Assembly (NCBI GenBank): GCA_049522495.1 | Contig: JBEKNU010000002.1 | Coordinates: 18,365 to 82,364, forward strand | DNA length: 64,000 nucleotides | Direction: 5' to 3' | From: Terriglobia bacterium | GTDB taxonomy: Bacteria > Acidobacteriota > Terriglobia > UBA7540 | Part shown: piece by piece, positions 1 through 64,000 of the stretch | Numbering within the stretch: the stretch's first letter is position 1 | Layout of the letters: each line of letters opens with the position of its first letter | Made by a program: the position numbers and the translations under genes | Notes under the pieces: generated by a model | The model's input: the letters and a program-made list of their open reading frames with translations, nothing else | Told to the model about the DNA's origin: nothing | Databases searched by the model: none

Positions 1-1341
1 AGCGGCAATCTGATAGACCGTGGCGTTGCTCCGCATGTAGGTGGCATACAGCAGATCTTTATCCCTGAGCTTGAAATCAAAGCGGTCGTTGGTGGTCCCA
101 ATGTCGTGAGCCGTCCGGTTCACAGGAATATAGTCAAACGCCCCGTTCGGCAGCCCCGGGGTGACGATGCTGGGGGCAGGGAGATAACCCATCAAGGTGT
201 TGGACTGGGAGGCAAACATCGACGTGGGAATCACGTTGCCGGCGAAGGCTGCGCTGGTCAAGGGATTATACAGTTGTCCGGCGGTGCTGCTGCAAACGCC
301 GCTGCCATTGAAGCTCGCGCCCGCAATGCTCGTGCAGATTGACCCAAAGTTACCCTGATGCATGGCCAGGGAGGGCTGAATCAGGTTCTCCGGCGTGTAA
401 GTGCGATCGATGTACTCCGAGTAGTTGAGGAAGAAAAAGACTCGATCGCGCTTGATGGGGCCGCCGATATTGATTCCCATCTGGTTACGGACATATCCGG
501 GGCGAGGGATGTGGAGGGCGTTGTTGGTGAAGGCGTTGGCATTGAGGGCCGCATTGGCATTAATCTCGTTCAGGTCGCCATGGAATTGGTTGGACCCGGC
601 CTTCGTCACCATGGCAATGGTGGTCGTCCGCGTATACTCGGCATTGGTATTCATTGAGTCCACCCTGAATTCCTGGAAGGACTCGGGCTGGGGGTAGACG
701 ATCGCGTATCCGTTGTTCGCATAGGCCTGCCCGCCGGTTGCCAATTCATTGGCTTCCGCACCGTTGAGCGTGTAGTTGAGAGACCCGATATAGGCCCCGC
801 CATTGACCCGGGCATTGGACAGGATTTGGCCATACATGAAGCCCGGAACGATCTTATCCACCGCATCGATGGTGTCGTTATAGAGCGGCAATTCGGCGAG
901 CTGCTGGTTGTTGAAATTAGTGCCCACGCTGACCGAATCCGTGTGCACCATCGAGACATCCTTGCCGGTCACGGTTACCACTTGGACAGCCGCCCCGACC
1001 TTGAGCGTCACGTCCGCGCGCTGCGTTTGCGCGCTCAGCAGTTGCAGGTCGGTGACCTGAGAAGTCTCGAAACCCTTCTGGGTCACCAAGACCGTGTACA
1101 CACCGGCCGCCAGGCCTGACACCGAATAAAACCCCACGGAATCGGTCACGGTCTTGCTGGTTATGGATGTCCCCTGGTTGGTGATGGCAACATCAGCTCC
1201 CGGAACTACCGCGCCGGAACTGTCGCTGACGTGGCCGAGGATGGTGCTGGTGATGATTTGCCCCCGCGCCGTCGTGCAGAATAACAGCACGAACGCCGCG
1301 AGTGCCCACGAAACTCTCCGGAGATGCTCAGTTTTTTGCAC
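1..1341 (-). CDS. TonB-dependent-receptor-like outer-membrane protein with N-terminal carboxypeptidase-regulatory-like domain (5' part only; gene continues beyond window start)
   Basis: Absent from the supplied ORF track because it runs off the edge. The minus-strand frame from GTG (1341-1339) is stop-free for 447 codons to position 1: VQKTEHLRRVSWALAAFVLLFCTTARGQIITSTILGHVSDSSGAVVPGADVAITNQGTSITSKTVTDSVGFYSVSGLAAGVYTVLVTQKGFETSQV... AGGAGG (reverse complement of 1349-1354) lies 7 nt upstream. A signal peptide followed by a CarboxypepD_reg-type beta-sandwich is the usual N-terminus of Acidobacteria-type TonB-dependent receptors. Confidence 0.7.
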   Translation of the reverse strand, partial: MQKTEHLRRVSWALAAFVLLFCTTARGQIITSTILGHVSDSSGAVVPGADVAITNQGTSITSKTVTDSVGFYSVSGLAAGVYTVLVTQKGFETSQVTDLQLLSAQTQRADVTLKVGAAVQVVTVTGKDVSMVHTDSVSVGTNFNNQQLAELPLYNDTIDAVDKIVPGFMYGQILSNARVNGGAYIGSLNYTLNGAEANELATGGQAYANNGYAIVYPQPESFQEFRVDSMNTNAEYTRTTTIAMVTKAGSNQFHGDLNEINANAALNANAFTNNALHIPRPGYVRNQMGINIGGPIKRDRVFFFLNYSEYIDRTYTPENLIQPSLAMHQGNFGSICTSIAGASFNGSGVCSSTAGQLYNPLTSAAFAGNVIPTSMFASQSNTLMGYLPAPSIVTPGLPNGAFDYIPVNRTAHDIGTTNDRFDFKLRDKDLLYATYMRSNATVYQIAA

Positions 1342-2114
1342 GTCGAATCCTCCTGTCACTGGAATATAAGTGCCCAATGTCCGACGCCACTCGCACGCGG
1401 ATGTAACACGCCTGTAACGTTCGACTGCGAGGCCATTCGCCAAATTGTATTGAAGCAGTGATCCCTGAGTTTGGTCTATCGCGGTTAGATTAATCGCCTC
1501 GTGTGGTCTTGTCAAGAGGAATTTTTTGTCCGACGTGAGGAGCAAGTTCGGTTATTTCACGGCGTTATGTTGTGGTCTAATGTGGGCTAATTGGAGCCAG
1601 ACCTCGACTCCTCAACGCAACATCTTTGAAATAATCTGCGGTGTTTTGTGACATTTTGGCGGGGAGGGGGCGGCTTTGCTGTCATTTCAGCCGACAGGCT
1701 TGTCGACAATACAGACGGAGCTATGCACCTGTCAAAGCAAAGTAGAGCTCAAGTTTATCATGGTGGGTGCCGATGGAAGGAGCGTGATTGCTTCGACCGC
1801 TTCTCTGCCTTGGGCCGCTCTGCGCCTTGCATTTGCATATCGGCGATCGGCTTCACCTTGAGAAGGACGGAGCGCGCGCGCTTTCTTCTCTGGCAGCGGA
1901 AAGCGGATTTTGTTTTGGTTTTCCCATGCCCGCATGATGGCGCAGGGGGGTGCGATAGTGCAAGTCGCGGATGGGACCAGCGGACCGTTGACTGCAAAGG
2001 CTTTGGCATGTTACATTTGTGATTCAGGGTAACCCCAAAGTTCATTGCAAACGTCCATTTGGTGTGGTAGTGTTGCGCCCCCAGGAATGGTGTAAAAAAT
2101 AGGAGAGGCCCCAG

Positions 2115-2363
2115 ATGGCTATCAAGAAAAGGTACAATGTGGGAGGAAGGGAAATCATGGGAGAAGAAGTGGAATTTGAAACAGAGCGCGAATCGTGGAA
2201 TGTTTACATTCTTGGGGATGGTACCACGCTTAAAATGAAGTCGGTAGCAGCCAGTATTGTGAGGTTGGACGAGTATGGTCCGAATGGCGACCCCATCTAT
2301 ATTGCGAACGCTTCCATTGTGGTGGCGACCGACGTACCTGAAAATCTAAAGAGGCACCCATAA
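2115..2363 (+). CDS. hypothetical small protein (82 aa), first gene of a lower-GC three-gene islet
   Basis: ORF track 2115..2363. AGGAGAGG lies upstream of the ATG. The stop TAA (2361-2363) directly abuts the next ATG (2364). No family recognised. Confidence 0.5.
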   Translation: MAIKKRYNVGGREIMGEEVEFETERESWNVYILGDGTTLKMKSVAASIVRLDEYGPNGDPIYIANASIVVATDVPENLKRHP

Positions 2364-2786
2364 ATGCAAATAAGCGCAACAACCCGCGACAATCAAGGCG
2401 CTCTTCCGGCAATACTTTCACAACAAGTGACTGGCGAAAACCATGGTTGGTCCAGGACTGACCTGCAGGTGTGGTTCATGGCGGATTCAAGGAATAAGCT
2501 GGTTTTCAGCTTCGAGACTTTCATCGGGTTGGAGTTGTCGCTTGTGCCCCAAGTGGAGACTATTTTTGTAAGAAGCGACAGCGAAACTGGAAAGGGCTAC
2601 ACTGTAATTACTGTCATCAACGAGCGCGACCCTCATGTACGAGCACTGGTATATGCCAGGGAACAGGCCATTATGGACGAGGCGCGAGGAATTGAATTCA
2701 GTTTCCGCGTTGTCTCAAGAATGAATCGCGATCTCTCTAGCCTGATTGATAACGTCGGGAAAGTCGTGTTTCAGCGTAAACGGTAA
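2364..2786 (+). CDS. hypothetical protein (140 aa), middle gene of the islet
   Basis: ORF track 2364..2786. AAGAGG lies ~9 nt upstream. The gene is tightly packed between its neighbours. No nucleotidyltransferase (GSx..DxD) or other motif recognised by eye. Confidence 0.5.
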   Translation: MQISATTRDNQGALPAILSQQVTGENHGWSRTDLQVWFMADSRNKLVFSFETFIGLELSLVPQVETIFVRSDSETGKGYTVITVINERDPHVRALVYAREQAIMDEARGIEFSFRVVSRMNRDLSSLIDNVGKVVFQRKR

Positions 2787-2798
2787 AGGTAAAATGTC

Positions 2799-3155
2799 TT
2801 GCCGACAACACCAGAACATCGCGCGAAAGCGGAGAATAATGAGTTTCTTGTTGATACGCTTGAAAATCCGTTCTGGGATTGGGCGATCAACGGAGTTTTC
2901 TACGCGGCACTACACTATGTAGAGGCGTATTTCGCCAGCCGAGTTCCTGCAGTCCATCCCTCTACTCATACCATAAGAGACAACCACATACATCGTGATA
3001 AGACATTAAAACCTATATATGTGGACTATCGCCAATTGGAGGATGAGAGCCGCAACGCAAGGTACGACGCTGGTATGAAATTTACTCAGTCTGATGTCGG
3101 TATGGCAAGAGGCTGTCTGGATAGAATAAAGAAGGTCATTCTTCCCCTGCTCTAA
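2799..3155 (+). CDS. HEPN-like domain protein (118 aa)
   Basis: ORF track 2799..3155 (TTG start). All-helical-looking sequence with an Rx4H motif, RDNHIH (R60-H65, nt 2976-2993). A downstream ESRNARYD segment resembles the R..A.Y helix of classical HEPN domains. Assignment is by eye only. Confidence 0.45.
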   Translation: MPTTPEHRAKAENNEFLVDTLENPFWDWAINGVFYAALHYVEAYFASRVPAVHPSTHTIRDNHIHRDKTLKPIYVDYRQLEDESRNARYDAGMKFTQSDVGMARGCLDRIKKVILPLL

Positions 3156-3342
3156 TCTGTCAGCATCTATCGCTTCCCGGTGGCCAATTTCAATGCGATC
3201 CGAGGCTTCACGGCTGGCGGATAAGCTCCTTGGGGCTAGATTTCTAAACCCTTTGCTGTCACCCTGAGGCGTTCATCGCCCCGCCGCTTCATCGACAGCT
3301 CGTGATTTCATTCAGGCCTGAGTACCTGGGGGGACGCGTTGT

Positions 3343-4719
3343 TCACCACGTCACCTCTACCACTTCATCGAGGTCCGAAGGTGATTCAGCGGGAAGCGTC
3401 AGCACAACGCGATCGCCGTCTTCCTTCCACGCCACAGTCTGGCCGGTGCGGAGCAACTTCGCTGCTTTCGGAGAGTGCACACCCGTTAAGGTGGCCGTCG
3501 GATGTTGGTGTGAGAGAAAATGAACGTACCATACGTTGCCCTTGATGGTCACGGGAGCATCGCTGCGCTCCGGATACGGTCCGGCCTCGACATCAAATAC
3601 GGAGACACTGTTGTGCTTCATCCACGCCGCCATCTCGTCGCAGATGGCGTAGTAAGTGGGCGCCATCGTCCCGTCCGGCCGCGGCCCGAAGTCCGGGAGG
3701 TAATTGCCGCCCCAGGCACGATCCCTGGCCAACCGCTCGAGGAGATGGCTGGTAGGCCGGCAGGGAGCATTTTCTCCGCGCCAACTCCAGCCCACGCACA
3801 CCTGCTCGCACTGTTCCCAGGCGCCCTCCGGACGATTGGCCGGATCCCTGGCCTCAAAGTGGGTGTCGTAGTCTCCAAACATCCTTTTGGGGCTTGTCCA
3901 GTGGCAGTACCGGTCGTTTTGCACGATGTGGGGCTGAAGCTGGCGGACGTAGCGATCCATGTCTTCCCCGTGAATGTCGATTCCTTCCGGCCAGTCGTAA
4001 CCATCCCACCACCACAAGTCGATGACGCCATAGCGGGTCAGCAATTCGCCCACCTGGCCCTTCACATAAGCATAGAATTGCTCGAAGTATTTCTGCATCT
4101 CCGCGATGGGCATGTCGACGAATTTTGGAATCCCCAGTTTCTGCGGAGAGGAATGGTGCATTTCCGCATCCCGCCGCGGAAAGGCCTGATGCGGCCAGCC
4201 CTGGGGGTTGTAATGCCAGTCGGTGGGCGAGTAATAAAAACCGACCTTCAAGCCGTGCTTCCGACAGGCTTCGACGTAGGGGCGCACCAAGTCCCGTCCA
4301 TGCATTGTTTGTTTTGTGCTGAAGTCACCGAATTCGCTCGGCCACAGGGCGTAGCCGTCGCAGTGCCGGGCGAGGTATACGCAGTATTTGAATCCGGCAC
4401 GCGCTGCCGCCTCCATCCATCGGTCGGGATCGTAGTTCTGCGGATCGAACCGGTCGGCCAAGGCGTAATATTTTTCCGGTGGCCAATACGGGTTGGGCTT
4501 GCCGACGTCCTCAAACAAACCCCACCCAATTTCGATGTTTCCCAAGCTGGAAATTCCAAAGCAAATGAAGAGCCCGAGGCCGTCCCGCGAGAACCATGCC
4601 TGGCTCGGCCGGCGGGGCTGAGTTGAATCTGTGCCCTCCGCCAGATTGAGGTGCGCATGGGCTGCCAGGGGCAGAGCGGCAGTTGTCGCGATGGATTGAA
4701 TGAAATTTCGCCGGTTCAT
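3343..4719 (-). CDS. alpha-L-fucosidase, GH29 family, Tat-signal exported
   Basis: ORF track 3343..4776. I prefer the ATG at 4719 (GGAGA 7 nt upstream), giving MNRRNFIQSIATTAALPLAAHA (twin-arginine signal). GH29-type blocks: GLGLFICFGISS, AGFKYCVYLARHCDGYALWPS, GRDLVRPYVEACRKHGLKVGFYYS. Confidence 0.85.
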   Translation of the reverse strand: MNRRNFIQSIATTAALPLAAHAHLNLAEGTDSTQPRRPSQAWFSRDGLGLFICFGISSLGNIEIGWGLFEDVGKPNPYWPPEKYYALADRFDPQNYDPDRWMEAAARAGFKYCVYLARHCDGYALWPSEFGDFSTKQTMHGRDLVRPYVEACRKHGLKVGFYYSPTDWHYNPQGWPHQAFPRRDAEMHHSSPQKLGIPKFVDMPIAEMQKYFEQFYAYVKGQVGELLTRYGVIDLWWWDGYDWPEGIDIHGEDMDRYVRQLQPHIVQNDRYCHWTSPKRMFGDYDTHFEARDPANRPEGAWEQCEQVCVGWSWRGENAPCRPTSHLLERLARDRAWGGNYLPDFGPRPDGTMAPTYYAICDEMAAWMKHNSVSVFDVEAGPYPERSDAPVTIKGNVWYVHFLSHQHPTATLTGVHSPKAAKLLRTGQTVAWKEDGDRVVLTLPAESPSDLDEVVEVTW

Positions 4720-4823
4720 ATTCTTGTCTCCTTTCGGATTTCTCTCTCTCGGCCTTCCGAAGTTATCAATCGACACTCGTCAATCGAAAATTCCGCGATG
4801 ACCAGATGGCCCGATGGCCCGAT

Positions 4824-5936
4824 CTACTTCAACGGTGTCCTCGGATAGTCCCCGCTGCGGTTGGGCGCAATTCTTTCCGCGTAGGCCGGCAAAGGCGGAG
4901 CAGGGTGAGCTCCTTCCTGATACCAGAACGCCACGCTGGTGTAATCGTCGTGGCTGGGCACTTGTTTTCCGTTGTCGTTTCGCTGGTTTTGAATTTCCAC
5001 TTCGAGCGATTTCTGGAAGCGCACAGGATTCGCCAGATACCATCGGTACATGCGATTCTGTCCCTCATCCATCTGGATGTACCCGCTGTAAATGTACGAG
5101 TAGATATGTTCGAATCCCCAGCACGCGCCGTATTCGTCTTCGGTTCCAGCGGTGTGAGTCAAAGCCTTGCCGTCCACGCGGAAATCCGTATCGCCTTCAC
5201 CCCACCAGCCCTCCCATTTGGTATCCACCTGGAGGAAATTGCCGACGTATTGGCCTTTGCCGGTGACATCCAGTAATTGGTGGATGCCGTCGCGAACCGG
5301 ATTCGAGCGGTTATACGTGGCATGGAGGCGGCTCATCTCGCCGGCGAAGGCGGGGTCACTTTCGTAATCGACGCCATACGCCACGGGGCGGATGTACTCC
5401 TCGTCGCCGTCATTCGCCAGGACCACGCGCGCGCGACGGGAGAAGGGCATGGGCAAATAGCACATGTAGTTGTAGTGATTGATTTGCATGGGGAGCGACT
5501 GATAATCAATCACTTTGTGGTTGAAGACGCCGAAGAAGGCCCAAAGCGGAACGCGAATGCTGGGCTCGGCGGCGTCGTCCCAATAGACCTTCAGCACCAG
5601 GCCGGCGTAAAGCGGGCCGGTGCCGTCCGTGCCATGCTTGTAACTGTTGTCGGTGTAATAGAAGTAGGTGATTTTCCCGGGGCCCGCGAGGTCGGCGAGC
5701 ACGAATTCCTTCCCCGGCGGCAAATCGATTCGGTGGTACTCCGTGTGATTCGCGAAGGCGCCGTTGTTGATGCGGAAGATGTCGTTAATCTGCGCCCAGA
5801 CGCGGGGCGAAGGACCCGCCGCAATCCACGCTGCCACCAGCAGCGCGATCATCGCCGGCCGGGCTGCGAGCTTGCGGCCGGGGTCAGCGGGGGTACTCCA
5901 CTTTTCCGCGCGCGGTCGATCATCCGAATGATTCAT
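4824..5936 (-). CDS. DUF2961 / GH172-family glycoside hydrolase-like protein, secreted
   Basis: ORF track. N-terminal hydrophobic signal segment. Characteristic DUF2961 blocks: GKGQYVGNFLQVDT, WWGEGDTDFRVDG, GTEDEYGACWGF, YRWYLANPVRF. Confidence 0.8.
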   Translation of the reverse strand: MNHSDDRPRAEKWSTPADPGRKLAARPAMIALLVAAWIAAGPSPRVWAQINDIFRINNGAFANHTEYHRIDLPPGKEFVLADLAGPGKITYFYYTDNSYKHGTDGTGPLYAGLVLKVYWDDAAEPSIRVPLWAFFGVFNHKVIDYQSLPMQINHYNYMCYLPMPFSRRARVVLANDGDEEYIRPVAYGVDYESDPAFAGEMSRLHATYNRSNPVRDGIHQLLDVTGKGQYVGNFLQVDTKWEGWWGEGDTDFRVDGKALTHTAGTEDEYGACWGFEHIYSYIYSGYIQMDEGQNRMYRWYLANPVRFQKSLEVEIQNQRNDNGKQVPSHDDYTSVAFWYQEGAHPAPPLPAYAERIAPNRSGDYPRTPLK

Positions 5937-6006
5937 GTTGTTTCTCCCTTAGGGCGGGATAAATATCAGATTTCCATACCGGATTGCAACTGTGACTGAC
6001 GGTGCG

Positions 6007-6287
6007 GGGTGCTATAACGATATTCCACGTCCTGTGGCGGTCATGGGATGCGGAGGCGCCAGGCGGACTGCTGGCTCTATCACACGTACGGGGACATCCT
6101 CGGGTGGGGGTGCTATGTAACTTACCGTTAATATAAAAGGTTCTACTTGAAGGGTCGGAGGATTTCGGGTAGACTGCAGATAGTCCAAACGTTTGAATGT
6201 CATAGCCCGACGGGAGGGGGAGTTACCCCCGCAAGGAAAGGTTTCTCCAGATGAGCTTCACCACCGAGGTGGTGGGGTGGGTGCTAT
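6007..6287. repeat. three direct copies of the 9-mer GGGTGCTAT in the divergent promoter region upstream of the two-component operon
   Basis: Exact copies at 6007-6015, 6108-6116 and 6279-6287, all in the same orientation, inside the ORF-free 5937-6325 gap. Confidence 0.45.
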
Positions 6288-6325
6288 ATCCTCTTGGGTG
6301 AGCCAGAGGGGCATTAGTTCGCAGC

Positions 6326-8191
6326 TTGGTTTTTGGAGCGCACGGTATGATTTTCGAAGGCGGAGCGGCGGGACTGGAGGGACAGGGCCGGGATCAGGAG
6401 TATTTCCTGGCACACGCCTGTCTCGTGCTCGGTTCTGCTTGCGTCCTTACCGGCTATCTCTATCCTGCGGTTCTCGGGAGGCATGTTGCCCTTGGCCGGC
6501 TATTGACTTTCGCCTATTTTGCGTACGGACTGTTAAACCTGGCGGTGGTGCGGTATGGGCGGCACAGCGGTTTGGTATGGCGATTGAGTTCTCACGTCGC
6601 GGACGTGATTCTTGCCTCGTTGATCATCATGATGACCGGGGGAGCGCACAGCCCGTTCCTTCCCCTCTACATTTTTGTGCTCCTCTCGGCGGCAAGCCGG
6701 TGGGGTGTGGCGGGAATTCTTCCCACGGTCTGCGTCGGCATTATTGTTTTGTTGTTAGACGCGGGTCCCCCTTCTGCCTGGTCCGATGGCATGCCGCACT
6801 GGGTGGGGGGAAGCGGGTATTTCAATGCGATTATTGCCCTGCTGGTCTTGTCGGCATATCTCTTCGGCCTACTGATGGAAAGGGAGAAGAAGCAACATGC
6901 TGACGGTGTTATTATCACGCGGCTGGTCAGGAAGACGCTTCATGAATCAAGCTTACGAGTGAATCTCGGGAATATCCTGAAATTTGTGCGCGAACACTTT
7001 CATGCCGATCAGGTGGGGCTGGTCATCCAGGAGATTAAAGGTGAACAGACATTCTTCTGGGAAGCCAGCCGCCCGACACACCCCGGTGAAAACGAGGTCA
7101 AGTCCTGGAGCCTGACCGGGCCGGAACGAGAGGCATCCTTTGCCATGTTGCCGGAAGAAGTCTGCCGGCTGCTCGGACTGCGTCGTATGGGAGGGGATCC
7201 AAAGCTGCGGGCCGCGGCCATGGTGAAGCGGGAGGAAGATTTGCAGAATCCCCTGCGCTCGGCGCTGGCGCAGTTCAGTGCCTTGGATCACTACTATGAC
7301 GAGCTTTACGATATGCGCATTGTGAGCGAGAAGCACGCGCCCTTGGGAGGATTCGGCTCACTCCTTGCCACCTCATTTTCTTTAGAGAAGAGGTGGTTTG
7401 GGCGCCTTACCGTTTACGGCCCCCGGAATCGAATGGACTCCAAGGACAATTCCCGATTCCTGGCGACTTTAGTCCGGGAAGTGGGCCCCGTCATTTTCAA
7501 CAGATTCCTGGTGGGGCGCTTGCGGTCACGGGCTCAATCCCGGGAGCGGTTGCGCTTGGCGCAGGAACTTCACGACGGGGTTATTCAGTCGCTGATCGGG
7601 GTGGAAATGCAAATCGATCTCCTGCGGCGGGCGCAAGAGAGCGCGAATGGCTCGGGCGCCCCGAGCGGGGATTTGAAGCGCTTGCAAGAAGTTCTCCACA
7701 ATGAGATTGCAAATTTTAGAGAGGAAATGCACCGCGTAAGACCGCTGGAGGTTGAGCCTGCCCGCCTTTTGGACTGCCTGGAGTGTACGGTGGAGAGGTT
7801 TCGGCGCGACCTGGGAATTTCCGCCAGTTTTGTCGCCGAAGCGCAAGAAATATCCTTGCAACCTCGGGTGTGCGCCCAGTTGGTGCGGATCGTGCAAGAG
7901 GCGCTGGCGAATGTCCGCAAGCATAGCGGCGCCCACAAAGTGCAAGTGGCCTTTGGCCGGGAGAATGGACATTGGAGATTGTGCGTCGAGGATGATGGCC
8001 GCGGTTTTGGGTTCACAGGCCGTCGATCGTCCCTAGAGCTGGAAAGTGTGCCCGAGTGTCCCTTGGTCATCAAGGAAAGGGTTCGCTCCATCGGGGGCGA
8101 ACTCATGATAGAATCAGTTCCAGGTTCCGGAGCCAAATTAGAAATCTTTGTACCCTTGAGCACTAATGGAAGAACTACCAACTCCAATTGA
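6326..8191 (+). CDS. membrane-bound sensor histidine kinase (HisKA_3 / NarX-type) with multi-TM N-terminus
   Basis: ORF track. Start uncertain (TTG 6326 or ATG 6347). About 5-6 hydrophobic helices in the first 190 aa. H-box LAQELHDGVIQSLIG. HATPase_c blocks QEALANVRKHSGA and VEDDGRGFG. Confidence 0.85.
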   Translation: MVFGAHGMIFEGGAAGLEGQGRDQEYFLAHACLVLGSACVLTGYLYPAVLGRHVALGRLLTFAYFAYGLLNLAVVRYGRHSGLVWRLSSHVADVILASLIIMMTGGAHSPFLPLYIFVLLSAASRWGVAGILPTVCVGIIVLLLDAGPPSAWSDGMPHWVGGSGYFNAIIALLVLSAYLFGLLMEREKKQHADGVIITRLVRKTLHESSLRVNLGNILKFVREHFHADQVGLVIQEIKGEQTFFWEASRPTHPGENEVKSWSLTGPEREASFAMLPEEVCRLLGLRRMGGDPKLRAAAMVKREEDLQNPLRSALAQFSALDHYYDELYDMRIVSEKHAPLGGFGSLLATSFSLEKRWFGRLTVYGPRNRMDSKDNSRFLATLVREVGPVIFNRFLVGRLRSRAQSRERLRLAQELHDGVIQSLIGVEMQIDLLRRAQESANGSGAPSGDLKRLQEVLHNEIANFREEMHRVRPLEVEPARLLDCLECTVERFRRDLGISASFVAEAQEISLQPRVCAQLVRIVQEALANVRKHSGAHKVQVAFGRENGHWRLCVEDDGRGFGFTGRRSSLELESVPECPLVIKERVRSIGGELMIESVPGSGAKLEIFVPLSTNGRTTNSN

Positions 8192-8840
8192 GATTGTCAT
8201 TTCGGATGACCACCCGGTATTTCGGGAGGGTTTGCGGAAGCTGCTTGAAGCTGAGCGGGGGTTCCGCATTGTTGCGGAAGCTTCGGATGGCGAAGAGACG
8301 GTCAAGGTGGTCCGCCAGCACAAACCGAGGATTTTGCTGTTGGATCTTTCCATGCCCAAGGGCACCGGCCTTGAGACCTTGCGCGCGTTGAGCCAGTTGG
8401 GGATTCAAACGCGCACCATCCTCCTGACTGCGTCCATCGAGAAGGAGCAGGTGATTGAGGCGCTGCAGTTGGGAGCGCGCGGCATCGTCTTGAAGCATTC
8501 CACTCTCCAGGTTATCTTGAAGAGTATCCGCTGCGTAAATGATGATCAGTTCTGGATCGGCCAGGATAGCACTTCCGACCTGATCCAGGCCCTGCAACGG
8601 ATGATGCCTCAACACCGTGCTGCGGAGACTACGCGGAACTTCGGACTTACCGCTCGTGAATTGCAGGTCGTCGCGCTCATCGTGGCGGGCTACACCAATA
8701 AGGACCTAGCTCGGAAGCTGGGTATCAGTGAACACACTTCCAAGCACCACTTGACGAACATTTTTGACAAGCTGGGAGTCTCCAACCGCTTGGAACTGGT
8801 GCTCTTTGCCATCAACCACCAGTTGATTAAACAGGACTAG
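8166..8840 (+). CDS. response regulator, NarL/LuxR family (REC + LuxR HTH)
   Basis: ORF track. REC: IVISDDHPVFREGL...ILLLDLSMPKGTG. HTH: LTARELQVVALIVAGYTNKDLARKLGISEHTSKHHLTNIFDKLGV. Overlaps the kinase stop by 26 nt. Confidence 0.9.
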   Translation: MEELPTPIEIVISDDHPVFREGLRKLLEAERGFRIVAEASDGEETVKVVRQHKPRILLLDLSMPKGTGLETLRALSQLGIQTRTILLTASIEKEQVIEALQLGARGIVLKHSTLQVILKSIRCVNDDQFWIGQDSTSDLIQALQRMMPQHRAAETTRNFGLTARELQVVALIVAGYTNKDLARKLGISEHTSKHHLTNIFDKLGVSNRLELVLFAINHQLIKQD

Positions 8841-8880
8841 CACCGCCCCCCACGATAGCCCCCTTTTTTCGGCCCTCGGG

Positions 8881-9020
8881 GGCTCATAACCCGTTAAAAG
8901 AAGAGCATGTTAGCGTGCCATCCAGATATGGGCTATTAGTGCTATTTCAACTATACCATCGGGCTATTGTCAGGGTTTTCTAATCAGCTAAGCTAAGTGT
9001 GTCCGGTCAGTACGTTGTGG
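8881..9020 (+). promoter_or_regulatory. conserved EPS-locus promoter/leader element, copy A (putative -35 TTGTCA 8967-8972, -10 TAAGCT 8989-8994)
   Basis: About 140 nt strongly similar to 14434-14575 and 17637-17778. The shared core is TCCTATTTCAACTACACCATCGGGCTATTGTCAGAGTTTTCTAATCAGCTAAG..GGGTGTGCGTC. The spacing TTGTCA-16 nt-TAAGCT is sigma70-like. Confidence 0.5.
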
Positions 9021-9234
9021 TTGACCGGCCGGGAGCAAAGAATAAACCCGGTTGTCAAAGATCTGCCTTCGCGACAGGGGCCTCAGTCAGGGTTGATGCG
9101 AGCCATGTTGGATACGAGAAGCGATGGGTTCATTCATAGGCATGAGCGTGCCCAACGCTTGCTATTCTATTCAGCACGGATGGAGACTAGTTTGGGCGTC
9201 GCTTCTCGTACGAACTAGACTGGAGGCTTTCAGA

Positions 9235-9696
9235 ATGAGGATTTCTGTAAGTCAAAGGGCGGAGCTGCCTTTCGAGCAGCCAAAGCATCAGAGAAGGGAA
9301 GAGACGTCAGTTTCATCGGTCATTGGCATGCCAACAAAAACCTTACTGCAATCCGTAGGCCGGGCACGACGGTTCGCGCTGCACCTTCGGGTTTACTACC
9401 GGGAACTAAACGGCCGGGAGTGGTTTGAGGGGTGGACAGAAAACATCAGCCGGACGGGCATGCTGTTCACGTGTACCACATCGTTTAGTGTGGATACGCT
9501 TGTGGAGCTGAGGTTACAGCTTGCGGCGGGTGGTGGAAAGGAAGACCCTCCCGCTGAGGTCCTCTGCAAGGGCACAGTTATGCGGGTTGAACGGTTGGGC
9601 GGGTGGGATGCTCCTACCGCTTTGGCCGTGGCAATCCACCCCTATCGCATAACGCGCGGGAATGCACCTTCCAAGGGTTTGATGCCGTTTGCCTGA
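9235..9696 (+). CDS. stand-alone PilZ-domain protein (paralog 1)
   Basis: Frame of ORF 9124..9696. ATG 9235 is preferred (GGAGG 9222-9226, 8-nt spacer). (D/N)xSxxG motif present (TENISRTG). The N-terminal RRxxxR position reads RRFALH. Clear paralog of 15728..16084. Confidence 0.7.
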   Translation: MRISVSQRAELPFEQPKHQRREETSVSSVIGMPTKTLLQSVGRARRFALHLRVYYRELNGREWFEGWTENISRTGMLFTCTTSFSVDTLVELRLQLAAGGGKEDPPAEVLCKGTVMRVERLGGWDAPTALAVAIHPYRITRGNAPSKGLMPFA

Positions 9697-9740
9697 GGAT
9701 CTTGGGGGCTGGGGTTTTGTCAGCTAAAAGGGGAGGTCTG

Positions 9741-10358
9741 ATGCCGATGGAAGAGAGAGGGACGGAACGAATTTCCAGCCTTGTGGAAGCGCGCTGGCAT
9801 GCGCTTTACACGCGCCATCAGCACGAAAGGCTGGTTGCCCACGCTCTGACCGGCAAAGGATTTGATGTCTTCCTGCCCCAGTATCGGGCCATTCATCGCT
9901 GGAAAGACCGCCGGAAGGAACTCGACATGCCGCTTTTCCCCAATTACGTTTTCATTCAGGGTGGGCTTGACCGCATGTTGAACATCCTGACGACACCGGG
10001 CGTTCACTCGCTGGTGGCTTGGGGAGGGCGTCCGGCTGATATTCCCCAAGATGAAATCGATGCGGTGCGCCGGTTGGTTGAAAGCCCTTTGCGAATTCAG
10101 CAACACCCCTTCATCAAGTGCGGAGACCGGGTGCGGATTAAGTCAGGCCCCTTGGAAGGAATCGAAGGGATTCTCGTCCGCAGCAAGAGCGCTTACCGGT
10201 TGGTCCTTTCGGTGGAAATGCTTGCCCGATCTGCCGCCGTGGAGGTTGACGCCAGCATGGTGGAGCGCGTCCGCGGATCCGAACCTGTCCGAAAGGACGA
10301 TTTGAGAATTGACACGGGCGGTCCGGTTGTCGAGCTCGTTGGACCGAGCGGGGCTTAA
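9741..10358 (+). CDS. specialised NusG-family transcription antiterminator (RfaH/UpxY/LoaP-like paralog)
   Basis: Frame of ORF 9603..10358. ATG 9741 follows GGGGAGG. NGN-type block WHALYTRHQHERLVAHALTGKGFDVFLPQY...RRKELDMPLFPNYVFIQG. KOW-type block GDRVRIKSGPLEGIEGILV. About 205 aa. It sits in a polysaccharide locus, not next to secE/rplK. Confidence 0.8.
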   Translation: MPMEERGTERISSLVEARWHALYTRHQHERLVAHALTGKGFDVFLPQYRAIHRWKDRRKELDMPLFPNYVFIQGGLDRMLNILTTPGVHSLVAWGGRPADIPQDEIDAVRRLVESPLRIQQHPFIKCGDRVRIKSGPLEGIEGILVRSKSAYRLVLSVEMLARSAAVEVDASMVERVRGSEPVRKDDLRIDTGGPVVELVGPSGA

Positions 10359-10434
10359 GAGTCATTAGCCCCAGCGGCGCTGATACGGCATTCCGGCCGA
10401 CCGCAACCAGCACTCCCCTAGGGAACCTAACGAG

Positions 10435-11148
10435 ATGAGAATGGATCACAGTGAGCGAGCAGGAATGATGTGGACCTCGAGTGCCAGGACTGGCTTGGTT
10501 CGAATCGTCCTGTCGGCTTGTCTTTTGCTCGCCTCTCATATTGCTCTTGGATCAGATTCCAGCAAAGGGGGAGGGTTCCAGGGCGTCCAGGTCGCCAGTA
10601 TGCTGGGGCCATCGGGGCAGAAAGCAAAGGATCAGCCCAACCCCAGTTCCAAGCAGGCCGACACGGATTACATCATCGGGCCCTCCGACGTCTTGGCGAT
10701 TACTGTTTGGAAGGATGTGGAGCTTACCCGGACCGTTCCGGTGCGCCCGGATGGCAAGATATCACTTCCCCTGATTAATGAGCTGGAAGTGAGCGGTTTA
10801 ACACCCGCCGCGGTGCAGCGGATATTGACACAGAAGCTGAAGGAGTTTATTTCCGATCCGCAAGTTGCGGTGATCGTGCAAGAGGTGAAGAGCCGAACTT
10901 ACAGCGTCCTTGGTAAAGTGGTCAAGCCAGGCGCCTATGAATTGGGAAAACCCACAACGGTTCTGGAGGCCATCGCGGTCGCTGGCGGCTTTTTGGATTT
11001 CGCCAAGCAGAGCAAGATTTACATCATCCGGCCCGTCAGTGGGGGCTCGAACCAGACGCTGCCCTTCGATTACAAGAAGGTTATTAAAGGGCGTAATCCC
11101 GAGCAGAACGTTGAACTCAAGAATGGCGATACGATCGTTGTTCCCTAG
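10435..11148 (+). CDS. short outer-membrane polysaccharide export (OPX, Wza-like) protein: Poly_export + one SLBB domain
   Basis: ORF track. YIIGPSDVLAITVW...VRPDGKISLPLINELEVSGLTPAAVQRIL (PES motif region), then GKVVKPGAYEL...TVLEAIAVAGG (SLBB). Ends at 237 aa right after the SLBB, with no C-terminal amphipathic helix. Confidence 0.85.
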   Translation: MRMDHSERAGMMWTSSARTGLVRIVLSACLLLASHIALGSDSSKGGGFQGVQVASMLGPSGQKAKDQPNPSSKQADTDYIIGPSDVLAITVWKDVELTRTVPVRPDGKISLPLINELEVSGLTPAAVQRILTQKLKEFISDPQVAVIVQEVKSRTYSVLGKVVKPGAYELGKPTTVLEAIAVAGGFLDFAKQSKIYIIRPVSGGSNQTLPFDYKKVIKGRNPEQNVELKNGDTIVVP

Positions 11149-11157
11149 AGAGTACAT

Positions 11158-11808
11158 TTGCGCACCTTCATATGGTTCAGCCTATTCTTGATGTTGTTTC
11201 CAACTGGCCTTGATGGACAAACCGTTTCACCCCCGGCAGACGTGCCAGTTCATGGAGATGCTTTTGAAAACGGCGTGCAGCCTAGAACAGGAGAAGGAGT
11301 TGTTGCCGCACTCGGTTTGCCCACGGATATGAAGTGGACGGGCTTGACTCCTGCGGCAAATCAGGGGCCGGATCACATGGGTTTGGATGCGGCTCATGCC
11401 AGGAATGAAAAGAGCGTTGAATCGGCGTTTCTGAAAGCTCCTCAATTGAGTGGAAGGCGAGGGGTCACCATACGGGAAAGAGTCGCCCTTATCCTTCTGG
11501 GCTTGGCTGTCCACGCCGCTGTAACTTGGGACGCGGAGAGTACAAATCACTTTTTCAGCCATTGCCCAAGCGGCTACAGGCCAACCGAAGTCGATCCGAT
11601 TATGCGCCCTTTCGCGGGCAAAGCCAGCATTTATCCCATGGCGAACCTGCTCTTTGCGGCTCCGTTCGACTTGCTCCTGTATCGAACTCGGTACGGCCAG
11701 AAACTGAGCAGAAGGCTGACTTATGCGGCGGCGAGCGCCTGGGTGGGAGTGGAAATACAGCAGTCAATTATGAACATACGGCACGAGCACATGAACAGTG
11801 GCCGGTAA
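11158..11808 (+). CDS. hypothetical secreted/membrane protein
   Basis: ORF track (TTG start). N-terminal signal-like segment MRTFIWFSLFLMLFPTGLDGQ and an internal hydrophobic segment. No family recognised. Confidence 0.45.
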   Translation: MRTFIWFSLFLMLFPTGLDGQTVSPPADVPVHGDAFENGVQPRTGEGVVAALGLPTDMKWTGLTPAANQGPDHMGLDAAHARNEKSVESAFLKAPQLSGRRGVTIRERVALILLGLAVHAAVTWDAESTNHFFSHCPSGYRPTEVDPIMRPFAGKASIYPMANLLFAAPFDLLLYRTRYGQKLSRRLTYAAASAWVGVEIQQSIMNIRHEHMNSGR

Positions 11809-11852
11809 CGGATGCGCTGCGGCGATTGAACATCACCTGGAGGTAGAATTTC

Positions 11853-13472
11853 TTGGGCGAACAAGATGAAGGCTTGGATGTATTAGTCAACAAGCTTCTA
11901 CGCGTGGCGGTCAAACGCCGCTGGTGGGTGTTTGTGCCCACGGTCGTGGTGGGTTTGGGCGCCTGTGCGGCGACGAGAGTGATCCCCAACCATTACACCT
12001 CAGTGGCCACGATTCTTGTGGCACACCAGCAAGTGCCGGAACGCTACGTTACTCCCAATAGTACCGCTGATCTCCAAGAGCAGCTCATGCTCATGAGAGA
12101 CGAGATTCTTTCGCGCACTCAGTTGCTCAAGATCATCGACGAATTCGGCCTTTACCCCAAGGCGCGGAAGCGTTTGGCGCCTGAGGAGTTGGTGGAAATG
12201 ATACGGAGCGATATTAATCTCGCACCCCCTGAAAAAGCCGGTGAGGCCAAAGACCTTAACTCCTTCAAGATTTCTTACACAGGCAATGATCCGCACATGG
12301 CTCAACGGGTTACCCTCGAGCTCACCACCCTCTTCACCCAAGGATACGAGAAGTCCCGTGAAGAGCAGTCCGCGGGGACGACTAACTTCCTGGACGAGCA
12401 TCTTCAGGCTGCTGCCGAAGATCTGAGGCGACAGGAGGAACTGCAGCGTGATTTTAAGATGAAATACCTCGGTGAACTCCCCGAGCAGCAGCAGGCAAAT
12501 CTGGCAAATCTTGCCGGGTTGCACGCGCAACTTCAGAACACCATGGCCACTATAAGTCATGCCCGCGAGCAACAGGCTTTCAATGAGTCCCTCCTCGCCC
12601 AGTACCAAAATATGGCGGCCGAGGGGATCGCACCGCCGGGGACGGTGGTTGTCAGTCCCACCGAAGCCGCCAGGCAGGAGTTGGCTAAACTCAAGAATGA
12701 AAGAGCCGGTCTCTTGGCGCGTTACACGGACAAATACCCAGACGTGGTGAAACTTGATGAACAAATAAAGGAAGCAGAAGCCACTCTGGCAACAGCGCAA
12801 GCCGCGCCGGCAGCACCGCCGAAGGGGCCCGACCCTGCCACGGGTGAAACAGGCAAGGATATTGCCAAAACGGCCAGTTCCCCTGAGAGAGACGCAGCGA
12901 TCGCCCAACTCCAAAGTCAACTGCAAGCAAACAAATTGGAAGTCCAGGATGGCCTCAAGGAGCAAAAGCAGATTGAATCGCGCATAGCGGAAATCCAAGG
13001 CCGCCTCAACATGACCCCGGTTCGTGAGGAACAGCTTGCGGCTATCCTGCGCGGCTATGACTTGTCAAAGAAAAACTACGACGACTTGCAAAGCAAGAAA
13101 ACGCAATCGGAGTTGGCAACCAGCTTGGAAATACGCCAACAGGGCTCCAAATTCACCGTCATCGACCCCCCCAACCTGCCCGTGAAGCCCTCCGGTTTGG
13201 ACCACATGAAAATCAGCTTGGGCGGTTTGGGGGCGGGCTTGGCACTGGGCGTGGCCGTGGTTTTCCTGCTCGAGGCCAAAGATCACTCGCTGATTGATGA
13301 AAAGGATCTGAGCCGTTTATTTTCCTTCCCCTTGATGGTGGGCATGCCGGCCCTGGTCACTAAAGCCGAAGGCCGCAGGCGTTCGCGCCTACGAATGGTA
13401 GAATGGTTTGTGGGGGCTGCCTTGTGCATGCTGGTTTGCGCGACGGAATTCTACGTTTACCGGCGGGGGTAG
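11853..13472 (+). CDS. polysaccharide co-polymerase / chain-length determinant (Wzz/GumC/EpsF-like, PCP-2b type)
   Basis: ORF track. GGAGG 8 nt upstream of the TTG. N-terminal TM (WWVFVPTVVVGLGACAA), a long coiled-coil periplasmic region, and a C-terminal TM (LGGLGAGLALGVAVVFLL). Confidence 0.85.
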   Translation: MGEQDEGLDVLVNKLLRVAVKRRWWVFVPTVVVGLGACAATRVIPNHYTSVATILVAHQQVPERYVTPNSTADLQEQLMLMRDEILSRTQLLKIIDEFGLYPKARKRLAPEELVEMIRSDINLAPPEKAGEAKDLNSFKISYTGNDPHMAQRVTLELTTLFTQGYEKSREEQSAGTTNFLDEHLQAAAEDLRRQEELQRDFKMKYLGELPEQQQANLANLAGLHAQLQNTMATISHAREQQAFNESLLAQYQNMAAEGIAPPGTVVVSPTEAARQELAKLKNERAGLLARYTDKYPDVVKLDEQIKEAEATLATAQAAPAAPPKGPDPATGETGKDIAKTASSPERDAAIAQLQSQLQANKLEVQDGLKEQKQIESRIAEIQGRLNMTPVREEQLAAILRGYDLSKKNYDDLQSKKTQSELATSLEIRQQGSKFTVIDPPNLPVKPSGLDHMKISLGGLGAGLALGVAVVFLLEAKDHSLIDEKDLSRLFSFPLMVGMPALVTKAEGRRRSRLRMVEWFVGAALCMLVCATEFYVYRRG

Positions 13473-13532
13473 TGGAGTGGGCGAAGCCCACTCGAGCAGC
13501 CCGACGATTCAAAGAAAAAGGGAGCTGAGTTC

Positions 13533-14366
13533 TTGCCGAACCGCTTTTTCAAGCCCGAGACCGAGCACGACATGATGCCCTCCAGCACGGCGGATGAGTT
13601 TCTGAAGGGATTGGAAAGGGCGGAAATCAATCTGCCTTTTCCGGCTGAAACGAGCCCGGTTCCCCCGGATTCCCGCATTGTCGTGCACAGCGATCCGCGG
13701 AGTGCCGGTGCAGACAGGTTCAGACTGGTGCAAATGCGCCTCAAGCACTTGCAGGCTTCGAAAAAGCTAAAAACCCTCCTGGTTACCAGCCCTTTGCCAG
13801 GCGACGGCAAGAGCACCGTGGCCTTAAATCTGGCCACAGCGATGTCCGAAAAGGGAAAGCGGCCCGTGCTCTTGCTGGAGGCCGACGTTTATCGACCATC
13901 TCTGTCAATAAAACTGGGTCTCAAGCCGTGGCCGGGGCTAACGGAGTGTCTTGAAAGCAAGAATGACCCGATGCTGGCAATCCGGCGCATCGATCCCCTG
14001 GGCTTTTACTTTTTGCCCGCAGGGCACCCGACGGAGGGGGGCAGCTTCCTACAGTTTGCCTTCACCTCGCACCTCGTGGAGGGTCTTGCGGCTACCTTCA
14101 AATGGATTCTCATCGATGCACCGCCTACGACCCCCATGGCTGAAATCCTTGCATTGAAGGCACAGTCTGATGCCACATTGCTGGTAGCTCGCGCCGGAAA
14201 GACTCCGCGAGAGGCTATTGAGGAAGCAACCCAGAATATCGGGCGCGATCACATCCTTGGAATCATACTTAACGGCGTAGAAGGGATCGACGCTTACTAC
14301 TCCAAATACTATGGATACGTACAGCCTAAACATCGCGCCAAGCAGTCTTGGTTCAGCCTAAAATAG
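13533..14366 (+). CDS. cytoplasmic BY-kinase (CpsD/CapB/EpsG-like tyrosine autokinase)
   Basis: ORF track. Walker A LLVTSPLPGDGKSTVALNLA, Walker A' LLLEADVYRPS, Walker B ILIDAPP. Tyr-rich tail IDAYYSKYYGYV. Confidence 0.85.
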   Translation: MPNRFFKPETEHDMMPSSTADEFLKGLERAEINLPFPAETSPVPPDSRIVVHSDPRSAGADRFRLVQMRLKHLQASKKLKTLLVTSPLPGDGKSTVALNLATAMSEKGKRPVLLLEADVYRPSLSIKLGLKPWPGLTECLESKNDPMLAIRRIDPLGFYFLPAGHPTEGGSFLQFAFTSHLVEGLAATFKWILIDAPPTTPMAEILALKAQSDATLLVARAGKTPREAIEEATQNIGRDHILGIILNGVEGIDAYYSKYYGYVQPKHRAKQSWFSLK

Positions 14367-14433
14367 AGAACCGGCACCCGTCACCGGTTAATCAACGAGG
14401 ACTAGCACCATCCTTCCCCCTTTCGGCGGTCTT

Positions 14434-14575
14434 GTGCCCGTAACCTCTTAAAAGGATTGGAATTCTGGTGCCACTCGGGCATGTGTTATCAGTCCTATTT
14501 CAACTACACCATCGGGCTATTGTCAGAGTTTTCTAATCAGCTAAGATGGGTGTGCGTCCGGTCAATCCGTTGTTT
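14434..14575 (+). promoter_or_regulatory. conserved EPS-locus promoter/leader element, copy B (putative -35 TTGTCA 14520-14525, -10 TAAGAT 14542-14547)
   Basis: See copy A. Similarity to the copy A region extends much further, roughly 14387-14905 versus 8822-9330. Confidence 0.5.
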
Positions 14576-14807
14576 CAGCGAGGGAATGATCGACTTGGAG
14601 CAAAGATTAAGCCAGGTCGGAGGAGATTCCCCCTCGCCCAACGGGGAACCTCAGTCAGGGTTAATTCAAACCATGTTGGATGCGAGAAGTGATGGGCATA
14701 TTCATAGCAATGAGCGTGCCCAACGCTTGCGATCCTAATTCAGCAGGGGTGGAGGCTGTTTCGGGCGTCCCTTCTCGTACTCGTACGAATTCGGGTCAAG
14801 GCTTACA

Positions 14808-14905
14808 GAGTAAGTGCTTCTGTAAGTCATAGGGCGGAGCTGTATTTTCAACGAATAATTCCTTCAGTCGAGGAAATGGACTTCAGCTTCATTGGTCACG
14901 AACGG
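14808..14905 (+). pseudogene. decayed 5' remnant of a PilZ gene (duplicate of the 9235.. start region)
   Basis: TTCTGTAAGTCATAGGGCGGAGCTG here versus TTCTGTAAGTCAAAGGGCGGAGCTG in PilZ1. The RBS and ATG are lost and an in-frame TAG has been created. Similarity continues (GACTTCAGCTTCATTGGTCA vs GACGTCAGTTTCATCGGTCA). Confidence 0.3.
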
Positions 14906-14974
14906 CAACCCGTTTGAGCTGAGGCAAGAATCAGGCAAGGGCAGAGGGCATCCGGGGCCTGGGACAGACGGCAT

Positions 14975-15451
14975 ATGGAAAGTATGTTCGCAAAGCCAGC
15001 CTCCGTGCTCTGGTGGGTCATAACCCTTGCATGGGCTATACAGATTTTCTTCCTTTCCACTCATGGGTTCAGTCCCCATTACACGGGACGTTGGTTGGCC
15101 CTGGCGCTGGACCTAATGCACCTCCACGTCTCGCTGCGCACCTTCGGGCTTCTGCATGCGGCTCTCCGGAAACTGGCGCACTTGACCGAGTATGGCATTT
15201 TCGCCCTTCTTCTGTACGGTATTCCTAATGGAAAGGGCTTGGAATCCTGGCGATCGAGCCGTGCGGCGATTTGCATTGCGCTCGCCGCCGCTTATTCCCT
15301 CTCGGATGAGTTTCATCAGCTATTTGTTCCTGGACGACATGCCTCGCTTCGCGATTGCGGATTGGACACGCTCGGCGCATCACTGGCCTTGCTCGTGCCC
15401 TATGCCCGGGAACGGATGTCTTTCCTGAGATTCCCCGGCAAGCTCTCCTAA
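14975..15451 (+). CDS. VanZ-like family membrane protein
   Basis: ORF track. Four hydrophobic helices. KLAHLTEYGIFALLL and SDEFHQLFVPGRHASLRDCGLDTLG match the VanZ-like signature. Confidence 0.75.
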   Translation: MESMFAKPASVLWWVITLAWAIQIFFLSTHGFSPHYTGRWLALALDLMHLHVSLRTFGLLHAALRKLAHLTEYGIFALLLYGIPNGKGLESWRSSRAAICIALAAAYSLSDEFHQLFVPGRHASLRDCGLDTLGASLALLVPYARERMSFLRFPGKLS

Positions 15452-15727
15452 GTCCGGGCCTTAAAGAAAAGCACTTCGCCTAATGCCCTGAGGGCTGCCC
15501 ACGCCTGCACTGAAAGGAAGCCCCTATCATGGTTGCGGCACTTGGGCGGGCGACCGCAAGAACGAAGACTAGGATGACACACCGATTTATGGATTTTGTG
15601 AGCAGGTTTCTTTTCTGGGTATTGCACTCCTGAGTTTTCTTTTAACATCCTTGAGTCAATCTGACAAAATCGTATAAAAGGAGACGCGGACTAATCAGAG
15701 ATAATTTCTGTAACCGCGAATACTGCC

Positions 15728-16084
15728 ATGACTGACCCTCGCCTCGAACTGCTCCCCAAAGGCACCATACGGAAAGAACGATTTCCGCTCAGCATTCCTG
15801 TGCGCTACCGCCAGCCACACGAGTCGACCTGGTTCGAGGGCAGGACTGAGAACATCAGTTGCTCGGGAGTACTGTTGCTTGCGGAAGCCTCCTTAGAGCC
15901 AAAGATCACGATTGAACTGAGATTTGAGCTTCCCATTGCCGTCCTCGGGGAAGCACGCGGCGAGGTTGTCTGTAAGGGAACGGTGGTTCGCACCCAAGAG
16001 AATCCCATGGCAGGTATTCCGACAGCCCTGGCGGTGGCGATACGAAGTTATCGCATGACCCGGGGAGGGCAACAAGTTCATTAG
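15728..16084 (+). CDS. stand-alone PilZ-domain protein (paralog 2)
   Basis: ORF track. TENISCSG = (D/N)xSxxG. The RRxxxR position reads ERFPLS. Shares WFEG.TENIS, V.CKGTV.R and PTALAVAI..YR.TRG with PilZ1. Confidence 0.7.
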   Translation: MTDPRLELLPKGTIRKERFPLSIPVRYRQPHESTWFEGRTENISCSGVLLLAEASLEPKITIELRFELPIAVLGEARGEVVCKGTVVRTQENPMAGIPTALAVAIRSYRMTRGGQQVH

Positions 16085-16170
16085 TGCATTTTGGGGAAGG
16101 GATTGACACCTGAACCCGGAACTGGAGTTCAGGAGGAGTGATATGATGGTAGTTGTCTTGGAGAGGTAAT

Positions 16171-17493
16171 TTGAAGAAACTCTTTCCCCTCGCCATGTTC
16201 GCGATCTTGTTGCCCTTAGGTCTTATGGCGCAAACAGCATCGCCCACGGCAGGGGCCGCATCCCAACCAGCAGTTTTTGGCGTTGGATTGCAGACACCGT
16301 TACGGTTCGCGGGAGAGTCCATTCCCACGAACCAAGTTTCGCTGAGCTTGGGCGCCTCGACCTTCTACGACGACAACGTCCTCCAAAGGAACTCAGGCCG
16401 GATCAGAGATGAAGGGGCCAATTTTAGTTCTGATCTAAAGTTTCTAAGGCAGACCGAGAACGTGACATTCAGTTTTGATTACCAGCCTGAGTTTGCCTTA
16501 TACAACAATACTAACCAACTGGACCGGCTCAACCATCTTGGTACTCTGAACCTGACTTACCGAATGAGTTCACGCTTTTATATCGGAATGTATGACACTT
16601 TCAGTTATCTAAACGGCGCCTTTCAATCCCAGCAGATTCTGTCGGGGCTTAGTTCGCCCACCGCCCTGAATCAATCGATCATCCCGTACACGGTCAGAAC
16701 GCTGGCGAATACGAGTGGGTTGAATCTGAGCTTTGTGAAGAGCCATAGGACGTCTCTTACCCTTTCGGGTAATTACGACGAGCGCCGATTCGGAAGCGCC
16801 CAGATCGTGGGTCAGCCGTTGTATAACACCCGGGAAATGAGTGGCGGCTTTCAGTATCAATACCGTATTACCGAGCATACAAGTTTCGGCCTTGCTTTGC
16901 TCCATCAAGATTCCACGTACGATGGGGGCACGGGCTTCGGCGGCAACCGGCGTTTTCAAAACGAAAGCGCGTTCTTCTCCATCCAGTCACGAGTGTCCCC
17001 CACCGTCACCCTGGCGTTCTTCGGCGGGCCGCAATACGCTAGTATCTTTGGCCAGTCTGCGAGCGGGGGTGCGGTGAGACAATTGCAAGGCGCCGGTGGA
17101 GGAAGTATTACCAAAGAGGTTAAGAAGACGGCCTTGGATCTGTCTGTCCAAAGGGCGGCATCCGACAGCGGGGGCCTTTACACCATGGTGGAAAGCACCT
17201 CGGCCACACTGGGAGTGCGCCGGCGCCTGGTTGGACGCTGGGAAGCTGGACTGCACGGCGGCGCTACGAGAGTGGAAACCTCGCTCTTGCACCTTGGCAG
17301 TGGAAAGACGGATGCCTTATTGGGGGGATTTGATCTCACGCGCCCCTTCTCGAATGGCGCGGCCTTCCACGTATCCTACCAAACCTTTCACCAATTGTCC
17401 TCTGGGAGCGTACCCGTTGCGGCGAATTTCGACCGCGACCTCGTAACGGTGGGCATTGATTTCCGACTTAAAGCAATCCCGCTTGGTCATTAA
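16171..17493 (+). CDS. putative integral outer-membrane beta-barrel protein (candidate porin partner of the short OPX)
   Basis: Frame of ORF 16153..17493. TTG 16171 follows GGAGAGG, giving the signal peptide MKKLFPLAMFAILLPLGLMAQ. The sequence is rich in alternating hydrophobic/polar stretches with Y/F/G/N/S/T (FSFDYQPEFALY, LNLTYRMSSRFYIGMYDTFSY, AFHVSYQTF). Confidence 0.55.
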   Translation: MKKLFPLAMFAILLPLGLMAQTASPTAGAASQPAVFGVGLQTPLRFAGESIPTNQVSLSLGASTFYDDNVLQRNSGRIRDEGANFSSDLKFLRQTENVTFSFDYQPEFALYNNTNQLDRLNHLGTLNLTYRMSSRFYIGMYDTFSYLNGAFQSQQILSGLSSPTALNQSIIPYTVRTLANTSGLNLSFVKSHRTSLTLSGNYDERRFGSAQIVGQPLYNTREMSGGFQYQYRITEHTSFGLALLHQDSTYDGGTGFGGNRRFQNESAFFSIQSRVSPTVTLAFFGGPQYASIFGQSASGGAVRQLQGAGGGSITKEVKKTALDLSVQRAASDSGGLYTMVESTSATLGVRRRLVGRWEAGLHGGATRVETSLLHLGSGKTDALLGGFDLTRPFSNGAAFHVSYQTFHQLSSGSVPVAANFDRDLVTVGIDFRLKAIPLGH

Positions 17494-17636
17494 GCGCGCA
17501 GCCCAACTCAAAACTGGCTCCCTGGCGAGAAACGGTCCCAGAAGTGTTTGAGCATTCTCTTCATAGATTTTTAATAATCATGTCGTCGAGGGTTAGCAGC
17601 AACCCCTTACTATACTCCCCGTTATCGGCATTTTTG

Positions 17637-17778
17637 GGCTCATAACCCCCTAAAAGGATAGCATCTTGGTGCCAGTCAGATATGCGCCATTAGTCCTATT
17701 TCAACTCCACCATGGGGCCATTGTAAGAGTTTTCTAATCAGCTAAGCTGGGTGTGCGTCAGGGCAGTCCGTGGTTTGA
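17637..17778 (+). promoter_or_regulatory. conserved EPS-locus promoter/leader element, copy C (putative -35 TTGTAA 17721-17726, -10 TAAGCT 17743-17748)
   Basis: See copy A. It lies ~85 nt upstream of the priming transferase ATG (17834; RBS AGGAGAG 17821-17827). Confidence 0.5.
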
Positions 17779-17833
17779 TTGAACGGGTAACCGGTCTACT
17801 TATTAACATATTGGCGATAGAGGAGAGATTAAG

Positions 17834-19006
17834 ATGATCAGCGAAATCTTTGCTCCAAAAAGGTCGCGGAAGATGACCCTGGGAGCTGTGTCTCCATTGA
17901 ATCCACTTGACAGGGAAGAGGGCCAGAGCGAGGATACCGGGTTTTCGCTGGTGTCGGAAGAGCTTTTCCGGAAGGTGTTGTCGATTGAGCGGAAAAGAAG
18001 TGAGCGCTCTCGGCAACGGTTTGTGCTAATGCTTGTGCATGTCGGCAAGGTTATTGAGACCGACCGCAGCGGGATGGTTCTTGAAGGAATATCGGAGGCG
18101 CTTTCCAGCTCCGCGCGCGAGACGGATTTGCATGGCTGGTATCAGAACGGTTCGGTGGTGGGTGTTATCTGCACAGAAATCGGCAAGGGGGACCTGACCT
18201 CCATCCTCAGCGCTCTGCATTCGAGGGTGGGCGCAGCCTTACGGAACAGGCTGGGTCTGGAGCAGATGAATGCCATCCATATCTCCTTCCATGTGTTTCC
18301 AGACGATTTGGACCTCAACAAGGGCGGCCGTTCCACGGACATCAGTCTCTATCCCGATTTACTGCCAAAAAACATCGCATCCACAACCTCCCGGGTAGTC
18401 AAAAGAGCCATAGATCTGACCGGGAGCCTCGCGGCGCTTATCCTGCTCTCCCCGCTCTATGCTGTCATTGCTGTCGCAATTAAGCTGACGTCGAAAGGCC
18501 CGATCCTGTTCAAGCAGGATCGCGTGGGAGAGTATGGCATTCGCTTTTCCTGCCTGAAGTTCCGATCAATGTATTACAAGAACGATGCGAAGATTCACCA
18601 GGAATACGTCCGAGGGCTGATTTCCGGGAAGCACGATGGCAAGGGGAATGTTTACAAGATAAAGGACGACCCCCGGGTTACACCTGTCGGGAAATTTCTG
18701 CGGAAGACCAGTCTGGACGAACTACCTCAGTTCTTCAACGTGCTCAAGGGCGAGATGTCTCTGGTGGGGCCCCGTCCCCCTATCCCTTACGAGGTTGAGG
18801 CCTATGAAGTATGGCACCGGCGGCGCTTCCTCGAGGCGAAGCCGGGGATCACGGGACTGTGGCAGGTGGAGGGACGGAGCAGGACCAAGTTTGACGAAAT
18901 GGTCCGTCTGGACCTCCGCTACGCAAAAACCTGGTCGCCTTGGTTGGACATCAAAATCCTCCTGCGAACGCCCGCTGCGGTGTTTAGGGGAGACGGCGCG
19001 TATTGA
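17834..19006 (+). CDS. priming phosphoglycosyl transferase (Bac_transf / WbaP-EpsB type) with N-terminal degenerate GGDEF-like domain
   Basis: ORF track. C-terminal half: KRAIDLTGSLAALILLSPLYAVIAVAIKLTSKGPILFKQDRVG...DDPRVTPVGKFLRKTSLDELPQFFNVLKGEMSLVGPRP...PGITGLWQV. N-terminal ~170 aa aligns by eye to a GGDEF fold, with RETD (18116-18127) five residues before QNGSV (18143-18157) at the GG(D/E)EF position. Confidence 0.85.
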   Translation: MISEIFAPKRSRKMTLGAVSPLNPLDREEGQSEDTGFSLVSEELFRKVLSIERKRSERSRQRFVLMLVHVGKVIETDRSGMVLEGISEALSSSARETDLHGWYQNGSVVGVICTEIGKGDLTSILSALHSRVGAALRNRLGLEQMNAIHISFHVFPDDLDLNKGGRSTDISLYPDLLPKNIASTTSRVVKRAIDLTGSLAALILLSPLYAVIAVAIKLTSKGPILFKQDRVGEYGIRFSCLKFRSMYYKNDAKIHQEYVRGLISGKHDGKGNVYKIKDDPRVTPVGKFLRKTSLDELPQFFNVLKGEMSLVGPRPPIPYEVEAYEVWHRRRFLEAKPGITGLWQVEGRSRTKFDEMVRLDLRYAKTWSPWLDIKILLRTPAAVFRGDGAY

Positions 19007-19046
19007 TCCTTACCAAGCGGCAATATATCGAGCCCAAGGGGGAAAA

Positions 19047-20048
19047 ATGATTCGGATCGGTATTATCGGTTACGGTTATTGGGGCCCACAAATCGTCAGA
19101 AACTTCTGTTCCCTGGAGGACTGTGAAGTTGGCGTGGTGTGCGACAAGAGCGCGGCGGCGCTGCGCCGCGCCAAACAAGCGCACCACAGCATGCAAGTAT
19201 CTTCCGACATCGGCGAAACCCTATCGGCCCCGAACCTCGACGCCATAGCAGTTATCACGCCCGTTTGGACGCATTTCGAATTGGCCAAAGCTGCGCTGGA
19301 AAATGGCAAGCACGTGTTTGTGGAAAAGCCCTTTACCTCCACGGCCGCGCAAGCCGAGGAACTGATCGAACTGGCCGAGAAAAAGAATCTGCGAATTATG
19401 GTGGACCACACGTTCCTGTTCACCGGCGCCGTGAAGAAGATCCGGGAACTGGTTGATGAAGGAGCGCTGGGAAAGCTTTTTTACTATGACTCGACCCGCG
19501 TGAATTTAGGCCTTTTCCAACACGACGTCAATGTGATTTGGGATTTGGCCCCCCACGACCTCTCCATAATGGATTATTTAATCAAGGACAAGGTGGAGGC
19601 GATCGTTGCGACGGGCGAAAGACACTTGAATGGCCACGAGGATATAGCATTTATCACGGTTTATTTCGAGAACAACATCATCGCTCACATCAATGTCAAT
19701 TGGCTATCGCCCGTTAAGGTTCGGACCACCCTGATCGGCGGAGAGAAAAAAATGGTGGTGTGGAACGATCTGGAAGCGGACGAGAAAGTGAAGATTTACG
19801 ACAAGGGAGTGAAGATCACCAGCCGCGAGGGTGTCTACGACCTGTTGGTCAGTTACCGCTCCGGCGACATGTGGGCGCCCCGGGTGGAGCAGACCGAGGC
19901 CTTGAAGGCGGAGTGCAGCTACTTCATCGATTGCATCAAGAATAGCAAAACCCCCTTCAACGACGGGCATGCTGGACTGAAGGTGGTGAAAATGCTGGAA
20001 GCTGCGACCGAATCGATCCGGGAAAGGGGGAAGATCGTCCGCATATGA
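19047..20048 (+). CDS. Gfo/Idh/MocA-family NAD-dependent sugar oxidoreductase (WbpB-like)
   Basis: Frame of ORF 18795..20048. ATG 19047 gives MIRIGIIGYGYWGPQIVRNF (Rossmann). GKHVFVEKPFTSTAAQAEELIELAEKKNLRIMVDHTFLF. Confidence 0.85.
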   Translation: MIRIGIIGYGYWGPQIVRNFCSLEDCEVGVVCDKSAAALRRAKQAHHSMQVSSDIGETLSAPNLDAIAVITPVWTHFELAKAALENGKHVFVEKPFTSTAAQAEELIELAEKKNLRIMVDHTFLFTGAVKKIRELVDEGALGKLFYYDSTRVNLGLFQHDVNVIWDLAPHDLSIMDYLIKDKVEAIVATGERHLNGHEDIAFITVYFENNIIAHINVNWLSPVKVRTTLIGGEKKMVVWNDLEADEKVKIYDKGVKITSREGVYDLLVSYRSGDMWAPRVEQTEALKAECSYFIDCIKNSKTPFNDGHAGLKVVKMLEAATESIRERGKIVRI

Positions 20049-20524
20049 GCGAATTCCTGAGCATCGCCCCCGATGTCAAGCTGGGAAAAGACGTCAAGCT
20101 TTCCAAGTTCATTAACCTCTATGGATGTGAGATCGGCGACGGCACAAAGATTGGCGCGTTTGTGGAGGTGCAGAAGAATGCCAAAATCGGGCAAAGATGC
20201 AAGATCTCCAGCCACACTTTTATCTGTGAGGGCGTAACCATCGAAGACAATGTCTTCATTGGGCACAGCGTGACGTTCATCAACGACGCGTATCCGCGGG
20301 CCGCCAATCCCGACGGCGGGCTGCAGACGGAGGCCGACTGGAAAGTGGAAAAAACCCTGGTGAAAAAAGGTGCTTCGATCGGTTCAGGGAGCACGATTCT
20401 CTCTAAAGTGACAGTCGGCGAAAATGCCATCGTGGGGGCAGGGAGTGTGGTTACAAAGGATGTTCCTGCCAACGTGATCGTGGCGGGGAACCCCGCCAAA
20501 TTCTTGAGAAAACTGGACAAATAA
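20045..20524 (+). CDS. left-handed beta-helix (hexapeptide) N-acetyltransferase (WbpD-like)
   Basis: ORF track. ATGA overlap with the upstream stop. Hexapeptide repeats IGDGTKIGAFVEVQKNAKIGQRCKISSHTFI...IGSGSTILSKVTVGENAIVGAGSVV. Confidence 0.85.
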   Translation: MSEFLSIAPDVKLGKDVKLSKFINLYGCEIGDGTKIGAFVEVQKNAKIGQRCKISSHTFICEGVTIEDNVFIGHSVTFINDAYPRAANPDGGLQTEADWKVEKTLVKKGASIGSGSTILSKVTVGENAIVGAGSVVTKDVPANVIVAGNPAKFLRKLDK

Positions 20525-20543
20525 AAGACGGAGGAAACAGATC

Positions 20544-21776
20544 GTGGAAACTAATCGAATTCCTTTTCTTGACCTCGTGACTCCCCATCGGGAGCTCAAA
20601 GATGAGTTGGCGGCGGTGTTTTCACATGTTCTCGATACGGCGGGCTTTATTGGCGGCCCCATGGTGGAAGATTTTGAAAAATCTTTCGCCAAGTTCTGCG
20701 ACGCTCAGCATTGTGTCGGTGTGAGCAGCGGCACCGATGCCTTGCGGTTTGCACTGATGGCCGCCGGGGTTGGGTCCGACGATGCCGTCATCACCGTCCC
20801 GAACACCTTTATCGCCACGAGCGAAGCCATTTCTCAATGCGGCGCCCTCCCGCGATTTGTGGATGTCGACGAGCGCACCTACAACATGGATGTGAAGAAG
20901 CTGGGCGATTACCTTGCTTTGGAATGCTCTCGAAACGACTCCAACGGCAAGCTCGTGGACAAGCAGACCGCCAGGGCAGTAAAGGCCATCGTCCCGGTGC
21001 ATCTTTACGGGCAAATGGCGGATATGGACCCCCTCCTTGAATTGGCAGAAAAGTACAATCTGATTATCATTGAGGATGCTTGCCAAGCGCACGGAGCCGA
21101 GTACTTTTCGCGCAAAGATAACCGTTGGAAGAAAGCGGGCTCGGTGGGAAGGGCGGCGGCTTTCAGCTTTTACCCCGGGAAGAACCTGGGAGCTTGTGGG
21201 GAAGCCGGAGCCGTTACCACCAACGATGCGGACCTTGCCAAGAGAGTCCGCCAATTGCGTGATCACGGCCAGGCCCAAAAGTATTACCACGACCTGGAAG
21301 GATACAATGGCCGATTGGATGCGATCCAGGCCGGCATCTTGCGCGTCAAGCTCCGGCATCTCGGCCAGTGGAATGAAAGGCGCCGGGAATGTGCGTCGCG
21401 ATATCAGAAGCTCTTAGGTGGGGCCTCCGAGGCCATTCGGCTTCCCTTCGAACCCTCTTGGTCTAAAGCGGCTTTCCACCTCTACGTCGTGCAGGTTCAA
21501 CACCGGGAACAACTTCAGAAACAACTCGGCGAGGCTGGTATCGGGACGGGAATTCATTATCCCATTCCCCTCCACCTGCAAAAAGCCTATAAGCATCTTG
21601 GCTACCACGAGGGTGATTTCCCGGTATCCGAAAAGGCTGCTTTGCAAATTCTGTCTCTGCCCATGTTTCCGGGGCTCACCTCGGCGCAGCAGGAGCGAAT
21701 TGCCCAGCAAGTGTTGGATTCCGTTAGCGGAGAGACTGTCGCCAATTCCCAACTCTCTCTCGGGGCGCGGTCATGA
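20544..21776 (+). CDS. DegT/DnrJ/EryC1/StrS-family PLP-dependent sugar aminotransferase (WbpE-like)
   Basis: ORF track (GTG start). GVSSGTDALRFALMAAGV, IIEDACQAHGA, SFYPGKNLGACGEAGAV (PLP-lysine region). Confidence 0.9.
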   Translation: METNRIPFLDLVTPHRELKDELAAVFSHVLDTAGFIGGPMVEDFEKSFAKFCDAQHCVGVSSGTDALRFALMAAGVGSDDAVITVPNTFIATSEAISQCGALPRFVDVDERTYNMDVKKLGDYLALECSRNDSNGKLVDKQTARAVKAIVPVHLYGQMADMDPLLELAEKYNLIIIEDACQAHGAEYFSRKDNRWKKAGSVGRAAAFSFYPGKNLGACGEAGAVTTNDADLAKRVRQLRDHGQAQKYYHDLEGYNGRLDAIQAGILRVKLRHLGQWNERRRECASRYQKLLGGASEAIRLPFEPSWSKAAFHLYVVQVQHREQLQKQLGEAGIGTGIHYPIPLHLQKAYKHLGYHEGDFPVSEKAALQILSLPMFPGLTSAQQERIAQQVLDSVSGETVANSQLSLGARS

Positions 21777-22041
21777 CCTCCATCATGGGGTTATAACGAA
21801 ACCAGCTCTGCTCCTTATTGGGAAAGGATGCCCTTCCAAAGTCAATAAATGCCGGTTTCCAAATCGCGTTAAACAGGCACTGGGGTGTGTTTGCCGGTGA
21901 GCGTAGTTCGTGGGATGATTATCCCGTCCGGGAGTGATCGCCGGATGTCGTTTGCAGTGCAGACAACAGTCCACTGCTACGAGGAACCACGGTGTCGTTG
22001 GTCGCCAAACTGTAACTCTTATTGGAGGAGGCTCAAAAGCC

Positions 22042-22806
22042 GTGACAAAGGACAGCAAAGTTGTGGTTGCTGGGCTTGGAGAGGTGGGGAAGCCGCTCTT
22101 CGAGCTCGTTTCCAAGCACTATGATGCCGTAGGGGTGGATATCTCGCCGGTCGAGCGGGCGGAGCAGGTCGAAGTCCTGCACGTCTGCTTTCCGTTCGGG
22201 ATTAAGGACTTTGTGGGTGAGACCGTGCGGTATATCGAGCTTTTCAAACCCAGTTTGACGATCATCAACAGCACCGTAGCGGTCGGGACAACACGAAAGA
22301 TCGCCCTGCGAGCGCGTGCCGCCGTTGTGAACAGCCCGGTGCGTGGCAAACACGCTCGCATGCTCGAGGAGCTCCTTATCTACAGAAAATTCGTGGGAGC
22401 CATGGATCCCGCAACTGGCGAGTTGGCTGCCAAACATTTCGAGTCCATCGGCATGAAAACCAAGGTTCTCTCGTCTCCGGAGGCGACCGAGCTGGCGAAG
22501 CTAACGGAAACGACTTACTTCGGTGTGTTGATCGCCTGGGCGCAGGAGGTGGAGAGATATTGTGACCAAGCGGGCCAGGATTTCGGCGAAATCAGCTCGT
22601 TCTGGGAAGAAATAAAATACTTGCCACCCGTTAAGTTCTTTCCGGGAATTATCGGTGGTCATTGCGTCATGCCCAACATCAAGATCCTAAGCGAGTTTGA
22701 CCATTCAGTGATCCGGGAGGCGATTCAGGCTTCCAACAGCATGAAGATCGAGCGCGAGGCGTCCAGGAAGGTTGTTGACAACGTTGCGGCGACCACGAGA
22801 GGATAG
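22042..22806 (+). CDS. short nucleotide-sugar dehydrogenase-like protein (NAD-binding + central domain only)
   Basis: Frame of ORF 21934..22806. GTG 22042 follows GGAGGAGG. VVVAGLGEVGKPL (Rossmann), ATELAKLTETTYFGVLIAWAQEVERYC and GGHCVMPNI resemble the UDP-Glc/GDP-Man dehydrogenase central domain and catalytic Cys. About 254 aa, so a C-terminal nucleotide-sugar-binding domain seems to be missing. Confidence 0.5.
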   Translation: MTKDSKVVVAGLGEVGKPLFELVSKHYDAVGVDISPVERAEQVEVLHVCFPFGIKDFVGETVRYIELFKPSLTIINSTVAVGTTRKIALRARAAVVNSPVRGKHARMLEELLIYRKFVGAMDPATGELAAKHFESIGMKTKVLSSPEATELAKLTETTYFGVLIAWAQEVERYCDQAGQDFGEISSFWEEIKYLPPVKFFPGIIGGHCVMPNIKILSEFDHSVIREAIQASNSMKIEREASRKVVDNVAATTRG

Positions 22807-23152
22807 GAGAGCGGCGTCTAATGGCTGACGGAATTCCCTGGGATCTCCGTCTCGGCCGCCGTTTTCGACACGACCACGGCGCCTTACTATGGACCTATTT
22901 TACCGGCAGGGCCCTTCGAGGATGACGCTCGACTACATGGATAGTTGTTGGGATAGCATCGCGAAGGGAGACCCGCAGCGACGCTGCTTTGCCTCATGGC
23001 GAAACTTCGCCAAGCTTGTCACGAGTACGATTCATCTGAGTGCAGATCGCGCCGCTACCACGCAGCCCAACGATGCACAGGGGCACCCCCCTTCACCATC
23101 CCAGTCCGCGGTCCTCTCGAGCAGTTCGGGCCTTGAGGGAAAGCGGGTGGGG

Positions 23153-24337
23153 ATGGTTTTGTTTTCCCAATACCCTTCCGATCCACGACCGCGTCGGGCC
23201 GTGGACGCCCTTGTCAAAGAAGGCATGAGTGTGGATTTGATATGCCTGGGGGATGGGAAAGCACCGAAGCGTGAGGCATTGAACGGAATCGATGTCCTCC
23301 GGATCCCCATGACCAAGAGTCGCGGCGGCAAGTTTACATACGCTTTCCAGTATTCTACCTTCATTCTCATTTCCTCGATCATCCTGGCCATGCGGTCGCT
23401 CAAACGTCGCTATGACATGGTCTATGTGCACAACATGCCCGACATTCTCATCTTGAGTTCCTTGGTCCCTAAGGCGTTGGGAGCAAAGGTAATTCTCGAT
23501 CTGCACGATCCCATGCCCGAACTCATGACGACGATATTCGATCTTGACAAAAACAGTCTAAGCGTCCGGCTCATCAGCCGACTTGAGAAATGGAGCATGG
23601 CGCGCGCGGATTTGGTGCTTACCGTCAACGTCGCTTGCAAACGCATCTTCGCCTCGCGCAGCTGTCGTCCCGAAAAAATTGGCGTGGTGATGAATGCTCC
23701 CGATGAAGAGATCTTCCCGTTCCGAAAGGCGCACGCACACGAGCCCGCAAGCGACCCTGCTGCCAAACGGTTTGTGATCATGTATCACGGGTCGTTGGTT
23801 GAACGCAATGGTCTGGATCTTGCTGTCGACGCCCTTGCCAAAGTGCGAGAGGCTGTTCCTGTCGCGGAGCTGAGAATTTATGGTGGCAAGACTCCTTTTC
23901 TGGAACGCGTGATGGAAGAGGCTCGCCAGAAGGGCCTGCAGGATTGTGTGCATTTTCTGGGGCCGAGGCGCCTGGAAGAACTGGTCCGAGAGATCGAAGA
24001 CTGCGATGTAGGAGTCATCCCCAACCATCGAAGTGCCTTTGCAGACATTAATACGCCGACTCGAATTTTCGAGTATCTGGCAGTCGGCAAACCGGTGATT
24101 GCTCCGCGAACCCCAGGCATCCAGGATTACTTCGGCCCGGACTCTCTCCTTTTTTTCGAATCGGGGAACTCGGAGGACCTTGCCGAAAAAATTGAATATG
24201 TCTCTTCTCACCCCAGCGAGGCTATTGCGATCGCCGAGCGAGGGCAGCAGGTTTACATGGCACATACATGGTCCCAGGAGAGACAGACCCTGGTGAACTT
24301 GGTCAACGGGCTCCTGAAGGGGGGCAAACCAAATTAA
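23153..24337 (+). CDS. glycosyltransferase family 4 (GT-B, Glycos_transf_1)
   Basis: Frame of ORF 22889..24337. The conserved part begins at ATG 23153 (MVLFSQYPSDPRPRR); an upstream start is possible. C-terminal EX7E-type region VIPNHRSAFADINTPTRIFEYLAVGKPVIAP. Confidence 0.8.
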   Translation: MVLFSQYPSDPRPRRAVDALVKEGMSVDLICLGDGKAPKREALNGIDVLRIPMTKSRGGKFTYAFQYSTFILISSIILAMRSLKRRYDMVYVHNMPDILILSSLVPKALGAKVILDLHDPMPELMTTIFDLDKNSLSVRLISRLEKWSMARADLVLTVNVACKRIFASRSCRPEKIGVVMNAPDEEIFPFRKAHAHEPASDPAAKRFVIMYHGSLVERNGLDLAVDALAKVREAVPVAELRIYGGKTPFLERVMEEARQKGLQDCVHFLGPRRLEELVREIEDCDVGVIPNHRSAFADINTPTRIFEYLAVGKPVIAPRTPGIQDYFGPDSLLFFESGNSEDLAEKIEYVSSHPSEAIAIAERGQQVYMAHTWSQERQTLVNLVNGLLKGGKPN

Positions 24338-24409
24338 TTCCTATAGGTGCCACGGCGAAGCGCAGTCGGTCCGATTGAGCCCTGGGATGATTGAGAAAGG
24401 TAGCGGAAT

Positions 24410-24976
24410 ATGCAGATTAAAATCGAATCGAGGCACCTGCAGGATGTTGTTGTAATCGTACCCGACATTTTCAAGGACAGCCGGGGCTTTTTCTCGGAGA
24501 CATTCCGGACAGACCAATTCAAATTGCTTGGCTTGCCCACCGAATTTGTTCAAGACAATCATTCCCGATCAACCAAGGGGGTTGTGAGAGGGTTGCATTT
24601 TCAATGGGCCCCTCCCATGGCCAAATTGATGCGGGTTACGGTAGGTTCCGCATTCCTGGTTGCGGTCGATATTCGAAAGGGTTCTCCGACGCTCGGGAAG
24701 TGGGTCGGGGTAGAGAGCTCCGCAGAGAATCGCCGAATGGTTTGGGCGCCCGCTGGCTTTGCGCGTGGTTTCTGCGCACTCTCCGATCCAACTGAAATCC
24801 AATACAAATGCACCGGCATTTACAACCCTCAAGCCGAGTCTGCCATCCGCTGGAATGATCCCGCGATCGGCGTGGAATGGCCGCTCGCCGATGTCGCCAT
24901 TTCGGAGAAGGACGCCAAGGCACAAACGCTGGCACAGTGGCTCGCCGCGCCGGAATCCGACAACTTTCGCTATTAG
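24410..24976 (+). CDS. rfbC: dTDP-4-dehydrorhamnose 3,5-epimerase
   Basis: ORF track. FKDSRGFFSETFR, QDNHSRSTKGVVRGLHFQ, KLMRVTVGSAFLVAVDIRKGSPTLGKW: the classical RmlC cupin signature. Confidence 0.9.
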   Translation: MQIKIESRHLQDVVVIVPDIFKDSRGFFSETFRTDQFKLLGLPTEFVQDNHSRSTKGVVRGLHFQWAPPMAKLMRVTVGSAFLVAVDIRKGSPTLGKWVGVESSAENRRMVWAPAGFARGFCALSDPTEIQYKCTGIYNPQAESAIRWNDPAIGVEWPLADVAISEKDAKAQTLAQWLAAPESDNFRY

Positions 24977-25014
24977 AACCAATCGACAACTCATTAATTT
25001 GGAGGCAAGATACC

Positions 25015-26010
25015 ATGAAGCTTTTGATTGCCGGGGGCGGTGGCTATGTAGGTTCCGTACTGATCCCGCGACTGCTTGAACGAGGTTACAAGGTCGACGT
25101 CGTAGACCTGTTCTGGTTCGGCAACCACTTGCCACCGCAAGTGGGCATACTCAAAAAGGATATCTTCCAGCTCTCGGGAGAGGACCTCGAGTCATACGAC
25201 CAAGCGATTTTTCTCGCGGGGCTCTCCAACGATCCGATGGCGGAGTATTCCCCGAGCAAGAATTTCATCTTTAACGCCGCAGCTCCGGCCTACCTCGCTT
25301 ACATGGCCAAGATTGCCAAGGTGAAGAGGTTCATCTACGCGTCGTCCTGTTCGGTATACGGTTATACGGAGAACGAACTGTACGATGAAAGCCGCCCGGT
25401 CGCTTCCCGCTATCCCTATGGGATCTCCAAGCTGCAGGGAGAGCAAGCAGCTATGCAGTTGACCGACGACAGCTTCTCCGTCATCTCGCTGCGCAAGGGA
25501 ACTATTTCCGGATACAGCCCGCGGATGCGCTTCGATCTCATTATCAACACCATGTTTAAGAGCGCGATGAAGAACCGCGTCATTACCGTGAACAATCCTT
25601 CCATCTGGAGGCCGATACTCGCCATTGAAGATGCCGCGACCGCATACATCCGGGCCATCGAGGCGAACTACGGGATTTCGGGTATCTTCAACATCGCTTC
25701 CGGGAATTACACCGTGGGAGAGATCGGAGATTTGGTGAAAGGCGCGATCGAAGAACGACTTTCCATTCGCTTGGAACTTTGCATCAAGCACATGCAGGAC
25801 TTCCGGAACTACAAGGTCAGCATCGAAAAGGCGAAGAACGTACTGAGTTTTCACCCAGGCTGCGATGTAAAATCGATCGTAGGGAGCCTCATCGACAACA
25901 AGGATAAGTACGAAGGTTGGGATAATCCCCAGTATTCTAACATTGAGTCTTTCAGAGCAATGGGAGACGGGATTGAAGTCCACGACATGGCGGGAGCTGC
26001 GCGCCGATGA
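25015..26010 (+). CDS. NAD-dependent epimerase/dehydratase (extended SDR), substrate unknown
   Basis: Frame of ORF 24877..26010. ATG 25015 follows GGAGG. MKLLIAGGGGYVGSVL (Rossmann). YGISK = YxxxK. Confidence 0.8.
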   Translation: MKLLIAGGGGYVGSVLIPRLLERGYKVDVVDLFWFGNHLPPQVGILKKDIFQLSGEDLESYDQAIFLAGLSNDPMAEYSPSKNFIFNAAAPAYLAYMAKIAKVKRFIYASSCSVYGYTENELYDESRPVASRYPYGISKLQGEQAAMQLTDDSFSVISLRKGTISGYSPRMRFDLIINTMFKSAMKNRVITVNNPSIWRPILAIEDAATAYIRAIEANYGISGIFNIASGNYTVGEIGDLVKGAIEERLSIRLELCIKHMQDFRNYKVSIEKAKNVLSFHPGCDVKSIVGSLIDNKDKYEGWDNPQYSNIESFRAMGDGIEVHDMAGAARR

Positions 26011-26900
26011 GGGTCGCCATTGTTGGTGCAAACGGACAACTTGGGAGTGACGCCGCTCAAGCTTTCGCAGACAAGGGAGATACTGTCTGTGCTCTCGGCC
26101 ATGGGGATTTCGAGATCTCGGCAATCGAATCCGTCGCCACAGCCCTAAAAGATCTACACCCTGACCTCATCATTAATACTGCGGCCATGCATCACGTTGA
26201 ACGCTGTGAGCAGGATCCCAAGGCCGCATTCTCTATCAACGCGCTGGGGCCCCGAAACCTTGCGATGGTTGCGCAGGATTTGGGTGCAACCTTGATGCAA
26301 ATTAGCACCGACTATGTGTTTGATGGCGCCAAGTGCAGGCCTTACGAAGAGAATGATGCCCCCCGGCCTTTGAATACGTATGGAATCACCAAACTGGCTG
26401 GGGAGCACTACGTTCGTTGCACCGCCGATCGCCACTTTGTGTTGCGGACGTCGGCGCTGTATGGTCAGCACCCTTGCCGTGGCAAGGGTGGTCTCAATTT
26501 CGTTGACCTCATGCTCAAGCTCGGAAAAGAACGCGGCAAGGTGCGTGTGGTCGACAGCGAAGAAGTTACTCCGACCTCCACCTACGAACTGGCGCAGCAG
26601 ATGGTGCTCCTCAGCCGCAGCGACAACTTTGGGTTGTTCCATGCGACCGCCGAAGGCAGTTGCACCTGGTACGCTTTTGCGCGGGAAATCTTTTCCGTCG
26701 CGAACCTGCCGGTAAAGGTGGAGATAGCTGATCCGAAGGAATTCCCTGCAAAGGTTCAACGCCCAACGTATTCGGTTTTGGAGAATGCCGCATTGAAAGC
26801 CCGTGGCCTGAATTGTTTTCGGCCCTGGCAAGAAGGACTTCGCCACTACCTTGGGCGGGTGTTGGCTTTGGCGCCGCAGGCCTCCGGTGATGGTGGATAA
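26007..26900 (+). CDS. rfbD: dTDP-4-dehydrorhamnose reductase
   Basis: ORF track. ATGA overlap with the upstream gene. MRVAIVGANGQLGSD, ISTDYVFDG, YGITKLAGE: RmlD substrate-binding-domain pattern. Confidence 0.85.
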   Translation: MRVAIVGANGQLGSDAAQAFADKGDTVCALGHGDFEISAIESVATALKDLHPDLIINTAAMHHVERCEQDPKAAFSINALGPRNLAMVAQDLGATLMQISTDYVFDGAKCRPYEENDAPRPLNTYGITKLAGEHYVRCTADRHFVLRTSALYGQHPCRGKGGLNFVDLMLKLGKERGKVRVVDSEEVTPTSTYELAQQMVLLSRSDNFGLFHATAEGSCTWYAFAREIFSVANLPVKVEIADPKEFPAKVQRPTYSVLENAALKARGLNCFRPWQEGLRHYLGRVLALAPQASGDGG

Positions 26901-27277
26901 AGGGCAAATAAGGGCACAACAGGGCTACAGATGGAACGTAAATGACATTGTGTCCGTTTCCGGGCGTGGTTCGGGGGTTTGGGTGGCCGAGGGATTGGTG
27001 ACAAAATGTTGCTCTTACGGCGAGTTCAAGCCCTGCCGAGAGTCCTTGTGGACCCCACGCCCACCAAATTCTGCCGTGACCCGTCTGGCGGGTTGGGCGG
27101 GGATGACGCCTAACAAAGGTCGCGGAAGCCGGGAAAGGAGCCGGCCCAAAGAATGGGTGCAACCCTGGGGTTGGAAGTTCCGCTTGTCCGGCAAGGTCCT
27201 AGAAAATGCCCTGCCTGGTGAAAAGCCCAGGGCAACGCCGCCGGGGCTGCGGATCGGCCCTACAACTAAATAGAATC

Positions 27278-27393
27278 CAAGGGCTATCCGCTGCATGTTC
27301 TTTCAGGTAACCCCCAAAGGATGTACACACGGGCGGGGGCATACTGTATTTTGGGGTCACCTGAATTAACCGGATAGCCCTTGAATTTTTTTT
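27278..27393 (+). terminator. long imperfect hairpin followed by a T8 run (intrinsic-terminator-like or structured RNA)
   Basis: Outer arms CAAGGGCTATCCG (27278-27290) and CGGATAGCCCTTG (27371-27383) are perfect complements. Inner arms TTCAGGTAACCCCCAAA / TTTTGGGGTCACCTGAA pair with one mismatch or bulge. TTTTTTTT at 27386-27393. Confidence 0.4.
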
Positions 27394-27480
27394 GGCGTCG
27401 GGGCGCCTCTAAGGCTTATACTTGAGTCGGACGGTATTTCCATCAGGGTTCGCCGGCAGGTGAACCCATGGGGATGGTTT

Positions 27481-29118
27481 ATGGAGAAAATAGTGATCAG
27501 ACCCCGAAATCTGCTGTTTTTAGTGATTCTCGCCATCGCCGCCGTGGGCAATTCCGCAGGCACTGATGTTTACCTGGCTCAAGCGGCGGTAGGGGGCAAC
27601 AACGGTGCTGATTGCGCGGATGCATTGGTCTATACCTTTTTCAACTCATCGAGTAACTGGACCTCCGGCACGCCCACCGGGACTAAGATCGGGCCGGGCA
27701 CGACCGTCCACATCTGCGGCACGATTACGGGCACAACCAACTTTCAGCCCTTCGTGTTCCAAAGGGGTGGCTCAAGTGGAAATCCCATCACGCTCAAGTT
27801 TGAGGCGGGAGCGGCTATCAAGCCATCATATTGCAATGCAAACGGCTGCATTTACTCAGATGGGAACAGTTTCATCACGGTGAACGGGGGAACGAACGGG
27901 TACATACAAAACCAATTGAACGGCACCACAGGCGGGGCCTGTCCTGGAGGGACATGCTCAGAGAACGCTTCAGTTGCTGTCGAGTTCGTGGCTTGTATTG
28001 GGTGCACGGTGGAAAACCTAGGGATCTACGACATTTACGACCGGAGCAGCACCGGCGATGAATCCAGCGCCGCGCAAGGCACCACATGCGTATATTTCGC
28101 AAACCAGGCGGCCTCCGGGGCCACGAATAACCTGATTCAGAATGATACGATTCACGATTGTGTGAACGGTATATATTACGGTTACGGCCTGAATGACAGC
28201 GGCGTACGGATCATGGGCAACACTATCTACCATACTAACTGGGCAATCGGCACCAACGGAGGAAGTGCCAATGATACGGTCACGGGGATGATTATATCGG
28301 GCAACACGATTCACGACCTGGTTACCTGGAACGACGGCGGCCTAGATTCTCCCCCTGGAACTGATATCTTTCATCATAACGCCATCGTGCTGTTCAGCGG
28401 TAATACCGGGACATCAATATCCGCCTATGTGTACAACAATTACTTCTATGGGGATATTGGCAATGCGACATCACCCATGGACATCCAGAACAGCAGTGCT
28501 CTAGCGGATGTCGCTTATTTTTTTAATAATCTGATTTTGCTTTCGGCGACGACTAATACGACAGGCGGGGATGGCGGGATCTACGCAGAGAACGACAACT
28601 CCTCCGGGTCTGTCGCCTTTCACGTTTACAACAACACCCTCGTGGGCGCGAACACGATGAGCGGCCTGATGTCCTTAGAACCTGGCATCACGATGGACGC
28701 GCGCAACAACATCGTTCAGAACTGGGGAACTCCGCTTCAACTGGCCGATTCGGCCGGACTCCCATCTATCGAAAATTACAACGACTGGTATCAGCCGACC
28801 GTTGGAGGAAATGGAATTTGGGACAATAATGGGCACGGTTACACCACGCTTTCCTCGTGGCAATCGGCCAGCGGTTTGGACTTGAACAGCGTGCTTGGCA
28901 ATCCCTTACTGAACGCGAACGGGACGCTGAAACCTGGGAGTCCGGCAACCGGGCTTGCCACAAATCTCTCTAGCATTTGCAGCGGGCAACCTAATCCCGG
29001 CTTGGGAGCGCTGTGCTTTGACAAGGCTGGCAACCCACGGCCCTCCACGGGAAATTGGGACGCAGGAGCATATGTTTACACGGGTCCCGCGAGCGGCCTG
29101 ACTGCTGCTGGGTATTAG
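27481..29118 (+). CDS. secreted right-handed parallel beta-helix repeat protein (possible EPS glycanase/lyase)
   Basis: Frame of ORF 27460..29118. ATG 27481 gives the signal peptide MEKIVIRPRNLLFLVILAIAAVGNSAG. PbH1-like repeats: NNLIQNDTIHDCVNGIYYG, RIMGNTIYHTNWAIG, IISGNTIHD, HVYNNTLVG. Confidence 0.65.
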   Translation: MEKIVIRPRNLLFLVILAIAAVGNSAGTDVYLAQAAVGGNNGADCADALVYTFFNSSSNWTSGTPTGTKIGPGTTVHICGTITGTTNFQPFVFQRGGSSGNPITLKFEAGAAIKPSYCNANGCIYSDGNSFITVNGGTNGYIQNQLNGTTGGACPGGTCSENASVAVEFVACIGCTVENLGIYDIYDRSSTGDESSAAQGTTCVYFANQAASGATNNLIQNDTIHDCVNGIYYGYGLNDSGVRIMGNTIYHTNWAIGTNGGSANDTVTGMIISGNTIHDLVTWNDGGLDSPPGTDIFHHNAIVLFSGNTGTSISAYVYNNYFYGDIGNATSPMDIQNSSALADVAYFFNNLILLSATTNTTGGDGGIYAENDNSSGSVAFHVYNNTLVGANTMSGLMSLEPGITMDARNNIVQNWGTPLQLADSAGLPSIENYNDWYQPTVGGNGIWDNNGHGYTTLSSWQSASGLDLNSVLGNPLLNANGTLKPGSPATGLATNLSSICSGQPNPGLGALCFDKAGNPRPSTGNWDAGAYVYTGPASGLTAAGY

Positions 29119-29279
29119 TCGGGATGGAACCCAACCTCTGCATCAAGGCGGAATAACTTCGCAAACCATTGATAACGTCTTTCAGATTAGCGCACACCCC
29201 CGGGCACCCGGAACCTGGTAGGCCTTCGGGTAAACGGCTACTCCCCATTTCATGCTAAGCCATTACTTAGTGAGGTATC

Positions 29280-30854
29280 TTGGCAGCCTTAGGTAGAATT
29301 GTCGCGCCTGAACAAAGACCCTTAAGCATTAAGGTCATTCGAAACGCGACCTCGTCAGCCATTCGCATGGCTCTCTTGGGGCCGGTGCAGTTTCTCCTTA
29401 TACCCTACATCATTGGAAAAGTGGGCGCCGGAGGGTATGGCACATGGGTGTTAATTTTGGTGTTTATCAACATGAGCTCACTTGCCGATCTTGGTCTAGC
29501 AGGAACTCTGACCAAGCACGCTGCCGAATACTATGCTCGCGATGATTTCACCTCCTTAAACCGGCTCATTGACACGGGGCTCTCCCTCTATCTCGCGATT
29601 GCGTTGCTCGTCATGATGCTGTTGGGTGGTGCGTCTCCCATTCTAGTTCGTGTGTTATTCAAAGGTTCGGCGATTCCCGCTCGCGAGTTGGCAATTCTCT
29701 GGATGTGCAACTGCGTGATTGTGGGCATAGGCTTACTGTCCGCGCCATACTATTCGGTCCTTTTGGGACTTCAGAGGATGGATTTTACGAACGCTCTGAA
29801 TTTAGCCCAAAACCTTCTCCGAGCTCTTCTCACCGTGGTTTTCCTGCACTGGGGGTGGGGCCTCAGGGGCTTGGTGGGCGCCAATTTCGCCGGACTGGCT
29901 CTCGCCTTGCTTGTAAACATCTGGATAGTCCGTAAATTGCTCCCCGAGTTGCGCACATACCCCTTTGATTTCAACTGGGCCGAGGTAAGGCATATTTTCG
30001 ATTTCAGCCTAAAGGTGTACTTGACTCAAATCGCGATTACGCTTGATACCCAGATTAGCAAGCTTTACGTGGGGATGTTTGTGGGTGTTACGGCAGCAGG
30101 GTGGTTTAACATTGCAAGTGATACCGCAATGAGGATCCGTAAAGTCCCGGAGTTACTTCTCTCACCGGTCATGGCTGCGGCGTCGGAGCTAGATGCCAGG
30201 GGAGATTCCGGGAGGCTGCGGGAGCTATACTTCCGTTCCCACAAATACATAGCGTTATTTGGTCTGCCATTGGTGTTCTATCTGGCATTTGCCTCGCATC
30301 GGCTTGTCTACCTGTGGTTGGGCTCGGCGTTTGGCGTTGTTGCGATACCGCTGGCTGTGTTAACCTTGGTCCACTTTTTCAATCTAACCACGGGGCCCGG
30401 TTACCTCATGCTGATGGGTCAGGGCGTCTTGCGCCCAGGGATTAAATCCGCGATTTTTGGGCTGATTCTGGACTTGTCATTGGGCCTCCCTCTGACTTAT
30501 GAATACGGTTTCCTGGGAGCTCTTTTCGTTACCTGTTTAACGCTGGTGACCGCGAGCTTATATTTTCTGTATTTGTTTGAGCGGCAAACGCACATTTCCT
30601 TCCTGACGGTAGCCGGGCAAGCGTACTTGAAACCGTCTGTCTGTGCGCTTGTTTTGCTTTCGATACTCTCGATGGTGAGCCCTTGGGGATACTTGCACTG
30701 GGTCGGACTAGCAGTTCAAGGCCTTCTTTTCGGCGTTTTGTATTTCCTGTGCCTTATGGTGACTAAATTCTTTGACGACTTTGACCTTAGGAAGGCGGAG
30801 AGCGTACTGCCCATGGCTCGGTTAGCCAGGAGGATGGTGTCGCTTGCATCTTAA
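29280..30854 (+). CDS. Wzx-type oligosaccharide flippase (MOP superfamily polysaccharide biosynthesis protein)
   Basis: ORF track. 524 aa with about 12-14 hydrophobic helices. N-terminal NATSSAIRMALLGPVQFLLIPYIIGKVG pattern typical of Wzx/RfbX proteins. Confidence 0.75.
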   Translation: MAALGRIVAPEQRPLSIKVIRNATSSAIRMALLGPVQFLLIPYIIGKVGAGGYGTWVLILVFINMSSLADLGLAGTLTKHAAEYYARDDFTSLNRLIDTGLSLYLAIALLVMMLLGGASPILVRVLFKGSAIPARELAILWMCNCVIVGIGLLSAPYYSVLLGLQRMDFTNALNLAQNLLRALLTVVFLHWGWGLRGLVGANFAGLALALLVNIWIVRKLLPELRTYPFDFNWAEVRHIFDFSLKVYLTQIAITLDTQISKLYVGMFVGVTAAGWFNIASDTAMRIRKVPELLLSPVMAAASELDARGDSGRLRELYFRSHKYIALFGLPLVFYLAFASHRLVYLWLGSAFGVVAIPLAVLTLVHFFNLTTGPGYLMLMGQGVLRPGIKSAIFGLILDLSLGLPLTYEYGFLGALFVTCLTLVTASLYFLYLFERQTHISFLTVAGQAYLKPSVCALVLLSILSMVSPWGYLHWVGLAVQGLLFGVLYFLCLMVTKFFDDFDLRKAESVLPMARLARRMVSLAS

Positions 30855-31530
30855 TTGGGCCGTCAGATACTTTCCACTCCTGCGAGTTCTAAGGGAAGGG
30901 CTGGCCCCCGGTGATCGGCTCCTGGAAATAGGGTCAGGGCCGTATGGACTAGGAAAATTCTATAAGCACCCTTTCGTCGGCTCTGACGTAACTTTCTCCG
31001 CGCCTCCGGAAAAGCCTATGCTTCCCGTGCGATGCTCCGGAACCAAGCTCCCTTTTGGCGATGCATCATTTGCGGCGGTTGTCGGTTCAGACGTCCTTGA
31101 GCATGTGCCACCCGAGCATAGGTCTACGGTAGTGCGAGAAGCTCTCCGGGTAACACGGAAATTCGCAGTCTTTGGATTCCCCTCCGGTTTGCTCGCCCAT
31201 CAGAAGGACCGAGAATTCCACGATTATATGAAGAAAAAAAAGATTGAGCTCTACGACTGGCTTGAAGAACACATGCGCTACCCCTTTCCCGATCAAACCC
31301 TTTTTGAAGGTTTGGCGCCTGAATGGTCAGTCGAAATTTTTGGCAACGAGCACATTAGGTTCCATGACTGGGTAGTCCGCAGGGAGTTGTCGGGAATTGC
31401 TTGTCGTCTTTTTGCGATTCTGCTGAAGCTCGTCCCGCGCGCCGTAGAGGCGCTGCTAAAGCTTGCTGACCGGCCTCCGTTTTATCGAATCATCGTGCTT
31501 GTGACTCGAAGGCACCCGGCAAAGAACTGA
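30844..31530 (+). CDS. class I SAM-dependent methyltransferase
   Basis: ORF track. LLEIGSGPYGLG (motif I) and FAAVVGSDVLEHV (Methyltransf_11-like). Confidence 0.7.
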   Translation: MHLNWAVRYFPLLRVLREGLAPGDRLLEIGSGPYGLGKFYKHPFVGSDVTFSAPPEKPMLPVRCSGTKLPFGDASFAAVVGSDVLEHVPPEHRSTVVREALRVTRKFAVFGFPSGLLAHQKDREFHDYMKKKKIELYDWLEEHMRYPFPDQTLFEGLAPEWSVEIFGNEHIRFHDWVVRRELSGIACRLFAILLKLVPRAVEALLKLADRPPFYRIIVLVTRRHPAKN

Positions 31531-31629
31531 CCCTGCTTGTGCCCATCTGGCTTTGCACGCTCAAGCCTCGTGCTCACAGCGGCATCTTCATCTCGGTGTG
31601 GTCCGGCTAGCTACCTCCTTACAAAAACT

Positions 31630-32574
31630 ATGAGCGATCCCCTGGTCAGCGTGGTTATTCCCACTTATAATCGAGCCGGAGTAATTTCGCAAACCATTGA
31701 AAACATCTTTCAGCAAACGTACCGTAACTTTGAGCTGATCATCGTCGATGACGGTTCAACTGACGACACGCAAGCCAAGCTTCGGCAGTACGGCGACCGC
31801 ATCCGAGTCGTTACGCAAGCTAATTCCGGACCGGCAGTCGCCCGGAACCGCGGGGCCGGGCTGGCGCGAGGTGAGATCATCGCGTTCCAGGATTCGGACG
31901 ATCTTTGGAAACCCACTAAGCTCGAACGTCAAGTTGCGCTCATGGAAATGGACAGGTCGATTCCGTGCTGTTTGTGCAGCATCCTCTTGCGCGTCATCAA
32001 CGGAAAATCGATTAGCTCATTCGATTACTCGTTAGTTCGCCTACGGCATGAAGAAGGCATCTGGGAGAATGTTCTGGATGTGTTGGCTACTCGATTTGTA
32101 ATGTTCATTCAAGCAGCGGCCATCCGGCGTCAGGCTTTCGAAAAGGTTGGAGGCTTTGCGGAGGATTTGAAGTACCTGGAAGATTACTACCTGCCGCTGC
32201 GTCTGTCGCTTGAGGGTCCCTGGGCATTCATTCGGGAACCGCTCGTGATCTATGGCGAGGGGTCACCGATGAGCTACTCGGAGCGGGCGAAGAAGGACCC
32301 CGTTGTATTGGTTGAATGTGAGATGCTGATTTATGAAAGGATCCTGGCACTCGTAGAGGGCATAAACGGGTATGCTGGCGCCTGTAGAAGCTTGAAACGG
32401 AGATTGGGACTGGCTCGCAGGCAGTTGAGGACTAGCAAGTTGCCGCCTGAACGATCGATCACCGGAACTGTCGGCAAGCTCCTCGTCCACATTGACCGCT
32501 ATAGACTTGCTGCTCTCAGAAAATCGCCATGGTTCCCCCAACCGAAGACCGTTCCATCGAAATCAAAGATGTGA
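31630..32574 (+). CDS. glycosyltransferase family 2
   Basis: Frame of ORF 31537..32574. ATG 31630 gives MSDPLVSVVIPTYNRAGVISQTIENIFQQTYRNFELIIVDDGSTDDT; FQDSDDLW (DxD). Confidence 0.85.
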   Translation: MSDPLVSVVIPTYNRAGVISQTIENIFQQTYRNFELIIVDDGSTDDTQAKLRQYGDRIRVVTQANSGPAVARNRGAGLARGEIIAFQDSDDLWKPTKLERQVALMEMDRSIPCCLCSILLRVINGKSISSFDYSLVRLRHEEGIWENVLDVLATRFVMFIQAAAIRRQAFEKVGGFAEDLKYLEDYYLPLRLSLEGPWAFIREPLVIYGEGSPMSYSERAKKDPVVLVECEMLIYERILALVEGINGYAGACRSLKRRLGLARRQLRTSKLPPERSITGTVGKLLVHIDRYRLAALRKSPWFPQPKTVPSKSKM

Positions 32575-32585
32575 GGGTAAAGTAT

Positions 32586-33500
32586 ATGGAATTTCAATCC
32601 TACACCCGAAACAAGATTGGGCTAGCGGGGCGCGCCGTCGAGCTATTCAACCTCCTTTCAATTCACCGAAGGTCTACCCCTGAAGGAGCAAGAATTTTAT
32701 GTGAGACGTTCGCGGCTCTACGAGAAGAACTGCAAGAACTGCGCGGCCAACCAATTTCTGGGCTGGATGTGCTCGAAGTTGGATGCGGTCAGAGGCCAAT
32801 GTACCTTGCTCTGTGGTCGCGCGAGAACCGAGCTGTGGGGATTGATAGCGAGATGGTCATCAAATCTTTCTCCATCGCTGACGGCCTGCGAGTTCTGCGT
32901 GCTAACGGCGTTGTCCGCGCTGCAAAATCTTTAGGCCGAAAAGCCCTCCGATTAGACAAGCGAGCCGAGGACGTCTTTAGGGAAGCCGCCGGGATGGCCA
33001 GCTTTCCCAAACTGGACGTGCGTCTCATGGACGCCTCAGCGATGTCTTTTCCCGACGCCTCGTACGACATCGTTTTTTCCAGGGCCGTTTTTGAACACCT
33101 TGCACATCCCGTACCGGTCACACGGGAGGTGCGTCGAGTGCTTCGGAATGGGGGTACGCTTTATTGCCTCATCCACCTCTATACGAGTGACAGCGGGTGC
33201 CACGACGCCCGCATTTTCAGTGAGAGCCGCTCGCGACCTCCCAGTTGGAGCCACCTGAGACAAAGATACAAGTCACTTGTACACGAAAATACCTTCCTAA
33301 ACCGGTGGTCCCTGAGGCAGTGGAAAGAAATGTTCGCAGCAGAAATGCCGGGCTGTGAGGTCGCACCAATGTGTGATGACAACTCGGCACAACGTAGGTC
33401 TGAGTTAATCTCACTTCGGGCCGCGGGTGAGTTAGTGGATTACACAGACGAAGAGCTGCTTAGTCCGACCCTCAAAGTGATCTGGACAAAACCTGCATAA
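32586..33500 (+). CDS. class I SAM-dependent methyltransferase
   Basis: Frame of ORF 32529..33500. ATG 32586 avoids overlap with the GT2 gene. LDVLEVGCGQRP (motif I), YDIVFSRAVFEHL, RRVLRNGGTLY. Confidence 0.7.
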   Translation: MEFQSYTRNKIGLAGRAVELFNLLSIHRRSTPEGARILCETFAALREELQELRGQPISGLDVLEVGCGQRPMYLALWSRENRAVGIDSEMVIKSFSIADGLRVLRANGVVRAAKSLGRKALRLDKRAEDVFREAAGMASFPKLDVRLMDASAMSFPDASYDIVFSRAVFEHLAHPVPVTREVRRVLRNGGTLYCLIHLYTSDSGCHDARIFSESRSRPPSWSHLRQRYKSLVHENTFLNRWSLRQWKEMFAAEMPGCEVAPMCDDNSAQRRSELISLRAAGELVDYTDEELLSPTLKVIWTKPA

Positions 33501-33694
33501 TTCACACCGAGGCCTTAGAATCTGATTCTTCCGACGCCAGTCCGCTACCCGGGGGCTTGATTATTACGAGGAGGCGCTCTTCAGGCGTTCGCCTTGGTTT
33601 CCACAAATGCTGACCGCTCTGATTGAGGATGCCCGGTTGTCCCTCTGGTTCCCGATTTCTGGCGATTGCAGCAAGAAGGCATAGGACTTGGACG

Positions 33695-35104
33695 ATGCCG
33701 CAAGTAAACCCAAACACTGGCGAGGTTGGAAATAACACCTTTGGCGGCGGGGCCACGGAGACGGTTCTGGGCCCTGGCGTGCTCGTGCTGTTCCTCCTCA
33801 TCCTCGTTCTGATACTCGTCCTACGCCGCAGATTTGTTGTCGGCCCTTTGATGTTCGGAGTATTCCTTCTCCCCGTTGGCCAGGCGCTGGTGATTGGCGG
33901 AGCCCATTTGTACGTGGGCAGAATCATAGTTGCGGTTGCCTTAGCCCGAGCCATCTTATCGCGACCATCCCATTCGCCCCATTTCGGGGCCGGATTCAAT
34001 GTTTTCGACAAACTTTTCATTCTCTGGGCTATCATGCGGGCACTGGCGTATGTCGCTCGGTTACCCGAAATGGGGGCGGTGGCATATCAGTTCGGAGTTC
34101 TCTGGGATGTCCTGGGTGGATACTTCGCGTTGAGATTCCTGATCCAGGACAATGAGGACTGTCTATTTGCTGTTAAGGTTTTTTCCGTAATTGTTGCGAT
34201 CCTTAGCGTTACTGTGTTAATAGAGCATGTGTATGGCGTGAATTTATACGGGCTGCTGAGAGGCAGGCCGATCATCCCTGAGATTCGCAAGGGATCGATT
34301 CGTGCCCAGGGACCGTTCGCTCATGCGATCCTTACCGGAACTTTCGCCGCCACACTGGTGCCACTGTTTATGTGGCTGTGGAGGACCAAGAAAGCCAGGT
34401 TCCTCGGCATAATAGGTATTGCAGGATCCACGGTTACAGCCTTCGGCGCTGCTTCCAGTACGCCACTTAGCGCCTTTTTAGGGGGGCTTCTGGCGATTTG
34501 CTTATGGCCAATGAGACGCAACATGCGAATGATTCGTTGGGGACTTGTCTTAGGTATCGTAATGCTGAATTTTACGATGCATGCACCGGTTTGGTGGGCT
34601 ATTGAACACATCGATTTAGCCGGGGGGTCATCGGGAGAGCACCGGGCGGCCCTTGTTGACAATTTCATCAGGCACTTCGGTGATTGGTGGCTGGTCGGAA
34701 CGGATGACAATGCCAACTGGGGATTCGAGATGTGGGATTTGAGCGACCAGTATGTTGCCGAGGGCGAGAAGGGCGGGTTGGCCACATTTATCTGTTTCGT
34801 GGGGATGCTCTATCTCGGCTACAAGTGGATTGGCATGTCAAGAAAGGCCGTGGCGGGAAACCGGCAGAAGGAGTGGTTTTTCTGGCTCCTGGGCGCCGCT
34901 TTGTTTTCGCACTCCGTCGCCTTCCTCGGTATCAGCTACTTCGATCAAACAAAGTTCTCCTTCTTCGCTTTGCTGGCGGTGATCTGCGTGGCCACAGCTC
35001 CCTATATTCGCCGGACAGCCTTGCCTAAGCCAATGCCCCAATCAGAACAGAGCTCGAATATGGTCTCAGAGTCGGTGGATGGTCTGGGGATGGGCTTGGG
35101 CTAG
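33695..35104 (+). CDS. O-antigen ligase / Wzy-like polymerase family membrane protein
   Basis: Frame of ORF 33623..35104. ATG 33695. About 10-12 TM helices with a large loop containing GSIRAQGPFAHAILTG (Wzy_C-like R..G.F.H motif). Confidence 0.7.
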   Translation: MPQVNPNTGEVGNNTFGGGATETVLGPGVLVLFLLILVLILVLRRRFVVGPLMFGVFLLPVGQALVIGGAHLYVGRIIVAVALARAILSRPSHSPHFGAGFNVFDKLFILWAIMRALAYVARLPEMGAVAYQFGVLWDVLGGYFALRFLIQDNEDCLFAVKVFSVIVAILSVTVLIEHVYGVNLYGLLRGRPIIPEIRKGSIRAQGPFAHAILTGTFAATLVPLFMWLWRTKKARFLGIIGIAGSTVTAFGAASSTPLSAFLGGLLAICLWPMRRNMRMIRWGLVLGIVMLNFTMHAPVWWAIEHIDLAGGSSGEHRAALVDNFIRHFGDWWLVGTDDNANWGFEMWDLSDQYVAEGEKGGLATFICFVGMLYLGYKWIGMSRKAVAGNRQKEWFFWLLGAALFSHSVAFLGISYFDQTKFSFFALLAVICVATAPYIRRTALPKPMPQSEQSSNMVSESVDGLGMGLG

Positions 35105-35112
35105 ATCCTTTC

Positions 35113-36114
35113 ATGAGACTATCGATCATCATTTTGTGTTGGAACGACCGCAAGGTCATCGCCGATTGCCTGGAGTCGATTTTTGCCCACACCCACTCCA
35201 CGGAGCTGGAAGTGATCGTTTCCGATAACGGCTCGACGGATGGATCGATCGAGTTCATTCGGGCGTCATACCCCCAGGTGCAAGTGATCGAAAACGGCCG
35301 GAATTTGAGGTTTGCGAGGGCGAATAATGTCGGGATCCGCGCGAGCCGGGGTGAGTACATCCTGATCCTCAACCCTGATACCCTCATTCACGAAGGCACG
35401 CTTGACACGATGGTGAAGTTCGCTGACCAACATCCCGGGATCGGGGCGGTCGGGTGCAAGGTACTGGGCGCGGACGGTTCGTACCAGGTGTCGGCTTTTC
35501 CTTTCGATTCACTGCGCAGTGACTGGATCATCGCCCTCCATCTTGAGTTTCTAAATGGAATCGGGAAGTGGTTTCAAGGAGGTGCTTATGCCGGCTGGAA
35601 GGGTGAAACGCAGCGGCAGGTCGACTGGATATCGGGCTGCTGTATGATGATCCGGGGAAACGTACTGAGAGACGCGAGCGGGTTTGACGAGCAATTCTTC
35701 TATTATTTCGAAGACCAGGACCTTTGCCGGCGAATTTGGGCGGCAGGCTACCCGATTCTGTACGTCCCGGATGCGACGATCACGCATCTGGGAGGACAAT
35801 CAACGAAAAGCCGCTTCCCTCCGCTGGGCTTCGTGCTTGATGGTCAAGTGACGCGGTATTTGTACTATTACAAATATTATGGGAGGCGTGGGGTGCGCCG
35901 GGCGCGCCGCGTCGCATTGACCTCGGCCCTACTCCGGCGCGTTGGCTACGGACTGAAACAACTTGTGCATCCCACCGAAGCTGGGCGGAAGCGCTTGGAG
36001 CTTTTGCGCGGAGTATTCGAATGGAACTACCTCGTGGACCCGGTACGCCTGGTTGAGAATGGCGAAGAGCCACATCTGAAGACGGAACCGGCGGGCCGCG
36101 TGGTGGAAAGGTGA
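35113..36114 (+). CDS. glycosyltransferase family 2 (rhamnosyltransferase-like)
   Basis: ORF track. LSIIILCWNDRKVIADCLESIF...EVIVSDNGSTDGS; FFYYFEDQDLCRR. Confidence 0.85.
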   Translation: MRLSIIILCWNDRKVIADCLESIFAHTHSTELEVIVSDNGSTDGSIEFIRASYPQVQVIENGRNLRFARANNVGIRASRGEYILILNPDTLIHEGTLDTMVKFADQHPGIGAVGCKVLGADGSYQVSAFPFDSLRSDWIIALHLEFLNGIGKWFQGGAYAGWKGETQRQVDWISGCCMMIRGNVLRDASGFDEQFFYYFEDQDLCRRIWAAGYPILYVPDATITHLGGQSTKSRFPPLGFVLDGQVTRYLYYYKYYGRRGVRRARRVALTSALLRRVGYGLKQLVHPTEAGRKRLELLRGVFEWNYLVDPVRLVENGEEPHLKTEPAGRVVER

Positions 36115-36146
36115 GAAAGAATTGCATTGGGGAGACCTGAATCCTC

Positions 36147-36974
36147 GTGAAAAATAACGATCTTGGAGGGGATATGGGGGGGATACGGGCCAGGCTGGAG
36201 AGGTCCGCCCGCGACCTGCTGTACGGCAGCCGATGGTTCTTCCCTCTCCGCTCGGGTTATCAGTTCATTTTCAGCCGTGAGAAGCGGGCTTTTCGCCAGA
36301 AGATTTGCGAGTTCTACGCCGGGTTTGTCCACCGGGGCGATTTGGTATTTGACGTCGGAGCGAATATCGGCATGTACTCAGAGGTCTTCAGCGAACTGGG
36401 AGCGAACGTGGTGGCTGTCGAGCCGAACCCCGCCTGTTGCGGAAGACTCCGGCAATTAGCACGAACGCGCCCTGTCTCGGTCGAGTGTTGCGCGGTTGGA
36501 GACGTACCTGGCAGGAAAACCATGCACATCTGCGAGGACCCCCATCTCAGCACCCTCACGGATTACTGGCGTGACGCAGTGCAAAGGTCTCCACTGCATC
36601 GGGATGCCAGGTGGCTGGGGACAATGGAAGTCGAAGTTATCACTTTGGACCAACTGGCGGAGCGGTACGGCGTTCCGGCGTTCGTCAAGATCGATGTCGA
36701 AGGGTATGATGACCTTGTGCTCCGGGGAATGTCGTTTCGCCCTCAAGCGCTCAGCTTTGAGTATTATCACGAGATGTCAGAAGTAGCGGCACGTTGCTTG
36801 GGCGTGCTAGCGCGGGCCGGTGGTTTCCGGTTCAATTACGCCCGGGGACTGGACATGCATATGACGTCCGAAACCTGGATGCGGGCTGACGAGCTTCTCG
36901 AGCGGCTCGAAAAGCTGGCGGGAAACAACGAATACGGTGACGTATTCGCGCGGCGAGATGACGCGAAGGATTGA
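36147..36974 (+). CDS. FkbM-family methyltransferase
   Basis: ORF track. VFDVGANIGMYSEVFSELGANVVAVEPNP and FVKIDVEGYDDLVLRG are the FkbM-family signature blocks. Confidence 0.8.
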   Translation: MKNNDLGGDMGGIRARLERSARDLLYGSRWFFPLRSGYQFIFSREKRAFRQKICEFYAGFVHRGDLVFDVGANIGMYSEVFSELGANVVAVEPNPACCGRLRQLARTRPVSVECCAVGDVPGRKTMHICEDPHLSTLTDYWRDAVQRSPLHRDARWLGTMEVEVITLDQLAERYGVPAFVKIDVEGYDDLVLRGMSFRPQALSFEYYHEMSEVAARCLGVLARAGGFRFNYARGLDMHMTSETWMRADELLERLEKLAGNNEYGDVFARRDDAKD

Positions 36975-37002
36975 CGAATCTAGAGGCCAGAGTGCGTGAC
37001 AT

Positions 37003-38034
37003 ATGAACACTGAGAAGGTCGACTCAACCCAGGGCAGCCTAATGACTACGGCAACTTGTGCAAGAGCCGGCAACGCTCAACCCGATGGGGCCACATCCGA
37101 GGCTTCGTCCGCGCCCCGCTCATCAGCTCCGGAGAAGGGAACGCCTGTTAAATCGCAGTTAGCGCACGAGAAGTACCTCATGGTTACGCCCGCCTTCAAC
37201 GAAGAGAAGTTCATCGGGAAGATGATCGAGTCTATCGTCGCACAATCCATTCCGCCCTCCAAATGGATCATTGTAAATGACGGGTCAACTGACCGGACGG
37301 GAGAGATCATCGAGGGCTACAGGAGCAAATACCCCCTTATCGAGCAGCTGATGCTGCCCAAGCGGGATAAACGCCTGCCGGGCGGTGAGGCCGCAATCGA
37401 ATACGCCCTTAAGCAGATTGATCTTAAGGACTACGATTTCCTGGCTCGGTATGATGCTGATATCGTTTTCAGTGACGACTACGTTCAGCGGGTCCTGGAC
37501 GAATTCCACCGGGACGCCACACTCGGGATTGCTGGGGGTGAGCTTTCGTGGGACGCCAACGGCACTCTCATTCCCGAGAGGAGCCCGCGGTACCACGTCC
37601 GTGGAGCTCTCAAGATGTACAGGGTTCCATGCTTCCTCGATATCGGCGGGTTGAAGCCCTACATGGCGTGGGACACCATCGACGAAGTTTCGGCGTGGGT
37701 AAAGGGTTGGAAGACCAAAACTGTGGATGGGGCCAAGGCGGTCCATTTGAGACCCACGGGCTCGGCAATTCCAGCCCGGTCCCTATTTTGGGAGAGTGGA
37801 AAGATGGAATATTGGTCGTGGAGTCATCCCGCGTTCGTGCTTGCCAAGACGGCGAATCTGGCCGTTCGCACCTTGAGTCCAGTCAGGGCGGCTTCATATC
37901 TAGGCGCCTTCCTTTCCTGCTATTTCCTAAGGGTCGAAAGGATCCAAGATAAAGATTTCAAGAGGGTTAGAAGGCAGCAGCAGATCCGGAGGATGCTTGC
38001 GCTCGACATCAACGGACAGCGCGAAAAGATCTGA
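37003..38034 (+). CDS. glycosyltransferase family 2
   Basis: ORF track. YLMVTPAFNEEKFIGKMIESIVAQSIPPSKWIIVNDGSTDRTGEII; ARYDADIVF (DxD). The low-complexity N-terminal 55 aa make the start uncertain. Confidence 0.8.
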   Translation: MNTEKVDSTQGSLMTTATCARAGNAQPDGATSEASSAPRSSAPEKGTPVKSQLAHEKYLMVTPAFNEEKFIGKMIESIVAQSIPPSKWIIVNDGSTDRTGEIIEGYRSKYPLIEQLMLPKRDKRLPGGEAAIEYALKQIDLKDYDFLARYDADIVFSDDYVQRVLDEFHRDATLGIAGGELSWDANGTLIPERSPRYHVRGALKMYRVPCFLDIGGLKPYMAWDTIDEVSAWVKGWKTKTVDGAKAVHLRPTGSAIPARSLFWESGKMEYWSWSHPAFVLAKTANLAVRTLSPVRAASYLGAFLSCYFLRVERIQDKDFKRVRRQQQIRRMLALDINGQREKI

Positions 38035-38366
38035 CCTCCTGCACCGAGCAACATTCGAACCCAACAGAGAACCCAAGAGCCAAGTCGAATGAGACCCTCG
38101 CCCGCCCGTGGGAGCAGGTTGGGAGAAAACGTCAGGAAATGCCCCCTCTAAGCTACTGAAAACAAGTGCTGAAAAAATAAACAGCCATATAACACCATGA
38201 AAATACATTGGTTACCTGATGCTCGGGGAATACCCCCTAGCGGCGGGAAACCTTGGGATATCCACAATGGTCTAACCCTGATTTTGGCGATCAGCGCAAT
38301 CAAAATTTTCGCTAATGCGATACTTGGCACTGGGCTTTCAGCCCAACTAACAACAAAGGATAACTC

Positions 38367-39812
38367 ATGAGTGACGGTTCCACCCCACAAAAAACGAATC
38401 TTCATGATGCCACCATTACTATCCTGGGCTTAGGCCATATCGGGCTTCCCACCGCCCTGGGATTAGCGGAATTGGGGCGGCGAGTTATTGGCGCCGATGA
38501 CGATGCCAAGAAGGTGGCCCGCATACGGGCGGGAGATCCGATTTTTTTTGAGCCCGGCCTCGGCGAATTGTTAACCAAACACCTCAAGAGCGGCAAATTC
38601 CAGCCCGTCGAAGATGTGGGAGCGGCGGTGCAATCCGGCTCCATCATCTTCATCTGCGTGGGCACGCCCCAGAAAGCTAGCGGCCAGGCCGACCTCGGCC
38701 AGGTGGAAGCGGTGGCGCGGGTGGTGGCACGCAATTTAAACGGATACAAACTCATCGTCGAAAAAAGCACCGTTCCGGCCATCACGGCACAGTGGCTGAA
38801 GCGGTCGATTGTGCGCTATAACCTCGGGAAAACGCCCGTGGCGGCGGGTGAGTCGACCTCCGGCCAGGGTTCCCCGGCCCCCTTGGATTTTGATGTCGCC
38901 TCCAATCCCGAATTCCTCCGCGAAGGCAAGGCCGTGGAGGATTTCTTCCATCCCGACCGCATCGTGTGCGGGGTGGAATCCGAGCGGGCGCGCGAGATCT
39001 TGACAACCCTGTATACCCCTTTACAACGGCCGATTGTGGTGACCGACACGAGCACCGCCGAGCTGATTAAACACGCCGCCAACGCCTTTCTGTCCATGAA
39101 GATATCGTTTATCAACATGGTGTCAGACCTGTGCGAGAAGGTGGGTGCAGATGTCACGGCGGTGGCGCGGGGCATCGGACTGGATTCCCGCATTGGACGG
39201 CAGTTCCTTGACGCCGGAATCGGCTACGGCGGTTACTGTTTCCCCAAAGACCTGCGCGCCTTCATTCACCTGGCGGAGGAGCACGGCGCGGATTTTTCGC
39301 TGCTTCAGGAAGTGGAGCGCATCAACCAACGCCGTGTGGACGTCTTTGTGCGCAAGGTCCGCCAGGCGCTCTGGACCCTGTCGGGGAAAACCCTGGGCAT
39401 TCTGGGATTGGCTTTCAAGGCCGGCACCGATGACATGCGGGAAGCGGTCAGCCTGAAGATCATCCAAGCCTTGCTCGACGAGGGAAGCATCCTGCGCCTG
39501 TACGATCCCGAAGCCATGCCCAACACCCAGCAAGTGTTTCCCGCCACGACCAAAAACCTCACTTACTGTTCATCGGCCTATGAGGCGGGGCAGGGCACGC
39601 AGGCCCTGCTTCTCCTGACCGAGTGGGAAGAATTCCGCCAGTTGGACCTCTTACGAATGCGCGGCCTGATGGAAGTGCCCGTATTGGTGGACGGTAGAAA
39701 CCTTTTTGATCCGGGCACCGTCCGCAAAGCAGGCTTCGAGTATGTTTCCATGGGCCGGGATGGGGCGATCCTTGCGGGTCTTCCCGCCCAGCCGGGAACA
39801 GCCACTCCCTAA
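38367..39812 (+). CDS. ugd: UDP-glucose 6-dehydrogenase
   Basis: ORF track. [50 protein letters not shown] (catalytic Cys), [11 protein letters not shown]. Confidence 0.9.
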
Positions 39813-39849
39813 TGTGGACCACGTAGGACCGGGAGACAAAAAACCCTAT

Positions 39850-40902
39850 ATGTCGAACGCCATGCCTAGCGAGAATTTCCGGCCGCTGACCTTGGTCACG
39901 GGCGGGGCAGGTTTCTTAGGTTCGCATCTCTGCGACCGCCTCCTGGTAGAGGGCCATGAGGTCATCTGCCTCGACAATCTCATCACCGGGCGGAAGGAGA
40001 ATATCCAGCACCTTCTCGTCCATCCGCATTTCCACTTTCTGCTTCACGACGTGACGCGGCCGATTGACTTGCCGGCCTTGCTCGCCGCAGCCCCGGGGCC
40101 CGCCTTCGCTCCCCGGCCGCTCAGTTACCTCTTGCACTTTGCCTCGCCGGCGAGCCCCAAGGACTACGCTCGACACCCGATTCACACCCTCAAGGTGGGA
40201 GCGCTGGGGACTTACCATGCCCTGGGGCTGGCGAAGGCCCAGGGAAGCGTCTTCTTGTTGGCCTCCACCTCGGAGATTTACGGCGACCCGGAGATCAGCC
40301 CGCAGCCGGAGAAGTATTGGGGGCACGTGAACCCCATCGGTCCGCGCAGCGTTTACGACGAAGCCAAGCGGTTTGCGGAGGCCATCAGCATGGCTTATTA
40401 CCGTGAGCACGGGGTCAAGGTGCGCATCGTCCGGATCTTCAACACCTACGGCGAACGCATGCGCCTGGAGGATGGGCGCGCCCTGCCCAATTTCATGGTC
40501 CAGGCGCTGGAGGGCAAACCCTTGACCGTGTATGGAAAGGGCAGCCAGACGCGCAGCTTGTGTTATGTCAGCGATCTGGTGGAGGGGCTCTACCGCCTGC
40601 TGATCTCCGGCCAGACCGGACCCATCAATTTGGGAAACCCCGAAGAGGTTTCCATGCTGCAACTCGCGGAGGCGATCCTAAAGGCCACGCAGAGTAAAAG
40701 TTCGATCACCTTTGAACCCCTCCCCGAGGATGACCCGCAGCGCCGCCAACCGGATATCACCGCCGCCCGGGAAAAACTGGGATGGGAGCCCCGCGTCAGT
40801 TTGGAAAACGGCCTGGCCAAGACGCTCCCCTATTTCCAGTCCGCATTGCGGAATCCCCCGCGGCCCGCTGATCCCATCTCTCTCTTGCCCGTGGACTTTT
40901 AG
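39850..40902 (+). CDS. UDP-glucuronate decarboxylase (UDP-xylose synthase-like SDR)
   Basis: Frame of ORF 39706..40902. ATG 39850. [33 protein letters not shown] (YxxxK), [22 protein letters not shown]. Confidence 0.85.
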
Positions 40903-41053
40903 AGGTGCGGGCAGCGCTTCTAAAGGGGAGGGTGGCCCTTGAGGTGTGGCATCGGATATTCGTTGATGGAGGCCTCATTCCGAGTCTGACAGGAATCGAC
41001 CGGCCAATCAATCCGACGTCAAATCTTCTATCCAACCGTCAGAGCGGAGTTGC

Positions 41054-42712
41054 ATGATCGGCGTATTGTCAAAAGACGGCGAGGCGAGGGCGGTACAGGA
41101 GTTCTTTCAATTATTCAAAACGCCCTGGGAGTCTTGCATTCCGGGTAAAGGCTATGACCTCGTCATCACAACTCGGGAGGAAATTCCACAAGACCTCAAT
41201 GCCCGCGCACTAGTGATTTACCAATCGCACGCCATCCCATTCGATGATCAAACGGGCGTGGTGACGGAATCCGGAAAAAGAAGCGATTGGGTGGAATGGG
41301 ACGGCATTGAGTTCCCCGTGTACGGAGACTTGGCGGCGTTTCAGTCCGCTGGGCGGCCATTGCTGAGGCGCAGGCAGACATTGGAGACGGTGGGGAGCAT
41401 CGTCGGAGGGGCAGAACGGCCCACCGCGCGCATCGGGCTTGATTTGTTTTGTGAAGTTGCCTTCTTGCTCACCCAGGGCCAGCCGGCGGAGAACGCCCGA
41501 ATCCCGACCTTGGATATTCACATCTCGCTCCTTCGGGCGGTCATGGTGAGTCTGGGGGTTCCGTTCGTTGAGGTTCCGCCCGCACCGGCCGGCTATGACT
41601 TCATGGGATGTCTCACCCATGATGTTGACTTCGTCGGCATCCGTGATCATAAGTGGGACCACACCATGTGGGGATTTCTTTATCGGTGCTTGGTCGATTC
41701 GACTCTGCGCGCCCTAAGAGGCAGACTTTCCTGGTCCAAATGTTTTCAGAATTGGACGGCTGCCTTGTCTCTCCCCTTGGTTTATCTGGGTTTGCGAGAT
41801 GATTTCTGGCTGGAGTTCGAGCGGTACACGGAAATTGAAAGAGAGTTCGGTTCAACGTTTTTTCTTATTCCCTTCAAGGACGTCGCGGGGACCCGGGGGT
41901 CCATTCCCGCGCCCAGGCGCCGGGCTGCGAAGTATGATGTCGGGGAGATAAGGGAGCAGATCCTCGATCTGATAGAAAATGGCTGTGAGGTTGGCCTTCA
42001 TGGGATTGATGCTTGGCAGAACCTCCAGAGTGCTCAATCCGAGCAAACCCGGATTCGCGAGATAACGGGACAATCGGGCTTGGGAACTCGTATGCATTGG
42101 CTTTATTGGGCAGAAAGCTCGCCCAAGACTCTCGAGGAGGCGGGCTTAGAGTACGATTCGACTTTTGGTTACAACGACGCGGTGGGCTTCCGCGCGGGAA
42201 CAACTCAGGCATTCTGTCCCTTGGTTGCTGAACGCCTGCTTGAGCTTCCGATGATTATTCAGGACTCCGCGATGTTCTACTCGGGTCGGATGAAGTTGTC
42301 GGAAAGTGATGCTCTGAGTGCTTGCAAGGAGCTCATTCACTCCGCGTTCTTGTCGGGTGGTGCGCTTACGGTGAACTGGCACACGAGGAGCTTGTCTCCG
42401 GAGAGACTCTGGGGAGACTTCTATGCGAAGCTGCTGAAGGAGATGCAGACGTATCGCGTATGGTTCGGGACAGCGAAGGAAATTGTCGGGTGGTTCCGAG
42501 AAAGGCGCGCGCTGCGCTTTGATTCCGTGCAGTTTGGAGAAAGCAGCGCGTCTGTGGCGCTGGCTAGCGCAGCCGGGGGTTCGGAGCCCTCGCTCACCGT
42601 GAGAATTCACCATCCGAGATTCGCGGCGGATCAGCCTGGCTCTCCCGCTCATATGCCCGCCCATAAGGACAAGCAGTGGAACGGGGAGGGTGTCGTGGAA
42701 ATTCCGTACTGA
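41054..42712 (+). CDS. large polysaccharide-deacetylase-like (CE4/NodB-like) protein, paralog 1
   Basis: ORF track. GCLTHDVDFVG, NGCEVGLHGIDAW and TRMHWLYW resemble the Asp-Asp / His / Arg blocks of NodB-type esterases. The N-terminal ~190 aa are unassigned. Assignment by eye only. Confidence 0.5.
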   Translation: MIGVLSKDGEARAVQEFFQLFKTPWESCIPGKGYDLVITTREEIPQDLNARALVIYQSHAIPFDDQTGVVTESGKRSDWVEWDGIEFPVYGDLAAFQSAGRPLLRRRQTLETVGSIVGGAERPTARIGLDLFCEVAFLLTQGQPAENARIPTLDIHISLLRAVMVSLGVPFVEVPPAPAGYDFMGCLTHDVDFVGIRDHKWDHTMWGFLYRCLVDSTLRALRGRLSWSKCFQNWTAALSLPLVYLGLRDDFWLEFERYTEIEREFGSTFFLIPFKDVAGTRGSIPAPRRRAAKYDVGEIREQILDLIENGCEVGLHGIDAWQNLQSAQSEQTRIREITGQSGLGTRMHWLYWAESSPKTLEEAGLEYDSTFGYNDAVGFRAGTTQAFCPLVAERLLELPMIIQDSAMFYSGRMKLSESDALSACKELIHSAFLSGGALTVNWHTRSLSPERLWGDFYAKLLKEMQTYRVWFGTAKEIVGWFRERRALRFDSVQFGESSASVALASAAGGSEPSLTVRIHHPRFAADQPGSPAHMPAHKDKQWNGEGVVEIPY

Positions 42713-43146
42713 GAACCCGGTGCGACGTTGACCATGATATTGTCGGATGCTGCGGATGGAGTCGGTAGTCGTTCTGGCCCTCACCTGTCACGTCCCAAGG
42801 CATTTGGGCTTGTCGCGCTGGTCAACCACTTATTCCCCTGTATACGCTCCGCCGCCTTCACTCATCTCCGGGCGGAAATCTGCCGATTCAAGCTGGAGTG
42901 CGGCTCGGGTGAGGCTTCTGAAAGAGTCTAATGTCACAAGGGCTGTGAAGTGGGCAATCCCGCCGGCAATAGTGGCAAGGGAGGCCGCGATTGAGAACGA
43001 CTTCCCATTTGCGAATGTACGGTCATACGGTACACTACACGACGAAGTTTCGGCAGTGGTTGGCGCTGACGTGGACGGAGTAGCTGAGTAAACAGGTTTT
43101 CAGCCGTCTCTGACCCTTCACCTGAGTCAGGGTTGAAAGACCATGG

Positions 43147-44511
43147 TTGAGCATGATGAAACAATCTAACAAGGTGATTATCGATCACCTCCGCTGCCCT
43201 GACGATTTGGTGCAGATAGGAATGATAGGGGAGCTGTCTCGGGACCCTGGATTCTTCAATTTCGGTAGCGATGTCCTCTGCTACGGGAAATGTTCCGCAC
43301 TCACCCCCAGCCGGAAATTTAGCCCGCCATTACCTGACGCTCTGGAGCATGCTCAGGTCGACCAAGGGGTTGTGTCTCTTCCTTTTGATTTGACCGAGGT
43401 TGTCGAAGCCTTCCGCCGGGAAGAATACACCGCCGCTCTAGGGCATAAGGCGCGCCATTGGGCGCAGAATCCCGTTTTACGGATGGGCTATTACGTGGCA
43501 CGGCCTTTACTGCCGGTCCCGGTTCGCAAGCATCTTCAGAGGCTTGCCTTGCGCGGATGGGACAAACAACCTTTTCCTCACTGGCCGGTGGATACGACCG
43601 TCGAGCAGATTCTAGAGTCCCTGGTCGGATTGATCCTCCGGGAGAGCAAGGACCAGGCTTTGCCTTTTATTTGGTTTTGGCCGGAAGGGAAGCTAGCCTG
43701 CGCGGTCATGACTCACGACGTGGAGACGGCCGAAGGCAGAGATTTCTGTAAGAGTCTCATGGACGTTGATGACTCCTTTGGGATCAAGGCGTCATTCCAA
43801 GTTGTTCCGGAACGCCGGTATAAAGTTCCGGAGACCTACCTGACCAGCATCACCCAACGCGGATTCGAGGTGAATGTCCAGGACCTGAATCACGATGGGC
43901 GACTGTTTGACAAATATGAGGAGTTCCAACGCCGGACGAAAGCCATCAACGCATATGCTGGCGCTTTCAAGGCAGTGGGTTTTAGGTCCGCCGTTTTATA
44001 TCGCAATGCTGATTGGTTGAACTCGCTATCCTTCGAATATGACATGTCGATTCCCAATGTTGCCCATCTCGATCCCCAGGCGGGTGGATGCTGTACGGTT
44101 TTTCCTTATTTCGTAGGAGACATCTTGGAGATCCCCGTGACGACGATCCAGGACTATTCACTTTTCCACATTCTCCGAGACTATTCCCTGGATCTCTGGA
44201 AAGAGCAAAGCAGCCGTATCCAGGAGAGGCACGGGGTCATGAACTTTATCATCCATCCGGATTATGTGACCGGGGATCGGGAAATGCGAGTGTTTAAGGA
44301 CCTACTGGCGTATCTTGCCGAGTTGCGTGCCAAGGCTGGCTTATGGATTCCGCTGCCGCGCGAGCTCAGCGAATGGTGGAAGCAGAGGAGCCGGATGCAA
44401 ATTGTCAAAAGCGCGAGCGGTTGGGAGATTGTAGGAGAAGGCAAGGAACGGGCGCGACTCGCATACGCGCGATGGGTGAACGGGAAGCTGGTTTACGACC
44501 TCAAAGCCTAA
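43147..44511 (+). CDS. polysaccharide-deacetylase-like (CE4/NodB-like) protein, paralog 2
   Basis: ORF track. CAVMTHDVETAEG, GFEVNVQDLNHDG, FRSAVLY. Same block order as 41054..42712. Confidence 0.5.
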   Translation: MSMMKQSNKVIIDHLRCPDDLVQIGMIGELSRDPGFFNFGSDVLCYGKCSALTPSRKFSPPLPDALEHAQVDQGVVSLPFDLTEVVEAFRREEYTAALGHKARHWAQNPVLRMGYYVARPLLPVPVRKHLQRLALRGWDKQPFPHWPVDTTVEQILESLVGLILRESKDQALPFIWFWPEGKLACAVMTHDVETAEGRDFCKSLMDVDDSFGIKASFQVVPERRYKVPETYLTSITQRGFEVNVQDLNHDGRLFDKYEEFQRRTKAINAYAGAFKAVGFRSAVLYRNADWLNSLSFEYDMSIPNVAHLDPQAGGCCTVFPYFVGDILEIPVTTIQDYSLFHILRDYSLDLWKEQSSRIQERHGVMNFIIHPDYVTGDREMRVFKDLLAYLAELRAKAGLWIPLPRELSEWWKQRSRMQIVKSASGWEIVGEGKERARLAYARWVNGKLVYDLKA

Positions 44512-45219
44512 GCATCGCCTCCCGGTGGAGTGAGGGAATATTTCGGTGGCGGTTCCGGACCGTGGCCGCAGCCAGTAACCCCGGACAAGGGCATTACCGT
44601 CCGCAGGGCTTTTCGACTTGGTGCCTGATACCAGTACCTCCTCTACCTTAGCGTCTCAGCGAACTCACCGCCCCTCTTGACCATAATCCCTGACGACTCC
44701 CCGCTGTCGGCAGATCACAATAGCTGTGCGGATATTGTCTCTCGGACGCAGTTGGCCATCAACCACGCGTTTCTTCCCTCGCATGCCACCCATCCAAGGT
44801 CTGCCCCCCCTCGGAATTGCTGAAATCCTCCTCAAGCATGCCGTTTCGTGCAAGGGATTTCATGCGCTCACGCCAAATCCCCGTCAAGGGTTGATTTAAC
44901 AACCCTTTAACATAAGTCTGTTGAAAAATGAAATAAAATGCAATCAGGGGCGTGAAAGAGCCCCGAATGACCATAGGGAATCTATTGGACTTTGATATTT
45001 TCCTCCCAACGCGAAACCGGCCAGCGGTTTTGGCTCAATCCGTCACTCTGCGGCTTTCGGGATCTCGTTTGCCGAGGCGTTCCCTTGTGGTAAATCCAAG
45101 CAACAACCGTGGTAAAATTTGAAGGATCGCGGAGTGTTTGTTGGAGGATGCGAAACCCACGTCAAAGTGCGGTTTTCGCGGGCGGAGGCTGGAAGTTCCT
45201 ACCGGCGTAATGTCCGTTT

Positions 45220-48200
45220 GTGGCGAGTATAACCACCCGTGGTGTTCTTCCGACAAGCCAGGTCTGCATAATGCTCACAAGAGTACCGAGTTCCGATAGT
45301 CGTGCCGTCCGCTCTTGCCCCCCGTCATCCGACAAGGAAGTTGCGACCATCCGGGAACTGATTGACCATATGGCCCGGACGCAGCCGGAGGCTTCCTTTC
45401 TCATCAGCCCTGAAACCGGACGAGTATTGACATTCCAGGGTTTACAAGAGCAGTCGAGGTTTCTCTCCACCCAACTTCGGGAGGCAGGATTAGAGCGTGG
45501 CGACAAGGTTGCCTTCTTGCTGGAGAACGGGTTGTTTACCGCACAGTTGTTCTTGGGAGCAATGTACGGAGGGTTCGTATCGGTGCCGTTGAATGTTCGC
45601 GCCGGCGTGTCCCAACTGTCCTACATGCTGGACCACTGTGACGCCAAAGTGGTTTTCGTCGCCGACGAGTACGCGACGATGATGGCCGAGGTGATGGCCC
45701 AGGTGCGGCGGACCGTACAGGCGATTCCCGCCGACATTGATGGCTTCCCTGCGGCGGGCGAAACACCTCCTTCGGCCACATCGCTGCCGGTCCCTGGGCC
45801 AGAGGACCAAGCGCTCCTGATGTACACCTCCGGCAGCACGGGTCATCCGAAAGCGGCAGTGCATTCCCATCGCACGGTGCTCTCCTTCGCCGCCAATAGC
45901 GTCCGTTCACACCAACTCGCCGGCGCGGACCGCTCCCTTTTGATGCTGCCGCTGTACCACATCAACGCGTCGTGCGTCACCCTGGTTCCCACGCTCATGA
46001 CTGGTGGATGCGTCGTCGTGCCCCATCGCTTCAGTGTCAGCCAGTTCTGGGACTGGCTGGACGAACACCGCTGTACGTGGTCGGCCGTGGTGCCGACGAT
46101 CATCGCTCAGCTTCTCGAGTGGGAAGATCCCCGTGCGGATAAGCGTCAAGCCGCCTTCCAGCGGATCCGGTTCGTACGTTCTTCTTCGGCGCCGCTGGCG
46201 CCGTCCCTGCACCGCGAGTTCCTTGATAAATTCCCTTTGTTGCTGATCCAGGCCATGGGCTCGAGCGAAGCGGGCAATGTTTTTTCCAATCCACTACCCC
46301 CAGGCAAGAACAAGATTGGATCGCCCGGCTTACCCTGGGGCTTCGAGGTCAAGATCGTTGATCGGGAGGGGGTTGAACTGGCAGCAGGAGAGCCCGGCGA
46401 AATCGTGCTTCGCGGTCCCGCCGTCATGCAGGGTTACTACAAGGAGCCGGAGGCGACGGCGGCGGTCCTTGACCCCGACGGCTGGCTGCACACCGGTGAC
46501 CTCGCGTATCGGGACGAAGACGGGTACTTCTTCGTGGTCGGCCGATCCAAGGAACTGATTATCAAAGGGGGAGTTAACATTGCTCCTCGGCAGATCGACG
46601 ACGTTCTGGAATCCCACCCGGCGGTGCGGGAAGCAGCCGCCGTAGGAGTTCCCGACCGTTACCTGGGTGAGGATCTCGTTGCTTTCGTGGTATTGCGCGC
46701 AGGAGTTGCCTGCGAGGAGAGGGAACTGCTCGCCTTTTGCGAAAGCCGATTGGGCCACTTTAAGACCCCAACACGGATCCACTTTGCCGACGACTTGCCC
46801 AAAGGCCCTTCCGGCAAAGTACAGCGGTTGCACTTGCGCGACGAGGCGGCACAGCTTGCCACGGGCAGCTCCGGTTCCTCTCGAGGCGAACTGGCGATAG
46901 CACTGGGCACTGGCCAGGTTGCACACCCTGGATTGCCGGCTGCCGGGTCGTCCATCGAGCAAATCATCGCCGAAACCTGGACGGAAGTCCTTTCGAAAGC
47001 GCCCGTGGACGCTGAGAGCAATTTCTTCGCGTTAGGGGGACACTCGCTGCTCGCTATGCAATGCGTGTCGCGTCTTCGCGAGAGAATCCCCGTTGCCCTT
47101 TCGCTGTCGGATTTCTTCGAGAACGCTACGGTGGCGCAGCAGGCCGCGCTTGTCCGGCGGCGATTGCCCCGGGACGAAGGTCAAGCCCTTGCGGGTGGAT
47201 CGGCCGCGGCTCGCGAAGAAGCCTGGCAGCTAAAGGTCGCGTCGTCCGTCAGCCCGCTGGCCATCCCTCCGCGGGATCCGGCGCTCCCTTGCCCTCTCAG
47301 CACCGCGCAGCGTCGGTTGTGGTTTATCGAACAGTTGAATCCCGGGTTGCCGCTTTACAACGAAGCTGAGGGCGTGCGGTTGCTCGGCGAACTCAATACC
47401 GAGGCGATGGAACGAGCGCTGAACGTTATCGTCGCACGCCACGAGGTGCTGCGCACTACCATCCAGGTAACGGACAACGAACCCGTGATGGTAGTCCACG
47501 AGAGCTGGCCGCTTCAGCTTAAGAAGATCGACCTGAGCGCATTGACCCCCGCGGAGCGGCAGGCAGAAGTCGAGCGCTTGCTCATTGACGAGCCGCGGCG
47601 CCTGTATCATCTCGAAGCCGAACCGGGAATCCGTGCGACGTTGCTCCGTTTGGCCCCCCGGGAGCATATCTTCATTCTGATGATGCACCATATCTTTAGC
47701 GACCGGTCATCGCTAGGGATTTTGTTTCGGGAGATGGCAACACTGTACCGCGCCTTTTGCCGCGGCGAGTCGATTGCCTTGCCTCCTCTGCTGATCCAGT
47801 ACGGAGATTATGCGGTTTGGCAGCAACAGAGGATTACGGACGCGGCGTCAGCCGAAGACCTGTCCTTCTGGACGGAGAACCTGCGTGGGGCGCCTCAACT
47901 CCTGGAATTGCCCGCGGATCGGCCCCGCCCGCTCACGCTTTCCTACCGCGGCGTCAAACGGCGCTTCCGGCTTAACCCCGCCTTGACCAAAGCTCTACGC
48001 GATGCCAGCCAACGGGAAAAGGCAAGCTTGTTCACCCTGTTTACCGCGGCGCTCGACACCCTGCTCTATCGTTACACGGGACGGGAAGACATCCTGTTGG
48101 GAATTCCGATCGCCGACCGGGAACGGCCGGAACTGCAATCGGTGATCGGTTTTTTGGTCCACACCTGCGTCTTGCGAACCGGGCTTTCGGGAGACATGAC

Positions 48201-51200
48201 GTTTCGGGAGTTGCTCGCCCTCGTTCAGAAGGAAATGTTGGAGCTTTACCGTCATCGCGCCGTGCCATTTGACGAGGTTGTGCGAAAACTCCGGCCGGAG
48301 CGCAACCCAAGTTACTCCCCGCTGTTCCAAGTGATGATCAATTGGCGCGATCGCGGTCTGCAACTGTCGTTTATCGGGTTGGAAGGACTTGTGGTGGAGC
48401 CGCTTCTGGCCCAGAGCGAAACGGCGAAGCTCGATTTGCAACTGTTCATAACCGACGGCGGGGACGAATTCTGGTTGGAGATGGAATACAGCACTGACCT
48501 GTTCGACGAGGCGCGCATCTCGCGAATGATCGGGCACTATCAAACCCTGCTGGAATCGGTGGCCTCTGATCCCGGCCGGCGACTGGCGGAATTGCCTTTG
48601 TTGACAGCGGAGGAGCGGCGCCAACTCCTGGTGGAATGGAATAACACCAGGGTCGATTATCCCGCTGATGCGTGCGTTCACGAGCTATTTGAAAGGCAGG
48701 CGAAAAGGACACCTGAGGCGGTGGCGGTGGAGTTCAATGGCGAACGATTGACATATTCCGAGTTGAACAGGCGAAGCACGGAGTTTGCTCAACACCTGCA
48801 AGCGCGGGGAGTTGGCCCGGACGTCCTTGTCGCTGTCTATGTCGACCGCTCGTTGGAATTGGTGATCGCCTTACTGGGAATTCTCAAGGCCGGAGGCGCT
48901 TACCTGCCCGTTGACCTGGTTTTTCCGCAGGAGCGGGTGGCATTTATGCTGGGTGATGCACAACCCCGAGTTTTGGTTACGGTTACGAAACTTCTGGCGG
49001 AACTTCCGCGTAACCAATCGGAGGTAGTCTGCGTCAATGACTTTGCGGCCCTGAGTGAGGCGCCGATGGCTCGGCCCCCGGAGTCCCGCCATTTGGCGTA
49101 CGTGATTTACACTTCCGGTTCCACAGGAAAGCCCAAGGGGGTTGAAATTTGCCACCGGGCGGTGGTGAATTTCCTGAACTCCATGCGACAAGTGCCGGGG
49201 ATGGAGGCGCAGGATACGCTGTTGTCTGTCACTTCCCCGTCATTCGACATTTTTGGCCTGGAACTGTGGCTGCCACTCACCAGCGGAGCTAAGGTGGTGA
49301 TCGTGTCGCAGGACGTGGCAATGGATGGAAGCCAACTTGCCAAGGTCATGGCCGCGCGCGGTGTGACGGTGATGCAGGCCACGCCGTCAACCTGGCGGGT
49401 GTTGTTGGAGGCAGGATGGGAGGGCGACCTGAGTTTGAAGATTCTCTGCGGTGGTGAAGCGTGGCCGGAAGAACTCGCCGCGCAACTGCTGCCCAAGGGC
49501 CGCGCGCTATGGAATATGTACGGGCCCACGGAGACCACCCTCGGGTCGGCCGTATACCCGGTGGAGAAGGGGACGCCGATTTTGATTGGGGATCCGATTG
49601 CGAACACGCAATTTTACGTGGTCGATAGTGACCTGCAGCCAGTGCCGGTGGGAGTGCCCGGCGAGCTTTTGATCGGAGGTGATGGTCTGGCGCGAGGCTA
49701 CTTGCGGCGTCCCGAGTTGACGGCCGAAAAGTTCATTCCCGATCCCTTCAGCGCGAGCGCGGGTTCGCGACTGTATCGGACCGGTGACTTGGTGCGCTAC
49801 CTGCCGGACGGCAATCTTGAGTTCCTCGGCCGGCTGGATCAACAGGTGAAAATCCATGGCTTCCGTATCGAGTTGGGTGAAATCGAAGCCGCGCTGCGCC
49901 AACATCCGGCCGTGCAGCAAACCGTCGTGATCGCGCGAGAGGATACGCCGGGAGACAAACGCCTTGTCGCCTACGTGGTGGTGAATCCCGAGTACGAAAT
50001 CGGCTCAGACGAAGCCGAATCGCATTCGGAACACCTTGACGGCTGGCAGACGATGTGGGACGAGACCTACCAGCAGTCGGCGGAGATTCCCGATCACACG
50101 TTCAACATCGCAGGGTGGAATAGCAGTTATACCGGCGAGGCCATACCCGCCGAGCAAATGCGCACATGGGTTGACACCACCGTCGAACGGATCCTTGCCC
50201 TGCGGCCGCAGCGAGTGTGGGAAATCGGTTGCGGCACCGGTTTGCTGCTCCACCGCCTGGCTCCCCACTGTCTCCATTATTACGCGACGGATTTTTCCGC
50301 CACCGCGGTGAATACCCTGCAACGGCAGATTGCCGGATCGGCTGTGACGAATAAGGTGGTGCTGAAGCAAGCCCAGGCGCATGACTTTACCGGCATCGAA
50401 GCAGGGAGCTTCGATGTTGTCATCCTGAACTCCGTCGCACAGTACTTTCCTGACGTCAATTATCTGGTGCGGGTGTTGGAAGGCGCGGTGCGGGCCGTGA
50501 AGCCCGGGGGCGCAATTTTCCTGGGCGACATTCGCAGCGAGCCGCTCCTGAACGCGTTTCATGCGGCGGTCCAACTGGAGCAGGCGCCTGCCTCGCTGCC
50601 AGGCGCTGATCTGCGGCAAAGGATTCAAAGGGCTCTGAGCCAGGAAAGCGAATTGGCCATCAGCCCCGGCTTTTTCATCGCCTTGTGGAAGCACCTGCCG
50701 GCCATTACCCAGGTGGAGATTCAACTCAAGCGGGGCCGTCATCACAACGAGTTGAGCCTCTTTCGTTACGATGTGGTCCTGCGCGTGGGAGCGACGGTTA
50801 AATCCACGGAAAACCAGACTCGCTTCGACTGGCAACAACGCGGGTTTTCGGTGCCCGATCTGCGCCGGTATCTGGAGGAGGAGCGGCCCGCCGCGCTCAC
50901 CCTGACGGGAGTGCCCAACGCCCGGCTGCAGCGTGAATTCAAGCTGCTTGAAATCCTCGCCGGCGTGGAATGTCCAGCGACGGTAGGGGAGCTCCGCGGA
51001 GCCCTGAGAGCGGACAGCGCGCCCAACGCGATCGACCCGGAGGATCTCTGGACTTTAGGTGAGTCGCTGGGTTACACCGTTCAAGTCCGCTGGTCGGATG
51101 GCGGAGCAGCGGCTTCGTGCGATGCGGTATTCCTGCGACGCGAGAACGGCGCGGGGGATGGGGTGGACTCGGTGTTCCATTTCCCGGGCGAGCCGAGTGC

Positions 51201-51780
51201 CTCCCGGCCTTGGAGCGCGTACGCGAACAATCCGCTCCAGCGCGCCTTGATCAGTAACTTGACGCCGCGATTATCCTCGTACTTGCAAGAGAGCTTGCCG
51301 GACTACATGGTCCCCTCGGCCTTCGTGACGCTCGGAACCCTGCCGTTGACGCCCAACGGTAAAGTGGACCGACGCGCCCTGCCTCCCCCGGCCGCAGAGA
51401 GGCTTGCCGGGGCGATTTCCGCTGACCTTGTACCGCAGAATGAAACGGAACGGAAGATCGCAGCGATTTGGCAGGACGTCCTGGGGATTACCAGCGTCGG
51501 CAGAGAGGACAACTTTTTTGATCTGGGTGGTGATTCTTTCCGCTTAATAAGGGTTCGCAACCATTTGCAGCGGACCTTTGGCAAAGACATTCCCCTGGTC
51601 GATATGTTTCGGTGCACGACGGTTCGAGCCCTCGCGCAATACTTTGCAGGCCGACCGGCCGAGTTGACTGCGCCGGACCACACCCAGGAAGAGCTTGAGG
51701 CGCGAAGAGGCGCAAGCCGGCGTCATCGGCAATTGCGACGGCTTCTCGTGGATGAGTTGCGAGAGCATTTGAATGAGTAA
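45220..51780 (+). CDS. non-ribosomal peptide synthetase: CoA-ligase-like loading domain - CP - C - A(with embedded methyltransferase) - CP
   Basis: ORF track (start uncertain: GTG 45220 or ATG 45270). Loading domain: LMYTSGSTGHPKAAVHSH, HTGDLAYRDEDGYFFVVGRSKELIIKGG, PKGPSGKVQR. Carrier: FFALGGHSLLAMQ. C domain: MHHIFSDRSS (HHxxxD). A domain: YVIYTSGSTGKPKGV, NMYGPTETT, YRTGDLVRY, GRLDQQVKIHGFRIELGEIE. MT insert: VWEIGCGTGLLLHRL, FDVVILNSVAQYF. A10: PLTPNGKVDRRAL. Carrier: FFDLGGDSFRLIR. Confidence 0.9.
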   Translation: MASITTRGVLPTSQVCIMLTRVPSSDSRAVRSCPPSSDKEVATIRELIDHMARTQPEASFLISPETGRVLTFQGLQEQSRFLSTQLREAGLERGDKVAFLLENGLFTAQLFLGAMYGGFVSVPLNVRAGVSQLSYMLDHCDAKVVFVADEYATMMAEVMAQVRRTVQAIPADIDGFPAAGETPPSATSLPVPGPEDQALLMYTSGSTGHPKAAVHSHRTVLSFAANSVRSHQLAGADRSLLMLPLYHINASCVTLVPTLMTGGCVVVPHRFSVSQFWDWLDEHRCTWSAVVPTIIAQLLEWEDPRADKRQAAFQRIRFVRSSSAPLAPSLHREFLDKFPLLLIQAMGSSEAGNVFSNPLPPGKNKIGSPGLPWGFEVKIVDREGVELAAGEPGEIVLRGPAVMQGYYKEPEATAAVLDPDGWLHTGDLAYRDEDGYFFVVGRSKELIIKGGVNIAPRQIDDVLESHPAVREAAAVGVPDRYLGEDLVAFVVLRAGVACEERELLAFCESRLGHFKTPTRIHFADDLPKGPSGKVQRLHLRDEAAQLATGSSGSSRGELAIALGTGQVAHPGLPAAGSSIEQIIAETWTEVLSKAPVDAESNFFALGGHSLLAMQCVSRLRERIPVALSLSDFFENATVAQQAALVRRRLPRDEGQALAGGSAAAREEAWQLKVASSVSPLAIPPRDPALPCPLSTAQRRLWFIEQLNPGLPLYNEAEGVRLLGELNTEAMERALNVIVARHEVLRTTIQVTDNEPVMVVHESWPLQLKKIDLSALTPAERQAEVERLLIDEPRRLYHLEAEPGIRATLLRLAPREHIFILMMHHIFSDRSSLGILFREMATLYRAFCRGESIALPPLLIQYGDYAVWQQQRITDAASAEDLSFWTENLRGAPQLLELPADRPRPLTLSYRGVKRRFRLNPALTKALRDASQREKASLFTLFTAALDTLLYRYTGREDILLGIPIADRERPELQSVIGFLVHTCVLRTGLSGDMTFRELLALVQKEMLELYRHRAVPFDEVVRKLRPERNPSYSPLFQVMINWRDRGLQLSFIGLEGLVVEPLLAQSETAKLDLQLFITDGGDEFWLEMEYSTDLFDEARISRMIGHYQTLLESVASDPGRRLAELPLLTAEERRQLLVEWNNTRVDYPADACVHELFERQAKRTPEAVAVEFNGERLTYSELNRRSTEFAQHLQARGVGPDVLVAVYVDRSLELVIALLGILKAGGAYLPVDLVFPQERVAFMLGDAQPRVLVTVTKLLAELPRNQSEVVCVNDFAALSEAPMARPPESRHLAYVIYTSGSTGKPKGVEICHRAVVNFLNSMRQVPGMEAQDTLLSVTSPSFDIFGLELWLPLTSGAKVVIVSQDVAMDGSQLAKVMAARGVTVMQATPSTWRVLLEAGWEGDLSLKILCGGEAWPEELAAQLLPKGRALWNMYGPTETTLGSAVYPVEKGTPILIGDPIANTQFYVVDSDLQPVPVGVPGELLIGGDGLARGYLRRPELTAEKFIPDPFSASAGSRLYRTGDLVRYLPDGNLEFLGRLDQQVKIHGFRIELGEIEAALRQHPAVQQTVVIAREDTPGDKRLVAYVVVNPEYEIGSDEAESHSEHLDGWQTMWDETYQQSAEIPDHTFNIAGWNSSYTGEAIPAEQMRTWVDTTVERILALRPQRVWEIGCGTGLLLHRLAPHCLHYYATDFSATAVNTLQRQIAGSAVTNKVVLKQAQAHDFTGIEAGSFDVVILNSVAQYFPDVNYLVRVLEGAVRAVKPGGAIFLGDIRSEPLLNAFHAAVQLEQAPASLPGADLRQRIQRALSQESELAISPGFFIALWKHLPAITQVEIQLKRGRHHNELSLFRYDVVLRVGATVKSTENQTRFDWQQRGFSVPDLRRYLEEERPAALTLTGVPNARLQREFKLLEILAGVECPATVGELRGALRADSAPNAIDPEDLWTLGESLGYTVQVRWSDGGAAASCDAVFLRRENGAGDGVDSVFHFPGEPSASRPWSAYANNPLQRALISNLTPRLSSYLQESLPDYMVPSAFVTLGTLPLTPNGKVDRRALPPPAAERLAGAISADLVPQNETERKIAAIWQDVLGITSVGREDNFFDLGGDSFRLIRVRNHLQRTFGKDIPLVDMFRCTTVRALAQYFAGRPAELTAPDHTQEELEARRGASRRHRQLRRLLVDELREHLNE

Positions 51781-54700
51781 GCACCAGGAAGCTGACCAGC
51801 TCGATAGGATCGCTGTTATTGGCATGGCGGGACGTTTTCCGGATGCCCCCGACCTTGGGCAATTCTGGAAACACCTGTGCGCTGGTGTGGAGTCTGTAAC
51901 CACGTTGACGGATGAGCAACTCGCGTCCGCGGGTGTGGAACCTGAGGTGATCCGCGCGGCGAACTATGTGAAATCGAACGTGCTGTTGGAGGGCATCGAC
52001 CTCTTTGATGCCCGGTTTTTTGGCTTCACGCCTCGAGAGGCGGAGTTGACGGATCCTCAGCATCGGCTGTTCCTGGAGTGCGCTTGGGAGGCGCTGGAGG
52101 ACGCTGGCTACGATTCCGACAAGACTCGACTTCGGATTGGAGTGGTCGCTGGAGTTGGCACGAATTCCTACTTCGTATATAACCTGGCTTCAAATCCAGC
52201 CCTACTGAAGTCGCTGGACGAATTCATGAGGAGTATAGCGATTGAGAAGGATTTCCTTTCGACACGCATCTCCTACAAGCTAAACCTGCGGGGACCCAGC
52301 CTCACCGTGCAAACCGCCTGTTCCACCTCTTTGGTTGCGACCCACCTGGCCTGCCAGAGTCTGCTCAATGGAGAGTGTGACATGGCATTGGCGGGCGGTG
52401 TCTCAGTTCGGATTCCTCAGATTGCCGGCTACCTGCACGAACCAGGATCAGCGATGTCACCCGACGGTCACTGTTACGCTTTTGATGCCGCCGCTCAAGG
52501 AATGGTCAACGGCAGTGGAGCGGGCGTGGTTGTGCTCAAACGAATTGCCGATGCGCAGGCGGATGGCGACTCCATCCGCGCGGTCATTCGCGGCTCAGCG
52601 ATTAACAACGACGGTGCGGCAAAGATTGGCTATACGGCGCCTAGCGTGGAAGGGCAGGCGAGCGTGATTGCGGAGGCACAAGCCCTAGCCAGCGTGAGCG
52701 CTGATGAGATTAGTTATGTCGAGGCTCATGGCACGGCCACGGCCCTGGGGGACCCCATCGAGATTGCGGGCCTGACGAAAGCATTCCGCAGAACCAGCCA
52801 GAGGGACGGTTTCTGTGCGATCGGCTCGGTTAAGACCAACATTGGTCACCTTGGCGCCGCGGCAGGCGTTGCGAGTCTGATCAAGGTGGTGTTGGCTTTG
52901 CAGAACCGCAAGCTCCCCCCAAGCCTGAATTTCAAGCGGCCCAACCCCGCTATCGATTTCGTCCATAGCCCATTCTACGTGCAGCAAACACTGTCCGAGT
53001 GGCAGCCCGCGAATGGCCGGCGTGCGGCAGGCGTGAGTTCTTTTGGCCTCGGCGGGACGAATGCTCATGCCGTACTCGAAGAAGCGCCCGTCACCGACCC
53101 TTCCGGGCCATCCCGGCCCTGGCAGCTTCTTTTGCTGTCGGCTCACACAACTTCTGCTTTGGATAAGATGACGAGAAACCTCGGTGAGCACCTGAAGAAC
53201 AATCCTCTCTCCATCCTCGCCGATGTCGCCTATACGCTTCAGAGGGGCCGGAAGGCCTTTCCTCATCGCCGCATGTTGGTGTGCCAAAGCCTCGAGGACG
53301 CCGCCGCCGCACTGCAATCCCTGGACCCGGCACGAATATCATCACACCATCAAGAGCCGGCTCATCGAGATGTCGCCTTCATGTTTCCTGGCCAAGGCGC
53401 CCAGTACGCCAACATGAGCTTGGAGCTCTATCGGGCGGAATCGGAGTTTCAGGAACAGGTCGATCGTTGCTGCGAACTACTCAAGCCTCACCTTTCTTTT
53501 GATTTGCGGGCCATCCTGTATCCCGGGGATAAGGAGGTCGAGAGCGCTTCGCAGAAGCTGAAGCAGACACTGGTCGCTCAACCTGCTCTTTTCATAATCG
53601 AGTACGCCCTCGCAAAACTGCTCATGTCATGGGGCATAAAACCCGCCGCTTTGGTGGGCCATAGTATCGGCGAATATGTGGCGGCCTGTCTGGCCGGAGT
53701 GTTCTCCCTCGAAGACGCCCTGGCTCTCGTCGCTGCCCGAGGCCGACTCATGCAGGACCTCCCCCAAGGTTCCATGCTGGCCGTTTCTGTTTCGGAGGCA
53801 GAGATCGCGCCGCTTTTGAACGAAAGACTTTCCCTGGCCGCGGTCAACAGCCCTTCGCTGTGCGTCGTTTCGGGAGAAACGGAGGCAGTGAAGCATCTGG
53901 AGGAGGAGCTTTCGAAGAGGGGTGTGACCTGCCGCCACCTGCATACTTCTCATGCGTTTCATTCCAGGATGATGGATCCCATCCTGGGCAAGTTCACCCG
54001 AGAGGTAGAAAAAGCGGACCTTCATCCCCCGGAAATTCCGATTCTTTCCACGGTCACCGGCACCTGGACACATTCCGCGGAACTTGCCTCACCGGATTAT
54101 TGGGCCAGAAATCTGCGGCAGACCGTCCGCTTCTCCAAGTGCGTTCAAGAGTTGATGAAAGAGCCGGATAGAATCCTCCTGGAGGTCGGGCCGGGAAATG
54201 CCCTCGGGACGTTAGCCAGGCAGCATCCGGGTGGATCAGGCAAACGCATTGTGCTAACGACGATCCGCCACCCCCATGAGCAGACCTCGGATATTGCTTT
54301 CATCCTGAACACCCTCGGGCGACTCTGGCTTGCCAATGTTGAGGTAGACTGGTCCGGATTCTATAAGAAGGAACGCCGCCATCGAATTCCCTTACCGACC
54401 TATCCCTTTGAGCGACAGCGTTACTGGATTGAGCCATCGCAGGAGATGCCTGCCATGGGGGTGGCTCGAAGGTTGTCAGAGAAGAAGCCCGACATCGCGG
54501 AATGGTTTTATGTTCCATCATGGAAACGAGCGCAACTGCCCGACCATAGCAATGGCAGCGGACCCTCAACCCATAGTTTGTGCGCTTTGGTGTTCCTCGA
54601 CGAGGGCGGATTTGGCGCCAATCTCGTCAAGTTACTGCAGAATAGCGGGCAGCGCGTGACCGTTGTGAAAGCAGGAGCGAAGTTTAATCGAATCAGTGAC

Positions 54701-56395
54701 GGGTCCTTTACCATAAACCCTGAAGTGAGGGAAGACTACCAGACCTTGTGGAATGAACTTAAGGCAGGTGAACGGTCACCCAGCGCGATCGTGCATCTAT
54801 GGTGTCATACCAGCAGGGATGAGAAGCTATCGATCGCCGATTCCTGCGAGCACTTCCGCAAAGTGGGATTTAACAGTTTGCTGTTTCTGGCTCAAGCCAT
54901 TGGCGAGCAACCTTCCGGGGAACCGGTGCAAATCAAAGTCATTTCCAACCACCTCCATGAGGTAACGGGCGAGGAGTTTTTGAATCCTGCTAAGGCCGTC
55001 CTTCTTGGTCCGTGTCGGGTCATCCCTCAGGAGCTTCCCAACATACAGTGCACGAACGTTGATATGGGAGACAGCCAGCCAGCAGACGAATACGCGCAGT
55101 TGCTTGTGAAAGAACTAACCGCCAAGACTACGGATGCAGTTGTCGCCTACCGAGGGACACACCGGTGGGTACAAACGTTTGAACGCATAAAGTTGGGCAG
55201 AATCGACCGTTCCAAATCCCCGTTAAGAGAAGGAGGCGTATATCTCATTACGGGTGGTCTCGGCGGAATGGGTCTGGTTTTGGCCGAGTATTTGGCTCAA
55301 TCGGTGCATGCAAAACTTGTTCTGATTTCACGGACCGGCCTGCCCGCCAGAGAAAAATGGCAACAATGGCTGGACACGCACGAGGAACAGGATGCTGTTA
55401 GCCGAAAGATTCGAAAGGTACAATTGATCGAGAAACAAGGAGCAAAAGTCCTAATTCTGAGGGCCGATGTAACCGACGCCAATCAGATGAAGGCGGCCAT
55501 TGAGCAAGCGCATGGTCAATTTGGAAAAATCCATGGAGTGATACACGCCGCAGGCATCGGCGATCCCGGCACCATCCTGGAGAAAAAACCTGAAGTGGCA
55601 GCAGGCGTTATGGCGCCGAAAGTGGAGGGAACTCTATTGCTCGGTCAACTGCTGCGTGAAAGCAGGTTGGATTTTTTCGTCCTCTGCTCCAGCCTCAGTG
55701 TACATGTGGGGGGAATAAAAAGAGTGGATTATTGCTCGGCGAATGCCTATTTGGATGCATACGCGCAGAGGTATCATAGAGAGAATAACGTCATCTCAAT
55801 AGATTGGGGTTTCTGGCAGGAAGTTGGTATGGCTGTCAACACTGAAGTGCCGTTGCGTCTCAAGGAGGAGAGAGAACGGGTTCTGCGGCTTGGAATGTCG
55901 CCCGACGAGGGAATAGAGGCATTTGGCAGGATTCTGGGGAGGCCCTATCCGCAAGTGATCGTCTCTCCGTCACAAGACCTTACCGCGTTGATGCCAAGAA
56001 GCGATATGGGCGGGGAATCGGGTGCTGTAGAACAGAAAACGGAGTCTCCTTTAGGCAAACCGACGCACGCACGTCCTGAACTGTCCAGTGACTATGTTGT
56101 TCCCGGAAATTCAACGGAGCAGACCATTGCCGATATCTGGCAGGAACTTCTTGGCATTGCCAACATCGGGATCCACGACAATTTCTTCGAATTAGGCGGA
56201 CATTCGTTGCTGGCACCAAGCCTCGTAGCCCGCTTGAAGAGCGTATTTCCCATCGAACTCTCCGTGGCAAGCCTGTTCGAAAACCCCACGGTCCATTCGC
56301 TCAGCGAGAAGGTACGGCAAGGAGGGCGGGATGGATCATCCTTCGACGAGAGCAGGAGCCGGGGACAGAAACGGAAGGAGCGCATTCGAGGATGA
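51773..56395 (+). CDS. type I polyketide synthase module: KS-AT-KR-CP
   Basis: ORF track. Start overlaps the NRPS stop (ATGAGTAA). KS: IAVIGMAGRFPDAPD, TACSTS (Cys codon 52319-52321), EAHGTATALGDP, NIGHLGAAAG. AT: GHSIGEY (Ser codon 53663-53665) and HAFHS (malonyl-type). KR: YLITGGLGGMGL, YCSANAYLD. Carrier: FFELGGHSLLA. No DH or ER motifs seen. Confidence 0.92.
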   Translation: MSKHQEADQLDRIAVIGMAGRFPDAPDLGQFWKHLCAGVESVTTLTDEQLASAGVEPEVIRAANYVKSNVLLEGIDLFDARFFGFTPREAELTDPQHRLFLECAWEALEDAGYDSDKTRLRIGVVAGVGTNSYFVYNLASNPALLKSLDEFMRSIAIEKDFLSTRISYKLNLRGPSLTVQTACSTSLVATHLACQSLLNGECDMALAGGVSVRIPQIAGYLHEPGSAMSPDGHCYAFDAAAQGMVNGSGAGVVVLKRIADAQADGDSIRAVIRGSAINNDGAAKIGYTAPSVEGQASVIAEAQALASVSADEISYVEAHGTATALGDPIEIAGLTKAFRRTSQRDGFCAIGSVKTNIGHLGAAAGVASLIKVVLALQNRKLPPSLNFKRPNPAIDFVHSPFYVQQTLSEWQPANGRRAAGVSSFGLGGTNAHAVLEEAPVTDPSGPSRPWQLLLLSAHTTSALDKMTRNLGEHLKNNPLSILADVAYTLQRGRKAFPHRRMLVCQSLEDAAAALQSLDPARISSHHQEPAHRDVAFMFPGQGAQYANMSLELYRAESEFQEQVDRCCELLKPHLSFDLRAILYPGDKEVESASQKLKQTLVAQPALFIIEYALAKLLMSWGIKPAALVGHSIGEYVAACLAGVFSLEDALALVAARGRLMQDLPQGSMLAVSVSEAEIAPLLNERLSLAAVNSPSLCVVSGETEAVKHLEEELSKRGVTCRHLHTSHAFHSRMMDPILGKFTREVEKADLHPPEIPILSTVTGTWTHSAELASPDYWARNLRQTVRFSKCVQELMKEPDRILLEVGPGNALGTLARQHPGGSGKRIVLTTIRHPHEQTSDIAFILNTLGRLWLANVEVDWSGFYKKERRHRIPLPTYPFERQRYWIEPSQEMPAMGVARRLSEKKPDIAEWFYVPSWKRAQLPDHSNGSGPSTHSLCALVFLDEGGFGANLVKLLQNSGQRVTVVKAGAKFNRISDGSFTINPEVREDYQTLWNELKAGERSPSAIVHLWCHTSRDEKLSIADSCEHFRKVGFNSLLFLAQAIGEQPSGEPVQIKVISNHLHEVTGEEFLNPAKAVLLGPCRVIPQELPNIQCTNVDMGDSQPADEYAQLLVKELTAKTTDAVVAYRGTHRWVQTFERIKLGRIDRSKSPLREGGVYLITGGLGGMGLVLAEYLAQSVHAKLVLISRTGLPAREKWQQWLDTHEEQDAVSRKIRKVQLIEKQGAKVLILRADVTDANQMKAAIEQAHGQFGKIHGVIHAAGIGDPGTILEKKPEVAAGVMAPKVEGTLLLGQLLRESRLDFFVLCSSLSVHVGGIKRVDYCSANAYLDAYAQRYHRENNVISIDWGFWQEVGMAVNTEVPLRLKEERERVLRLGMSPDEGIEAFGRILGRPYPQVIVSPSQDLTALMPRSDMGGESGAVEQKTESPLGKPTHARPELSSDYVVPGNSTEQTIADIWQELLGIANIGIHDNFFELGGHSLLAPSLVARLKSVFPIELSVASLFENPTVHSLSEKVRQGGRDGSSFDESRSRGQKRKERIRG

Positions 56396-59300
56396 CGCCG
56401 GGGGATGGGGTACAGCCCGTGAAGAAGCCAGAAACCTCTGATCGCTGGAGCGGTTCTGAGATAGCGATCATTGGTATGGCCGGCCGCTTTGCCGGTGCGC
56501 CGGACATTGAAGCGTTCTGGAATAATCTGCGGGATGGAGTGGAGTCCATCACCTTCTTCACCGATGAGCAATTGCTGGCCTCAGGGGTTGATCCCAAAGC
56601 CCTGCAGAGCAACCACTACGTCAAAGCAGGTTCCGTACTGGAGGGAGTCGAGCTCTTTGATGCCGCCTTCTTCGGATTCAATCCGCGAGGGGCCGCAGCG
56701 ATGGATCCGCAACATCGCCTTTTCCTGGAATGCGTGTGGGAGGCGATCGAAGCGGCCGGGTACGACCCGGAGCGCTACAAGGGCGCCATCAGTTTATTTG
56801 CCGGCGCAAGCATGAGCAGTTATTTTCTTAACAACCTTTATGCGAACCCGGACGCCTTTGACCTCGCCGAAATGTATCAGGGCTTTCTCTCCAACGCCCA
56901 AGATTCTTTGGCCACGCTCGTTGCCTATAAACTGAATTTGAAGGGAGCCTGTTACACCGTCGGGACCTTCTGTTCCACTTCCCTGGTGGCCGTCCATCTC
57001 GCCTGCCAGAGCTTGCTGAATTTTGAATGTGACATGGCCGTGGCCGGGGGCGTAAGGGTCGGCGTACCACAACATGCCGGCTACTGGTATCGAGAGGGCC
57101 TGATCGTTTCCCCGGATGGGCATTGCCGGCCCTTTGATGCCAAAGCGCAGGGAACGGTGTTCGGCAACGGGTTGGGGGCCGTGGTGCTGAAAAGGTTTAA
57201 AGACGCTTTAGCGGATGGCGATCGAATTGACGCGGTGATCCTCGGCTCGGCAACAAACAATGACGGTTCCCTGAAGGTGAGTTACACGGCGCCCAGCGTG
57301 ACCGGCCAGTCTGAGGTCATCGTAGAGGCGCTGGCTAATGCCGGGGTCCAGCCCGAGACAATCACCTACGTGGAGGCCCACGGGACCGGAACTGCCCTTG
57401 GGGATCCTACGGAAGTTGCTGCCCTTACCCATGCCTTTCGCAGTGGAACGCAGAAGAAGGGCTTCTGTGCCCTGGGTTCACTGAAGTCAAACATCGGACA
57501 CGTGGATGCGGCGGCCGGCGTGGCCGGTCTGATCAAAACCGTTCTCGCGCTCAAGCACCAGCAAATTCCTCCCACCCTGCATTTCCATGAGCCGAATCCC
57601 AGTATTGATTTTGCAAGCAGCCCGTTCTACGTCAATTCGACCCTTTCCGAATGGAAAAGCGATGGCCTCCCCCGACGCGCCGGCCTCAGCGCATTCGGCG
57701 TGGGAGGGACAAACGCCCACGTAATTCTCCAGGAGGCCCCTGTAGCTGAACCCTCGGGTCCGTCCCGGCCTTGCCAACTGCTTGTACTCTCCGCCAAGAC
57801 CCGATCCGCTCTGGAAACGGCCACAGGGAATTTGAGCAAGTTCTTTAAGAGCCACCCCGATCTGAACCTCCCGGATGCCGCCTACACCCTGCAGGTAGGT
57901 CGAAGAGCTTTCAACCACCGCAGGGTCATCGTCTGCCAGGATGTTGAGGATGCCTTGTCCGCGATTGCAGCGGCGGACTCGAAACCCCTGGCGACCGCCT
58001 ACCAGGATAAAAGGAATCCCCCTGTCACATTCATGTTTTCTGGACAGGGTGCACAATATGTGAGCATGGGGTCGGAGCTTTATAGGACCGAGTCAAGATT
58101 TCGCGCACAAATCGATCGCTGCGCGGAAATACTTCAGTCTCATCTTTCGCTCGATATACGGCAGATCCTATACGCGGACGCTGCCGGTGTCGAAGAGGCC
58201 GCGCGAAGGCTGGGCCAAACATCCATCACCCAACCCGCACTATTCATCGTGGAATACGCCCTGGCGCGATTGTGGATGGCATGGGGGGTGCATTCGACCG
58301 ATATGGTAGGGCACAGCATCGGAGAGTATGTTGCCGCCTGCCTTGCAGGAGTATTCTCCCTGGAAGACGCCTTGGCGCTAGTGGCCGCCAGGGGACGGCT
58401 CATGCAGAGTCTACCCGGTGGCAGTATGCTGGCGGTTCGGCTTCCGGAGGACGCGATTCGGTCGCTTATCGACAATGAACTTTCCCTGGCGGCGATCAAC
58501 AGCCCTTCCTTATGCACCGTTTCCGGCGCAGGCAAAGCTGTGGAAGATTTCAAAGGGCGGCTTTCCGAAAGGAATGTGGATTGCCGCCCCTTGCATACCT
58601 CCCACGCCTTTCATTCAAGTATGATGGACCCGGTTATAGATGCATTTGCTGACGAAGTGAAACGAACGCGAAGGAACCCTCCCCAAATTCCCTTCATTTC
58701 GAATGTCACCGGAACGTGGATTACTCCGGACGAAGCGGTGGCCCCCGAATACTGGGCGAGGCACCTTCGCCACACCGTCCGATTCTCCGACGGGGTTCGA
58801 GAATTGTTGAAGGAGCCAAACAGAGTTTTTCTGGAGGTGGGTCCCGGAAACACGCTCAGTACGCTGGTGAAACAACATCTGAACGGATCGGAACATAAGG
58901 TAGTACTTTCCTCGATCCGTCACCCCCATGAGCAAGATTTGGATGTTGCTTTTATTCTGAACACTCTCGGCCGGCTCTGGTTGACCGGGGTTGAGGTGGA
59001 TTGGTTCGGGTTCCATGAAAAGGAGAGACGCCATCGGGTCCTTCTGCCGACCTATCCCTTTGAGCGCCGGCGTTATTGGGTCGAGCCGGTAGATCCACCA
59101 CGAGGTTATCTTGCGGCACGCGCGGGCTTGATCCGAAAGCAAGAAAATCTGCCGCGCTCCGTCGAACCGGAGATGACGCAGGAGGAGCTGGCTCCCAGAG
59201 ATTCAGCGCTGCAAAGTGAGTACGTGGCTCCGCAAACCGACGTGGAGAAAAAGCTCGCAACCCTCTGGCGAGAGTCTTTCGGCATCGACAAAATTGGCAT

Positions 59301-60306
59301 CCATGACAATTTCTTCGATCTGGGTGGGGACTCAATTCTGGCTGTTCACATCTTCGTTCAAATCGAGAAGGTACTGAAAGTTAAGTTGCCCCTCGCCACG
59401 CTCCTCGGAGCTCCCACAATTGCGCAGCTCGCTCAGGTTCTCCGCCAGGAGGCCCCAACGTCCGGGTGGTCGCCGCTGGTGACAATTCAGCCCACAGGCT
59501 CGCGTCCTCCGTTCTTTTGTATTCATGGGGCTGGCGGTGGCGTCCTCATCTATCGAGACCTTTCGCGACACCTGGGCTCTGACCAACCGTTCTACGGTCT
59601 GCAAGCCCAGGGACAGGACGGGAGTTGCTTGCCCCTTACCAGAATCGAGGACATGGCTACCCTTTACGTCAAGGAGATTAAAAGGGTGCGGCCACACGGG
59701 CCGTATTTCCTCGGCGGATACTGCGGGGGCGGGACCATTGCCTATGAGGTGGCGCAGCAGCTCCAAGCGGAGGGAGAACAGATCGGCTTGTTGGCAATGT
59801 TCGACACGTCAAACTGGTGCAAAGTTCCCCGCCCTTCGATCTGGGATAGAACTTACCGCTCTGTGGAGACACTGATATTTCATGCGGCCAATTTCCTTTC
59901 TCTAGATTCCAAAGGGAAGGGCAAGTTCTTTTTGGAAAAGGCCAAGATCTTGCGCAGCCGGATCCCCGTGTGGCGAGGGATGCTGCTCGCCAAGTTCGAC
60001 AAGCACTCACGGATGCCCGGGTCAGAATCCCGCGTGTTAGGACAGATCTGGCAGGCGAATGACCGGGCAGGCTTGAATTACATCCCCAAGCCCTTTCCCG
60101 GCACGGTCACAGATTTTCGCCCCAAGAAGCAGTATCGGAGGCTCAACCATCCAAGTGTGAAATGGGATCAGTTGGCGGAAGGCGGGCAAGAGATTGTTGT
60201 TCTGCCCGTCTACCCCGGCGGCATGCTGGTCGAGCCTTTCGTCAGGGACTTGGCCGATGCCCTGAGAAGATCCATCGACAACGCGATTAACCATCGCCCA
60301 AGCTGA
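56392..60306 (+). CDS. type I polyketide synthase module: KS-AT-CP-TE (terminal)
   Basis: ORF track. ATGA overlap with the upstream stop. KS: IAIIGMAGRFAGAPD, TFCSTS, EAHGTGTALGDP, NIGHVDAAAG. AT: GHSIGEY, HAFHS. Carrier: FFDLGGDSILAVH. TE: PPFFCIHGAGGGVLIYRDL ... GPYFLGGYCGGGTIAYEVA. Confidence 0.92.
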   Translation: MTPGDGVQPVKKPETSDRWSGSEIAIIGMAGRFAGAPDIEAFWNNLRDGVESITFFTDEQLLASGVDPKALQSNHYVKAGSVLEGVELFDAAFFGFNPRGAAAMDPQHRLFLECVWEAIEAAGYDPERYKGAISLFAGASMSSYFLNNLYANPDAFDLAEMYQGFLSNAQDSLATLVAYKLNLKGACYTVGTFCSTSLVAVHLACQSLLNFECDMAVAGGVRVGVPQHAGYWYREGLIVSPDGHCRPFDAKAQGTVFGNGLGAVVLKRFKDALADGDRIDAVILGSATNNDGSLKVSYTAPSVTGQSEVIVEALANAGVQPETITYVEAHGTGTALGDPTEVAALTHAFRSGTQKKGFCALGSLKSNIGHVDAAAGVAGLIKTVLALKHQQIPPTLHFHEPNPSIDFASSPFYVNSTLSEWKSDGLPRRAGLSAFGVGGTNAHVILQEAPVAEPSGPSRPCQLLVLSAKTRSALETATGNLSKFFKSHPDLNLPDAAYTLQVGRRAFNHRRVIVCQDVEDALSAIAAADSKPLATAYQDKRNPPVTFMFSGQGAQYVSMGSELYRTESRFRAQIDRCAEILQSHLSLDIRQILYADAAGVEEAARRLGQTSITQPALFIVEYALARLWMAWGVHSTDMVGHSIGEYVAACLAGVFSLEDALALVAARGRLMQSLPGGSMLAVRLPEDAIRSLIDNELSLAAINSPSLCTVSGAGKAVEDFKGRLSERNVDCRPLHTSHAFHSSMMDPVIDAFADEVKRTRRNPPQIPFISNVTGTWITPDEAVAPEYWARHLRHTVRFSDGVRELLKEPNRVFLEVGPGNTLSTLVKQHLNGSEHKVVLSSIRHPHEQDLDVAFILNTLGRLWLTGVEVDWFGFHEKERRHRVLLPTYPFERRRYWVEPVDPPRGYLAARAGLIRKQENLPRSVEPEMTQEELAPRDSALQSEYVAPQTDVEKKLATLWRESFGIDKIGIHDNFFDLGGDSILAVHIFVQIEKVLKVKLPLATLLGAPTIAQLAQVLRQEAPTSGWSPLVTIQPTGSRPPFFCIHGAGGGVLIYRDLSRHLGSDQPFYGLQAQGQDGSCLPLTRIEDMATLYVKEIKRVRPHGPYFLGGYCGGGTIAYEVAQQLQAEGEQIGLLAMFDTSNWCKVPRPSIWDRTYRSVETLIFHAANFLSLDSKGKGKFFLEKAKILRSRIPVWRGMLLAKFDKHSRMPGSESRVLGQIWQANDRAGLNYIPKPFPGTVTDFRPKKQYRRLNHPSVKWDQLAEGGQEIVVLPVYPGGMLVEPFVRDLADALRRSIDNAINHRPS

Positions 60307-60576
60307 TTATTTTTCTCACAGCCGCTCCCTCATATTCATGTCCGTTGCCATGTGTCTGGCCTGAATATGCGGTTTCACGGGGCAAATTTTTGTCATGTCG
60401 GGAATAGAAGCCGCTGGAACTTTGTGGGCGCAAAGCATGTGAGATTCCCGTCTATCCTAGAGGTATGTTCGTCGAGCCCTCGTCCAGGCGTGGGCTTAGG
60501 AGCTCAGCGTGTGTTAAAGAGAAACCAAATAGGTTAAAGCCCGACATAGGGCCCACGCTGCAGAGAGGGAGGGATT

Positions 60577-61749
60577 ATGGAGCGCAAGAGGTTGCTGATT
60601 TTCGATACGTCGCTTCGTGACGGGGAGCAGGCGCCCGGATGCAGCATGAACATCGAAGAAAAGCTGTTGCTCGCCCGGAAACTGCAGCGCTTGGGAGTGG
60701 ATATCATCGAAGCTGGTTTTCCGGTTGCCTCACCCGGTGATGCTGAGGCGGTGCGGCTCATCGCCGGCGAGGTGGAAGGCCCGATCATTGCCGGGTTCGC
60801 CCGGTGCACCGAAAAGGACATTAAGGCGGCTTGGGAAGCGCTGAGCCATTCCCCGCGCCCGCGCATTCACACTTGTCTTTCGACTTCGGACATTCACCTG
60901 ACGTTCGACCTGAAAATCAGCCGGGACGAAGCGCTGCACAAAGCTGCAAGCATGGTGGCTTATGCGCGCTCGCTCTGCGCCGACGTCGAATTTTCCCCCC
61001 AGGACGCTACCCGCTCTGACCCAAGCTATTTGTGCGATGTACTGCAGGCCGTAGTGGAAGCCGGAGCATCCACGCTCAACATCTGCGACACGGTTGGCTA
61101 CACCACGCCTGCCGAATATGCGGAGCTGATCCGCGTCATTCGACAGCGCCTGCAGGGCGCGGAGCACGTCACCCTCTCGGTCCATTGCCACAACGATCTG
61201 GGCTTGGCGGTTGCCAATTCTCTGGCCGGCGTTGAGGCTGGCGCGCGGCAGGTCGAGTGCACCGTAAATGGCATAGGCGAGAGGGCCGGGAACGCCTCCC
61301 TGGAGGAGATCGCCATGGTGTTGCACGTTCGCCGTGAGCGCTATTCGGTCGAAACCGGCATTCGCCATGAGGAGATTTACTCAACCAGTTGCTTGCTAGC
61401 GAAGATCCTGGGGTTTGAACCTCAACCGAACAAGGCAATCGTGGGACGGAATGCCTTTGCGCACGAAGCCGGCATGCATCAACATGGCATCCTCAGCAAT
61501 CCGCTCTGCTACGAAATCATGACCCCGGAAACGGTGGGGGTACCACCGAACCGCATCGTGCTGGGCAAACACTCAGGCCGGTACGCGCTTGCCCATAAAC
61601 TCAAGGAAATGGGCTACGAACTTTCGGGTGACGAGCTTAACCGATTCTACCAGGAATTTGTCCGGCTCGCTGACTCCAAGAAGCACGTGTACGACCAGGA
61701 TCTACTGTCGATTCTCGCCGCACAGCGCGCTGAAATACCCGCTTCCTGA
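60577..61749 (+). CDS. 2-isopropylmalate synthase / homocitrate synthase family enzyme, short form without C-terminal regulatory domain
   Basis: ORF track. LIFDTSLRDGEQAPG, GVDIIEAGFPVASPGD, VHCHNDLGLAVANSLAGVEAGA, HEAGMHQHG. Ends at 390 aa, at the point where the LeuA allosteric domain begins in E. coli LeuA. Confidence 0.85.
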   Translation: MERKRLLIFDTSLRDGEQAPGCSMNIEEKLLLARKLQRLGVDIIEAGFPVASPGDAEAVRLIAGEVEGPIIAGFARCTEKDIKAAWEALSHSPRPRIHTCLSTSDIHLTFDLKISRDEALHKAASMVAYARSLCADVEFSPQDATRSDPSYLCDVLQAVVEAGASTLNICDTVGYTTPAEYAELIRVIRQRLQGAEHVTLSVHCHNDLGLAVANSLAGVEAGARQVECTVNGIGERAGNASLEEIAMVLHVRRERYSVETGIRHEEIYSTSCLLAKILGFEPQPNKAIVGRNAFAHEAGMHQHGILSNPLCYEIMTPETVGVPPNRIVLGKHSGRYALAHKLKEMGYELSGDELNRFYQEFVRLADSKKHVYDQDLLSILAAQRAEIPAS

Positions 61750-62241
61750 AGACCTCCGGCACCGCGCCATCGAAGCTCATCGAAAAGAAGCGATCGGGGT
61801 CGCCTTTCCCTGCGGCCTTTATGGGCCTTGCGTCCTCACCGCCGCTCACTGTCCTGCCGACATCGAACCCACCCCTGGGCAACGCCGTCTCCTCCGCCTC
61901 CAGCCTCACGACAACCTGCCTGAATGGAACTACAGCATCCGACCCAATCTCTGAACATATTCCGGCACCAATCCCACGTGACCGCGGCACTTCCATGCAC
62001 CGGAGATCTGCGGCATTGGGGCGCACTGAGAAAACCGGGCCGAGCAATGATACTTGCGCATGTCACCCTACGGCGTCGGGTATAATACTCACCTCCTGAT
62101 CAGACGCCGGCCGTCAGGCCGGAACCGCTGGAAGCCCTCGCGGAAAGGGAGGAGCACTTCTCGAAGCGCCAACGGTAAATTGGCTATGGGCCATGATTCA
62201 CCAAGGGAGTTGGGCACAAGCCCTGAAGAGGAGCGTCAAAC

Positions 62242-63108
62242 GTGCGGATCAGAAAGGCGGTCATCACAGCAGCGGGAGGGAATCAACGGGCGCTTCCGCT
62301 CCAGACCCTCATCCACGACGGAGCGGAAAAATCCGTTCTGACCATCCTGATCGAACAGGCCCTCACCGCCAATATTGGCGAGATCTGCGTCGTGGTCTGG
62401 CCTGGCGACGAAACCCGTTATGCGCAAGCCGCCGGAAATCTGGCCGGCGCGGTGCGATTCGTGCCCCAGCAGCAGCCACCGCGAGGATATGGCCACGCCA
62501 TTTACTGTACGCGCGAATTTGTGGCCGATGAACCCTTCCTGCACATGGTGGGAGATCACCTATACGTGAGTGAAACAAAGCCCGGGGTGCAGCGCCTAGT
62601 GGAGTTGGCTGAAATCGAGTCGTGCTCCGCCTCCGGGGTTCAGCCCACGCGCGAAAGCCTGCTCACCCGGTTTGGCGCCGTGGCGGGACGCCGCATGTCC
62701 GGCCGGCCCGGCGTTTATCGCGTGGAGACGGTCATCGAGAAACCTACACCTACTGAGGCCGAACAGCGCCTTATGGTGCCGGGAATCCGCGCGGGCTACT
62801 ACCTCTGTTTTTTTGGCATTCACGTTTTCACCCCCACGGTGATGGACCTCCTGGGGCGGATGCTGGCGAGCGACCCAAGCCGCACCCTCACGCTTTCCGC
62901 GGCTCTCGCCGAACTCGCCCGGCAGGAGCAGTACCTGGCGCTGGAAGACACTGGCCGGCGTTACGATCTTGGCGCTCGTTACGGATTGCTCACTGCGCAA
63001 CTGGCCCTGGCGCTTAACGGTCGCGACCGCGATGAGGTGCTTACGCACCTGCTGGAACTGCTGGCGGGGCGTGAGATGACCACTCCGTCTGCCGGGGGCA
63101 AGGGGTGA
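62242..63108 (+). CDS. sugar-1-phosphate nucleotidyltransferase, UTP-glucose-1-phosphate uridylyltransferase (GalU)-like
   Basis: ORF track (GTG start). [44 protein letters not shown] and IEKP resemble GalU blocks. The G-x-G-T-R loop is atypical (GGNQR). Confidence 0.65.
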
Positions 63109-64000
63109 GCCTGCTTACCGAGGTCATAACCGCTCGCGATCCCGAGACCCGCAATCGCTCGCTGGACGCGCTGTGCCGGGCTGCGACGCTGGAAGAACTA
63201 CTGCTCGAATGCGAGGCGCTCGACCGCTTCCGGCGAAGCAGCGACAATCTTTACGAGCGCGTGCGAGCCCTGTTTTTCCTGTATGCCATACATCGCTTTC
63301 ACATTTCTACACGCAAGTTAGCGGCTTCACACGCACTACTTCCTTTCGCGGGTTACACCAACCTCCTAAAGCGCAGGTTCGAAGAAGCCCTTGATATTTT
63401 CCTGACCGCGCAGGCCGCCACCGGACCGAGCGCTGCCCTTTCCAGCGCGCTCGCCGCCGGTTACCGCTCACTGGGTTTTCAGACTCTCGCTGACCAGGTG
63501 CGACGCAGCGTGCGCTCGCTCCGCGGCAATCAGTGGATGTTCCGCGCCGCCCATCCTGAAGACGTGCCGCTGCGAATTCGCCCAGAGCTTCTGAAGCGCC
63601 AGACCCCCGATCAACTCTTCCCCGTCCTGCGCGAGTCTACGCCGGTACGCATGGACTTGAGCCATAGCGGGTGGAGCGATATTTTCTTCTTGGGTATGGA
63701 TTTCCCCGAAGGCGCCCGCGTGCTCAACATTTCCATCGACTTGACCGTGCGCACCGCTGGCGCCCCCAAGCCTCCCGTTGAAGCATGGTTCCGCGTCATC
63801 GATCAGCCGGTGCTACGCCTGGTCAGCGTTGACCTTCAGTGCAGCGCCGAACTCAGCTCAATTGCTGAACTTTTCGATTTTGCGCACGACTACCTGGGCC
63901 TGCTCAAGGCCGGGGTTATTGCCTCCGGCATCGTACCCCCGGGGATGGAGGGCGCCACTCAGCCCCTTACTGACATCCTGACCCATTTGACGGGTCAGCC
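63105..64000 (+). CDS. conserved hypothetical protein (5' part only; continues beyond window end)
   Basis: Absent from the ORF track (runs off the edge). GTG 63105 overlaps the upstream TGA (GTGA). My translation is stop-free for 298 codons: [66 protein letters not shown]...[26 protein letters not shown]... No family recognised. Confidence 0.55.

Follow-up and report, generated by a model that had tools for sequence, protein, structure and literature searches.

The DNA analysed here in its full length of 64 kb (the window) comes from an uncultured Terriglobia (Acidobacteriota) bacterium and carries an exopolysaccharide (EPS) cluster of the XrtA/PEP-CTERM type. Its left part holds a gene for a response regulator, genes for a PilZ-domain protein (PilZa) and a UpxY-family NusG paralog, a second block with VanZ, PilZ (PilZb) and outer-membrane-like genes, and a third block headed by a priming glycosyltransferase gene (17834-19006). 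Three non-coding repeats, A, B and C, all lie in intergenic gaps ahead of EPS genes (Table 1).

Table 1. Genes and non-coding features around repeats A, B and C, with positions in the window.
Feature	Positions	Strand	Evidence
NarL/LuxR-family response regulator gene	8166-8840	+	Pfam Response_reg and GerE
Copy A, whole unit: regulator-gene 3' end, promoter module and leader	8817-9327	+	Alignment with B
IR1, imperfect 7-6-7 palindrome AGAGCAT-GTTAGC-GTGCCAT, centre near -90; candidate regulator dimer site	8902-8921	.	Half-site peaks
GTGCTAT half-site at -63, right half of IR2; left half degenerate in the window	8939-8945	.	Positional peak
ACCATCGGGCTATTG box, degenerate third site, centre about -43, overlapping the -35 TTGTCA (8967-8972)	8955-8972	+	nhmmer
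-10 hexamer TAAGCT; predicted transcription start near 9001	8989-8994	+	Hexamer conservation
5'-proximal stem-loop of the predicted transcript, CCGGTCA...TGACCGG	9003-9028	+	Fold
Relic of the N-terminus of the first PilZ gene, 37 codons, MLDTRSDGFIHRHERAQRL...	9105-9218	+	tblastn
HP-ops, copy A: hairpin GGCTTTCAGA/TCTGTAAGTC, then AAAGGGCGGAGCT; GCG-G-AGC at 9259-9265	9225-9266	+	Regex; covariance model, 57.4 bits
PilZ-domain protein gene PilZa, first intact gene of unit A	9328-9696	+	Pfam PilZ; start as in the 122-aa genes of relatives
UpxY-family NusG paralog, specialised transcription antiterminator	9741-10358	+	NCBIfam NF033644, 119.1 bits (cutoff 100)
Copy B, whole unit: -35 at 14520-14525, -10 at 14542-14547, PilZ relic and hairpin at 14713-14727	14382-14905	+	Repeats, alignment
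HP-ops, copy B	14800-14841	+	Regex; covariance model, 70.9 bits
VanZ gene, unit B, 3' of HP-ops	14975-15451		
PilZb gene, unit B	15728-16084		
Outer-membrane-like protein gene, unit B	16153-17493		
Copy C, promoter module only: box 17709-17723, -35 at 17721-17726, -10 at 17743-17748	17617-17795	+	Alignment

A repeat search found three direct copies on the plus strand (8861-9022, 14415-14575 and 17617-17776; families D1/D3), which share a core of about 165 nt with pairwise identities of 74% (A-B), 80% (A-C) and 78% (B-C). Their MAFFT alignment contains a long invariant block, ...CTATTTCAACT..ACCAT.GGGC.ATTGT.AG.GTTTTCTAATCAGCTAAG, and with up to 3 mismatches allowed both the 18-mer GTTTTCTAATCAGCTAAG and the 23-mer CTATTTCAACTNNACCATNGGGC match exactly three times in the 64 kb, against shuffle expectations of 0.02 and 0.00, respectively. 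No copy beyond A, B and C was found by nhmmer over the window. The initial annotation had described three same-strand, intergenic copies heading blocks of EPS genes, and on this the repeat search, the alignment and the exact k-mer counts agree. It had also given A and B a further ~250 nt in common; the unit they share is in fact larger, ~510 nt at 74.5% identity, and reaches into the regulator gene. It begins inside the last 8 codons and stop of that gene with the 28-nt repeat D6 (8817-8844 vs 14382-14409), which covers the final 24 nt of the gene and 4 nt past the stop codon. Copy C is followed by a leader of only ~79 nt and the priming glycosyltransferase gene. They are best explained as copies A, B and C of a single regulatory cassette, with a predicted promoter in all three and a leader signal in A and B only.

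The leader signal is a motif of ~42 nt, here called HP-ops, in which a covarying hairpin, GGCTTACAG-N11-CTGTAAGTC, is followed by AnAGGGCGGAGCT; in copy A the hairpin occupies 9225-9253, with GGGCGGAGCT on its 3' side. The motif lies ~225 nt past the predicted start in A, 62 nt before PilZa, and ~245 nt past it in B. Altogether 80 matches with 52 distinct sequences were collected, one or two per EPS locus, at the same leader position throughout and always at the head of an export operon, which usually encodes a UpxY-family NusG paralog. Its conservation is deep: C-GGAGCT is invariant in 52/52 sequences and the remainder of GGGCGGAGCT at least 90% conserved, and within GCG-G-AGC the first G is conserved in at least 90% and the rest is invariant, while the PilZ neighbours of the motif are only ~35-55% identical. 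With filters off, the covariance model returned exactly two copies in the window, no third, and none at the non-EPS promoters mentioned below. The window also holds an NRPS-PKS set further downstream, and by the same model no motif copy precedes those genes.

Hairpin cells of the alignment are paired in 95.4% of cases, against 18-44% in slid controls. Covariation is seen at the loop-proximal pairs, one of which is AU in 19 sequences, GC in 15 and GU in 9, and another GC in 46 and UA in 2, with one-sided changes leading to G.U; the signal comes mainly from these two pairs, and the kinship of the sequences inflates such counts. If a pause at the invariant T of GGAGCT is assumed, the hairpin would end at -14, and the base at +1 after it is variable. 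RNAalifold draws a mini-hairpin, GGC-GGA-GCU, beyond the main one. As DNA, nearest-neighbour folding gives GCGGAGC about -1 kcal/mol or nothing, and the same holds for E. coli ops itself. Single-sequence fold z-scores of the 5' stem-loops and of HP-ops are unremarkable, except for HP-ops B (z = -2.4).

Upstream of HP-ops, the leaders of A and B carry a relic of the first PilZ gene. Intact first-PilZ proteins of distant loci (MLDARG...TRAQRF) match the relic frame by tblastn in A, in B and in the related locus L001, where the B copy is frameshifted, which argues that the relic is not a maintained ORF. ORFs of 37 and 20 codons in A and B were considered as leader peptides and were not treated as such, since they are PilZ N-terminal relics whose frame is broken in L001 B. 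The hairpin AGCGT-GCCCA-ACGCT, proposed at the outset as a conserved leader element, is present in A and B as located (9145-9159 and 14713-14727) but sits inside the decayed gene, at relic codons ...ERAQRL. Its terminator-like score is weak, its fold z is -1.2, and in L001 A, L004 and L092 it has lost pairs with no compensating change; it was rejected as an RNA signal. The accompanying suggestion of an RNA-level mechanism for all three transcription units survives in part: A and B do share a conserved leader signal, but it is a different hairpin and it is missing in C. As neither copy C nor the second copy in L004 has the motif, HP-ops cannot coordinate all units.

The gene at 9741-10358 had gone unmentioned in the initial annotation, and its product is the obvious candidate partner of the leader signal. 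It belongs to the UpxY family and falls below the cutoffs of the RfaH (79 vs 144.5 bits), LoaP (61 vs 125) and NusG models; its PDB matches are NusG and RfaH. Such a gene lies no more than 2.5 kb downstream of the motif in 14 of the 18 primary loci, and in one, L106, the upxY ATG is at +38 from the invariant T. Five loci (L061, L065, L067, L112 and L113) have a perfect motif and no upxY between PilZ and Wza, and L113 has none in the 13 kb downstream. In these, UpxY would have to act from another place, or else the motif functions in its absence.

In Bacteroides, UpxY proteins are recruited at leader sites of ~40 nt, the opsX elements, in which a pause hairpin whose end falls at -12 to -9 is combined with upstream duplex DNA and with a hairpin of the non-template strand that has GCG...AGC stems; the start codon of the Y gene is at +41/42 (Saba et al. 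2024, PMC11685472). HP-ops resembles the class-1 opsX of Bacteroides fragilis in its placement, both standing in leaders of polysaccharide operons with a gene for a UpxY-family NusG paralog, in its length of ~40 nt, in having a predicted nascent-RNA hairpin and, about a dozen nt later, a G-rich stretch with a potential GCG...AGC mini-hairpin, and in a 3' arm (the upstream duplex) more constrained than pairing alone demands; the position of upxY in L106 is also close to that in Bacteroides. Because the layout of the motif matches that of class-1 opsX, it is read here as a UpxY recruitment and pause site, and, going by sequence comparison, we consider it reasonably probable that the cassette joins a regulated promoter to such a site in the leader of an EPS cluster. 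The differences are several. Phylum and sequence are other, and one near-invariant site is found across species, whereas the Bacteroides sites are locus-specific and discriminate between paralogs. The acidobacterial cluster has neither a upxZ gene nor an invertible promoter, and one or two PilZ genes usually stand between promoter or site and upxY. The candidate recruitment site has been duplicated onto a second unit, and some loci lack an adjacent upxY.

The E. coli ops element, GGCGGTAGCGTG, is the RfaH recruitment site in JUMPStart leaders. Like ops, HP-ops is a leader element of long envelope-polysaccharide operons with the core GGCGG.AGC, the consensus pause is matched by the G at -10 and by a pyrimidine where the pause is proposed, and the factor could act in trans on several operons. 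It differs in having one base fewer than ops (GGCGG-AGC) and no counterpart of the flipped-out T read by RfaH. An RNA hairpin precedes it, where ops is a hairpin-less class II pause, and the partner protein scores as UpxY, not RfaH. Another parallel is LoaP, a NusG paralog of polyketide clusters that is proposed to bind an RNA hairpin through its KOW domain. In Bacillus, too, a NusG paralog works with a hairpin in the leader of a very long operon, and the NRPS-PKS set downstream in the window adds to the likeness, but the UpxY-family protein fails the LoaP model. A literature search found nothing on acidobacterial NusG paralogs or on the HP-ops motif.

HP-ops might instead be a cis-acting RNA element that works without UpxY, either as a PilZ-linked RNA responding to a protein or ligand, or as a pause that times downstream translation. 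The gene for PilZ, a c-di-GMP receptor, follows the motif in almost all loci and flanks it on both sides in many, the hairpin shows RNA-like G.U variation, and the five loci without an adjacent upxY would be accommodated. We judge this unlikely, though with an appreciable chance of being right. Rfam 15, c-di-GMP riboswitches included, gave no match in the window, only noise (E > 1) at 8700-9500 and nothing in nine related loci, and RNAalifold on 54 sequences drew only the hairpin and the mini-hairpin, with no larger conserved structure upstream of the motif. In L106 and loci of the L008 type, upxY comes after the motif and no intact PilZ gene intervenes. The invariant part, moreover, comprises just a single-stranded G-rich sequence and the 3' arm, which suits DNA and RNA polymerase (RNAP) recognition better than an aptamer.

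The same letters can also be viewed as double-stranded DNA: CTTACAG-N11-CTGTAAG is a 7-11-7 inverted repeat whose arms keep their distance around a variable centre, with symmetric changes such as CTTACAT/ATGTAAG, as might be expected of an operator for a dimeric repressor or activator, serving as a roadblock or a second regulator site. The details of the variation, however, make this decidedly improbable. One conserved position is G.T in some sequences (GGCTTAC vs GTAAGTC) and A.T in others, and the changes of C-G to T-G in 5 sequences and of A-T to G-T in 5 keep single-strand pairing while breaking palindrome symmetry; the 5' arm is also less conserved than the 3' arm and the non-palindromic AGGGCGGAGCT next to it.

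If HP-ops is a UpxY recruitment site, the recurrent PilZ genes invite speculation. UpxY or the paused RNAP might be modulated by a PilZ protein carrying c-di-GMP, much as UpxZ modulates UpxY in Bacteroides, or such a protein might replace UpxY where it is missing. We think this quite unlikely, and we know of no described link between c-di-GMP and processive antitermination; if it were true, how processively the EPS genes are transcribed would depend on second-messenger levels.

The promoter module is common to all three copies. The claim that each contains sigma70-like hexamers 16 nt apart was borne out, with TTGTCA or TTGTAA followed by TAAGCT or TAAGAT at 8967-8994, 14520-14547 and 17721-17748, from which starts are predicted near 9001 (A), 14554 (B) and 17755 (C). 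In distant relatives TAA(A/G)CT again stands 16 nt after TTGnnn (17 in one locus, L008), a pattern that was noticed in distant loci before it was imposed and whose hexamers later formed part of the search pattern. Where the regulator is only 65-70% identical the hexamers and upstream sites are retained while the spacer drifts, and among 67 distinct promoters no spacer position reaches 1 bit. At loci with UpxY 66-77% identical, the sole survivor is rGTGCYAT-N9/10-ACCATCGGGCYATTG(T/C)nn-N16-TAAACT, and the only part of the core that nhmmer recognises in distant loci is the ACCATCGGGCTATTG box. This evidence supports a sigma70-type promoter of the form TTGnnn-16 nt-TAA(A/G)CT. The match to the general consensus is modest: the -10 hexamers of A and C agree with TATAAT at only 3/6 positions, and a simple consensus scan flags copy B alone (TTGTCA-16-TAAGAT, 9/12), with no enrichment over shuffles. 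Two other candidates in this region were rejected, namely a minus-strand sigma-54 promoter at GGTGCCA (TGGCAC-N5-...), which, judged by eye, has no GC element at a fixed distance across the three copies, and a terminator of the regulator gene, AGCCCCC...GGGGGCT, which is confined to copy A and lacks a T-run. The stem-loop at the predicted 5' end is not exceptional in its fold (z = -1.2) and is longer in relatives, with a conserved loop, GTTTGATTGAA.

The region upstream of the hexamers contains GTGCYAT/ATRGCAC half-sites and palindromes at set positions, about -90, -66 and -43. Among the 67 distinct promoters GTGCYA occurs at -87/-86 in 40 and, at positions that lay outside the search pattern, at -63 in 48, and TRGCAC at -99 to -97 in 29, with sharp peaks at -87, -63, -99 and -75. 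The 100 nt upstream contain 93 GTGCYA and 48 TRGCAC in total, against ~3.3 each in shuffles, and the 100 nt downstream 5 and 2. Relatives carry perfect palindromes, e.g., ATAGCACC-N4-GGTGCTAT. Palindromes of ~20 bp with heptamer half-sites are the usual targets of dimers of the NarL/GerE family, and the protein encoded directly upstream has NarL as its closest solved structure. Its gene ends within 400 nt upstream in 34 of the 45 informative distinct matches, and in most matches 90-125 nt upstream across wide divergence. The most likely activator is this NarL/LuxR-type regulator, which is encoded next to its histidine kinase, as judged from site type and gene order; conserved hexamers, the half-site array and the conserved neighbouring gene all favour the promoter-and-leader interpretation of the repeats first offered. 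The arrangement is like that of class II activator promoters of NarL, FixJ and LuxR regulators, such as NarL heptamer arrays and 20-bp palindromes of the lux-box type, in its inverted and single heptamer half-sites, in a proximal site overlapping the -35 near -43 and in the adjacent regulator gene. It differs in the half-site, GTGCYAT against the TACYYMT of NarL, and in the spacing of its three candidate sites, ~23-24 bp. The palindrome spacing is 7-6-7 in A-type and 7-4-7 in B- and C-type copies, a difference that a rigid dimer would not easily accommodate.

An alternative sigma factor or a non-adjacent regulator might read this promoter, the two-component neighbourhood then being synteny only. 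The ACCATCGGGCYATTG block beside the -35 hexamer is unusually rigid, loci of the L008 type keep the promoter though mobile elements, not kinase and regulator genes, lie upstream, and the module also occurs at non-EPS genes. Against this stand the distance to the regulator gene just described, the fit of the site type to what is known of NarL/GerE dimers and the ordinary sigma70 geometry of -35 and -10, and we consider it about as improbable as the operator reading of HP-ops.

Under the preferred interpretation, a dimeric helix-turn-helix activator would bind the GTGCYAT palindromes near -90 and -66 (~20 bp) together with the degenerate -43 site and switch units A, B and C on together. In the leaders of A and B, RNAP would then pause at a signal made of a 9-10-bp nascent-RNA hairpin and the invariant AGGGCGGAGCT within 13 nt; the non-template strand would expose the GCG-G-AGC mini-hairpin, and the hairpin's 3' arm would serve as upstream duplex DNA. 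The UpxY-family NusG paralog, whose gene begins 475 nt downstream, would load onto RNAP during the pause, acting in trans on unit B, and let it transcribe the long, co-directional array of EPS genes processively. To our knowledge, the only NusG paralogs whose recruitment sites have been worked out in detail are enterobacterial RfaH and, since 2024, the UpxY proteins of Bacteroides, and we are aware of no target sequences for such paralogs in most other phyla. The near-invariant ~42-nt candidate site for an acidobacterial UpxY, with 52 natural variants aligned and a covariance model built, would be a second, phylogenetically distant example, from which it could be asked which ops-type features are universal (pause hairpin, GCG...AGC non-template hairpin, upstream duplex contacts). 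It is accompanied by a clean candidate operator array for a two-component regulator, giving a testable model of how EPS is switched on in abundant, hard-to-culture peat and soil Acidobacteria.

As to the history of the cassette, copy A would be the ancestral one, with B the product of a ~510-nt segmental duplication and C a copy of nothing but the promoter module. The slot of copy A between regulator and PilZ genes recurs in 34 of the 45 informative related matches. That the copies are neutral leftovers of a recent segmental duplication is hardly credible: B does include a functionless stretch of the regulator gene together with the PilZ relic, but hexamers, half-sites and leader motif are conserved far beyond the clade of the window where flanking non-coding sequence is not, and relatives carry copies in the same slots. 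Nor do the repeats behave as a generic dispersed element, the possibility that had been set against their regulatory role, there being three copies in 64 kb, in one orientation and all intergenic. Searches with nucleotide and covariance models found three promoter copies and two leader copies in the window, both conserved in relatives. Collection scans, made with a strict promoter pattern based on the ACCATCGGGCTATTG box region, returned 12 stretches from Terriglobia/Acidobacteriota MAGs, each MAG contributing one apart from a single MAG with two, and chance matches in other phyla. Most metagenome matches fall in the regulator-PilZ slot, and a few real promoter matches precede genes for secreted Ig/Kelch-repeat proteins and a PP2C-kinase pair, which points to a small regulon and not to a dispersed repeat.

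The three copies (A, B and C) of the predicted promoter cassette in this XrtA-type EPS cluster form a direct repeat family on the plus strand, and every gene from roughly 6.3 kb on lies on that strand too. The initial annotation's claim of three plus-strand copies was borne out by a repeat search of the window, by alignment, and by two diagnostic sub-patterns that each gave 3 matches in the 64-kb window with 3 mismatches permitted (shuffle expectation 0.02 and 0.00). The core spans about 165 nt, is 74–80% identical between copies and includes the invariant block CTATTTCAACT..ACCAT.GGGC.ATTGT.AG.GTTTTCTAATCAGCTAAG. In A and B the duplication extends further (8817-9327 and 14382-14905, 74.5% identity), with about 300 nt in common from the predicted start up to the first gene that is intact, and C (17617-17795) holds only the first ~180 nt of this unit. 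The B unit opens with a duplicate of the 3' end of the response-regulator gene, its last eight codons and stop codon (8817-8844 vs 14382-14409), so B arose from the A region by segmental duplication.

Coordinates of genes and predicted regulatory features in the window
Feature	Position	Strand	Context
Histidine kinase	6326-8191	+	first in order
NarL/LuxR-type response regulator	8166-8840	+	then copy A
Repeat, copy A	8861/8898-9022	+	
Distal core, A	8866-8900		
IR1 (7-6-7), A	8902-8921		
-63 half-site, A	8939-8945		
Box + -35, A	8955-8972		
-10, A	8989-8994		
5' stem-loop, A	9003-9028		
Leader motif, A	9225-9266	+	
PilZ protein	9328-9696	+	after copy A
NusG paralog (UpxY family)	9741-10358	+	after first PilZ
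Wza-type exporter, protein without assignment, XrtA-type chain-length determinant		+	after NusG paralog
Tyrosine autokinase	ends 14366	+	then copy B
Repeat, copy B	14415/14451-14575	+	
Distal core, B	14419-14455		
-35; -10, B	14520-14525; 14542-14547		
5' stem-loop, B	14558-14592		
Leader motif, B	14800-14841	+	
VanZ	14975-15451	+	between B leader and second PilZ
Second PilZ	15728-16084	+	after VanZ
Outer-membrane-like protein	ends 17493	+	then copy C
Repeat, copy C	17617/17652-17776	+	
Distal core, C	17621-17660		
-35; -10, C	17721-17726; 17743-17748		
5' stem-loop, C	17757-17790		
Priming glycosylphosphotransferase	17834-19006	+	after copy C
Sugar-modifying enzymes, glycosyltransferases, flippase	after 19006	+	
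NRPS-PKS, A-C-A-methyltransferase-PCP	45220-51780	+	
NRPS-PKS, KS-AT-KR-ACP	51773-56395	+	
NRPS-PKS, KS-AT-ACP-TE	56392-60306	+	

Fifteen loci retrieved via UpxY homologs (66–90% identity) are syntenic with the window, and in close relatives the repeat occupies the corresponding gaps (three copies in L001, two each in L004 and L007; L numbers denote related loci retrieved for comparison). In distant loci nhmmer recognises only the short core, which reads rGTGCYAT-N9/10-ACCATCGGGCYATTG(T/C)nn, 16 unconserved bases (17 in L008) and TAAACT (TATGGT in L008). A -35 TTGnnn and a -10 TAA(A/G)CT at fixed spacing around a free spacer are the signature expected of a promoter, which the core is predicted to be. 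Scanning with CCATNGGGCYATTG-N19-TAARCT gave 88 stretches in a metagenome collection and 18 in a genome collection, 12 of the latter in Terriglobia/Acidobacteriota MAGs, some labelled SPRUCE (one per MAG, except two from one MAG), and 6 being chance matches in other phyla. A regulator gene ends at most 400 nt upstream in 34 of the 45 distinct genuine matches with enough upstream sequence, and a PilZ gene usually lies downstream; as most matches occupy this slot, copy A holds the ancestral position. The few genuine copies elsewhere lie ahead of large secreted proteins with Ig-like/Kelch repeats, a beta-helix protein, and a small ORF that has a PP2C phosphatase and a Ser/Thr kinase behind it. 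Such a distribution fits a small regulon. With the three window copies on one strand and those of relatives, as collected with this strict scan pattern, mostly in the regulator–PilZ slot, a mobile or dispersed repeat was rejected.

At L008:1001-7011 the kinase and regulator genes are replaced by an integrase, AbiEi/AbiEii, transposase fragments and a group II intron RNA (Rfam RF02003, 6865-6989), and the promoter and leader motif are kept despite these mobile and defence genes upstream. Promoter box and -10 hexamer occur in tandem, about 200 nt apart, in the regulator–PilZ gap of L012 (8368-8654), L014 (8562-8840), L052, L077 and L082.

Upstream of the promoter lies an array of half-sites. In a set of 67 distinct promoters aligned on the box (start assumed to lie 7 nt past the -10 hexamer), GTGCYA has peaks at -63 (48/67) and -87/-86 (40/67), and its complement TRGCAC at -99 to -97 (29/67) and -75 (12/67). 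The upstream 100 nt hold 93 and 48 occurrences, respectively, against about 3.3 each in shuffles, and the downstream 100 nt hold 5 and 2. Many relatives have perfect 20-bp palindromes, e.g., ATAGCACC-N4-GGTGCTAT. The array thus comprises two palindromes with centres near -90 and -66 and a degenerate third site near -43, whose strong right half GGGCYAT abuts the -35 hexamer. In B- and C-type copies the distal palindrome, IR1, is 2 nt shorter (7-4-7) and GTCCTAT stands at -63. At -63 the right half-site is retained much more often than its left partner, indicating constraint on sequence, not pairing, and this argues for DNA sites that bind a protein rather than for hairpins in the RNA. Site type and synteny suggest a dimeric GerE-type HTH protein as the natural candidate binder, the obvious one being the neighbouring response regulator, for which NarL is the nearest structure solved. 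A distal core (TTCGGC...CTCATAACCCnTTAAAAGGA), conserved within the window's clade only, sits upstream of the recognisable array.

In distant loci an intact PilZ gene, starting MLDARG...TRAQRF, directly follows the promoter. At the position of this start the window leaders have MLDTRSDGFIHRHERAQRL (A) and MLDARSDGHIHSNERAQRL (B), then a stop, and the first part of the A/B leader is a relic of the PilZ N-terminus, frameshifted in one relative copy. The hairpin AGCGT-GCCCA-ACGCT, named in the initial annotation, encodes ERAQRL and has no compensatory upkeep in L001 A, L004 or L092. The promoter-and-leader reading given there is right in outline; the RNA-level element is not this hairpin but another one, and occurs only in A and B. 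Within the window's clade (all three copies, L001, L004, L059, L074 and L109) there is also a stem-loop in the first ~50 nt predicted to be transcribed; it is unremarkable in single-sequence folding, and its loop GTTTGATTGAA is conserved over A-, B- and C-type copies and non-EPS promoter copies.

The element found in A and B is a leader motif of ~42 nt, a hairpin plus ops-like sequence, laid out as GGCTTACAG, ~11 variable nt, CTGTAAGTC and A-n-A-GGGCGGAGCT. A tolerant pattern search of the retrieved loci gave 80 matches (52 distinct sequences), one per EPS locus and two where the B unit is present. C-GGAGCT is invariant in 52/52, and conservation reaches at least 90% over the remainder of GGGCGGAGCT and most of the 3' arm, beside identities of ~35–55% in the neighbouring PilZ and 65–75% in the regulator and UpxY. 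Pairing is kept in 95.4% of stem cells, vs 18–44% with the partner slid; two loop-proximal pairs covary (AU 19, GC 15, GU 9; GC 46, UA 2), and one-sided changes lead to G.U pairs. RNAalifold recovered the hairpin and a mini-hairpin, GGC-GGA-GCU. Covariance model R1, with filters off, found exactly two copies in the window, and none near C, before the NRPS-PKS genes or at non-EPS promoter copies.

The NusG paralog of the cluster scores above the cutoff of the NCBI UpxY-family model (119.1 bits vs 100) and below those for RfaH, LoaP and NusG. Its homologs, among them a protein of a Terriglobia MAG, assign the window to uncultured Terriglobia (Acidobacteriota). In Bacteroides, UpxY is recruited in capsule-operon leaders at opsX sites of ~40 nt, which combine three parts: a pause hairpin in the nascent RNA that responds to NusA and ends 9–12 nt (class 1) or 14 nt (class 2) before the pause, a hairpin in the non-template strand whose stems are 5'-GCG...AGC as in E. 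coli ops, and sequence-specific contacts to the upstream duplex, i.e., the DNA for the 3' arm of the pause hairpin; the start codon of Y is at +41/42 (Saba et al. 2024, PMC11685472). The window motif likewise has a hairpin whose 3' arm is more conserved than pairing needs, a GCG-G-AGC stretch beginning 5 nt and ending 12 nt after it, and a T at the plausible position of a predicted pause with a G ten positions earlier, and in L106 upxY starts 38 nt after the motif T. With the same parts in the same order, the motif is probably the loading site for the cluster's own UpxY. Copy B would be a second such site, with UpxY supplied in trans, and polymerases starting there could carry it across C into the 25-kb biosynthetic array. 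Against UpxY loading, the motif is missing from C and from the second copy in L004, the mini-hairpin has no counterpart to the T that is flipped out in E. coli ops (nearest-neighbour folding is uninformative on its stability), and five related loci (L061, L065, L067, L112, L113) keep hairpin and GGGCGGAGCT perfectly without upxY between PilZ and Wza. In L113 the motif (1396-1460) precedes PilZ (2009 being its end, 1674 its start) and Wza (from 2207), with no upxY in 13 kb downstream; L073, a close relative of L112, has upxY where L112 does not. A JUMPStart/RfaH ops element was rejected on three counts: a different sequence, the presence of a hairpin, and a protein that scores below the RfaH cutoff. 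An Rfam riboswitch was dismissed because no family matches in the window or at the leaders of nine related loci.

Unlike in Bacteroides, one site is conserved here over many species, PilZ genes are associated with it, the cassette is duplicated within one cluster, and there is neither a UpxZ gene nor an invertible promoter. A literature search found nothing on such an element in Acidobacteria. It is probably a new, phylogenetically distant example of two known kinds, the activator-dependent promoter and the elongation signal of ops/opsX type. Its value lies in a clean regulatory model that can be tested and in a candidate ops site, ready for use, from a phylum that is poorly studied, rather than in a new principle.

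NusG paralogs such as LoaP and TaA control NRPS-PKS-type clusters elsewhere. A hybrid NRPS-PKS set (45220-60306) follows immediately after the EPS genes in the same orientation, with no copy of the promoter module or leader motif ahead of it. The VanZ gene changes place within the cluster: L001 and L007 have PilZ directly after the leader, and in L008 VanZ precedes the B region.

Follow-up and report, generated by a model that had tools for sequence, protein, structure and literature searches.

The window analysed here is a stretch of 64,000 nucleotides from a Terriglobia MAG and contains an exopolysaccharide (EPS) gene cluster of the Wza/Wzz/BY-kinase/Wzx type. Within this cluster lies an open reading frame (ORF) of 390 codons that starts with ATG, directly preceded by GAGGAGAG. 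Its product is labelled 'sugar transferase' at NCBI, the sole name that members of this family carry in public records. The genes considered in the following are:

9124-9696, forward strand: PilZ-domain gene 1, belonging to the co-directional EPS cluster (PF07238, E 3.6e-6)
15728-16084, forward strand: PilZ-domain gene 2, 118 aa, two genes upstream of the phosphoglycosyl transferase (PGT) gene (PF07238, E 2e-9)
17834-19006, forward strand: fusion of a degenerate GGDEF domain with a monotopic PGT, 390 aa (MGA3322955.1)
19047-21776, forward strand: trio of genes directly following the PGT gene downstream, namely GFO oxidoreductase, hexapeptide acetyltransferase, DegT aminotransferase (ORF domain scans)

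The downstream trio is conserved together with the PGT family (GFO in 76, acetyltransferase in 72 and DegT in 70 of 80 related loci) and probably serves the synthesis of an acetamido-sugar donor. An earlier reading of the window from its letters alone, in the following the sequence-only reading, had placed two PilZ genes in the cluster, and the PF07238 matches bear this out. PilZ gene 1 has homologues in related loci, and PilZ gene 2 is found at the equivalent position in L001, L003, L005, L007, L022 and L023; PilZ genes within 8 kb upstream occur in 22 of the 80 related loci, in closer relatives only. A canonical-GGDEF HMM detected no canonical diguanylate cyclase, either in the window itself or, for the 80 loci, at distances of up to 8 kb, and neither EAL nor HD-GYP domains were among the Pfam matches of the larger ORFs of the window. 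Another ORF of 390 residues, at 60577-61749, was considered as a possible paralogue and rejected, as it is of the HMGL-like/homocitrate-synthase type and unrelated.

The C-terminal half is a small monotopic phosphoglycosyl transferase

The C-terminal half of the protein comprises the following features:

18305-18400, forward strand: linker, aa 158-189, variable and modelled with low confidence
18401-18985, forward strand: Bac_transf catalytic domain, aa 190-384 (Pfam/NCBIfam profile matches, WbaP alignment)
18401-18493, forward strand: re-entrant membrane helix of the monotopic PGT (monoPGT) core, aa 190-220, with S206-P207 (aligned with WbaP)

In scans of the protein, the Pfam family PF02397 is matched with an E-value of 2.6e-68 and 229.5 bits (cut-off 27) and the NCBIfam model TIGR03025 with 303 bits (cut-off 295.6), the match to the large-PGT models of NCBIfam being restricted to their C-terminal ~200 positions. 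The sole hydrophobic segment of the protein, at aa ~195-215, carries the Ser-Pro pair (LLS206P207L), the D295-E296 dyad (18716-18721) is embedded in an SLDELPQ motif that WbaP shares at the aligned position, and the PRP motif of PGTs is found at aa 313-315. The PF02397 score, the Ser-Pro re-entrant helix, the Asp-Glu dyad and the PRP motif together mark the protein as a monoPGT, and a phmmer search of the PDB with the full protein returned PGTs only. Features of the large monoPGTs of the WbaP/WcaJ type are absent: there are no further transmembrane segments, and the Pfam and NCBIfam scans gave no match to PF13727. Judged by these motifs, which appear intact, the gene product is a small monotopic PGT that would prime undecaprenyl phosphate for a Wzx/Wzy-type exopolysaccharide, much as the sequence-only reading had held in describing a fusion to a priming PGT. 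As the protein has just the one hydrophobic segment, its N-terminal domain (N-domain) is predicted to be cytoplasmic.

The N-terminal extension is a truncated GGDEF domain

The part preceding the linker comprises the following features:

17834-17947, forward strand: N-terminal leader, aa 1-38, variable in the alignment, with predicted disorder (pLDDT <50 at residues 1-36)
17948-18304, forward strand: degenerate, truncated GGDEF-like domain, aa 39-157 (AlphaFold fold search, hhalign, HMMER, Pfam)
17987-18010, forward strand: ERKRSERS, aa 52-59, end of helix α0 (hhalign, family alignment)
18038-18046, forward strand: H69-V70-G71, replacing the metal-binding D-x-D of strand β1 (PleD D327/D329; hhalign)
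18116-18127, forward strand: RETD, aa 95-98, RxxD I-site motif in the α2-β2 loop (HMMER, hhalign, family alignment)
18134-18157, forward strand: GWY-QNGSV, aa 101-108, former A-site hairpin (hhalign, family alignment)
18224-18226, forward strand: R131 in helix α3, candidate third I-site residue (family alignment)

The coordinates that the sequence-only reading had assigned to the ORF, to RETD and to QNGSV (aa 104-108, 18143-18157) are exact. That reading had also likened the N-terminal region to diguanylate cyclases by eye and had proposed profile searches, a structural comparison and a survey of Acidobacteriota as checks. When aa 1-180 are scanned as a single sequence, neither Pfam nor NCBIfam yields a domain, and the relation to GGDEF domains is therefore seen only by profiles, by scans of individual family members and by fold search. 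It could accordingly be argued that the likeness is a chance one, that the fold is a generic α/β fold and that RETD is a coincidental tetrapeptide; next to the blank scans, this argument could point to the window's own N-domain, which reaches only an E-value of 0.22 against PF00990 (11.7 bits, below the gathering cut-off of 23.8). Against it stand four independent lines of evidence that agree on one register. When N-domain HMMER profiles are run against the PDB sequences, GGDEF proteins come out on top (SiaD, E 0.0073; GcbC, 0.027; 6khu, 0.056), with RETD falling on the RxxD motifs of SiaD and GcbC. An hhalign comparison of 175 family domains with five PDB GGDEF sequences yields a probability of 96.1% (E 2.9e-9) and the same register as HMMER, placing RETD on PleD R359/D362, R55 on R313 and H69/G71 on D327/D329. 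Scanned individually, 28 of 75 orthologous N-domains match PF00990 (best E 4.5e-5), and no other Pfam family is matched by more than four of the 75. Lastly, the best 50 PDB matches in the fold search are all GGDEF domains, for both of two AlphaFold models (TMq 0.56-0.76). In the reverse direction, a canonical-GGDEF HMM run against all ORFs of the 80 related loci selects the N-domain/PGT ORFs and nothing else. We regard the chance explanation as effectively refuted.

The trimmed AlphaFold model (pLDDT 85.6, pTM 0.80) shows the element order α0-β1-α1'-α2-β2-β3-α3-β4, which matches the palm-like core of GGDEF domains, and its closest structure is PDB 6khu (TMq 0.76, TMt 0.74, rmsd 2.3 Å). It is not a complete GGDEF domain: six residues of the FK.iND..GH segment after β1 are missing, and the domain ends after β4 at aa ~157, without α4 and β5, to be followed by the linker and the membrane helix. 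Profiles and predicted structures thus show the N-terminal extension to be a cytoplasmic GGDEF domain that is truncated at its C-terminus and has lost catalysis.

The catalytic site is lost, the I-site is conserved

Conservation was assessed in the 175 domains, which derive from matches in a representative library and a first homologue search. The window protein has none of the hallmarks of an active diguanylate cyclase: it has no GG(D/E)EF motif, no metal-binding Asp and no guanine-binding Asn/Asp. According to hhalign and the family alignment, the segment with the guanine-binding N335 (PleD numbering) is deleted and the position of D344 is variable, and with helix α4 the phosphate-binding K/R helix is missing from the C-terminus. 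The GWY of the former A-site hairpin is 90-100% conserved (G101 100%, W102 99%), and the QNGSV positions 104-108, which take the place of GG(D/E)EF, are variable. Judging from its sequence, the N-domain is unable to make c-di-GMP, and in this respect the sequence-only reading, which had called the domain catalytically dead, holds. Its claim that the metal-binding Asp residues are lost is correct for the window protein, with H69 and G71, but does not extend to the family, in which position 69 is D in 46%, E in 22% and H in 20% of the domains. With 68% of the domains acidic at this first metal position, some family members may have a residual A-site function.

The I-site has fared differently in the alignments, all of which put RETD on the RxxD motif, as the sequence-only reading had proposed. 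The motif is located in the α2-β2 loop, ~5 residues ahead of the former A-site hairpin, as in I-site receptors, and is almost invariant (R95 99%, E/D96 97%, T97 96%, D98 99%). The spacing between the two, given in that reading as an exact five residues, is better stated as five or six, because hhalign puts a one-residue insertion in the hairpin. The end of helix α0 is equally conserved (E52 99%, R55 98%, R58 97%), and in hhalign R55 takes the position of PleD R313, a part of the secondary I-site. In PleD, R313 and the primary I-site together cross-link two GGDEF domains. Position 131 is K or R in all 175 domains and lies 36 residues past R95. Its role at the site is no more than a candidate one, because PleD R390 falls in hhalign on the non-conserved A127, one helical turn earlier. 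The alignments show RxxD, R55 and K/R131 of this dead GGDEF domain to be kept under very strong purifying selection. As there is no catalysis left on which an I-site could feed back, its conservation suggests a receptor role. The conservation of E96 and T97 (96-97%) and of GWY goes beyond the generic need of an RxxD motif; it may stem from a structural function or from another ligand or partner.

The N-domain occurs fused, in tandem and alone

In the survey of Acidobacteriota, 74 of 80 genome loci have the N-domain/PGT fusion in intact form, and matches at E<=1e-10 put the family at no fewer than 1,584 clusters (50% identity). Three proteins (P0052, P0055 and P0058) have tandem copies of the N-domain ahead of the PGT; the motifs are retained in both copies of two of them, and the first copy of P0058 is partly eroded. 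Many database proteins of 140-220 aa carry the N-domain only. Genuine standalone N-domains are found in L082, next to a PilZ gene, and in L083, next to a FemAB-like gene. Two other such entries, L081 and L084, are split genes that look like the result of frameshifts in error-prone assemblies, given that in L084 the neighbouring DegT, GFO and Bac_transf genes are split too. Likewise, a protein of 905 aa that joins aspartokinase/ACT, N-domain and PGT (P0102) is most likely a read-through gene call. In sequence terms, the N-domain thus appears to define a minimal GGDEF-derived module of ~120 aa, and it behaves as a portable regulatory unit would, being fused, duplicated in tandem or standing alone.

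Comparison with known systems

Degenerate GGDEF domains that act as I-site receptors are an established class, to which PelD belongs. PelD and the window protein both have a dead GGDEF domain with RxxD, which in either case is located in the cytoplasm, tethered to the membrane and integrated in a machinery for exopolysaccharide. It binds c-di-GMP via R367, D370 and R402, and the essential R402 follows the RxxD arginine at a distance of 35 residues, close to the 36 of the candidate residue K/R131 in the window family (PMC2170427; PMC8461298). The equivalence to PelD-type receptors drawn by the sequence-only reading is a tentative one. PelD is found only at rank 47 of the fold matches (4dmz_B, E 3.3e-3), and it is a separate subunit with four transmembrane helices, a GAF domain and a full-length GGDEF domain, which recruits PelF in a synthase-dependent pathway. 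By contrast, the window protein combines a truncated GGDEF domain with just one re-entrant helix and lacks a GAF domain, and its GGDEF domain is fused in cis to the priming enzyme of a Wzx/Wzy pathway; it is not a PelD orthologue.

With PleD, WspR, SiaD, GcbC and DgcZ, the N-domain shares the fold, the 'ER..R' end of helix α0 and an RxxD before the β2-β3 hairpin, as in REYDLCGRW of SiaD and RETDLHGWY of the window protein. Compared to active cyclases, it lacks GG(D/E)EF, the guanine- and phosphate-binding residues and the C-terminal third. The Thermotoga maritima 'DGC protein' in 6khu is similarly short and devoid of GG(D/E)EF and of the FK.iND insertion, but no PGT is attached to it, and RVPLD stands in place of RxxD; a literature search found no paper on this structure, the function of which is unpublished. 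PssE and YdaK are further degenerate-GGDEF receptors of c-di-GMP in polysaccharide systems. The GIL domain of BcsE is likewise a GGDEF-like module with an I-site only that controls polysaccharide output post-translationally (PMC8461298). Unlike the domain in the window protein, BcsE, PssE and YdaK are proteins in their own right, and their targets are processive synthases instead of an enzyme that primes a lipid carrier.

On the PGT side, the nucleotide-sensing DUF of WbaP, EpsZ with its activating response regulator EpsW, and CapM with its Tyr-phosphorylation exemplify control of the PGT that initiates the pathway. The control is exerted by a cytoplasmic accessory domain or by a partner, probably by dimerisation, but the sensor folds are different ones and the signals are UMP, a phosphorylated receiver domain and a tyrosine kinase, with neither c-di-GMP nor a GGDEF-like domain involved in any of them. 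WbaP and EpsZ are large monoPGTs controlled by dimerisation (PMC10942596; PMC12802240); the window protein has neither their four-helix transmembrane bundle nor their PF13727 DUF.

Direct control by c-di-GMP is known for the processive synthases that make cellulose, alginate, Pel and PNAG. The holdfast pathway of Caulobacter, in which HfsJ acts, is of the Wzx/Wzy type. HfsJ is a cytoplasmic glycosyltransferase of this undecaprenyl-linked adhesin pathway that is directly bound and activated by c-di-GMP (PMC11481889), but the priming PGT is another enzyme, and HfsJ lacks a GGDEF-like domain. A 2025 paper notes that the regulation of Wzx/Wzy pathways at the post-translational level is little understood, and that control by c-di-GMP is known from synthase-dependent ones (PMC12802240). 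The novelty claimed by the sequence-only reading thus stands in part: no description of a GGDEF-like/PGT fusion was found in the searchable literature, but direct c-di-GMP control in HfsJ and degenerate-GGDEF I-site receptors were already established.

A putative c-di-GMP receptor at the priming step

From sequence, models and analogy, we consider it on balance probable that the N-domain is an I-site receptor for c-di-GMP that gates the priming of the lipid carrier by the fused PGT. At its I-site, the N-domain would bind c-di-GMP, probably in the form of the intercalated dimer seen in PleD, WspR and PelD, and would relay the signal to the catalytic domain. The most likely route would be the cross-linking of two N-domains, with the primary site of one and R55/R58 of the other; this would favour an active PGT dimer at the membrane, so that the lipid carrier would be primed only at high c-di-GMP, and the two PilZ proteins of the cluster would act at other steps. 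Activation as the direction of regulation and dimerisation as its mechanism are the least certain parts of this proposal. In its full form, in which intercalated c-di-GMP bridges R95, D98 and K/R131 with R55 and R58 of two N-domains, dimerises the small PGT and switches on priming, and in which the fusion and the two PilZ proteins amount to multi-point control of a Wzx/Wzy pathway and the first second-messenger-gated priming enzyme, we advance it as a tentative scenario.

The N-domain might instead be a GGDEF relic that binds no nucleotide and serves as a structural, dimerisation or docking module, its conserved R, E and D residues forming interface salt bridges, possibly with the BY-kinase/Wzz machinery, the PilZ proteins or the PGT core. 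This would suit the pattern of conservation, which reaches E96, T97, G101-W102-Y103 and the alternating charges of the ERKRSERS helix and looks as much like an interface as like a pocket; it would also suit the unconserved position of PleD R390, and EpsW-EpsZ is a documented case of a PGT controlled through protein contact and dimerisation (PMC12802240). Yet the sites under the strongest selection, RxxD and the position of R313, are the two at which GGDEF domains are known to contact c-di-GMP, and the standalone copies without a PGT in L082 and L083 as well as the recurrent PilZ neighbours also count against such a relic, which we therefore hold to be unlikely. We give slightly less credence still to the sensing of another nucleotide, be it GTP, (p)ppGpp, another cyclic dinucleotide or, as feedback, UMP/UDP-sugars as proposed for the WbaP DUF. 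The frequent acidic residue at the first metal position could be read in this sense, PleD has been crystallised with ppGpp (PDB 9g85) as well as with c-di-GMP, and the accessory domain of WbaP senses uridine nucleotides (PMC10942596). However, the elements that bind GTP (the N335 segment, D344, GG(D/E)EF and α4) are deleted, variable or truncated, and the conserved residues are found at the I-site, not at the A-site.

If the N-domain is a c-di-GMP receptor, as we favour, the signal would be placed at the most economical point of control, the commitment of a scarce lipid carrier. With sensor and enzyme joined in one protein of 390 aa, this would be a directly testable single-polypeptide system. 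Routine annotation does not see the N-domain, the family of which is large and extends across the phylum Acidobacteriota. Members of this phylum are dominant in soils, genetics in them is scarce, and their exopolysaccharides matter for soil aggregation. Should the proposal prove true, the fusion would give soil bacteria a major way of gating the production of their matrix, one that has so far gone unannotated.

Results

An intact-looking priming enzyme within an EPS cluster

The window phosphoglycosyl transferase (PGT) is a small, intact-looking monotopic enzyme. Its gene (17834-19006, +) encodes 390 aa from an ATG, with GAGGAGAG ending 6 nt before the start. Bac_transf (aa 190-384, E 2.6e-68) is its sole Pfam domain; NCBIfam assigns it to TIGR03025 (EPS polyprenyl glycosylphosphotransferases), and of the NCBIfam models for large PGTs it covers just the last ~200 positions. 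Alignment with Salmonella WbaP structures locates the SLDELPQ (D295-E296) and GPRP motifs, and the single hydrophobic segment (aa ~195-215, with S206-P207) corresponds to the re-entrant helix of monotopic PGTs. Because there is no other such segment, residues 1-189 are cytoplasmic. Single-sequence Pfam and NCBIfam scans found no domain in aa 1-180, and the NCBI record (MGA3322955.1) reads 'MAG: sugar transferase [Terriglobia bacterium]'. The gene is embedded in a co-directional EPS cluster:

Genes of the EPS cluster (window coordinates)
6326-8191, histidine kinase
8166-8840, LuxR-type response regulator
9124-9696 (+), PilZ 1
9603-10358, UpxY/RfaH-type antiterminator
10435-11148, Wza
11853-13472, Wzz/PCP
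13533-14366, BY-kinase-like ATPase; sub-threshold match to PEP-CTERM/XrtA tyrosine autokinase TIGR03018
14975-15451, VanZ
15728-16084 (+), PilZ 2
16153-17493, PEP-CTERM-type outer-membrane protein-like ORF; sub-threshold match to PEP-CTERM/XrtA-associated TIGR03016
17834-19006 (+), PGT
19047-21776 (+), GFO oxidoreductase, hexapeptide acetyltransferase, DegT aminotransferase
Further downstream, GT4, Rml genes, Wzx (29280-30854), methyltransferases, GT2s, UDP-sugar dehydrogenase, epimerase

No exosortase was identified within the window. The gene order is conserved in related loci: among the best 80 of 319 loci, GFO, hexapeptide transferase and DegT genes follow the PGT in 76, 72 and 70, respectively, and antiterminator, Wza, Wzz and BY-kinase are each present in 50-58. 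Since this trio, which also stands behind a tandem-domain variant (L085), is conserved behind the PGT, it suggests that the family primes with an acetamido or amino sugar. The two PilZ genes that a sequence-only reading had pointed out are indeed present (9124-9696 and 15728-16084); 22 of the best 80 of 319 loci, mainly those of closer relatives, have PilZ genes, often two, up to 8 kb upstream.

Several other genes of the window may be recorded here. The ORF at 21934-22806 (+) is a short UDP-glucose/GDP-mannose-dehydrogenase-like gene (about 240-290 aa) in which only a Rossmann motif and the central domain are present and the C-terminal UDP-binding one is missing; at 38367-39812 there is also a full-length UGDH gene. 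The ORF at 41054-42712 has a weak VimE-like (UDP-2,3-diacetamido-2,3-dideoxy-glucuronate deacetylase) match. Upstream of the cluster, on the opposite strand, are an alpha-L-fucosidase and a DUF2961 gene (3343-5936, -). Downstream of the EPS genes, three ORFs form a hybrid NRPS-PKS cluster (45220-60306, +), consisting of a 2,186-aa NRPS (A-C-A-MT-PCP), a 1,540-aa PKS (KS-AT-KR-ACP) and a 1,304-aa PKS with a thioesterase at its end; an HMGL-like/homocitrate-synthase-type gene (60577-61749) lies behind it.

The N-terminus is a degenerate GGDEF domain

The region ahead of the transferase (~aa 39-157, the N-domain) is very probably a degenerate GGDEF homologue, and the GGDEF fold proposed by eye is borne out by four independent lines of evidence. 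In profile-sequence searches of PDB sequences, a profile from 34 homologues had GGDEF proteins among its top matches (SiaD 7e6g, E 0.041; a phytochrome-DGC across aa 49-175, E 0.78), and a cleaner profile from 75 genome orthologues ranked SiaD (0.0073), GcbC (0.027) and T. maritima 6khu (0.056) first. In profile-profile comparison, hhalign aligned 175 family domains with five PDB GGDEF sequences, taken from alignments printed in a PDB search, over aa 39-135 (96.1% probability, E 2.9e-9). Individually, 28 of the 75 orthologous N-domains matched PF00990 (best E 4.5e-5; window N-domain alone, E 0.22), and no non-GGDEF family was matched by more than four of them. Finally, AlphaFold modelling of aa 1-185 gave a confidently predicted core (aa 40-160, pLDDT about 85-95) in which the elements run H-E-H-H-E-E-H-H-E, and a trimmed model (114 sequences) reached pLDDT 85.6 and pTM 0.80. 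Foldseek returned GGDEF domains as all top 50 PDB matches for both models (best E 6.7e-6 and 2.7e-5; TMq 0.56-0.76 for the trimmed model), the best superposition of the trimmed model being with 6khu, a compact degenerate GGDEF-like protein (TMq 0.76, TMt 0.74, rmsd 2.3 A); PelD ranked 47. Conversely, when all ORFs of the window and of 80 related loci were searched with a canonical-GGDEF HMM, only N-domain/PGT ORFs were retrieved.

The catalytic site is lost and the I-site is kept

Both PDB profile searches and hhalign share one common register.

N-domain positions against PleD, with conservation in 175 domains (representative-library matches plus the first homologue search); PleD numbers and roles follow the PleD literature
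R55, in helix FRKVLSIERKRSERSRQR (alpha0): PleD R313; 98%
FVLMLVHVG (beta1), H69 and G71: PleD D327 and D329; position 69 is D46 / E22 / H20 %
Gap of 6 residues after beta1: PleD FK.iND..GH segment including N335; no conservation value
G80: PleD D344; variable
R95 and D98 (RETD): PleD R359 and D362; 99%, 99%
GWY-QNGSV-VGVI: PleD RY-GGEEF-VVI; GWY 90-100%, 104-108 variable
ISFHVFP (beta4): tvSiGv strand; S151 89%, P156 99%

RETD (18116-18127) and QNGSV (18143-18157) lie where they had been placed. Their spacing, described as exact at five residues, may be five or six, because hhalign puts a one-residue insertion at N105. Loss of the metal-binding Asp holds for the window protein (H69) but not for most of its relatives. 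Furthermore, alpha4 (PleD K442/R446) and beta5 are missing, as the N-domain ends after beta4. With QNGSV for GGEEF, the N335 segment gone and G80 at D344, the N-domain, judged from its sequence, cannot act as a cyclase, as had been predicted.

By contrast with the variable former GG(D/E)EF positions (104-108), R95 and D98 of the I-site, the allosteric c-di-GMP site, are retained as claimed, and the I-site residues and the R313 equivalent are extremely conserved. Near-invariant positions are E52 (99%), R53 (90%), K/R54 (96%), R55, E57 (90%), R58 (97%) and S59 (92%) in the helix; E/D96 (97%) and T97 (96%) within RxxD; G101 (100%), W102 (99%), Y103 (90%), G110 (98%), T114 (92%) and E115 (92%) behind it; and K/R131 (100%) and P156 further on. 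PleD R390, the third primary-site residue, aligns with the non-conserved A127, one helical turn before the invariant K/R131. In PelD, the third essential residue, R402, lies 35 residues past R367 (PMC2170427; PMC8461298); according to Lee et al., PleD-like proteins show little conservation at the position equivalent to R402. Counting the hairpin insertion, R95 and K/R131 are 36 residues apart, and this PelD-like spacing makes K/R131 a candidate third I-site residue, as a lead.

A large, modular family

This is a large, unannotated family. Among 1.84 billion cluster representatives, an HMM matched 2,401 proteins at E<=1e-3, a count that may be inflated because the profile took in the start of the membrane helix; a cut-off of E<=1e-10 left 1,584 and one of E<=1e-30 left 291. 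Public records use the names 'sugar transferase' or 'glycosyltransferase' only. A one-genome-per-species scan gave 319 loci, the best 80 of which are without exception from Acidobacteriota (Terriglobia, Acidobacteriaceae, Bryobacterales, Solibacteraceae, Sulfotelmatobacter, Edaphobacter). The fusion, an N-domain and a complete Bac_transf in a single reading frame, is present in 74 of these best 80.

The N-domain is used as a module: fused, in tandem and standalone. Three proteins (P0052, P0055, P0058) carry two N-domains ahead of the PGT; P0052 and P0055 keep ERKR..RS and R(E/M)TD in both copies, and in P0058 the helix motif of the first copy is partly eroded. A tandem gene at L085:3704-5221 retains the usual neighbours, and such a pair may be the intramolecular equivalent of a domain dimer. 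A conserved 203-aa short form (L082:4001-5100; orthologues P0005 and P0012) combines the N-domain with a remnant hydrophobic (PGT membrane) helix, without the catalytic domain, directly upstream of a 118-aa PilZ gene. A standalone 171-aa form (L083:4001-4516), found on four contigs, adjoins a FemAB/Acetyltransf_6 gene.

Many other short 'N-domain only' database entries were rejected as separate genes, because the frameshifts of these error-prone MAG assemblies also break up the adjacent DegT, GFO and Bac_transf genes (L081:4001-5210; the whole of locus L084); frameshift-type tails also occur in the family alignment (P0014, P0016, P0025, P0047). Entries of this kind could lead a census of domain architectures astray. 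Likewise, P0102 (905 aa), an aspartokinase/ACT region joined to a GGDEF-like PGT, is probably a read-through gene call and not a true fusion.

Discussion

The sequence-only reading thus stands in its fold, degeneracy, I-site retention and genomic context; ligand binding and a regulatory effect are its predictions. The strongest conservation falls on the residues through which the inhibitory site of true cyclases contacts c-di-GMP, and we consider it somewhat probable that the N-domain is a c-di-GMP receptor regulating the PGT. Our caution is due mainly to E96, T97 and GWY, which are conserved beyond a minimal RxxD, and to the third residue, with A127 at the R390 position and K/R131 as a candidate. 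A module that serves as an interface free of any ligand appears unlikely, and a sensor of another nucleotide ligand slightly more so; given the agreement of the fold analyses, chance resemblance to GGDEF is extremely improbable.

As a c-di-GMP receptor, the N-domain would bind its ligand at R95/D98, with K/R131. The ligand might then cross-link two N-domains in the manner of PleD and WspR, in which an intercalated c-di-GMP dimer joins one GGDEF domain, at its primary site, to R313/R198 of a second. Pairing of the N-domains in this way could favour an active catalytic-domain dimer at the membrane. WbaP requires dimerization, and EpsW promotes that of EpsZ (PMC10942596; PMC12802240). Alternatively, c-di-GMP might relieve an auto-inhibition. 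Activation, and not inhibition, is assumed solely because c-di-GMP is a general promoter of matrix synthesis.

Degenerate GGDEF I-site receptors of polysaccharide systems, namely PelD and BcsE, are well established (PMC8461298; PMC2170427), but these are separate subunits of synthase-dependent machines, whereas the N-domain is fused to a PGT. Initiating PGTs are regulated through a uridine-nucleotide-sensing DUF in WbaP (PMC10942596), by the phosphorylated receiver protein EpsW in EpsZ (PMC12802240) and by tyrosine phosphorylation in CapM (PMC12802240; PMC10942596). c-di-GMP is not among these known signals. The Caulobacter holdfast pathway is of the Wzx/Wzy type. Its glycosyltransferase HfsJ is a direct target of c-di-GMP (PMC11481889), but it is not the priming enzyme of that pathway, unlike the window protein. 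Full-text literature searches, with the 2021 PNAS survey of PGT fusions outside their scope, turned up no PGT described as bearing a GGDEF-like domain. The receptor module is therefore already known; its fusion partner and the proposed control point are new.

Follow-up and report, generated by a model that had tools for sequence, protein, structure and literature searches.

Three overlapping open reading frames in a 64-kb stretch of bacterial DNA, hereafter the window, are best explained as a functional hybrid NRPS-PKS assembly line forming the 3′ module of a Wzx/Wzy-type exopolysaccharide (EPS) locus, and not as a free-standing secondary-metabolite cluster. The thioesterase (TE) that ends the line belongs to a large, unstudied clade recurring inside sugar-polymer gene clusters, and therefore its product, instead of leaving as a free lactone, may be grafted onto the exopolysaccharide.

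The assembly line and its predicted chain

The line comprises three genes with the following domains.

45220-51780, + strand: ORF A, NRPS loading part and module 1, CAL-ACP-C-A(N-MT)-PCP (2186 aa, GTG start; Pfam, motifs)
45337-46854, + strand: acyl-CoA-ligase-like loading domain (TSGSTGHPK; C-terminal Lys in PSGKV)
46942-47169, + strand: carrier protein 1 (Pfam PP-binding; GGHSL, residue ~606)
47293-48630, + strand: condensation (C) domain (Pfam 1.2e-93; HHIFSDR)
48688-51414, + strand: A domain with MT inserted between A8 and A9 (5wmm match, Stachelhaus extraction, motifs)
51454-51642, + strand: carrier protein 2 (Pfam PP-binding; GGDSF)
51773-56395, + strand: ORF B, KS-AT-KR-ACP (1540 aa; Pfam, motifs)
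56392-60306, + strand: ORF C, KS-AT-ACP-TE (1304 aa; Pfam, motifs)
56392-59439, + strand: N-terminal part of ORF C, KS-AT-ACP (Pfam, motifs)
59479-60303, + strand: terminal TE of the Cys/no-His clade (motifs, alignments, AF2, Foldseek)

ORF A overlaps ORF B by ATGAGTAA at 51773-51780, and ORF B overlaps ORF C by ATGA at 56392-56395; coordinates and both overlaps are exactly those given in an earlier, sequence-only reading of this DNA. Pfam searches returned the domain order proposed there at highly significant values (AMP-binding 1e-166, Condensation 1e-93, two KS at ~1e-70, two AT at ~1e-57, KR 1e-47 and Thioesterase 5e-27, together with four PP-binding domains and a methyltransferase). All three ORFs are long and uninterrupted, and motif inspection showed every core catalytic residue to be intact except in the TE; the KS, AT and carrier-protein sites are free of inactivating substitutions. 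The closest genomes to the window are Acidobacteriota/Terriglobia, in agreement with the Acidobacteria-like origin suggested before. It was confirmed that these ORFs encode a genuine and intact hybrid NRPS-PKS line of a soil Acidobacterium. ORF A probably starts at the ATG at 45271, because the alignment with its L073 ortholog begins at residue 18.

Domain set, order and catalytic motifs match those of hybrid NRPS-PKS lines that begin by lipo-initiation (an acyl ligase-ACP-C starter) and have a backbone N-methyltransferase set into an interrupted A domain (TioS A4-M4 type, PDB 5wmm). Collinearity of the A(MT) region with 5wmm extends over query 14-915 (E = 6e-156), the MT occupying ~50140-51189 with the SAM motif VWEIGCGTG. 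The loading domain has as nearest PDB entries oxalate-CoA ligase (2e-78), feruloyl-CoA synthetase, malonyl-CoA synthetase and FadD13, and its NCBIfam match to a long-chain-fatty-acid-CoA ligase subfamily (405 bits) lies under the cutoff. The A-domain code obtained by Stachelhaus extraction, DILALGMLGK, resembles that for Gly and gives weak backing to the small amino acid expected by the sequence-only reading; however, 4 of its 10 positions differ, and the A domains of most relatives carry a canonical Ser code. In ORF B, the KS (QTACSTSL, EAHGTAT, KTNIGH) and ACP (GGHSL) motifs are in place and the KR has its Lys, Ser, Tyr and Asn, although motif inspection revealed neither an LDD nor a Trp stereo-motif. 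The corresponding motifs of ORF C are GTFCSTSL, HGTGT and KSNIGH for the KS and GGDSI for the ACP, with no reductive domain detected by Pfam or motifs in its N-terminal part. Both ATs are malonyl-type (GHSIGE...HAFH), as the earlier note of HAFH in each had implied.

Read from these domains, the ligase-like domain would load a carboxylic acid onto the ACP, the C domain would N-acylate one amino acid with a Gly-like code and the embedded MT would N-methylate it. Module 2 would then add a malonate and reduce the beta-keto group, and module 3 would add a second malonate without reduction, to give a predicted ACP-bound 6-(N-acyl-N-methylamino)-5-hydroxy-3-oxo-acyl thioester. The collinear logic proposed earlier agrees with this domain content, and its remark that the pathway was not a recognised one also stands: none with the same domain order is described in searchable literature. 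Compared with the modular cis-AT lines that it resembles, this one sits in an EPS locus and ends in a TE without the canonical Ser and His.

A thioesterase clade with Cys for Ser and Pro for His

The nucleophile elbow of the TE, GYCGG, carries Cys1111 (TGC at 59722) where the canonical residue is Ser. The acid is Asp1138, and the catalytic His position is occupied by Pro1275 (CCC at 60214), which aligns with the His of His-type relatives and also, weakly, with 'LPGDHSS' of AB3403. This active site was overlooked by the sequence-only reading, whose lactone or free-acid release presupposed a canonical cyclising or hydrolytic TE. The AF2 model of the domain (pLDDT 91.5) falls among type I TEs in Foldseek searches.

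Among the best 150 representatives clustered at 50% identity, 119 share the signature Cys/(Asp or Glu)/Pro, and the TE is C-terminal in 114. Asn1141, His1164 (59881), Arg1190 and Tyr1274 are conserved in the clade, His1164 being a lid residue with 93% conservation, and the first three accompany the Cys/Pro pair in relatives down to ~45% identity. Such co-conservation across diverse representatives indicates that purifying selection maintains an active site of a distinct kind. Clade members occur at the end of NRPS/PKS lines and also as stand-alone ACP-TE proteins, the latter in 78 of 80 metagenome loci.

ObiF1 (beta-lactone), SulM (beta-lactam) and AB3403 (uncharacterised) share with this TE the alpha/beta-hydrolase type I fold and a Cys in a GxCxG elbow. 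All three structurally characterised Cys-TEs retain an Asp-His dyad (PMC11298585), whereas the clade described here has Pro at the His position and either Asp or Glu as acid. AB3403, among the best sequence and fold matches, has its acid after beta6 ('position I'), as found here; in ObiF1 and SulM the Asp is at position II, and their substrates end in beta-hydroxy or beta-amino alpha-amino acids, unlike the malonyl-derived beta-keto acyl terminus predicted for our line.

The exopolysaccharide array and its conserved partners

The assembly line occupies the 3′ portion of a co-directional array (9603-63108, ~53 kb, + strand), within which the ORF lists place every long ORF with a family match on the + strand. 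Its main features outside the line are listed below.

9603-10358, + strand: UpxY/RfaH/LoaP-type NusG-like antiterminator at the array head (NCBIfam NF033644 antiterm_UpxY, 118 bits, cutoff 100)
17834-21776, + strand: priming sugar transferase, GFO/IDH/MocA oxidoreductase and DegT aminotransferase, a WbpB/WbpE-like amino-sugar module (Pfam Bac_transf 2.6e-68, GFO_IDH_MocA 2.9e-25, DegT_DnrJ_EryC1 2.1e-111)
22889-24337, + strand: GT4 glycosyltransferase (Pfam Glycos_transf_1 / Glyco_transf_4)
29280-30854, + strand: Wzx-type flippase (Pfam Polysacc_synt_3 / Polysacc_synt)
41054-42712, + strand: CE4-like protein, distantly paralogous to 43147-44511 (NCBIfam NF053580 deacetylase_VimE, weak)
43147-44511, + strand: CE4 / polysaccharide-deacetylase-fold protein (AF2 model, Foldseek)
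60577-61749, + strand: short 2-isopropylmalate-synthase (IPMS)-like gene (NCBIfam NF002086, 601 bits, cutoff 532)
62242-63108, + strand: sugar-1-phosphate nucleotidyltransferase-like gene (Pfam NTP_transferase 5e-12; NCBIfam GalU-like, weak)

Upstream of the line lies a genuine EPS locus of the Wzx/Wzy type, containing Wzz, Bac_transf, GFO/MocA and DegT, GT4, GT2s, Wzx, UDP-sugar dehydrogenases and a pair of CE4-like genes. The sequence-only reading had seen this locus but treated it as a mere neighbour, a view at odds with the statistical tie between the TE clade and glycan loci described below. No PPTase, FemAB or Wzy gene was detectable in the window, and its matches to PEP-CTERM-system export are sub-threshold. 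Co-transcription of ORF A with the EPS genes is putative, a 708-nt gap lying ahead of ORF A.

The gene at 43147-44511 gave no match in Pfam or NCBIfam searches; its AF2 model (pLDDT 74) has polysaccharide deacetylases and CE4 esterases as best Foldseek matches (probability 1.0). The paralog at 41054-42712 (22% identity, E = 5.6e-5) has VimE as sole family match (E = 2.9e-15; 56 bits, where the cutoff is 440). Homologs of 43147-44511 adjoin the TE gene in loci L054, L067, L006, L072 and L073, in L068, L069 and L071 by tblastn with the L067 copy alone, and CE4-like homologs are present in 19 of 55 metagenome loci. A CE4 deacetylase-like gene also precedes the cassette in its Terriglobia relatives wherever the upstream flank was recovered. 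Of all genomic neighbours, the CE4-like gene accompanies the Cys/no-His TE most consistently. On the other side of the line, the IPMS-like gene (390 aa, profile positions 3-387 of 516; Pfam HMGL-like and HCS_D2) follows the cassette in L001, L003, L065, L066 and L074 at 54-98% identity; as a Terriglobia accessory it may supply the starter acid or a homologated amino acid. In L066, too, an NTP-transferase gene is found downstream. The absence of tailoring genes from 44512-60576, noted previously, holds because the interval contains the three ORFs alone, but conserved partners that were left out then lie just outside it at either end.

Nor is the cluster an orphan singleton. The same cassette is kept in several Terriglobia relatives (metagenome contigs and MAGs), where as a rule the A domain is Ser-type and the MT is absent, and a second copy exists at 95.6% DNA identity. 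Taken as a whole, the earlier picture, a lone orphan cluster with lactone or acid release, is supported in part: the architecture holds, whereas the isolation and the canonical TE do not.

Glycan loci around the thioesterase clade

Across phyla the clade is statistically tied to glycan loci, with 47 of 68 TE loci against 1 of 45 controls (p = 4e-14), in a test confounded by taxonomy, by relatedness among loci and by markers drawn from the clade loci themselves. Enriched around the TE are Wzx/Wzy loci with Wbp-like amino-sugar genes, CE4-like deacetylases, FemAB (VimA-like) proteins and PPTases. In the independent loci L054 (Desulfobacteraceae), L067, L068 and L069, a Cys-TE PKS lies amid DegT, PPTase, CE4-like, GT, Wzy and Wzx genes, and the GT4 adjoining the TE gene in L054 is 40% identical to that of the window (tblastn E = 1e-101). 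The ACP-TE loci L087, L093, L131 and L147 adjoin FemAB (TIGR03019-like), CE4-like, PPTase and GT4 genes as well as Bac_transf, GFO, DegT and Hexapep genes, and KS and C domains are absent from L087 and L093. Within the recovered flanks of L008, L009, L003 and L071 no obvious glycan genes were seen.

Fate of the assembled chain

The clade-wide replacement of His by Pro and the glycan-locus setting, which extends to stand-alone ACP-TE proteins, led us to propose an external sugar amine or hydroxyl as acceptor. Tentatively, and with somewhat less than even confidence, we suggest that an amino sugar of the EPS, as candidate acceptor, receives the N-acyl-(N-methyl)aminoacyl-diketide from the Cys-TE. 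The chain would pass to Cys1111 by trans-thioesterification, and the thioester acyl-enzyme would be resolved by a sugar that belongs either to the EPS repeat unit or to a nucleotide- or lipid-linked precursor of that unit. The CE4-like enzymes encoded next to the line could unmask the accepting amine, or the WbpB/WbpE-like pair could install it, the module at 17834-21776 being a candidate source; the resulting EPS would bear a lipo-aminoacyl-polyketide side chain.

The Pks13 thioesterase of mycobacteria transfers an acyl chain to trehalose, using a canonical Ser-Asp-His triad. It is a recurrent sequence and fold match (~19% identity in the Foldseek alignment), and its likeness to our proposal is that of a terminal PKS TE off-loading to a sugar acceptor rather than to water. 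The suggested logic would also parallel, by analogy, the Wbp/Vim linking-sugar pathway of Porphyromonas and Tannerella, in which WbpA/B/E/D, the CE4 deacetylase VimE and the FemAB-type VimA place Ser or Gly on the freed 2-amine of a deacetylated amino sugar (PMC7468200). The window likewise has a WbpB/WbpE-like oxidase/aminotransferase pair, a UDP-sugar dehydrogenase and CE4-like deacetylase(s); the A domains of the cassette family point to a Ser- or Gly-type donor, and FemAB genes stand beside many clade TEs. Unlike that pathway, the window has no FemAB gene and a weak VimE similarity, the proposed donor is a carrier-protein thioester from an A domain or NRPS-PKS, and the proposed transferase is a TE domain.

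A small-molecule pathway is a serious though rather doubtful account, in which cyclisation by the TE yields a 6-substituted 4-hydroxy-5,6-dihydro-2-pyrone, or hydrolysis the acid, and the free amphiphile is secreted. Collinear logic leads to a delta-hydroxy-beta-keto thioester, for which delta-lactonisation is chemically favoured. A Cys thioester is the more reactive acyl-enzyme and needs less base catalysis for intramolecular attack, and the known Cys-TEs ObiF1 and SulM are cyclases. The conserved lid His1164 could restore a base, in which case the TE would act as a cyclase or hydrolase of the ordinary kind. Tailoring typical of small molecules is found in L010, where an O-methyltransferase beside the TE would suit O-methylation of the enol in a pyrone or pyrrolinone, and in L044, with an EryCIII-like GT. 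Gene adjacency may then reflect later glycosylation of a released product or co-regulation for biofilm or surface functions, as proposed for N-acyl amino acids near PEP-CTERM loci. As far as the account of Craig et al. 2011 in PMC7293339 goes, N-acyl amino acid synthase (NAS) genes of soil bacteria are linked to PEP-CTERM/exosortase EPS loci, which ties an N-acyl amino acid step to EPS as in the window and is a precedent for the transfer model as well. Each NAS is one GNAT-like protein whose products are free N-acyl amino acids, whereas here the N-acyl amino acid would be made by an NRPS module and extended by two PKS modules. Against transfer to EPS also speak the clade loci without obvious glycan genes in the recovered flanks, the confounded enrichment, the failure to detect PPTase, FemAB and Wzy genes in the window and the gap before ORF A, and in minimal A + PCP-TE loci the TE could just release a PCP-tailored amino acid. 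However, stand-alone ACP-TE proteins accompanied by a ligase alone have no delta-hydroxyl to cyclise, and a cyclase or hydrolase leaves unexplained the loss of the catalytic His in at least 119 sequence clusters, the CE4-like partner and the strong glycan-locus enrichment.

It is improbable that the product is instead a lipid-like primer or anchor, a glycolipid aglycone modelled on PKS-made glycolipids, with the released or TE-bound chain glycosylated by GTs of the locus and the CE4-like enzyme stripping an N-acyl or N-formyl cap instead of a sugar acetyl. GT4 and GT2 genes do flank the cassette in many loci, the GT4 shared with L054 co-occurs with it, formyl- or acyl-capped amino acid starters could be protecting groups, and CE4-fold enzymes are amidohydrolases. 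The same evidence fits sugar N-acylation equally, though, while the Wzx/Wzy/Wzz and Bac_transf genes point to a normal undecaprenyl-phosphate-primed polymer and the stand-alone ACP-TE systems hold amino-acid-tailoring genes, not lipid-building ones. Finally, decay of the cluster through loss of the TE catalytic Ser and His is strongly disfavoured and scarcely credible: the TE fails the canonical triad, but every other active site is intact, the ORFs are uninterrupted and overlapping, and the commonness of the Cys/Pro signature implies purifying selection.

The assembly line and its active sites

The assembly line itself belongs to a very well known kind, and an orphan NRPS-PKS alone is ordinary. 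What is unusual is that its thioesterase (TE) comes from a large, apparently uncharacterised clade that departs from canonical TEs at the catalytic histidine, and that the same clade is tied to polysaccharide loci. The sequence-only reading had described three co-directional, translationally coupled genes; their coordinates agree exactly with the ORF list, and the overlaps, ATGAGTAA between ORFs A and B and ATGA between ORFs B and C, were read directly in the sequence. The domain order was likewise recovered by Pfam with very strong scores.

Genes of the assembly line
45220-51780, + strand: ORF A, AMP-binding(+C)-PP-Condensation-AMP-binding-(methyltransferase)-PP
51773-56395, + strand: ORF B, KS-AT-KR-PP
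56392-60306, + strand: ORF C, KS-AT-PP-Thioesterase

The true start of ORF A is probably the ATG at 45271, because alignment with the ortholog in the related locus L073 begins at residue 18. Inactivating substitutions in the KS, AT or carrier-protein active sites, named by the sequence-only reading as a sign of a dead cluster, were looked for by motif reading, and the active sites were intact in all. KS1 (TACSTS/EAHGTAT/KTNIGH) and KS2 (TFCSTS/HGTGT/KSNIGH) both keep Cys-His-His, both ATs carry GHSIGE and HAFH and are of the malonyl type as first read, and the serine of GG(H/D)S is kept in 4/4 carrier proteins. Strict motif expressions had raised the idea of an inactive KS or carrier protein, which was discarded once direct reading showed the common variants TACSTS, HGTAT and GGDSF. 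The KR has the GGLGGMG NADPH motif and the catalytic Lys, Ser, Tyr and Asn (APK, SSLS, YCSAN); its stereochemistry is not predictable because motif reading found neither the LDD nor the Trp stereo-motif. The C domain contains HHIFSDR. Core motifs are intact in both adenylating domains of ORF A: the loading domain has its nearest matches among acyl-CoA ligases (oxalate, malonate, feruloyl, FadD13) and retains AMP-binding_C, and the A domain keeps TSGSTGKPK, NMYGPTE, YRTGD, GRLDQQVK and PNGKV, with a code that begins with D and ends with K. No PPTase gene was found within the window; Sfp-type PPTases flank the cassette in the related loci L065-L070.

The methyltransferase is inserted in the A domain between A8 and A9, after GRLDQQVKIHGFRIE and before LPDYMVP, with an intact SAM motif (VWEIGCGTG). 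The A-MT-A region is collinear with PDB 5wmm (E = 6e-156), the interrupted A domain of TioS, which carries a backbone N-methyltransferase. Most copies of the cassette lack this domain, and it is not private to the window since L073 and L074 also have it. The specificity code, extracted against a GrsA fragment that reproduces its own code, is DILALGMLGK. It resembles the glycine code, DILQLGLIWK, and because 4/10 positions differ, the small amino acid of the sequence-only reading is plausible rather than established. This Gly-like code is common to the window, L001 and the second NRPS of L003; most orthologous A domains have the canonical serine code DVWHISLVDK.

A cysteine thioesterase with proline at the histidine position

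The TE of ORF C adopts an alpha/beta-hydrolase TE fold with a lid (AF2 pLDDT 91.5), with Foldseek probability 1.0 to 7crn, 4zxh (AB3403), 9f7b, 6ojd, Pks13 TE and FAS TE; its neighbours are type I TEs, GbnD6, oocydin and NocB being named among them. The nucleophile elbow reads GYC(1111)GG in place of GxSxG, and the Cys nucleophile is present in 81/87 aligned relatives. Where canonical TEs have a C-terminal GxH motif, the sequence is VYP(1275)GGMLVEP, so that after the last strand of this TE Pro1275 is found and no catalytic His. The Pro1275 column holds His in nine His-type relatives (MAFFT alignment), and the clade profile placed Pro under the His of LPGDHSS in AB3403, in a weak match. Since the GYCGG elbow and the type I fold are in place and Pro stands in the His column, the ORF C TE has the fold and nucleophile of canonical TEs and fails to be one at the histidine alone.

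The signature is not a one-off mutation, as the Cys motif occurs with the same C-terminal motif in 80/120 close relatives of ORF C, and the Cys/Asp-or-Glu/Pro combination occurs in 119 of the best 150 50%-identity representatives from an exhaustive search of 1.84 billion representative proteins. In 114 of these 119 proteins, which range from 263 to 4,036 residues, the TE is C-terminal. Co-conserved among them are His1164 (111/119), Asn1141 (102/119) and Arg1190 (101/119). His1164, which lies in the lid, may be a relocated catalytic base. Cys1111, Asn1141, His1164, Arg1190, Tyr1274 and Pro1275 are defined targets for enzymology.

The structurally characterised Cys-TEs, SulM, ObiF1 and AB3403, all keep the Asp-His dyad (PMC11298585); the ORF C TE shares their Cys without their His. 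In addition, its acid, Asp1138, lies 27 residues past the Cys at position I, and not at position II (after beta7) as in ObiF1 and SulM, and the terminal unit is a malonyl-derived beta-keto acyl group, not a beta-hydroxy or beta-amino alpha-amino acid. Acid position, missing His and substrate type together rule out a beta-lactone- or beta-lactam-forming TE of the ObiF1/SulM type. Whatever the acceptor, a large conserved Cys-TE clade without the canonical His challenges the textbook Ser/Cys-His-Asp release mechanism. The close homologs are nearly all unnamed metagenome proteins, and in the searchable literature we found no description of the clade or of its tie to polysaccharide loci, and no pathway of the same architecture.

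The cassette in related genomes

The nearest genomes are Acidobacteriota (Ca. Sulfotelmatobacter, 81%; MAG MFD04463, 78%), in line with the Acidobacteria-like origin first proposed. The cluster is not the isolated orphan that it had been taken for: the three-gene cassette recurs in L001/L049, L003/L004, L065, L066, L070, L072 and L073, and the DNA of L074 is 95.6% identical to window positions 49820-61300.

The differences between copies are informative. An extra NRPS-TE gene is present in L003 and L065. The ACP-C-A segment of the window (46942-50139) is 88/84/75% identical to that of the second NRPS of L003 (15642-18710; CAL-ACP-C-A-PCP-TE) and 58/69/51% identical to that of the first, and the Gly-like code accompanies segments resembling the second L003 NRPS. 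This closer likeness to the second NRPS than to the first suggests that recombination exchanged the amino-acid module of the window line. In L067 (1754-5345) and L068 (1775-5371) a formyltransferase and an A-PCP, fused in L068, replace the ligase-ACP-C loader, as in the initiation of linear gramicidin. The L067 A domain carries a Ser code; chains presumably start as an N-formyl amino acid in both loci, N-formyl-serine in L067. A stand-alone KR-ACP gene lies between the two PKS genes in L065 (8083-9996) and L066 (8086-9996), and in L070 (10001-15784) KR-ACP makes up the N-terminal part of a fusion with the KS-AT-ACP-TE protein. KR-ACP without a KS or AT is an odd module.

Association of the thioesterase clade with glycan loci

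The EPS locus reported 5' of the cassette is a genuine Wzx/Wzy EPS locus. It encodes a Wza-like exporter, Wzz, a P-loop ATPase, Bac_transf, a GFO/MocA oxidoreductase and a DegT aminotransferase (WbpB/WbpE-like), GT4, three GT2s, a Wzx flippase, methyltransferases, UDP-sugar dehydrogenases and epimerases. A search of the window for a Wzy-type polymerase found none. In and 5' of the locus, three long ORFs had no Pfam or NCBIfam match (27460-29118, 33623-35104 and, on the - strand, 3343-5936) and a further one (16153-17493) had only a very weak match to a PEP-CTERM-associated outer-membrane protein; one of these four may be Wzy.

Cys-TE PKS genes lie inside glycan loci in four further independent contexts.

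Gene content of four other glycan loci with a Cys-TE PKS
L054 (Desulfobacteraceae): CE4-like, DegT, GT4, GT4, Wzy, Wzx
L067: DegT, PPTase, formyltransferase, A-PCP, PKS, PKS-TE, CE4-like, Wzy, GT2s, deacetylases
L068: Hexapep, DegT, F-A-PCP, PKS, PKS-TE, PPTase, C-A-PCP, epimerases, Wzy, Wzx
L069: three GT4s, C-A-PCP, PKS-TE, PPTase, FemAB

When metagenomes were scanned with the TE profile, at least 526 relatives came up. Stand-alone ACP-TE proteins, about 375-436 aa long and bearing the Cys/Pro signature as well, make up 78 of the best 80. In the four ACP-TE loci inspected (L087, L093, L131 and L147) the gene adjoins FemAB-like (TIGR03019-like), CE4-like, PPTase, GT4, Bac_transf, GFO/MocA, DegT and Hexapep genes, and a stand-alone adenylating enzyme and amino-acid-tailoring enzymes are also encoded. 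Pfam annotation revealed no KS or C domain in L087 or L093. Both of these soil-metagenome loci encode a homoserine O-succinyltransferase, a Cys/Met-metabolism PLP enzyme and flavin N-oxygenase-like enzymes, to which L093 adds a class IV aminotransferase, an acetolactate-synthase-like TPP enzyme, an ATP-grasp-like protein and a second ACP-TE. Together these genes resemble a pathway to an unusual amino acid, placed in a Wbp-like sugar locus.

Overall, glycan markers occurred in 47/68 clade loci and in 1/45 control PKS/NRPS loci (p = 4e-14), an enrichment confounded by taxonomy, marker origin and relatedness among loci. Some loci run counter to the association: the recovered flanks of L008, L009, L003 and L071 contain no obvious glycan genes; L010 has an O-methyltransferase 3' of the TE, and L044 an EryCIII-like GT. 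For NRPS/PKS genes in O-antigen or EPS loci the literature searched offered only loose precedents, such as Collimonas carenaemin (separate loci, unproven).

Accessory genes beside the cassette

Two conserved accessory genes lie just outside the interval inspected by the sequence-only reading (44512-60576).

Accessory genes and a shared glycosyltransferase gene
43147-44511: 454-aa CE4-like protein
60577-61749, + strand: short 2-isopropylmalate-synthase-like (IPMS-like, LeuA-type) protein, NF002086, 601 bits against a cutoff of 532
22889-24337, + strand: GT4 glycosyltransferase

The 454-aa product had no family match, and the fold of its AF2 model (pLDDT 74) is matched by those of polysaccharide deacetylases and CE4 esterases. 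The neighbouring 552-aa ORF (41054-42712) is a distant paralog whose sole match, a weak one, is the sugar deacetylase VimE. We had considered the 454-aa gene as specific proof of a glycan linkage, a view tempered by the size of its family: with 8,000 members or more, it is so common in Terriglobia that adjacency in the window alone means little. What carries weight is that homologs recur next to the TE in distant phyla. Homologs lie directly 3' of the Cys-TE gene in L054, L067 and L006 (a Nitrospirae-like genome) and directly 5' of the NRPS gene in L072 and L073. The L067 copy also matches L068, L069 and L071 (tblastn, matches not inspected individually), and the window protein finds matches in 19/55 metagenome loci. 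The GT4 may be a second conserved partner of the clade: it is 40% identical (E = 1e-101) to a GT4 of the L054 MAG (16859-18187) located two genes 3' of the Cys-TE gene, and similar GT4s (32-36% identity) occur in 13/55 metagenome loci.

The IPMS-like protein spans just positions 3-387 of the 516 in the NF002086 profile. In Terriglobia this short gene (385-390 aa, 54-98% identity) is retained 3' of the cassette even with genes between.

Short IPMS-like copies in related loci
L001: 13983-15140
L003: 19987-21159
L065: 17552-18724
L066: 16153-17325
L074: also present

No copy lies within 10 kb in L070 or in the formyl-loaded variants. The gene product might provide the ligase domain with its starter acid, or else furnish a homologated amino acid.

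Release of the chain

The sequence-only reading had predicted both a chain and its release as a simple lactone or acid. The chain follows from the domains; the release is called into question by the His-less Cys site, the stand-alone ACP-TEs and the glycan-locus linkage. An acyl starter would be condensed onto one N-methylated amino acid and extended by two malonyl units with beta-keto reduction at the first only, to give an ACP-bound 6-(N-acyl-N-methylamino)-5-hydroxy-3-oxo-acyl thioester. The chain would then pass onto Cys1111 and from there to an EPS sugar, on an amine or a hydroxyl; the amine would be exposed by the CE4-like enzymes or installed by the WbpB/E-like pair. We prefer such a transfer, while giving it somewhat less than even confidence, because of the His-less Cys site, the stand-alone ACP-TEs and the glycan linkage with CE4-like and FemAB-like partners. 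We infer all functions in release from sequence and gene context.

In the Wbp/Vim pathway the CE4 deacetylase VimE and the FemAB-type VimA swap an N-acetyl group for Ser or Gly (PMC7468200). Transfer to a sugar would mirror this deacetylate-then-reacylate logic, and Ser and Gly are the two A-domain types inferred in the cassette family. Of the pathway parts, the window has GFO/MocA, DegT, UDPG dehydrogenase and two CE4-like genes, with the VimE match weak; no FemAB gene was found in the window, whereas the FemAB-type transferase is present in L069 and in 19/55 metagenome loci. N-acyl amino acid synthase genes, which are linked to PEP-CTERM/exosortase EPS loci (Craig et al. 2011, cited in PMC7293339), are a second documented precedent.

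Release of a free delta-lactone or acid is a serious but doubtful alternative, to which we give less credence than to transfer: a 5-hydroxy-3-oxo thioester closes readily to a lactone, the known Cys-TEs catalyse cyclisation, and a base might be provided by His1164; the features that favour transfer stand on the other side. We also considered that a ligase paired with an ACP-TE must transfer, since hydrolysis would make a futile cycle. That argument is weakened by a known strategy in which tailoring takes place on the PCP and hydrolysis then frees the product. Formation of a glycolipid aglycone, or removal of a cap, is unlikely, and a dead cluster is strongly disfavoured and highly improbable because the Cys/Pro signature is conserved.

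Beyond transfer in the window, we advance tentatively, and with lower confidence, that the Cys-TE clade marks a widespread, unrecognised class of carrier-protein-dependent glycan-acylating systems, with the TE as an acyl-S-carrier-protein:amino-sugar acyltransferase, in Acidobacteriota, Desulfobacterota, Nitrospirota and other environmental phyla. A-domain and ACP-TE pairs would graft amino acids, and the window line whole chains, onto EPS or O-antigen repeat units. If so, assembly-line-decorated polysaccharides would merge two biosynthetic worlds usually kept apart. Should the TE pass its chain to a sugar, acidobacterial EPS, important in soil aggregation and survival, would bear lipopeptide-polyketide decorations, and thousands of clusters of abundant soil bacteria that genome mining misfiles as small-molecule BGCs would really serve polysaccharide tailoring. 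For natural-product discovery, collinear product prediction for the window cluster may fail at release.

Transcriptional organization

Between 9603 and 63108 all long ORFs with family matches are on the + strand. At the head of this ~53-kb co-directional array, which has the NRPS-PKS at its end, stands an antiterminator gene.

Head of the array
9603-10358, + strand: UpxY/RfaH/LoaP-type NusG-like antiterminator, 118 bits against a cutoff of 100

Expression of the EPS genes and of the PKS genes may be coupled through processive antitermination. A non-coding gap of 708 nt (44512-45219), with the AT-rich stretch GTTGAAAAATGAAATAAAATGCAATCAGG inside, precedes ORF A. Scans of it and of the region after ORF C for Rfam families, consensus promoters and terminators gave no match; such scans are weakly informative in this phylum. 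A histidine kinase and a NarL-type response regulator (6326-8840) precede the antiterminator gene, and NusG-like genes are found near the clade TE in L001 and L087 too.
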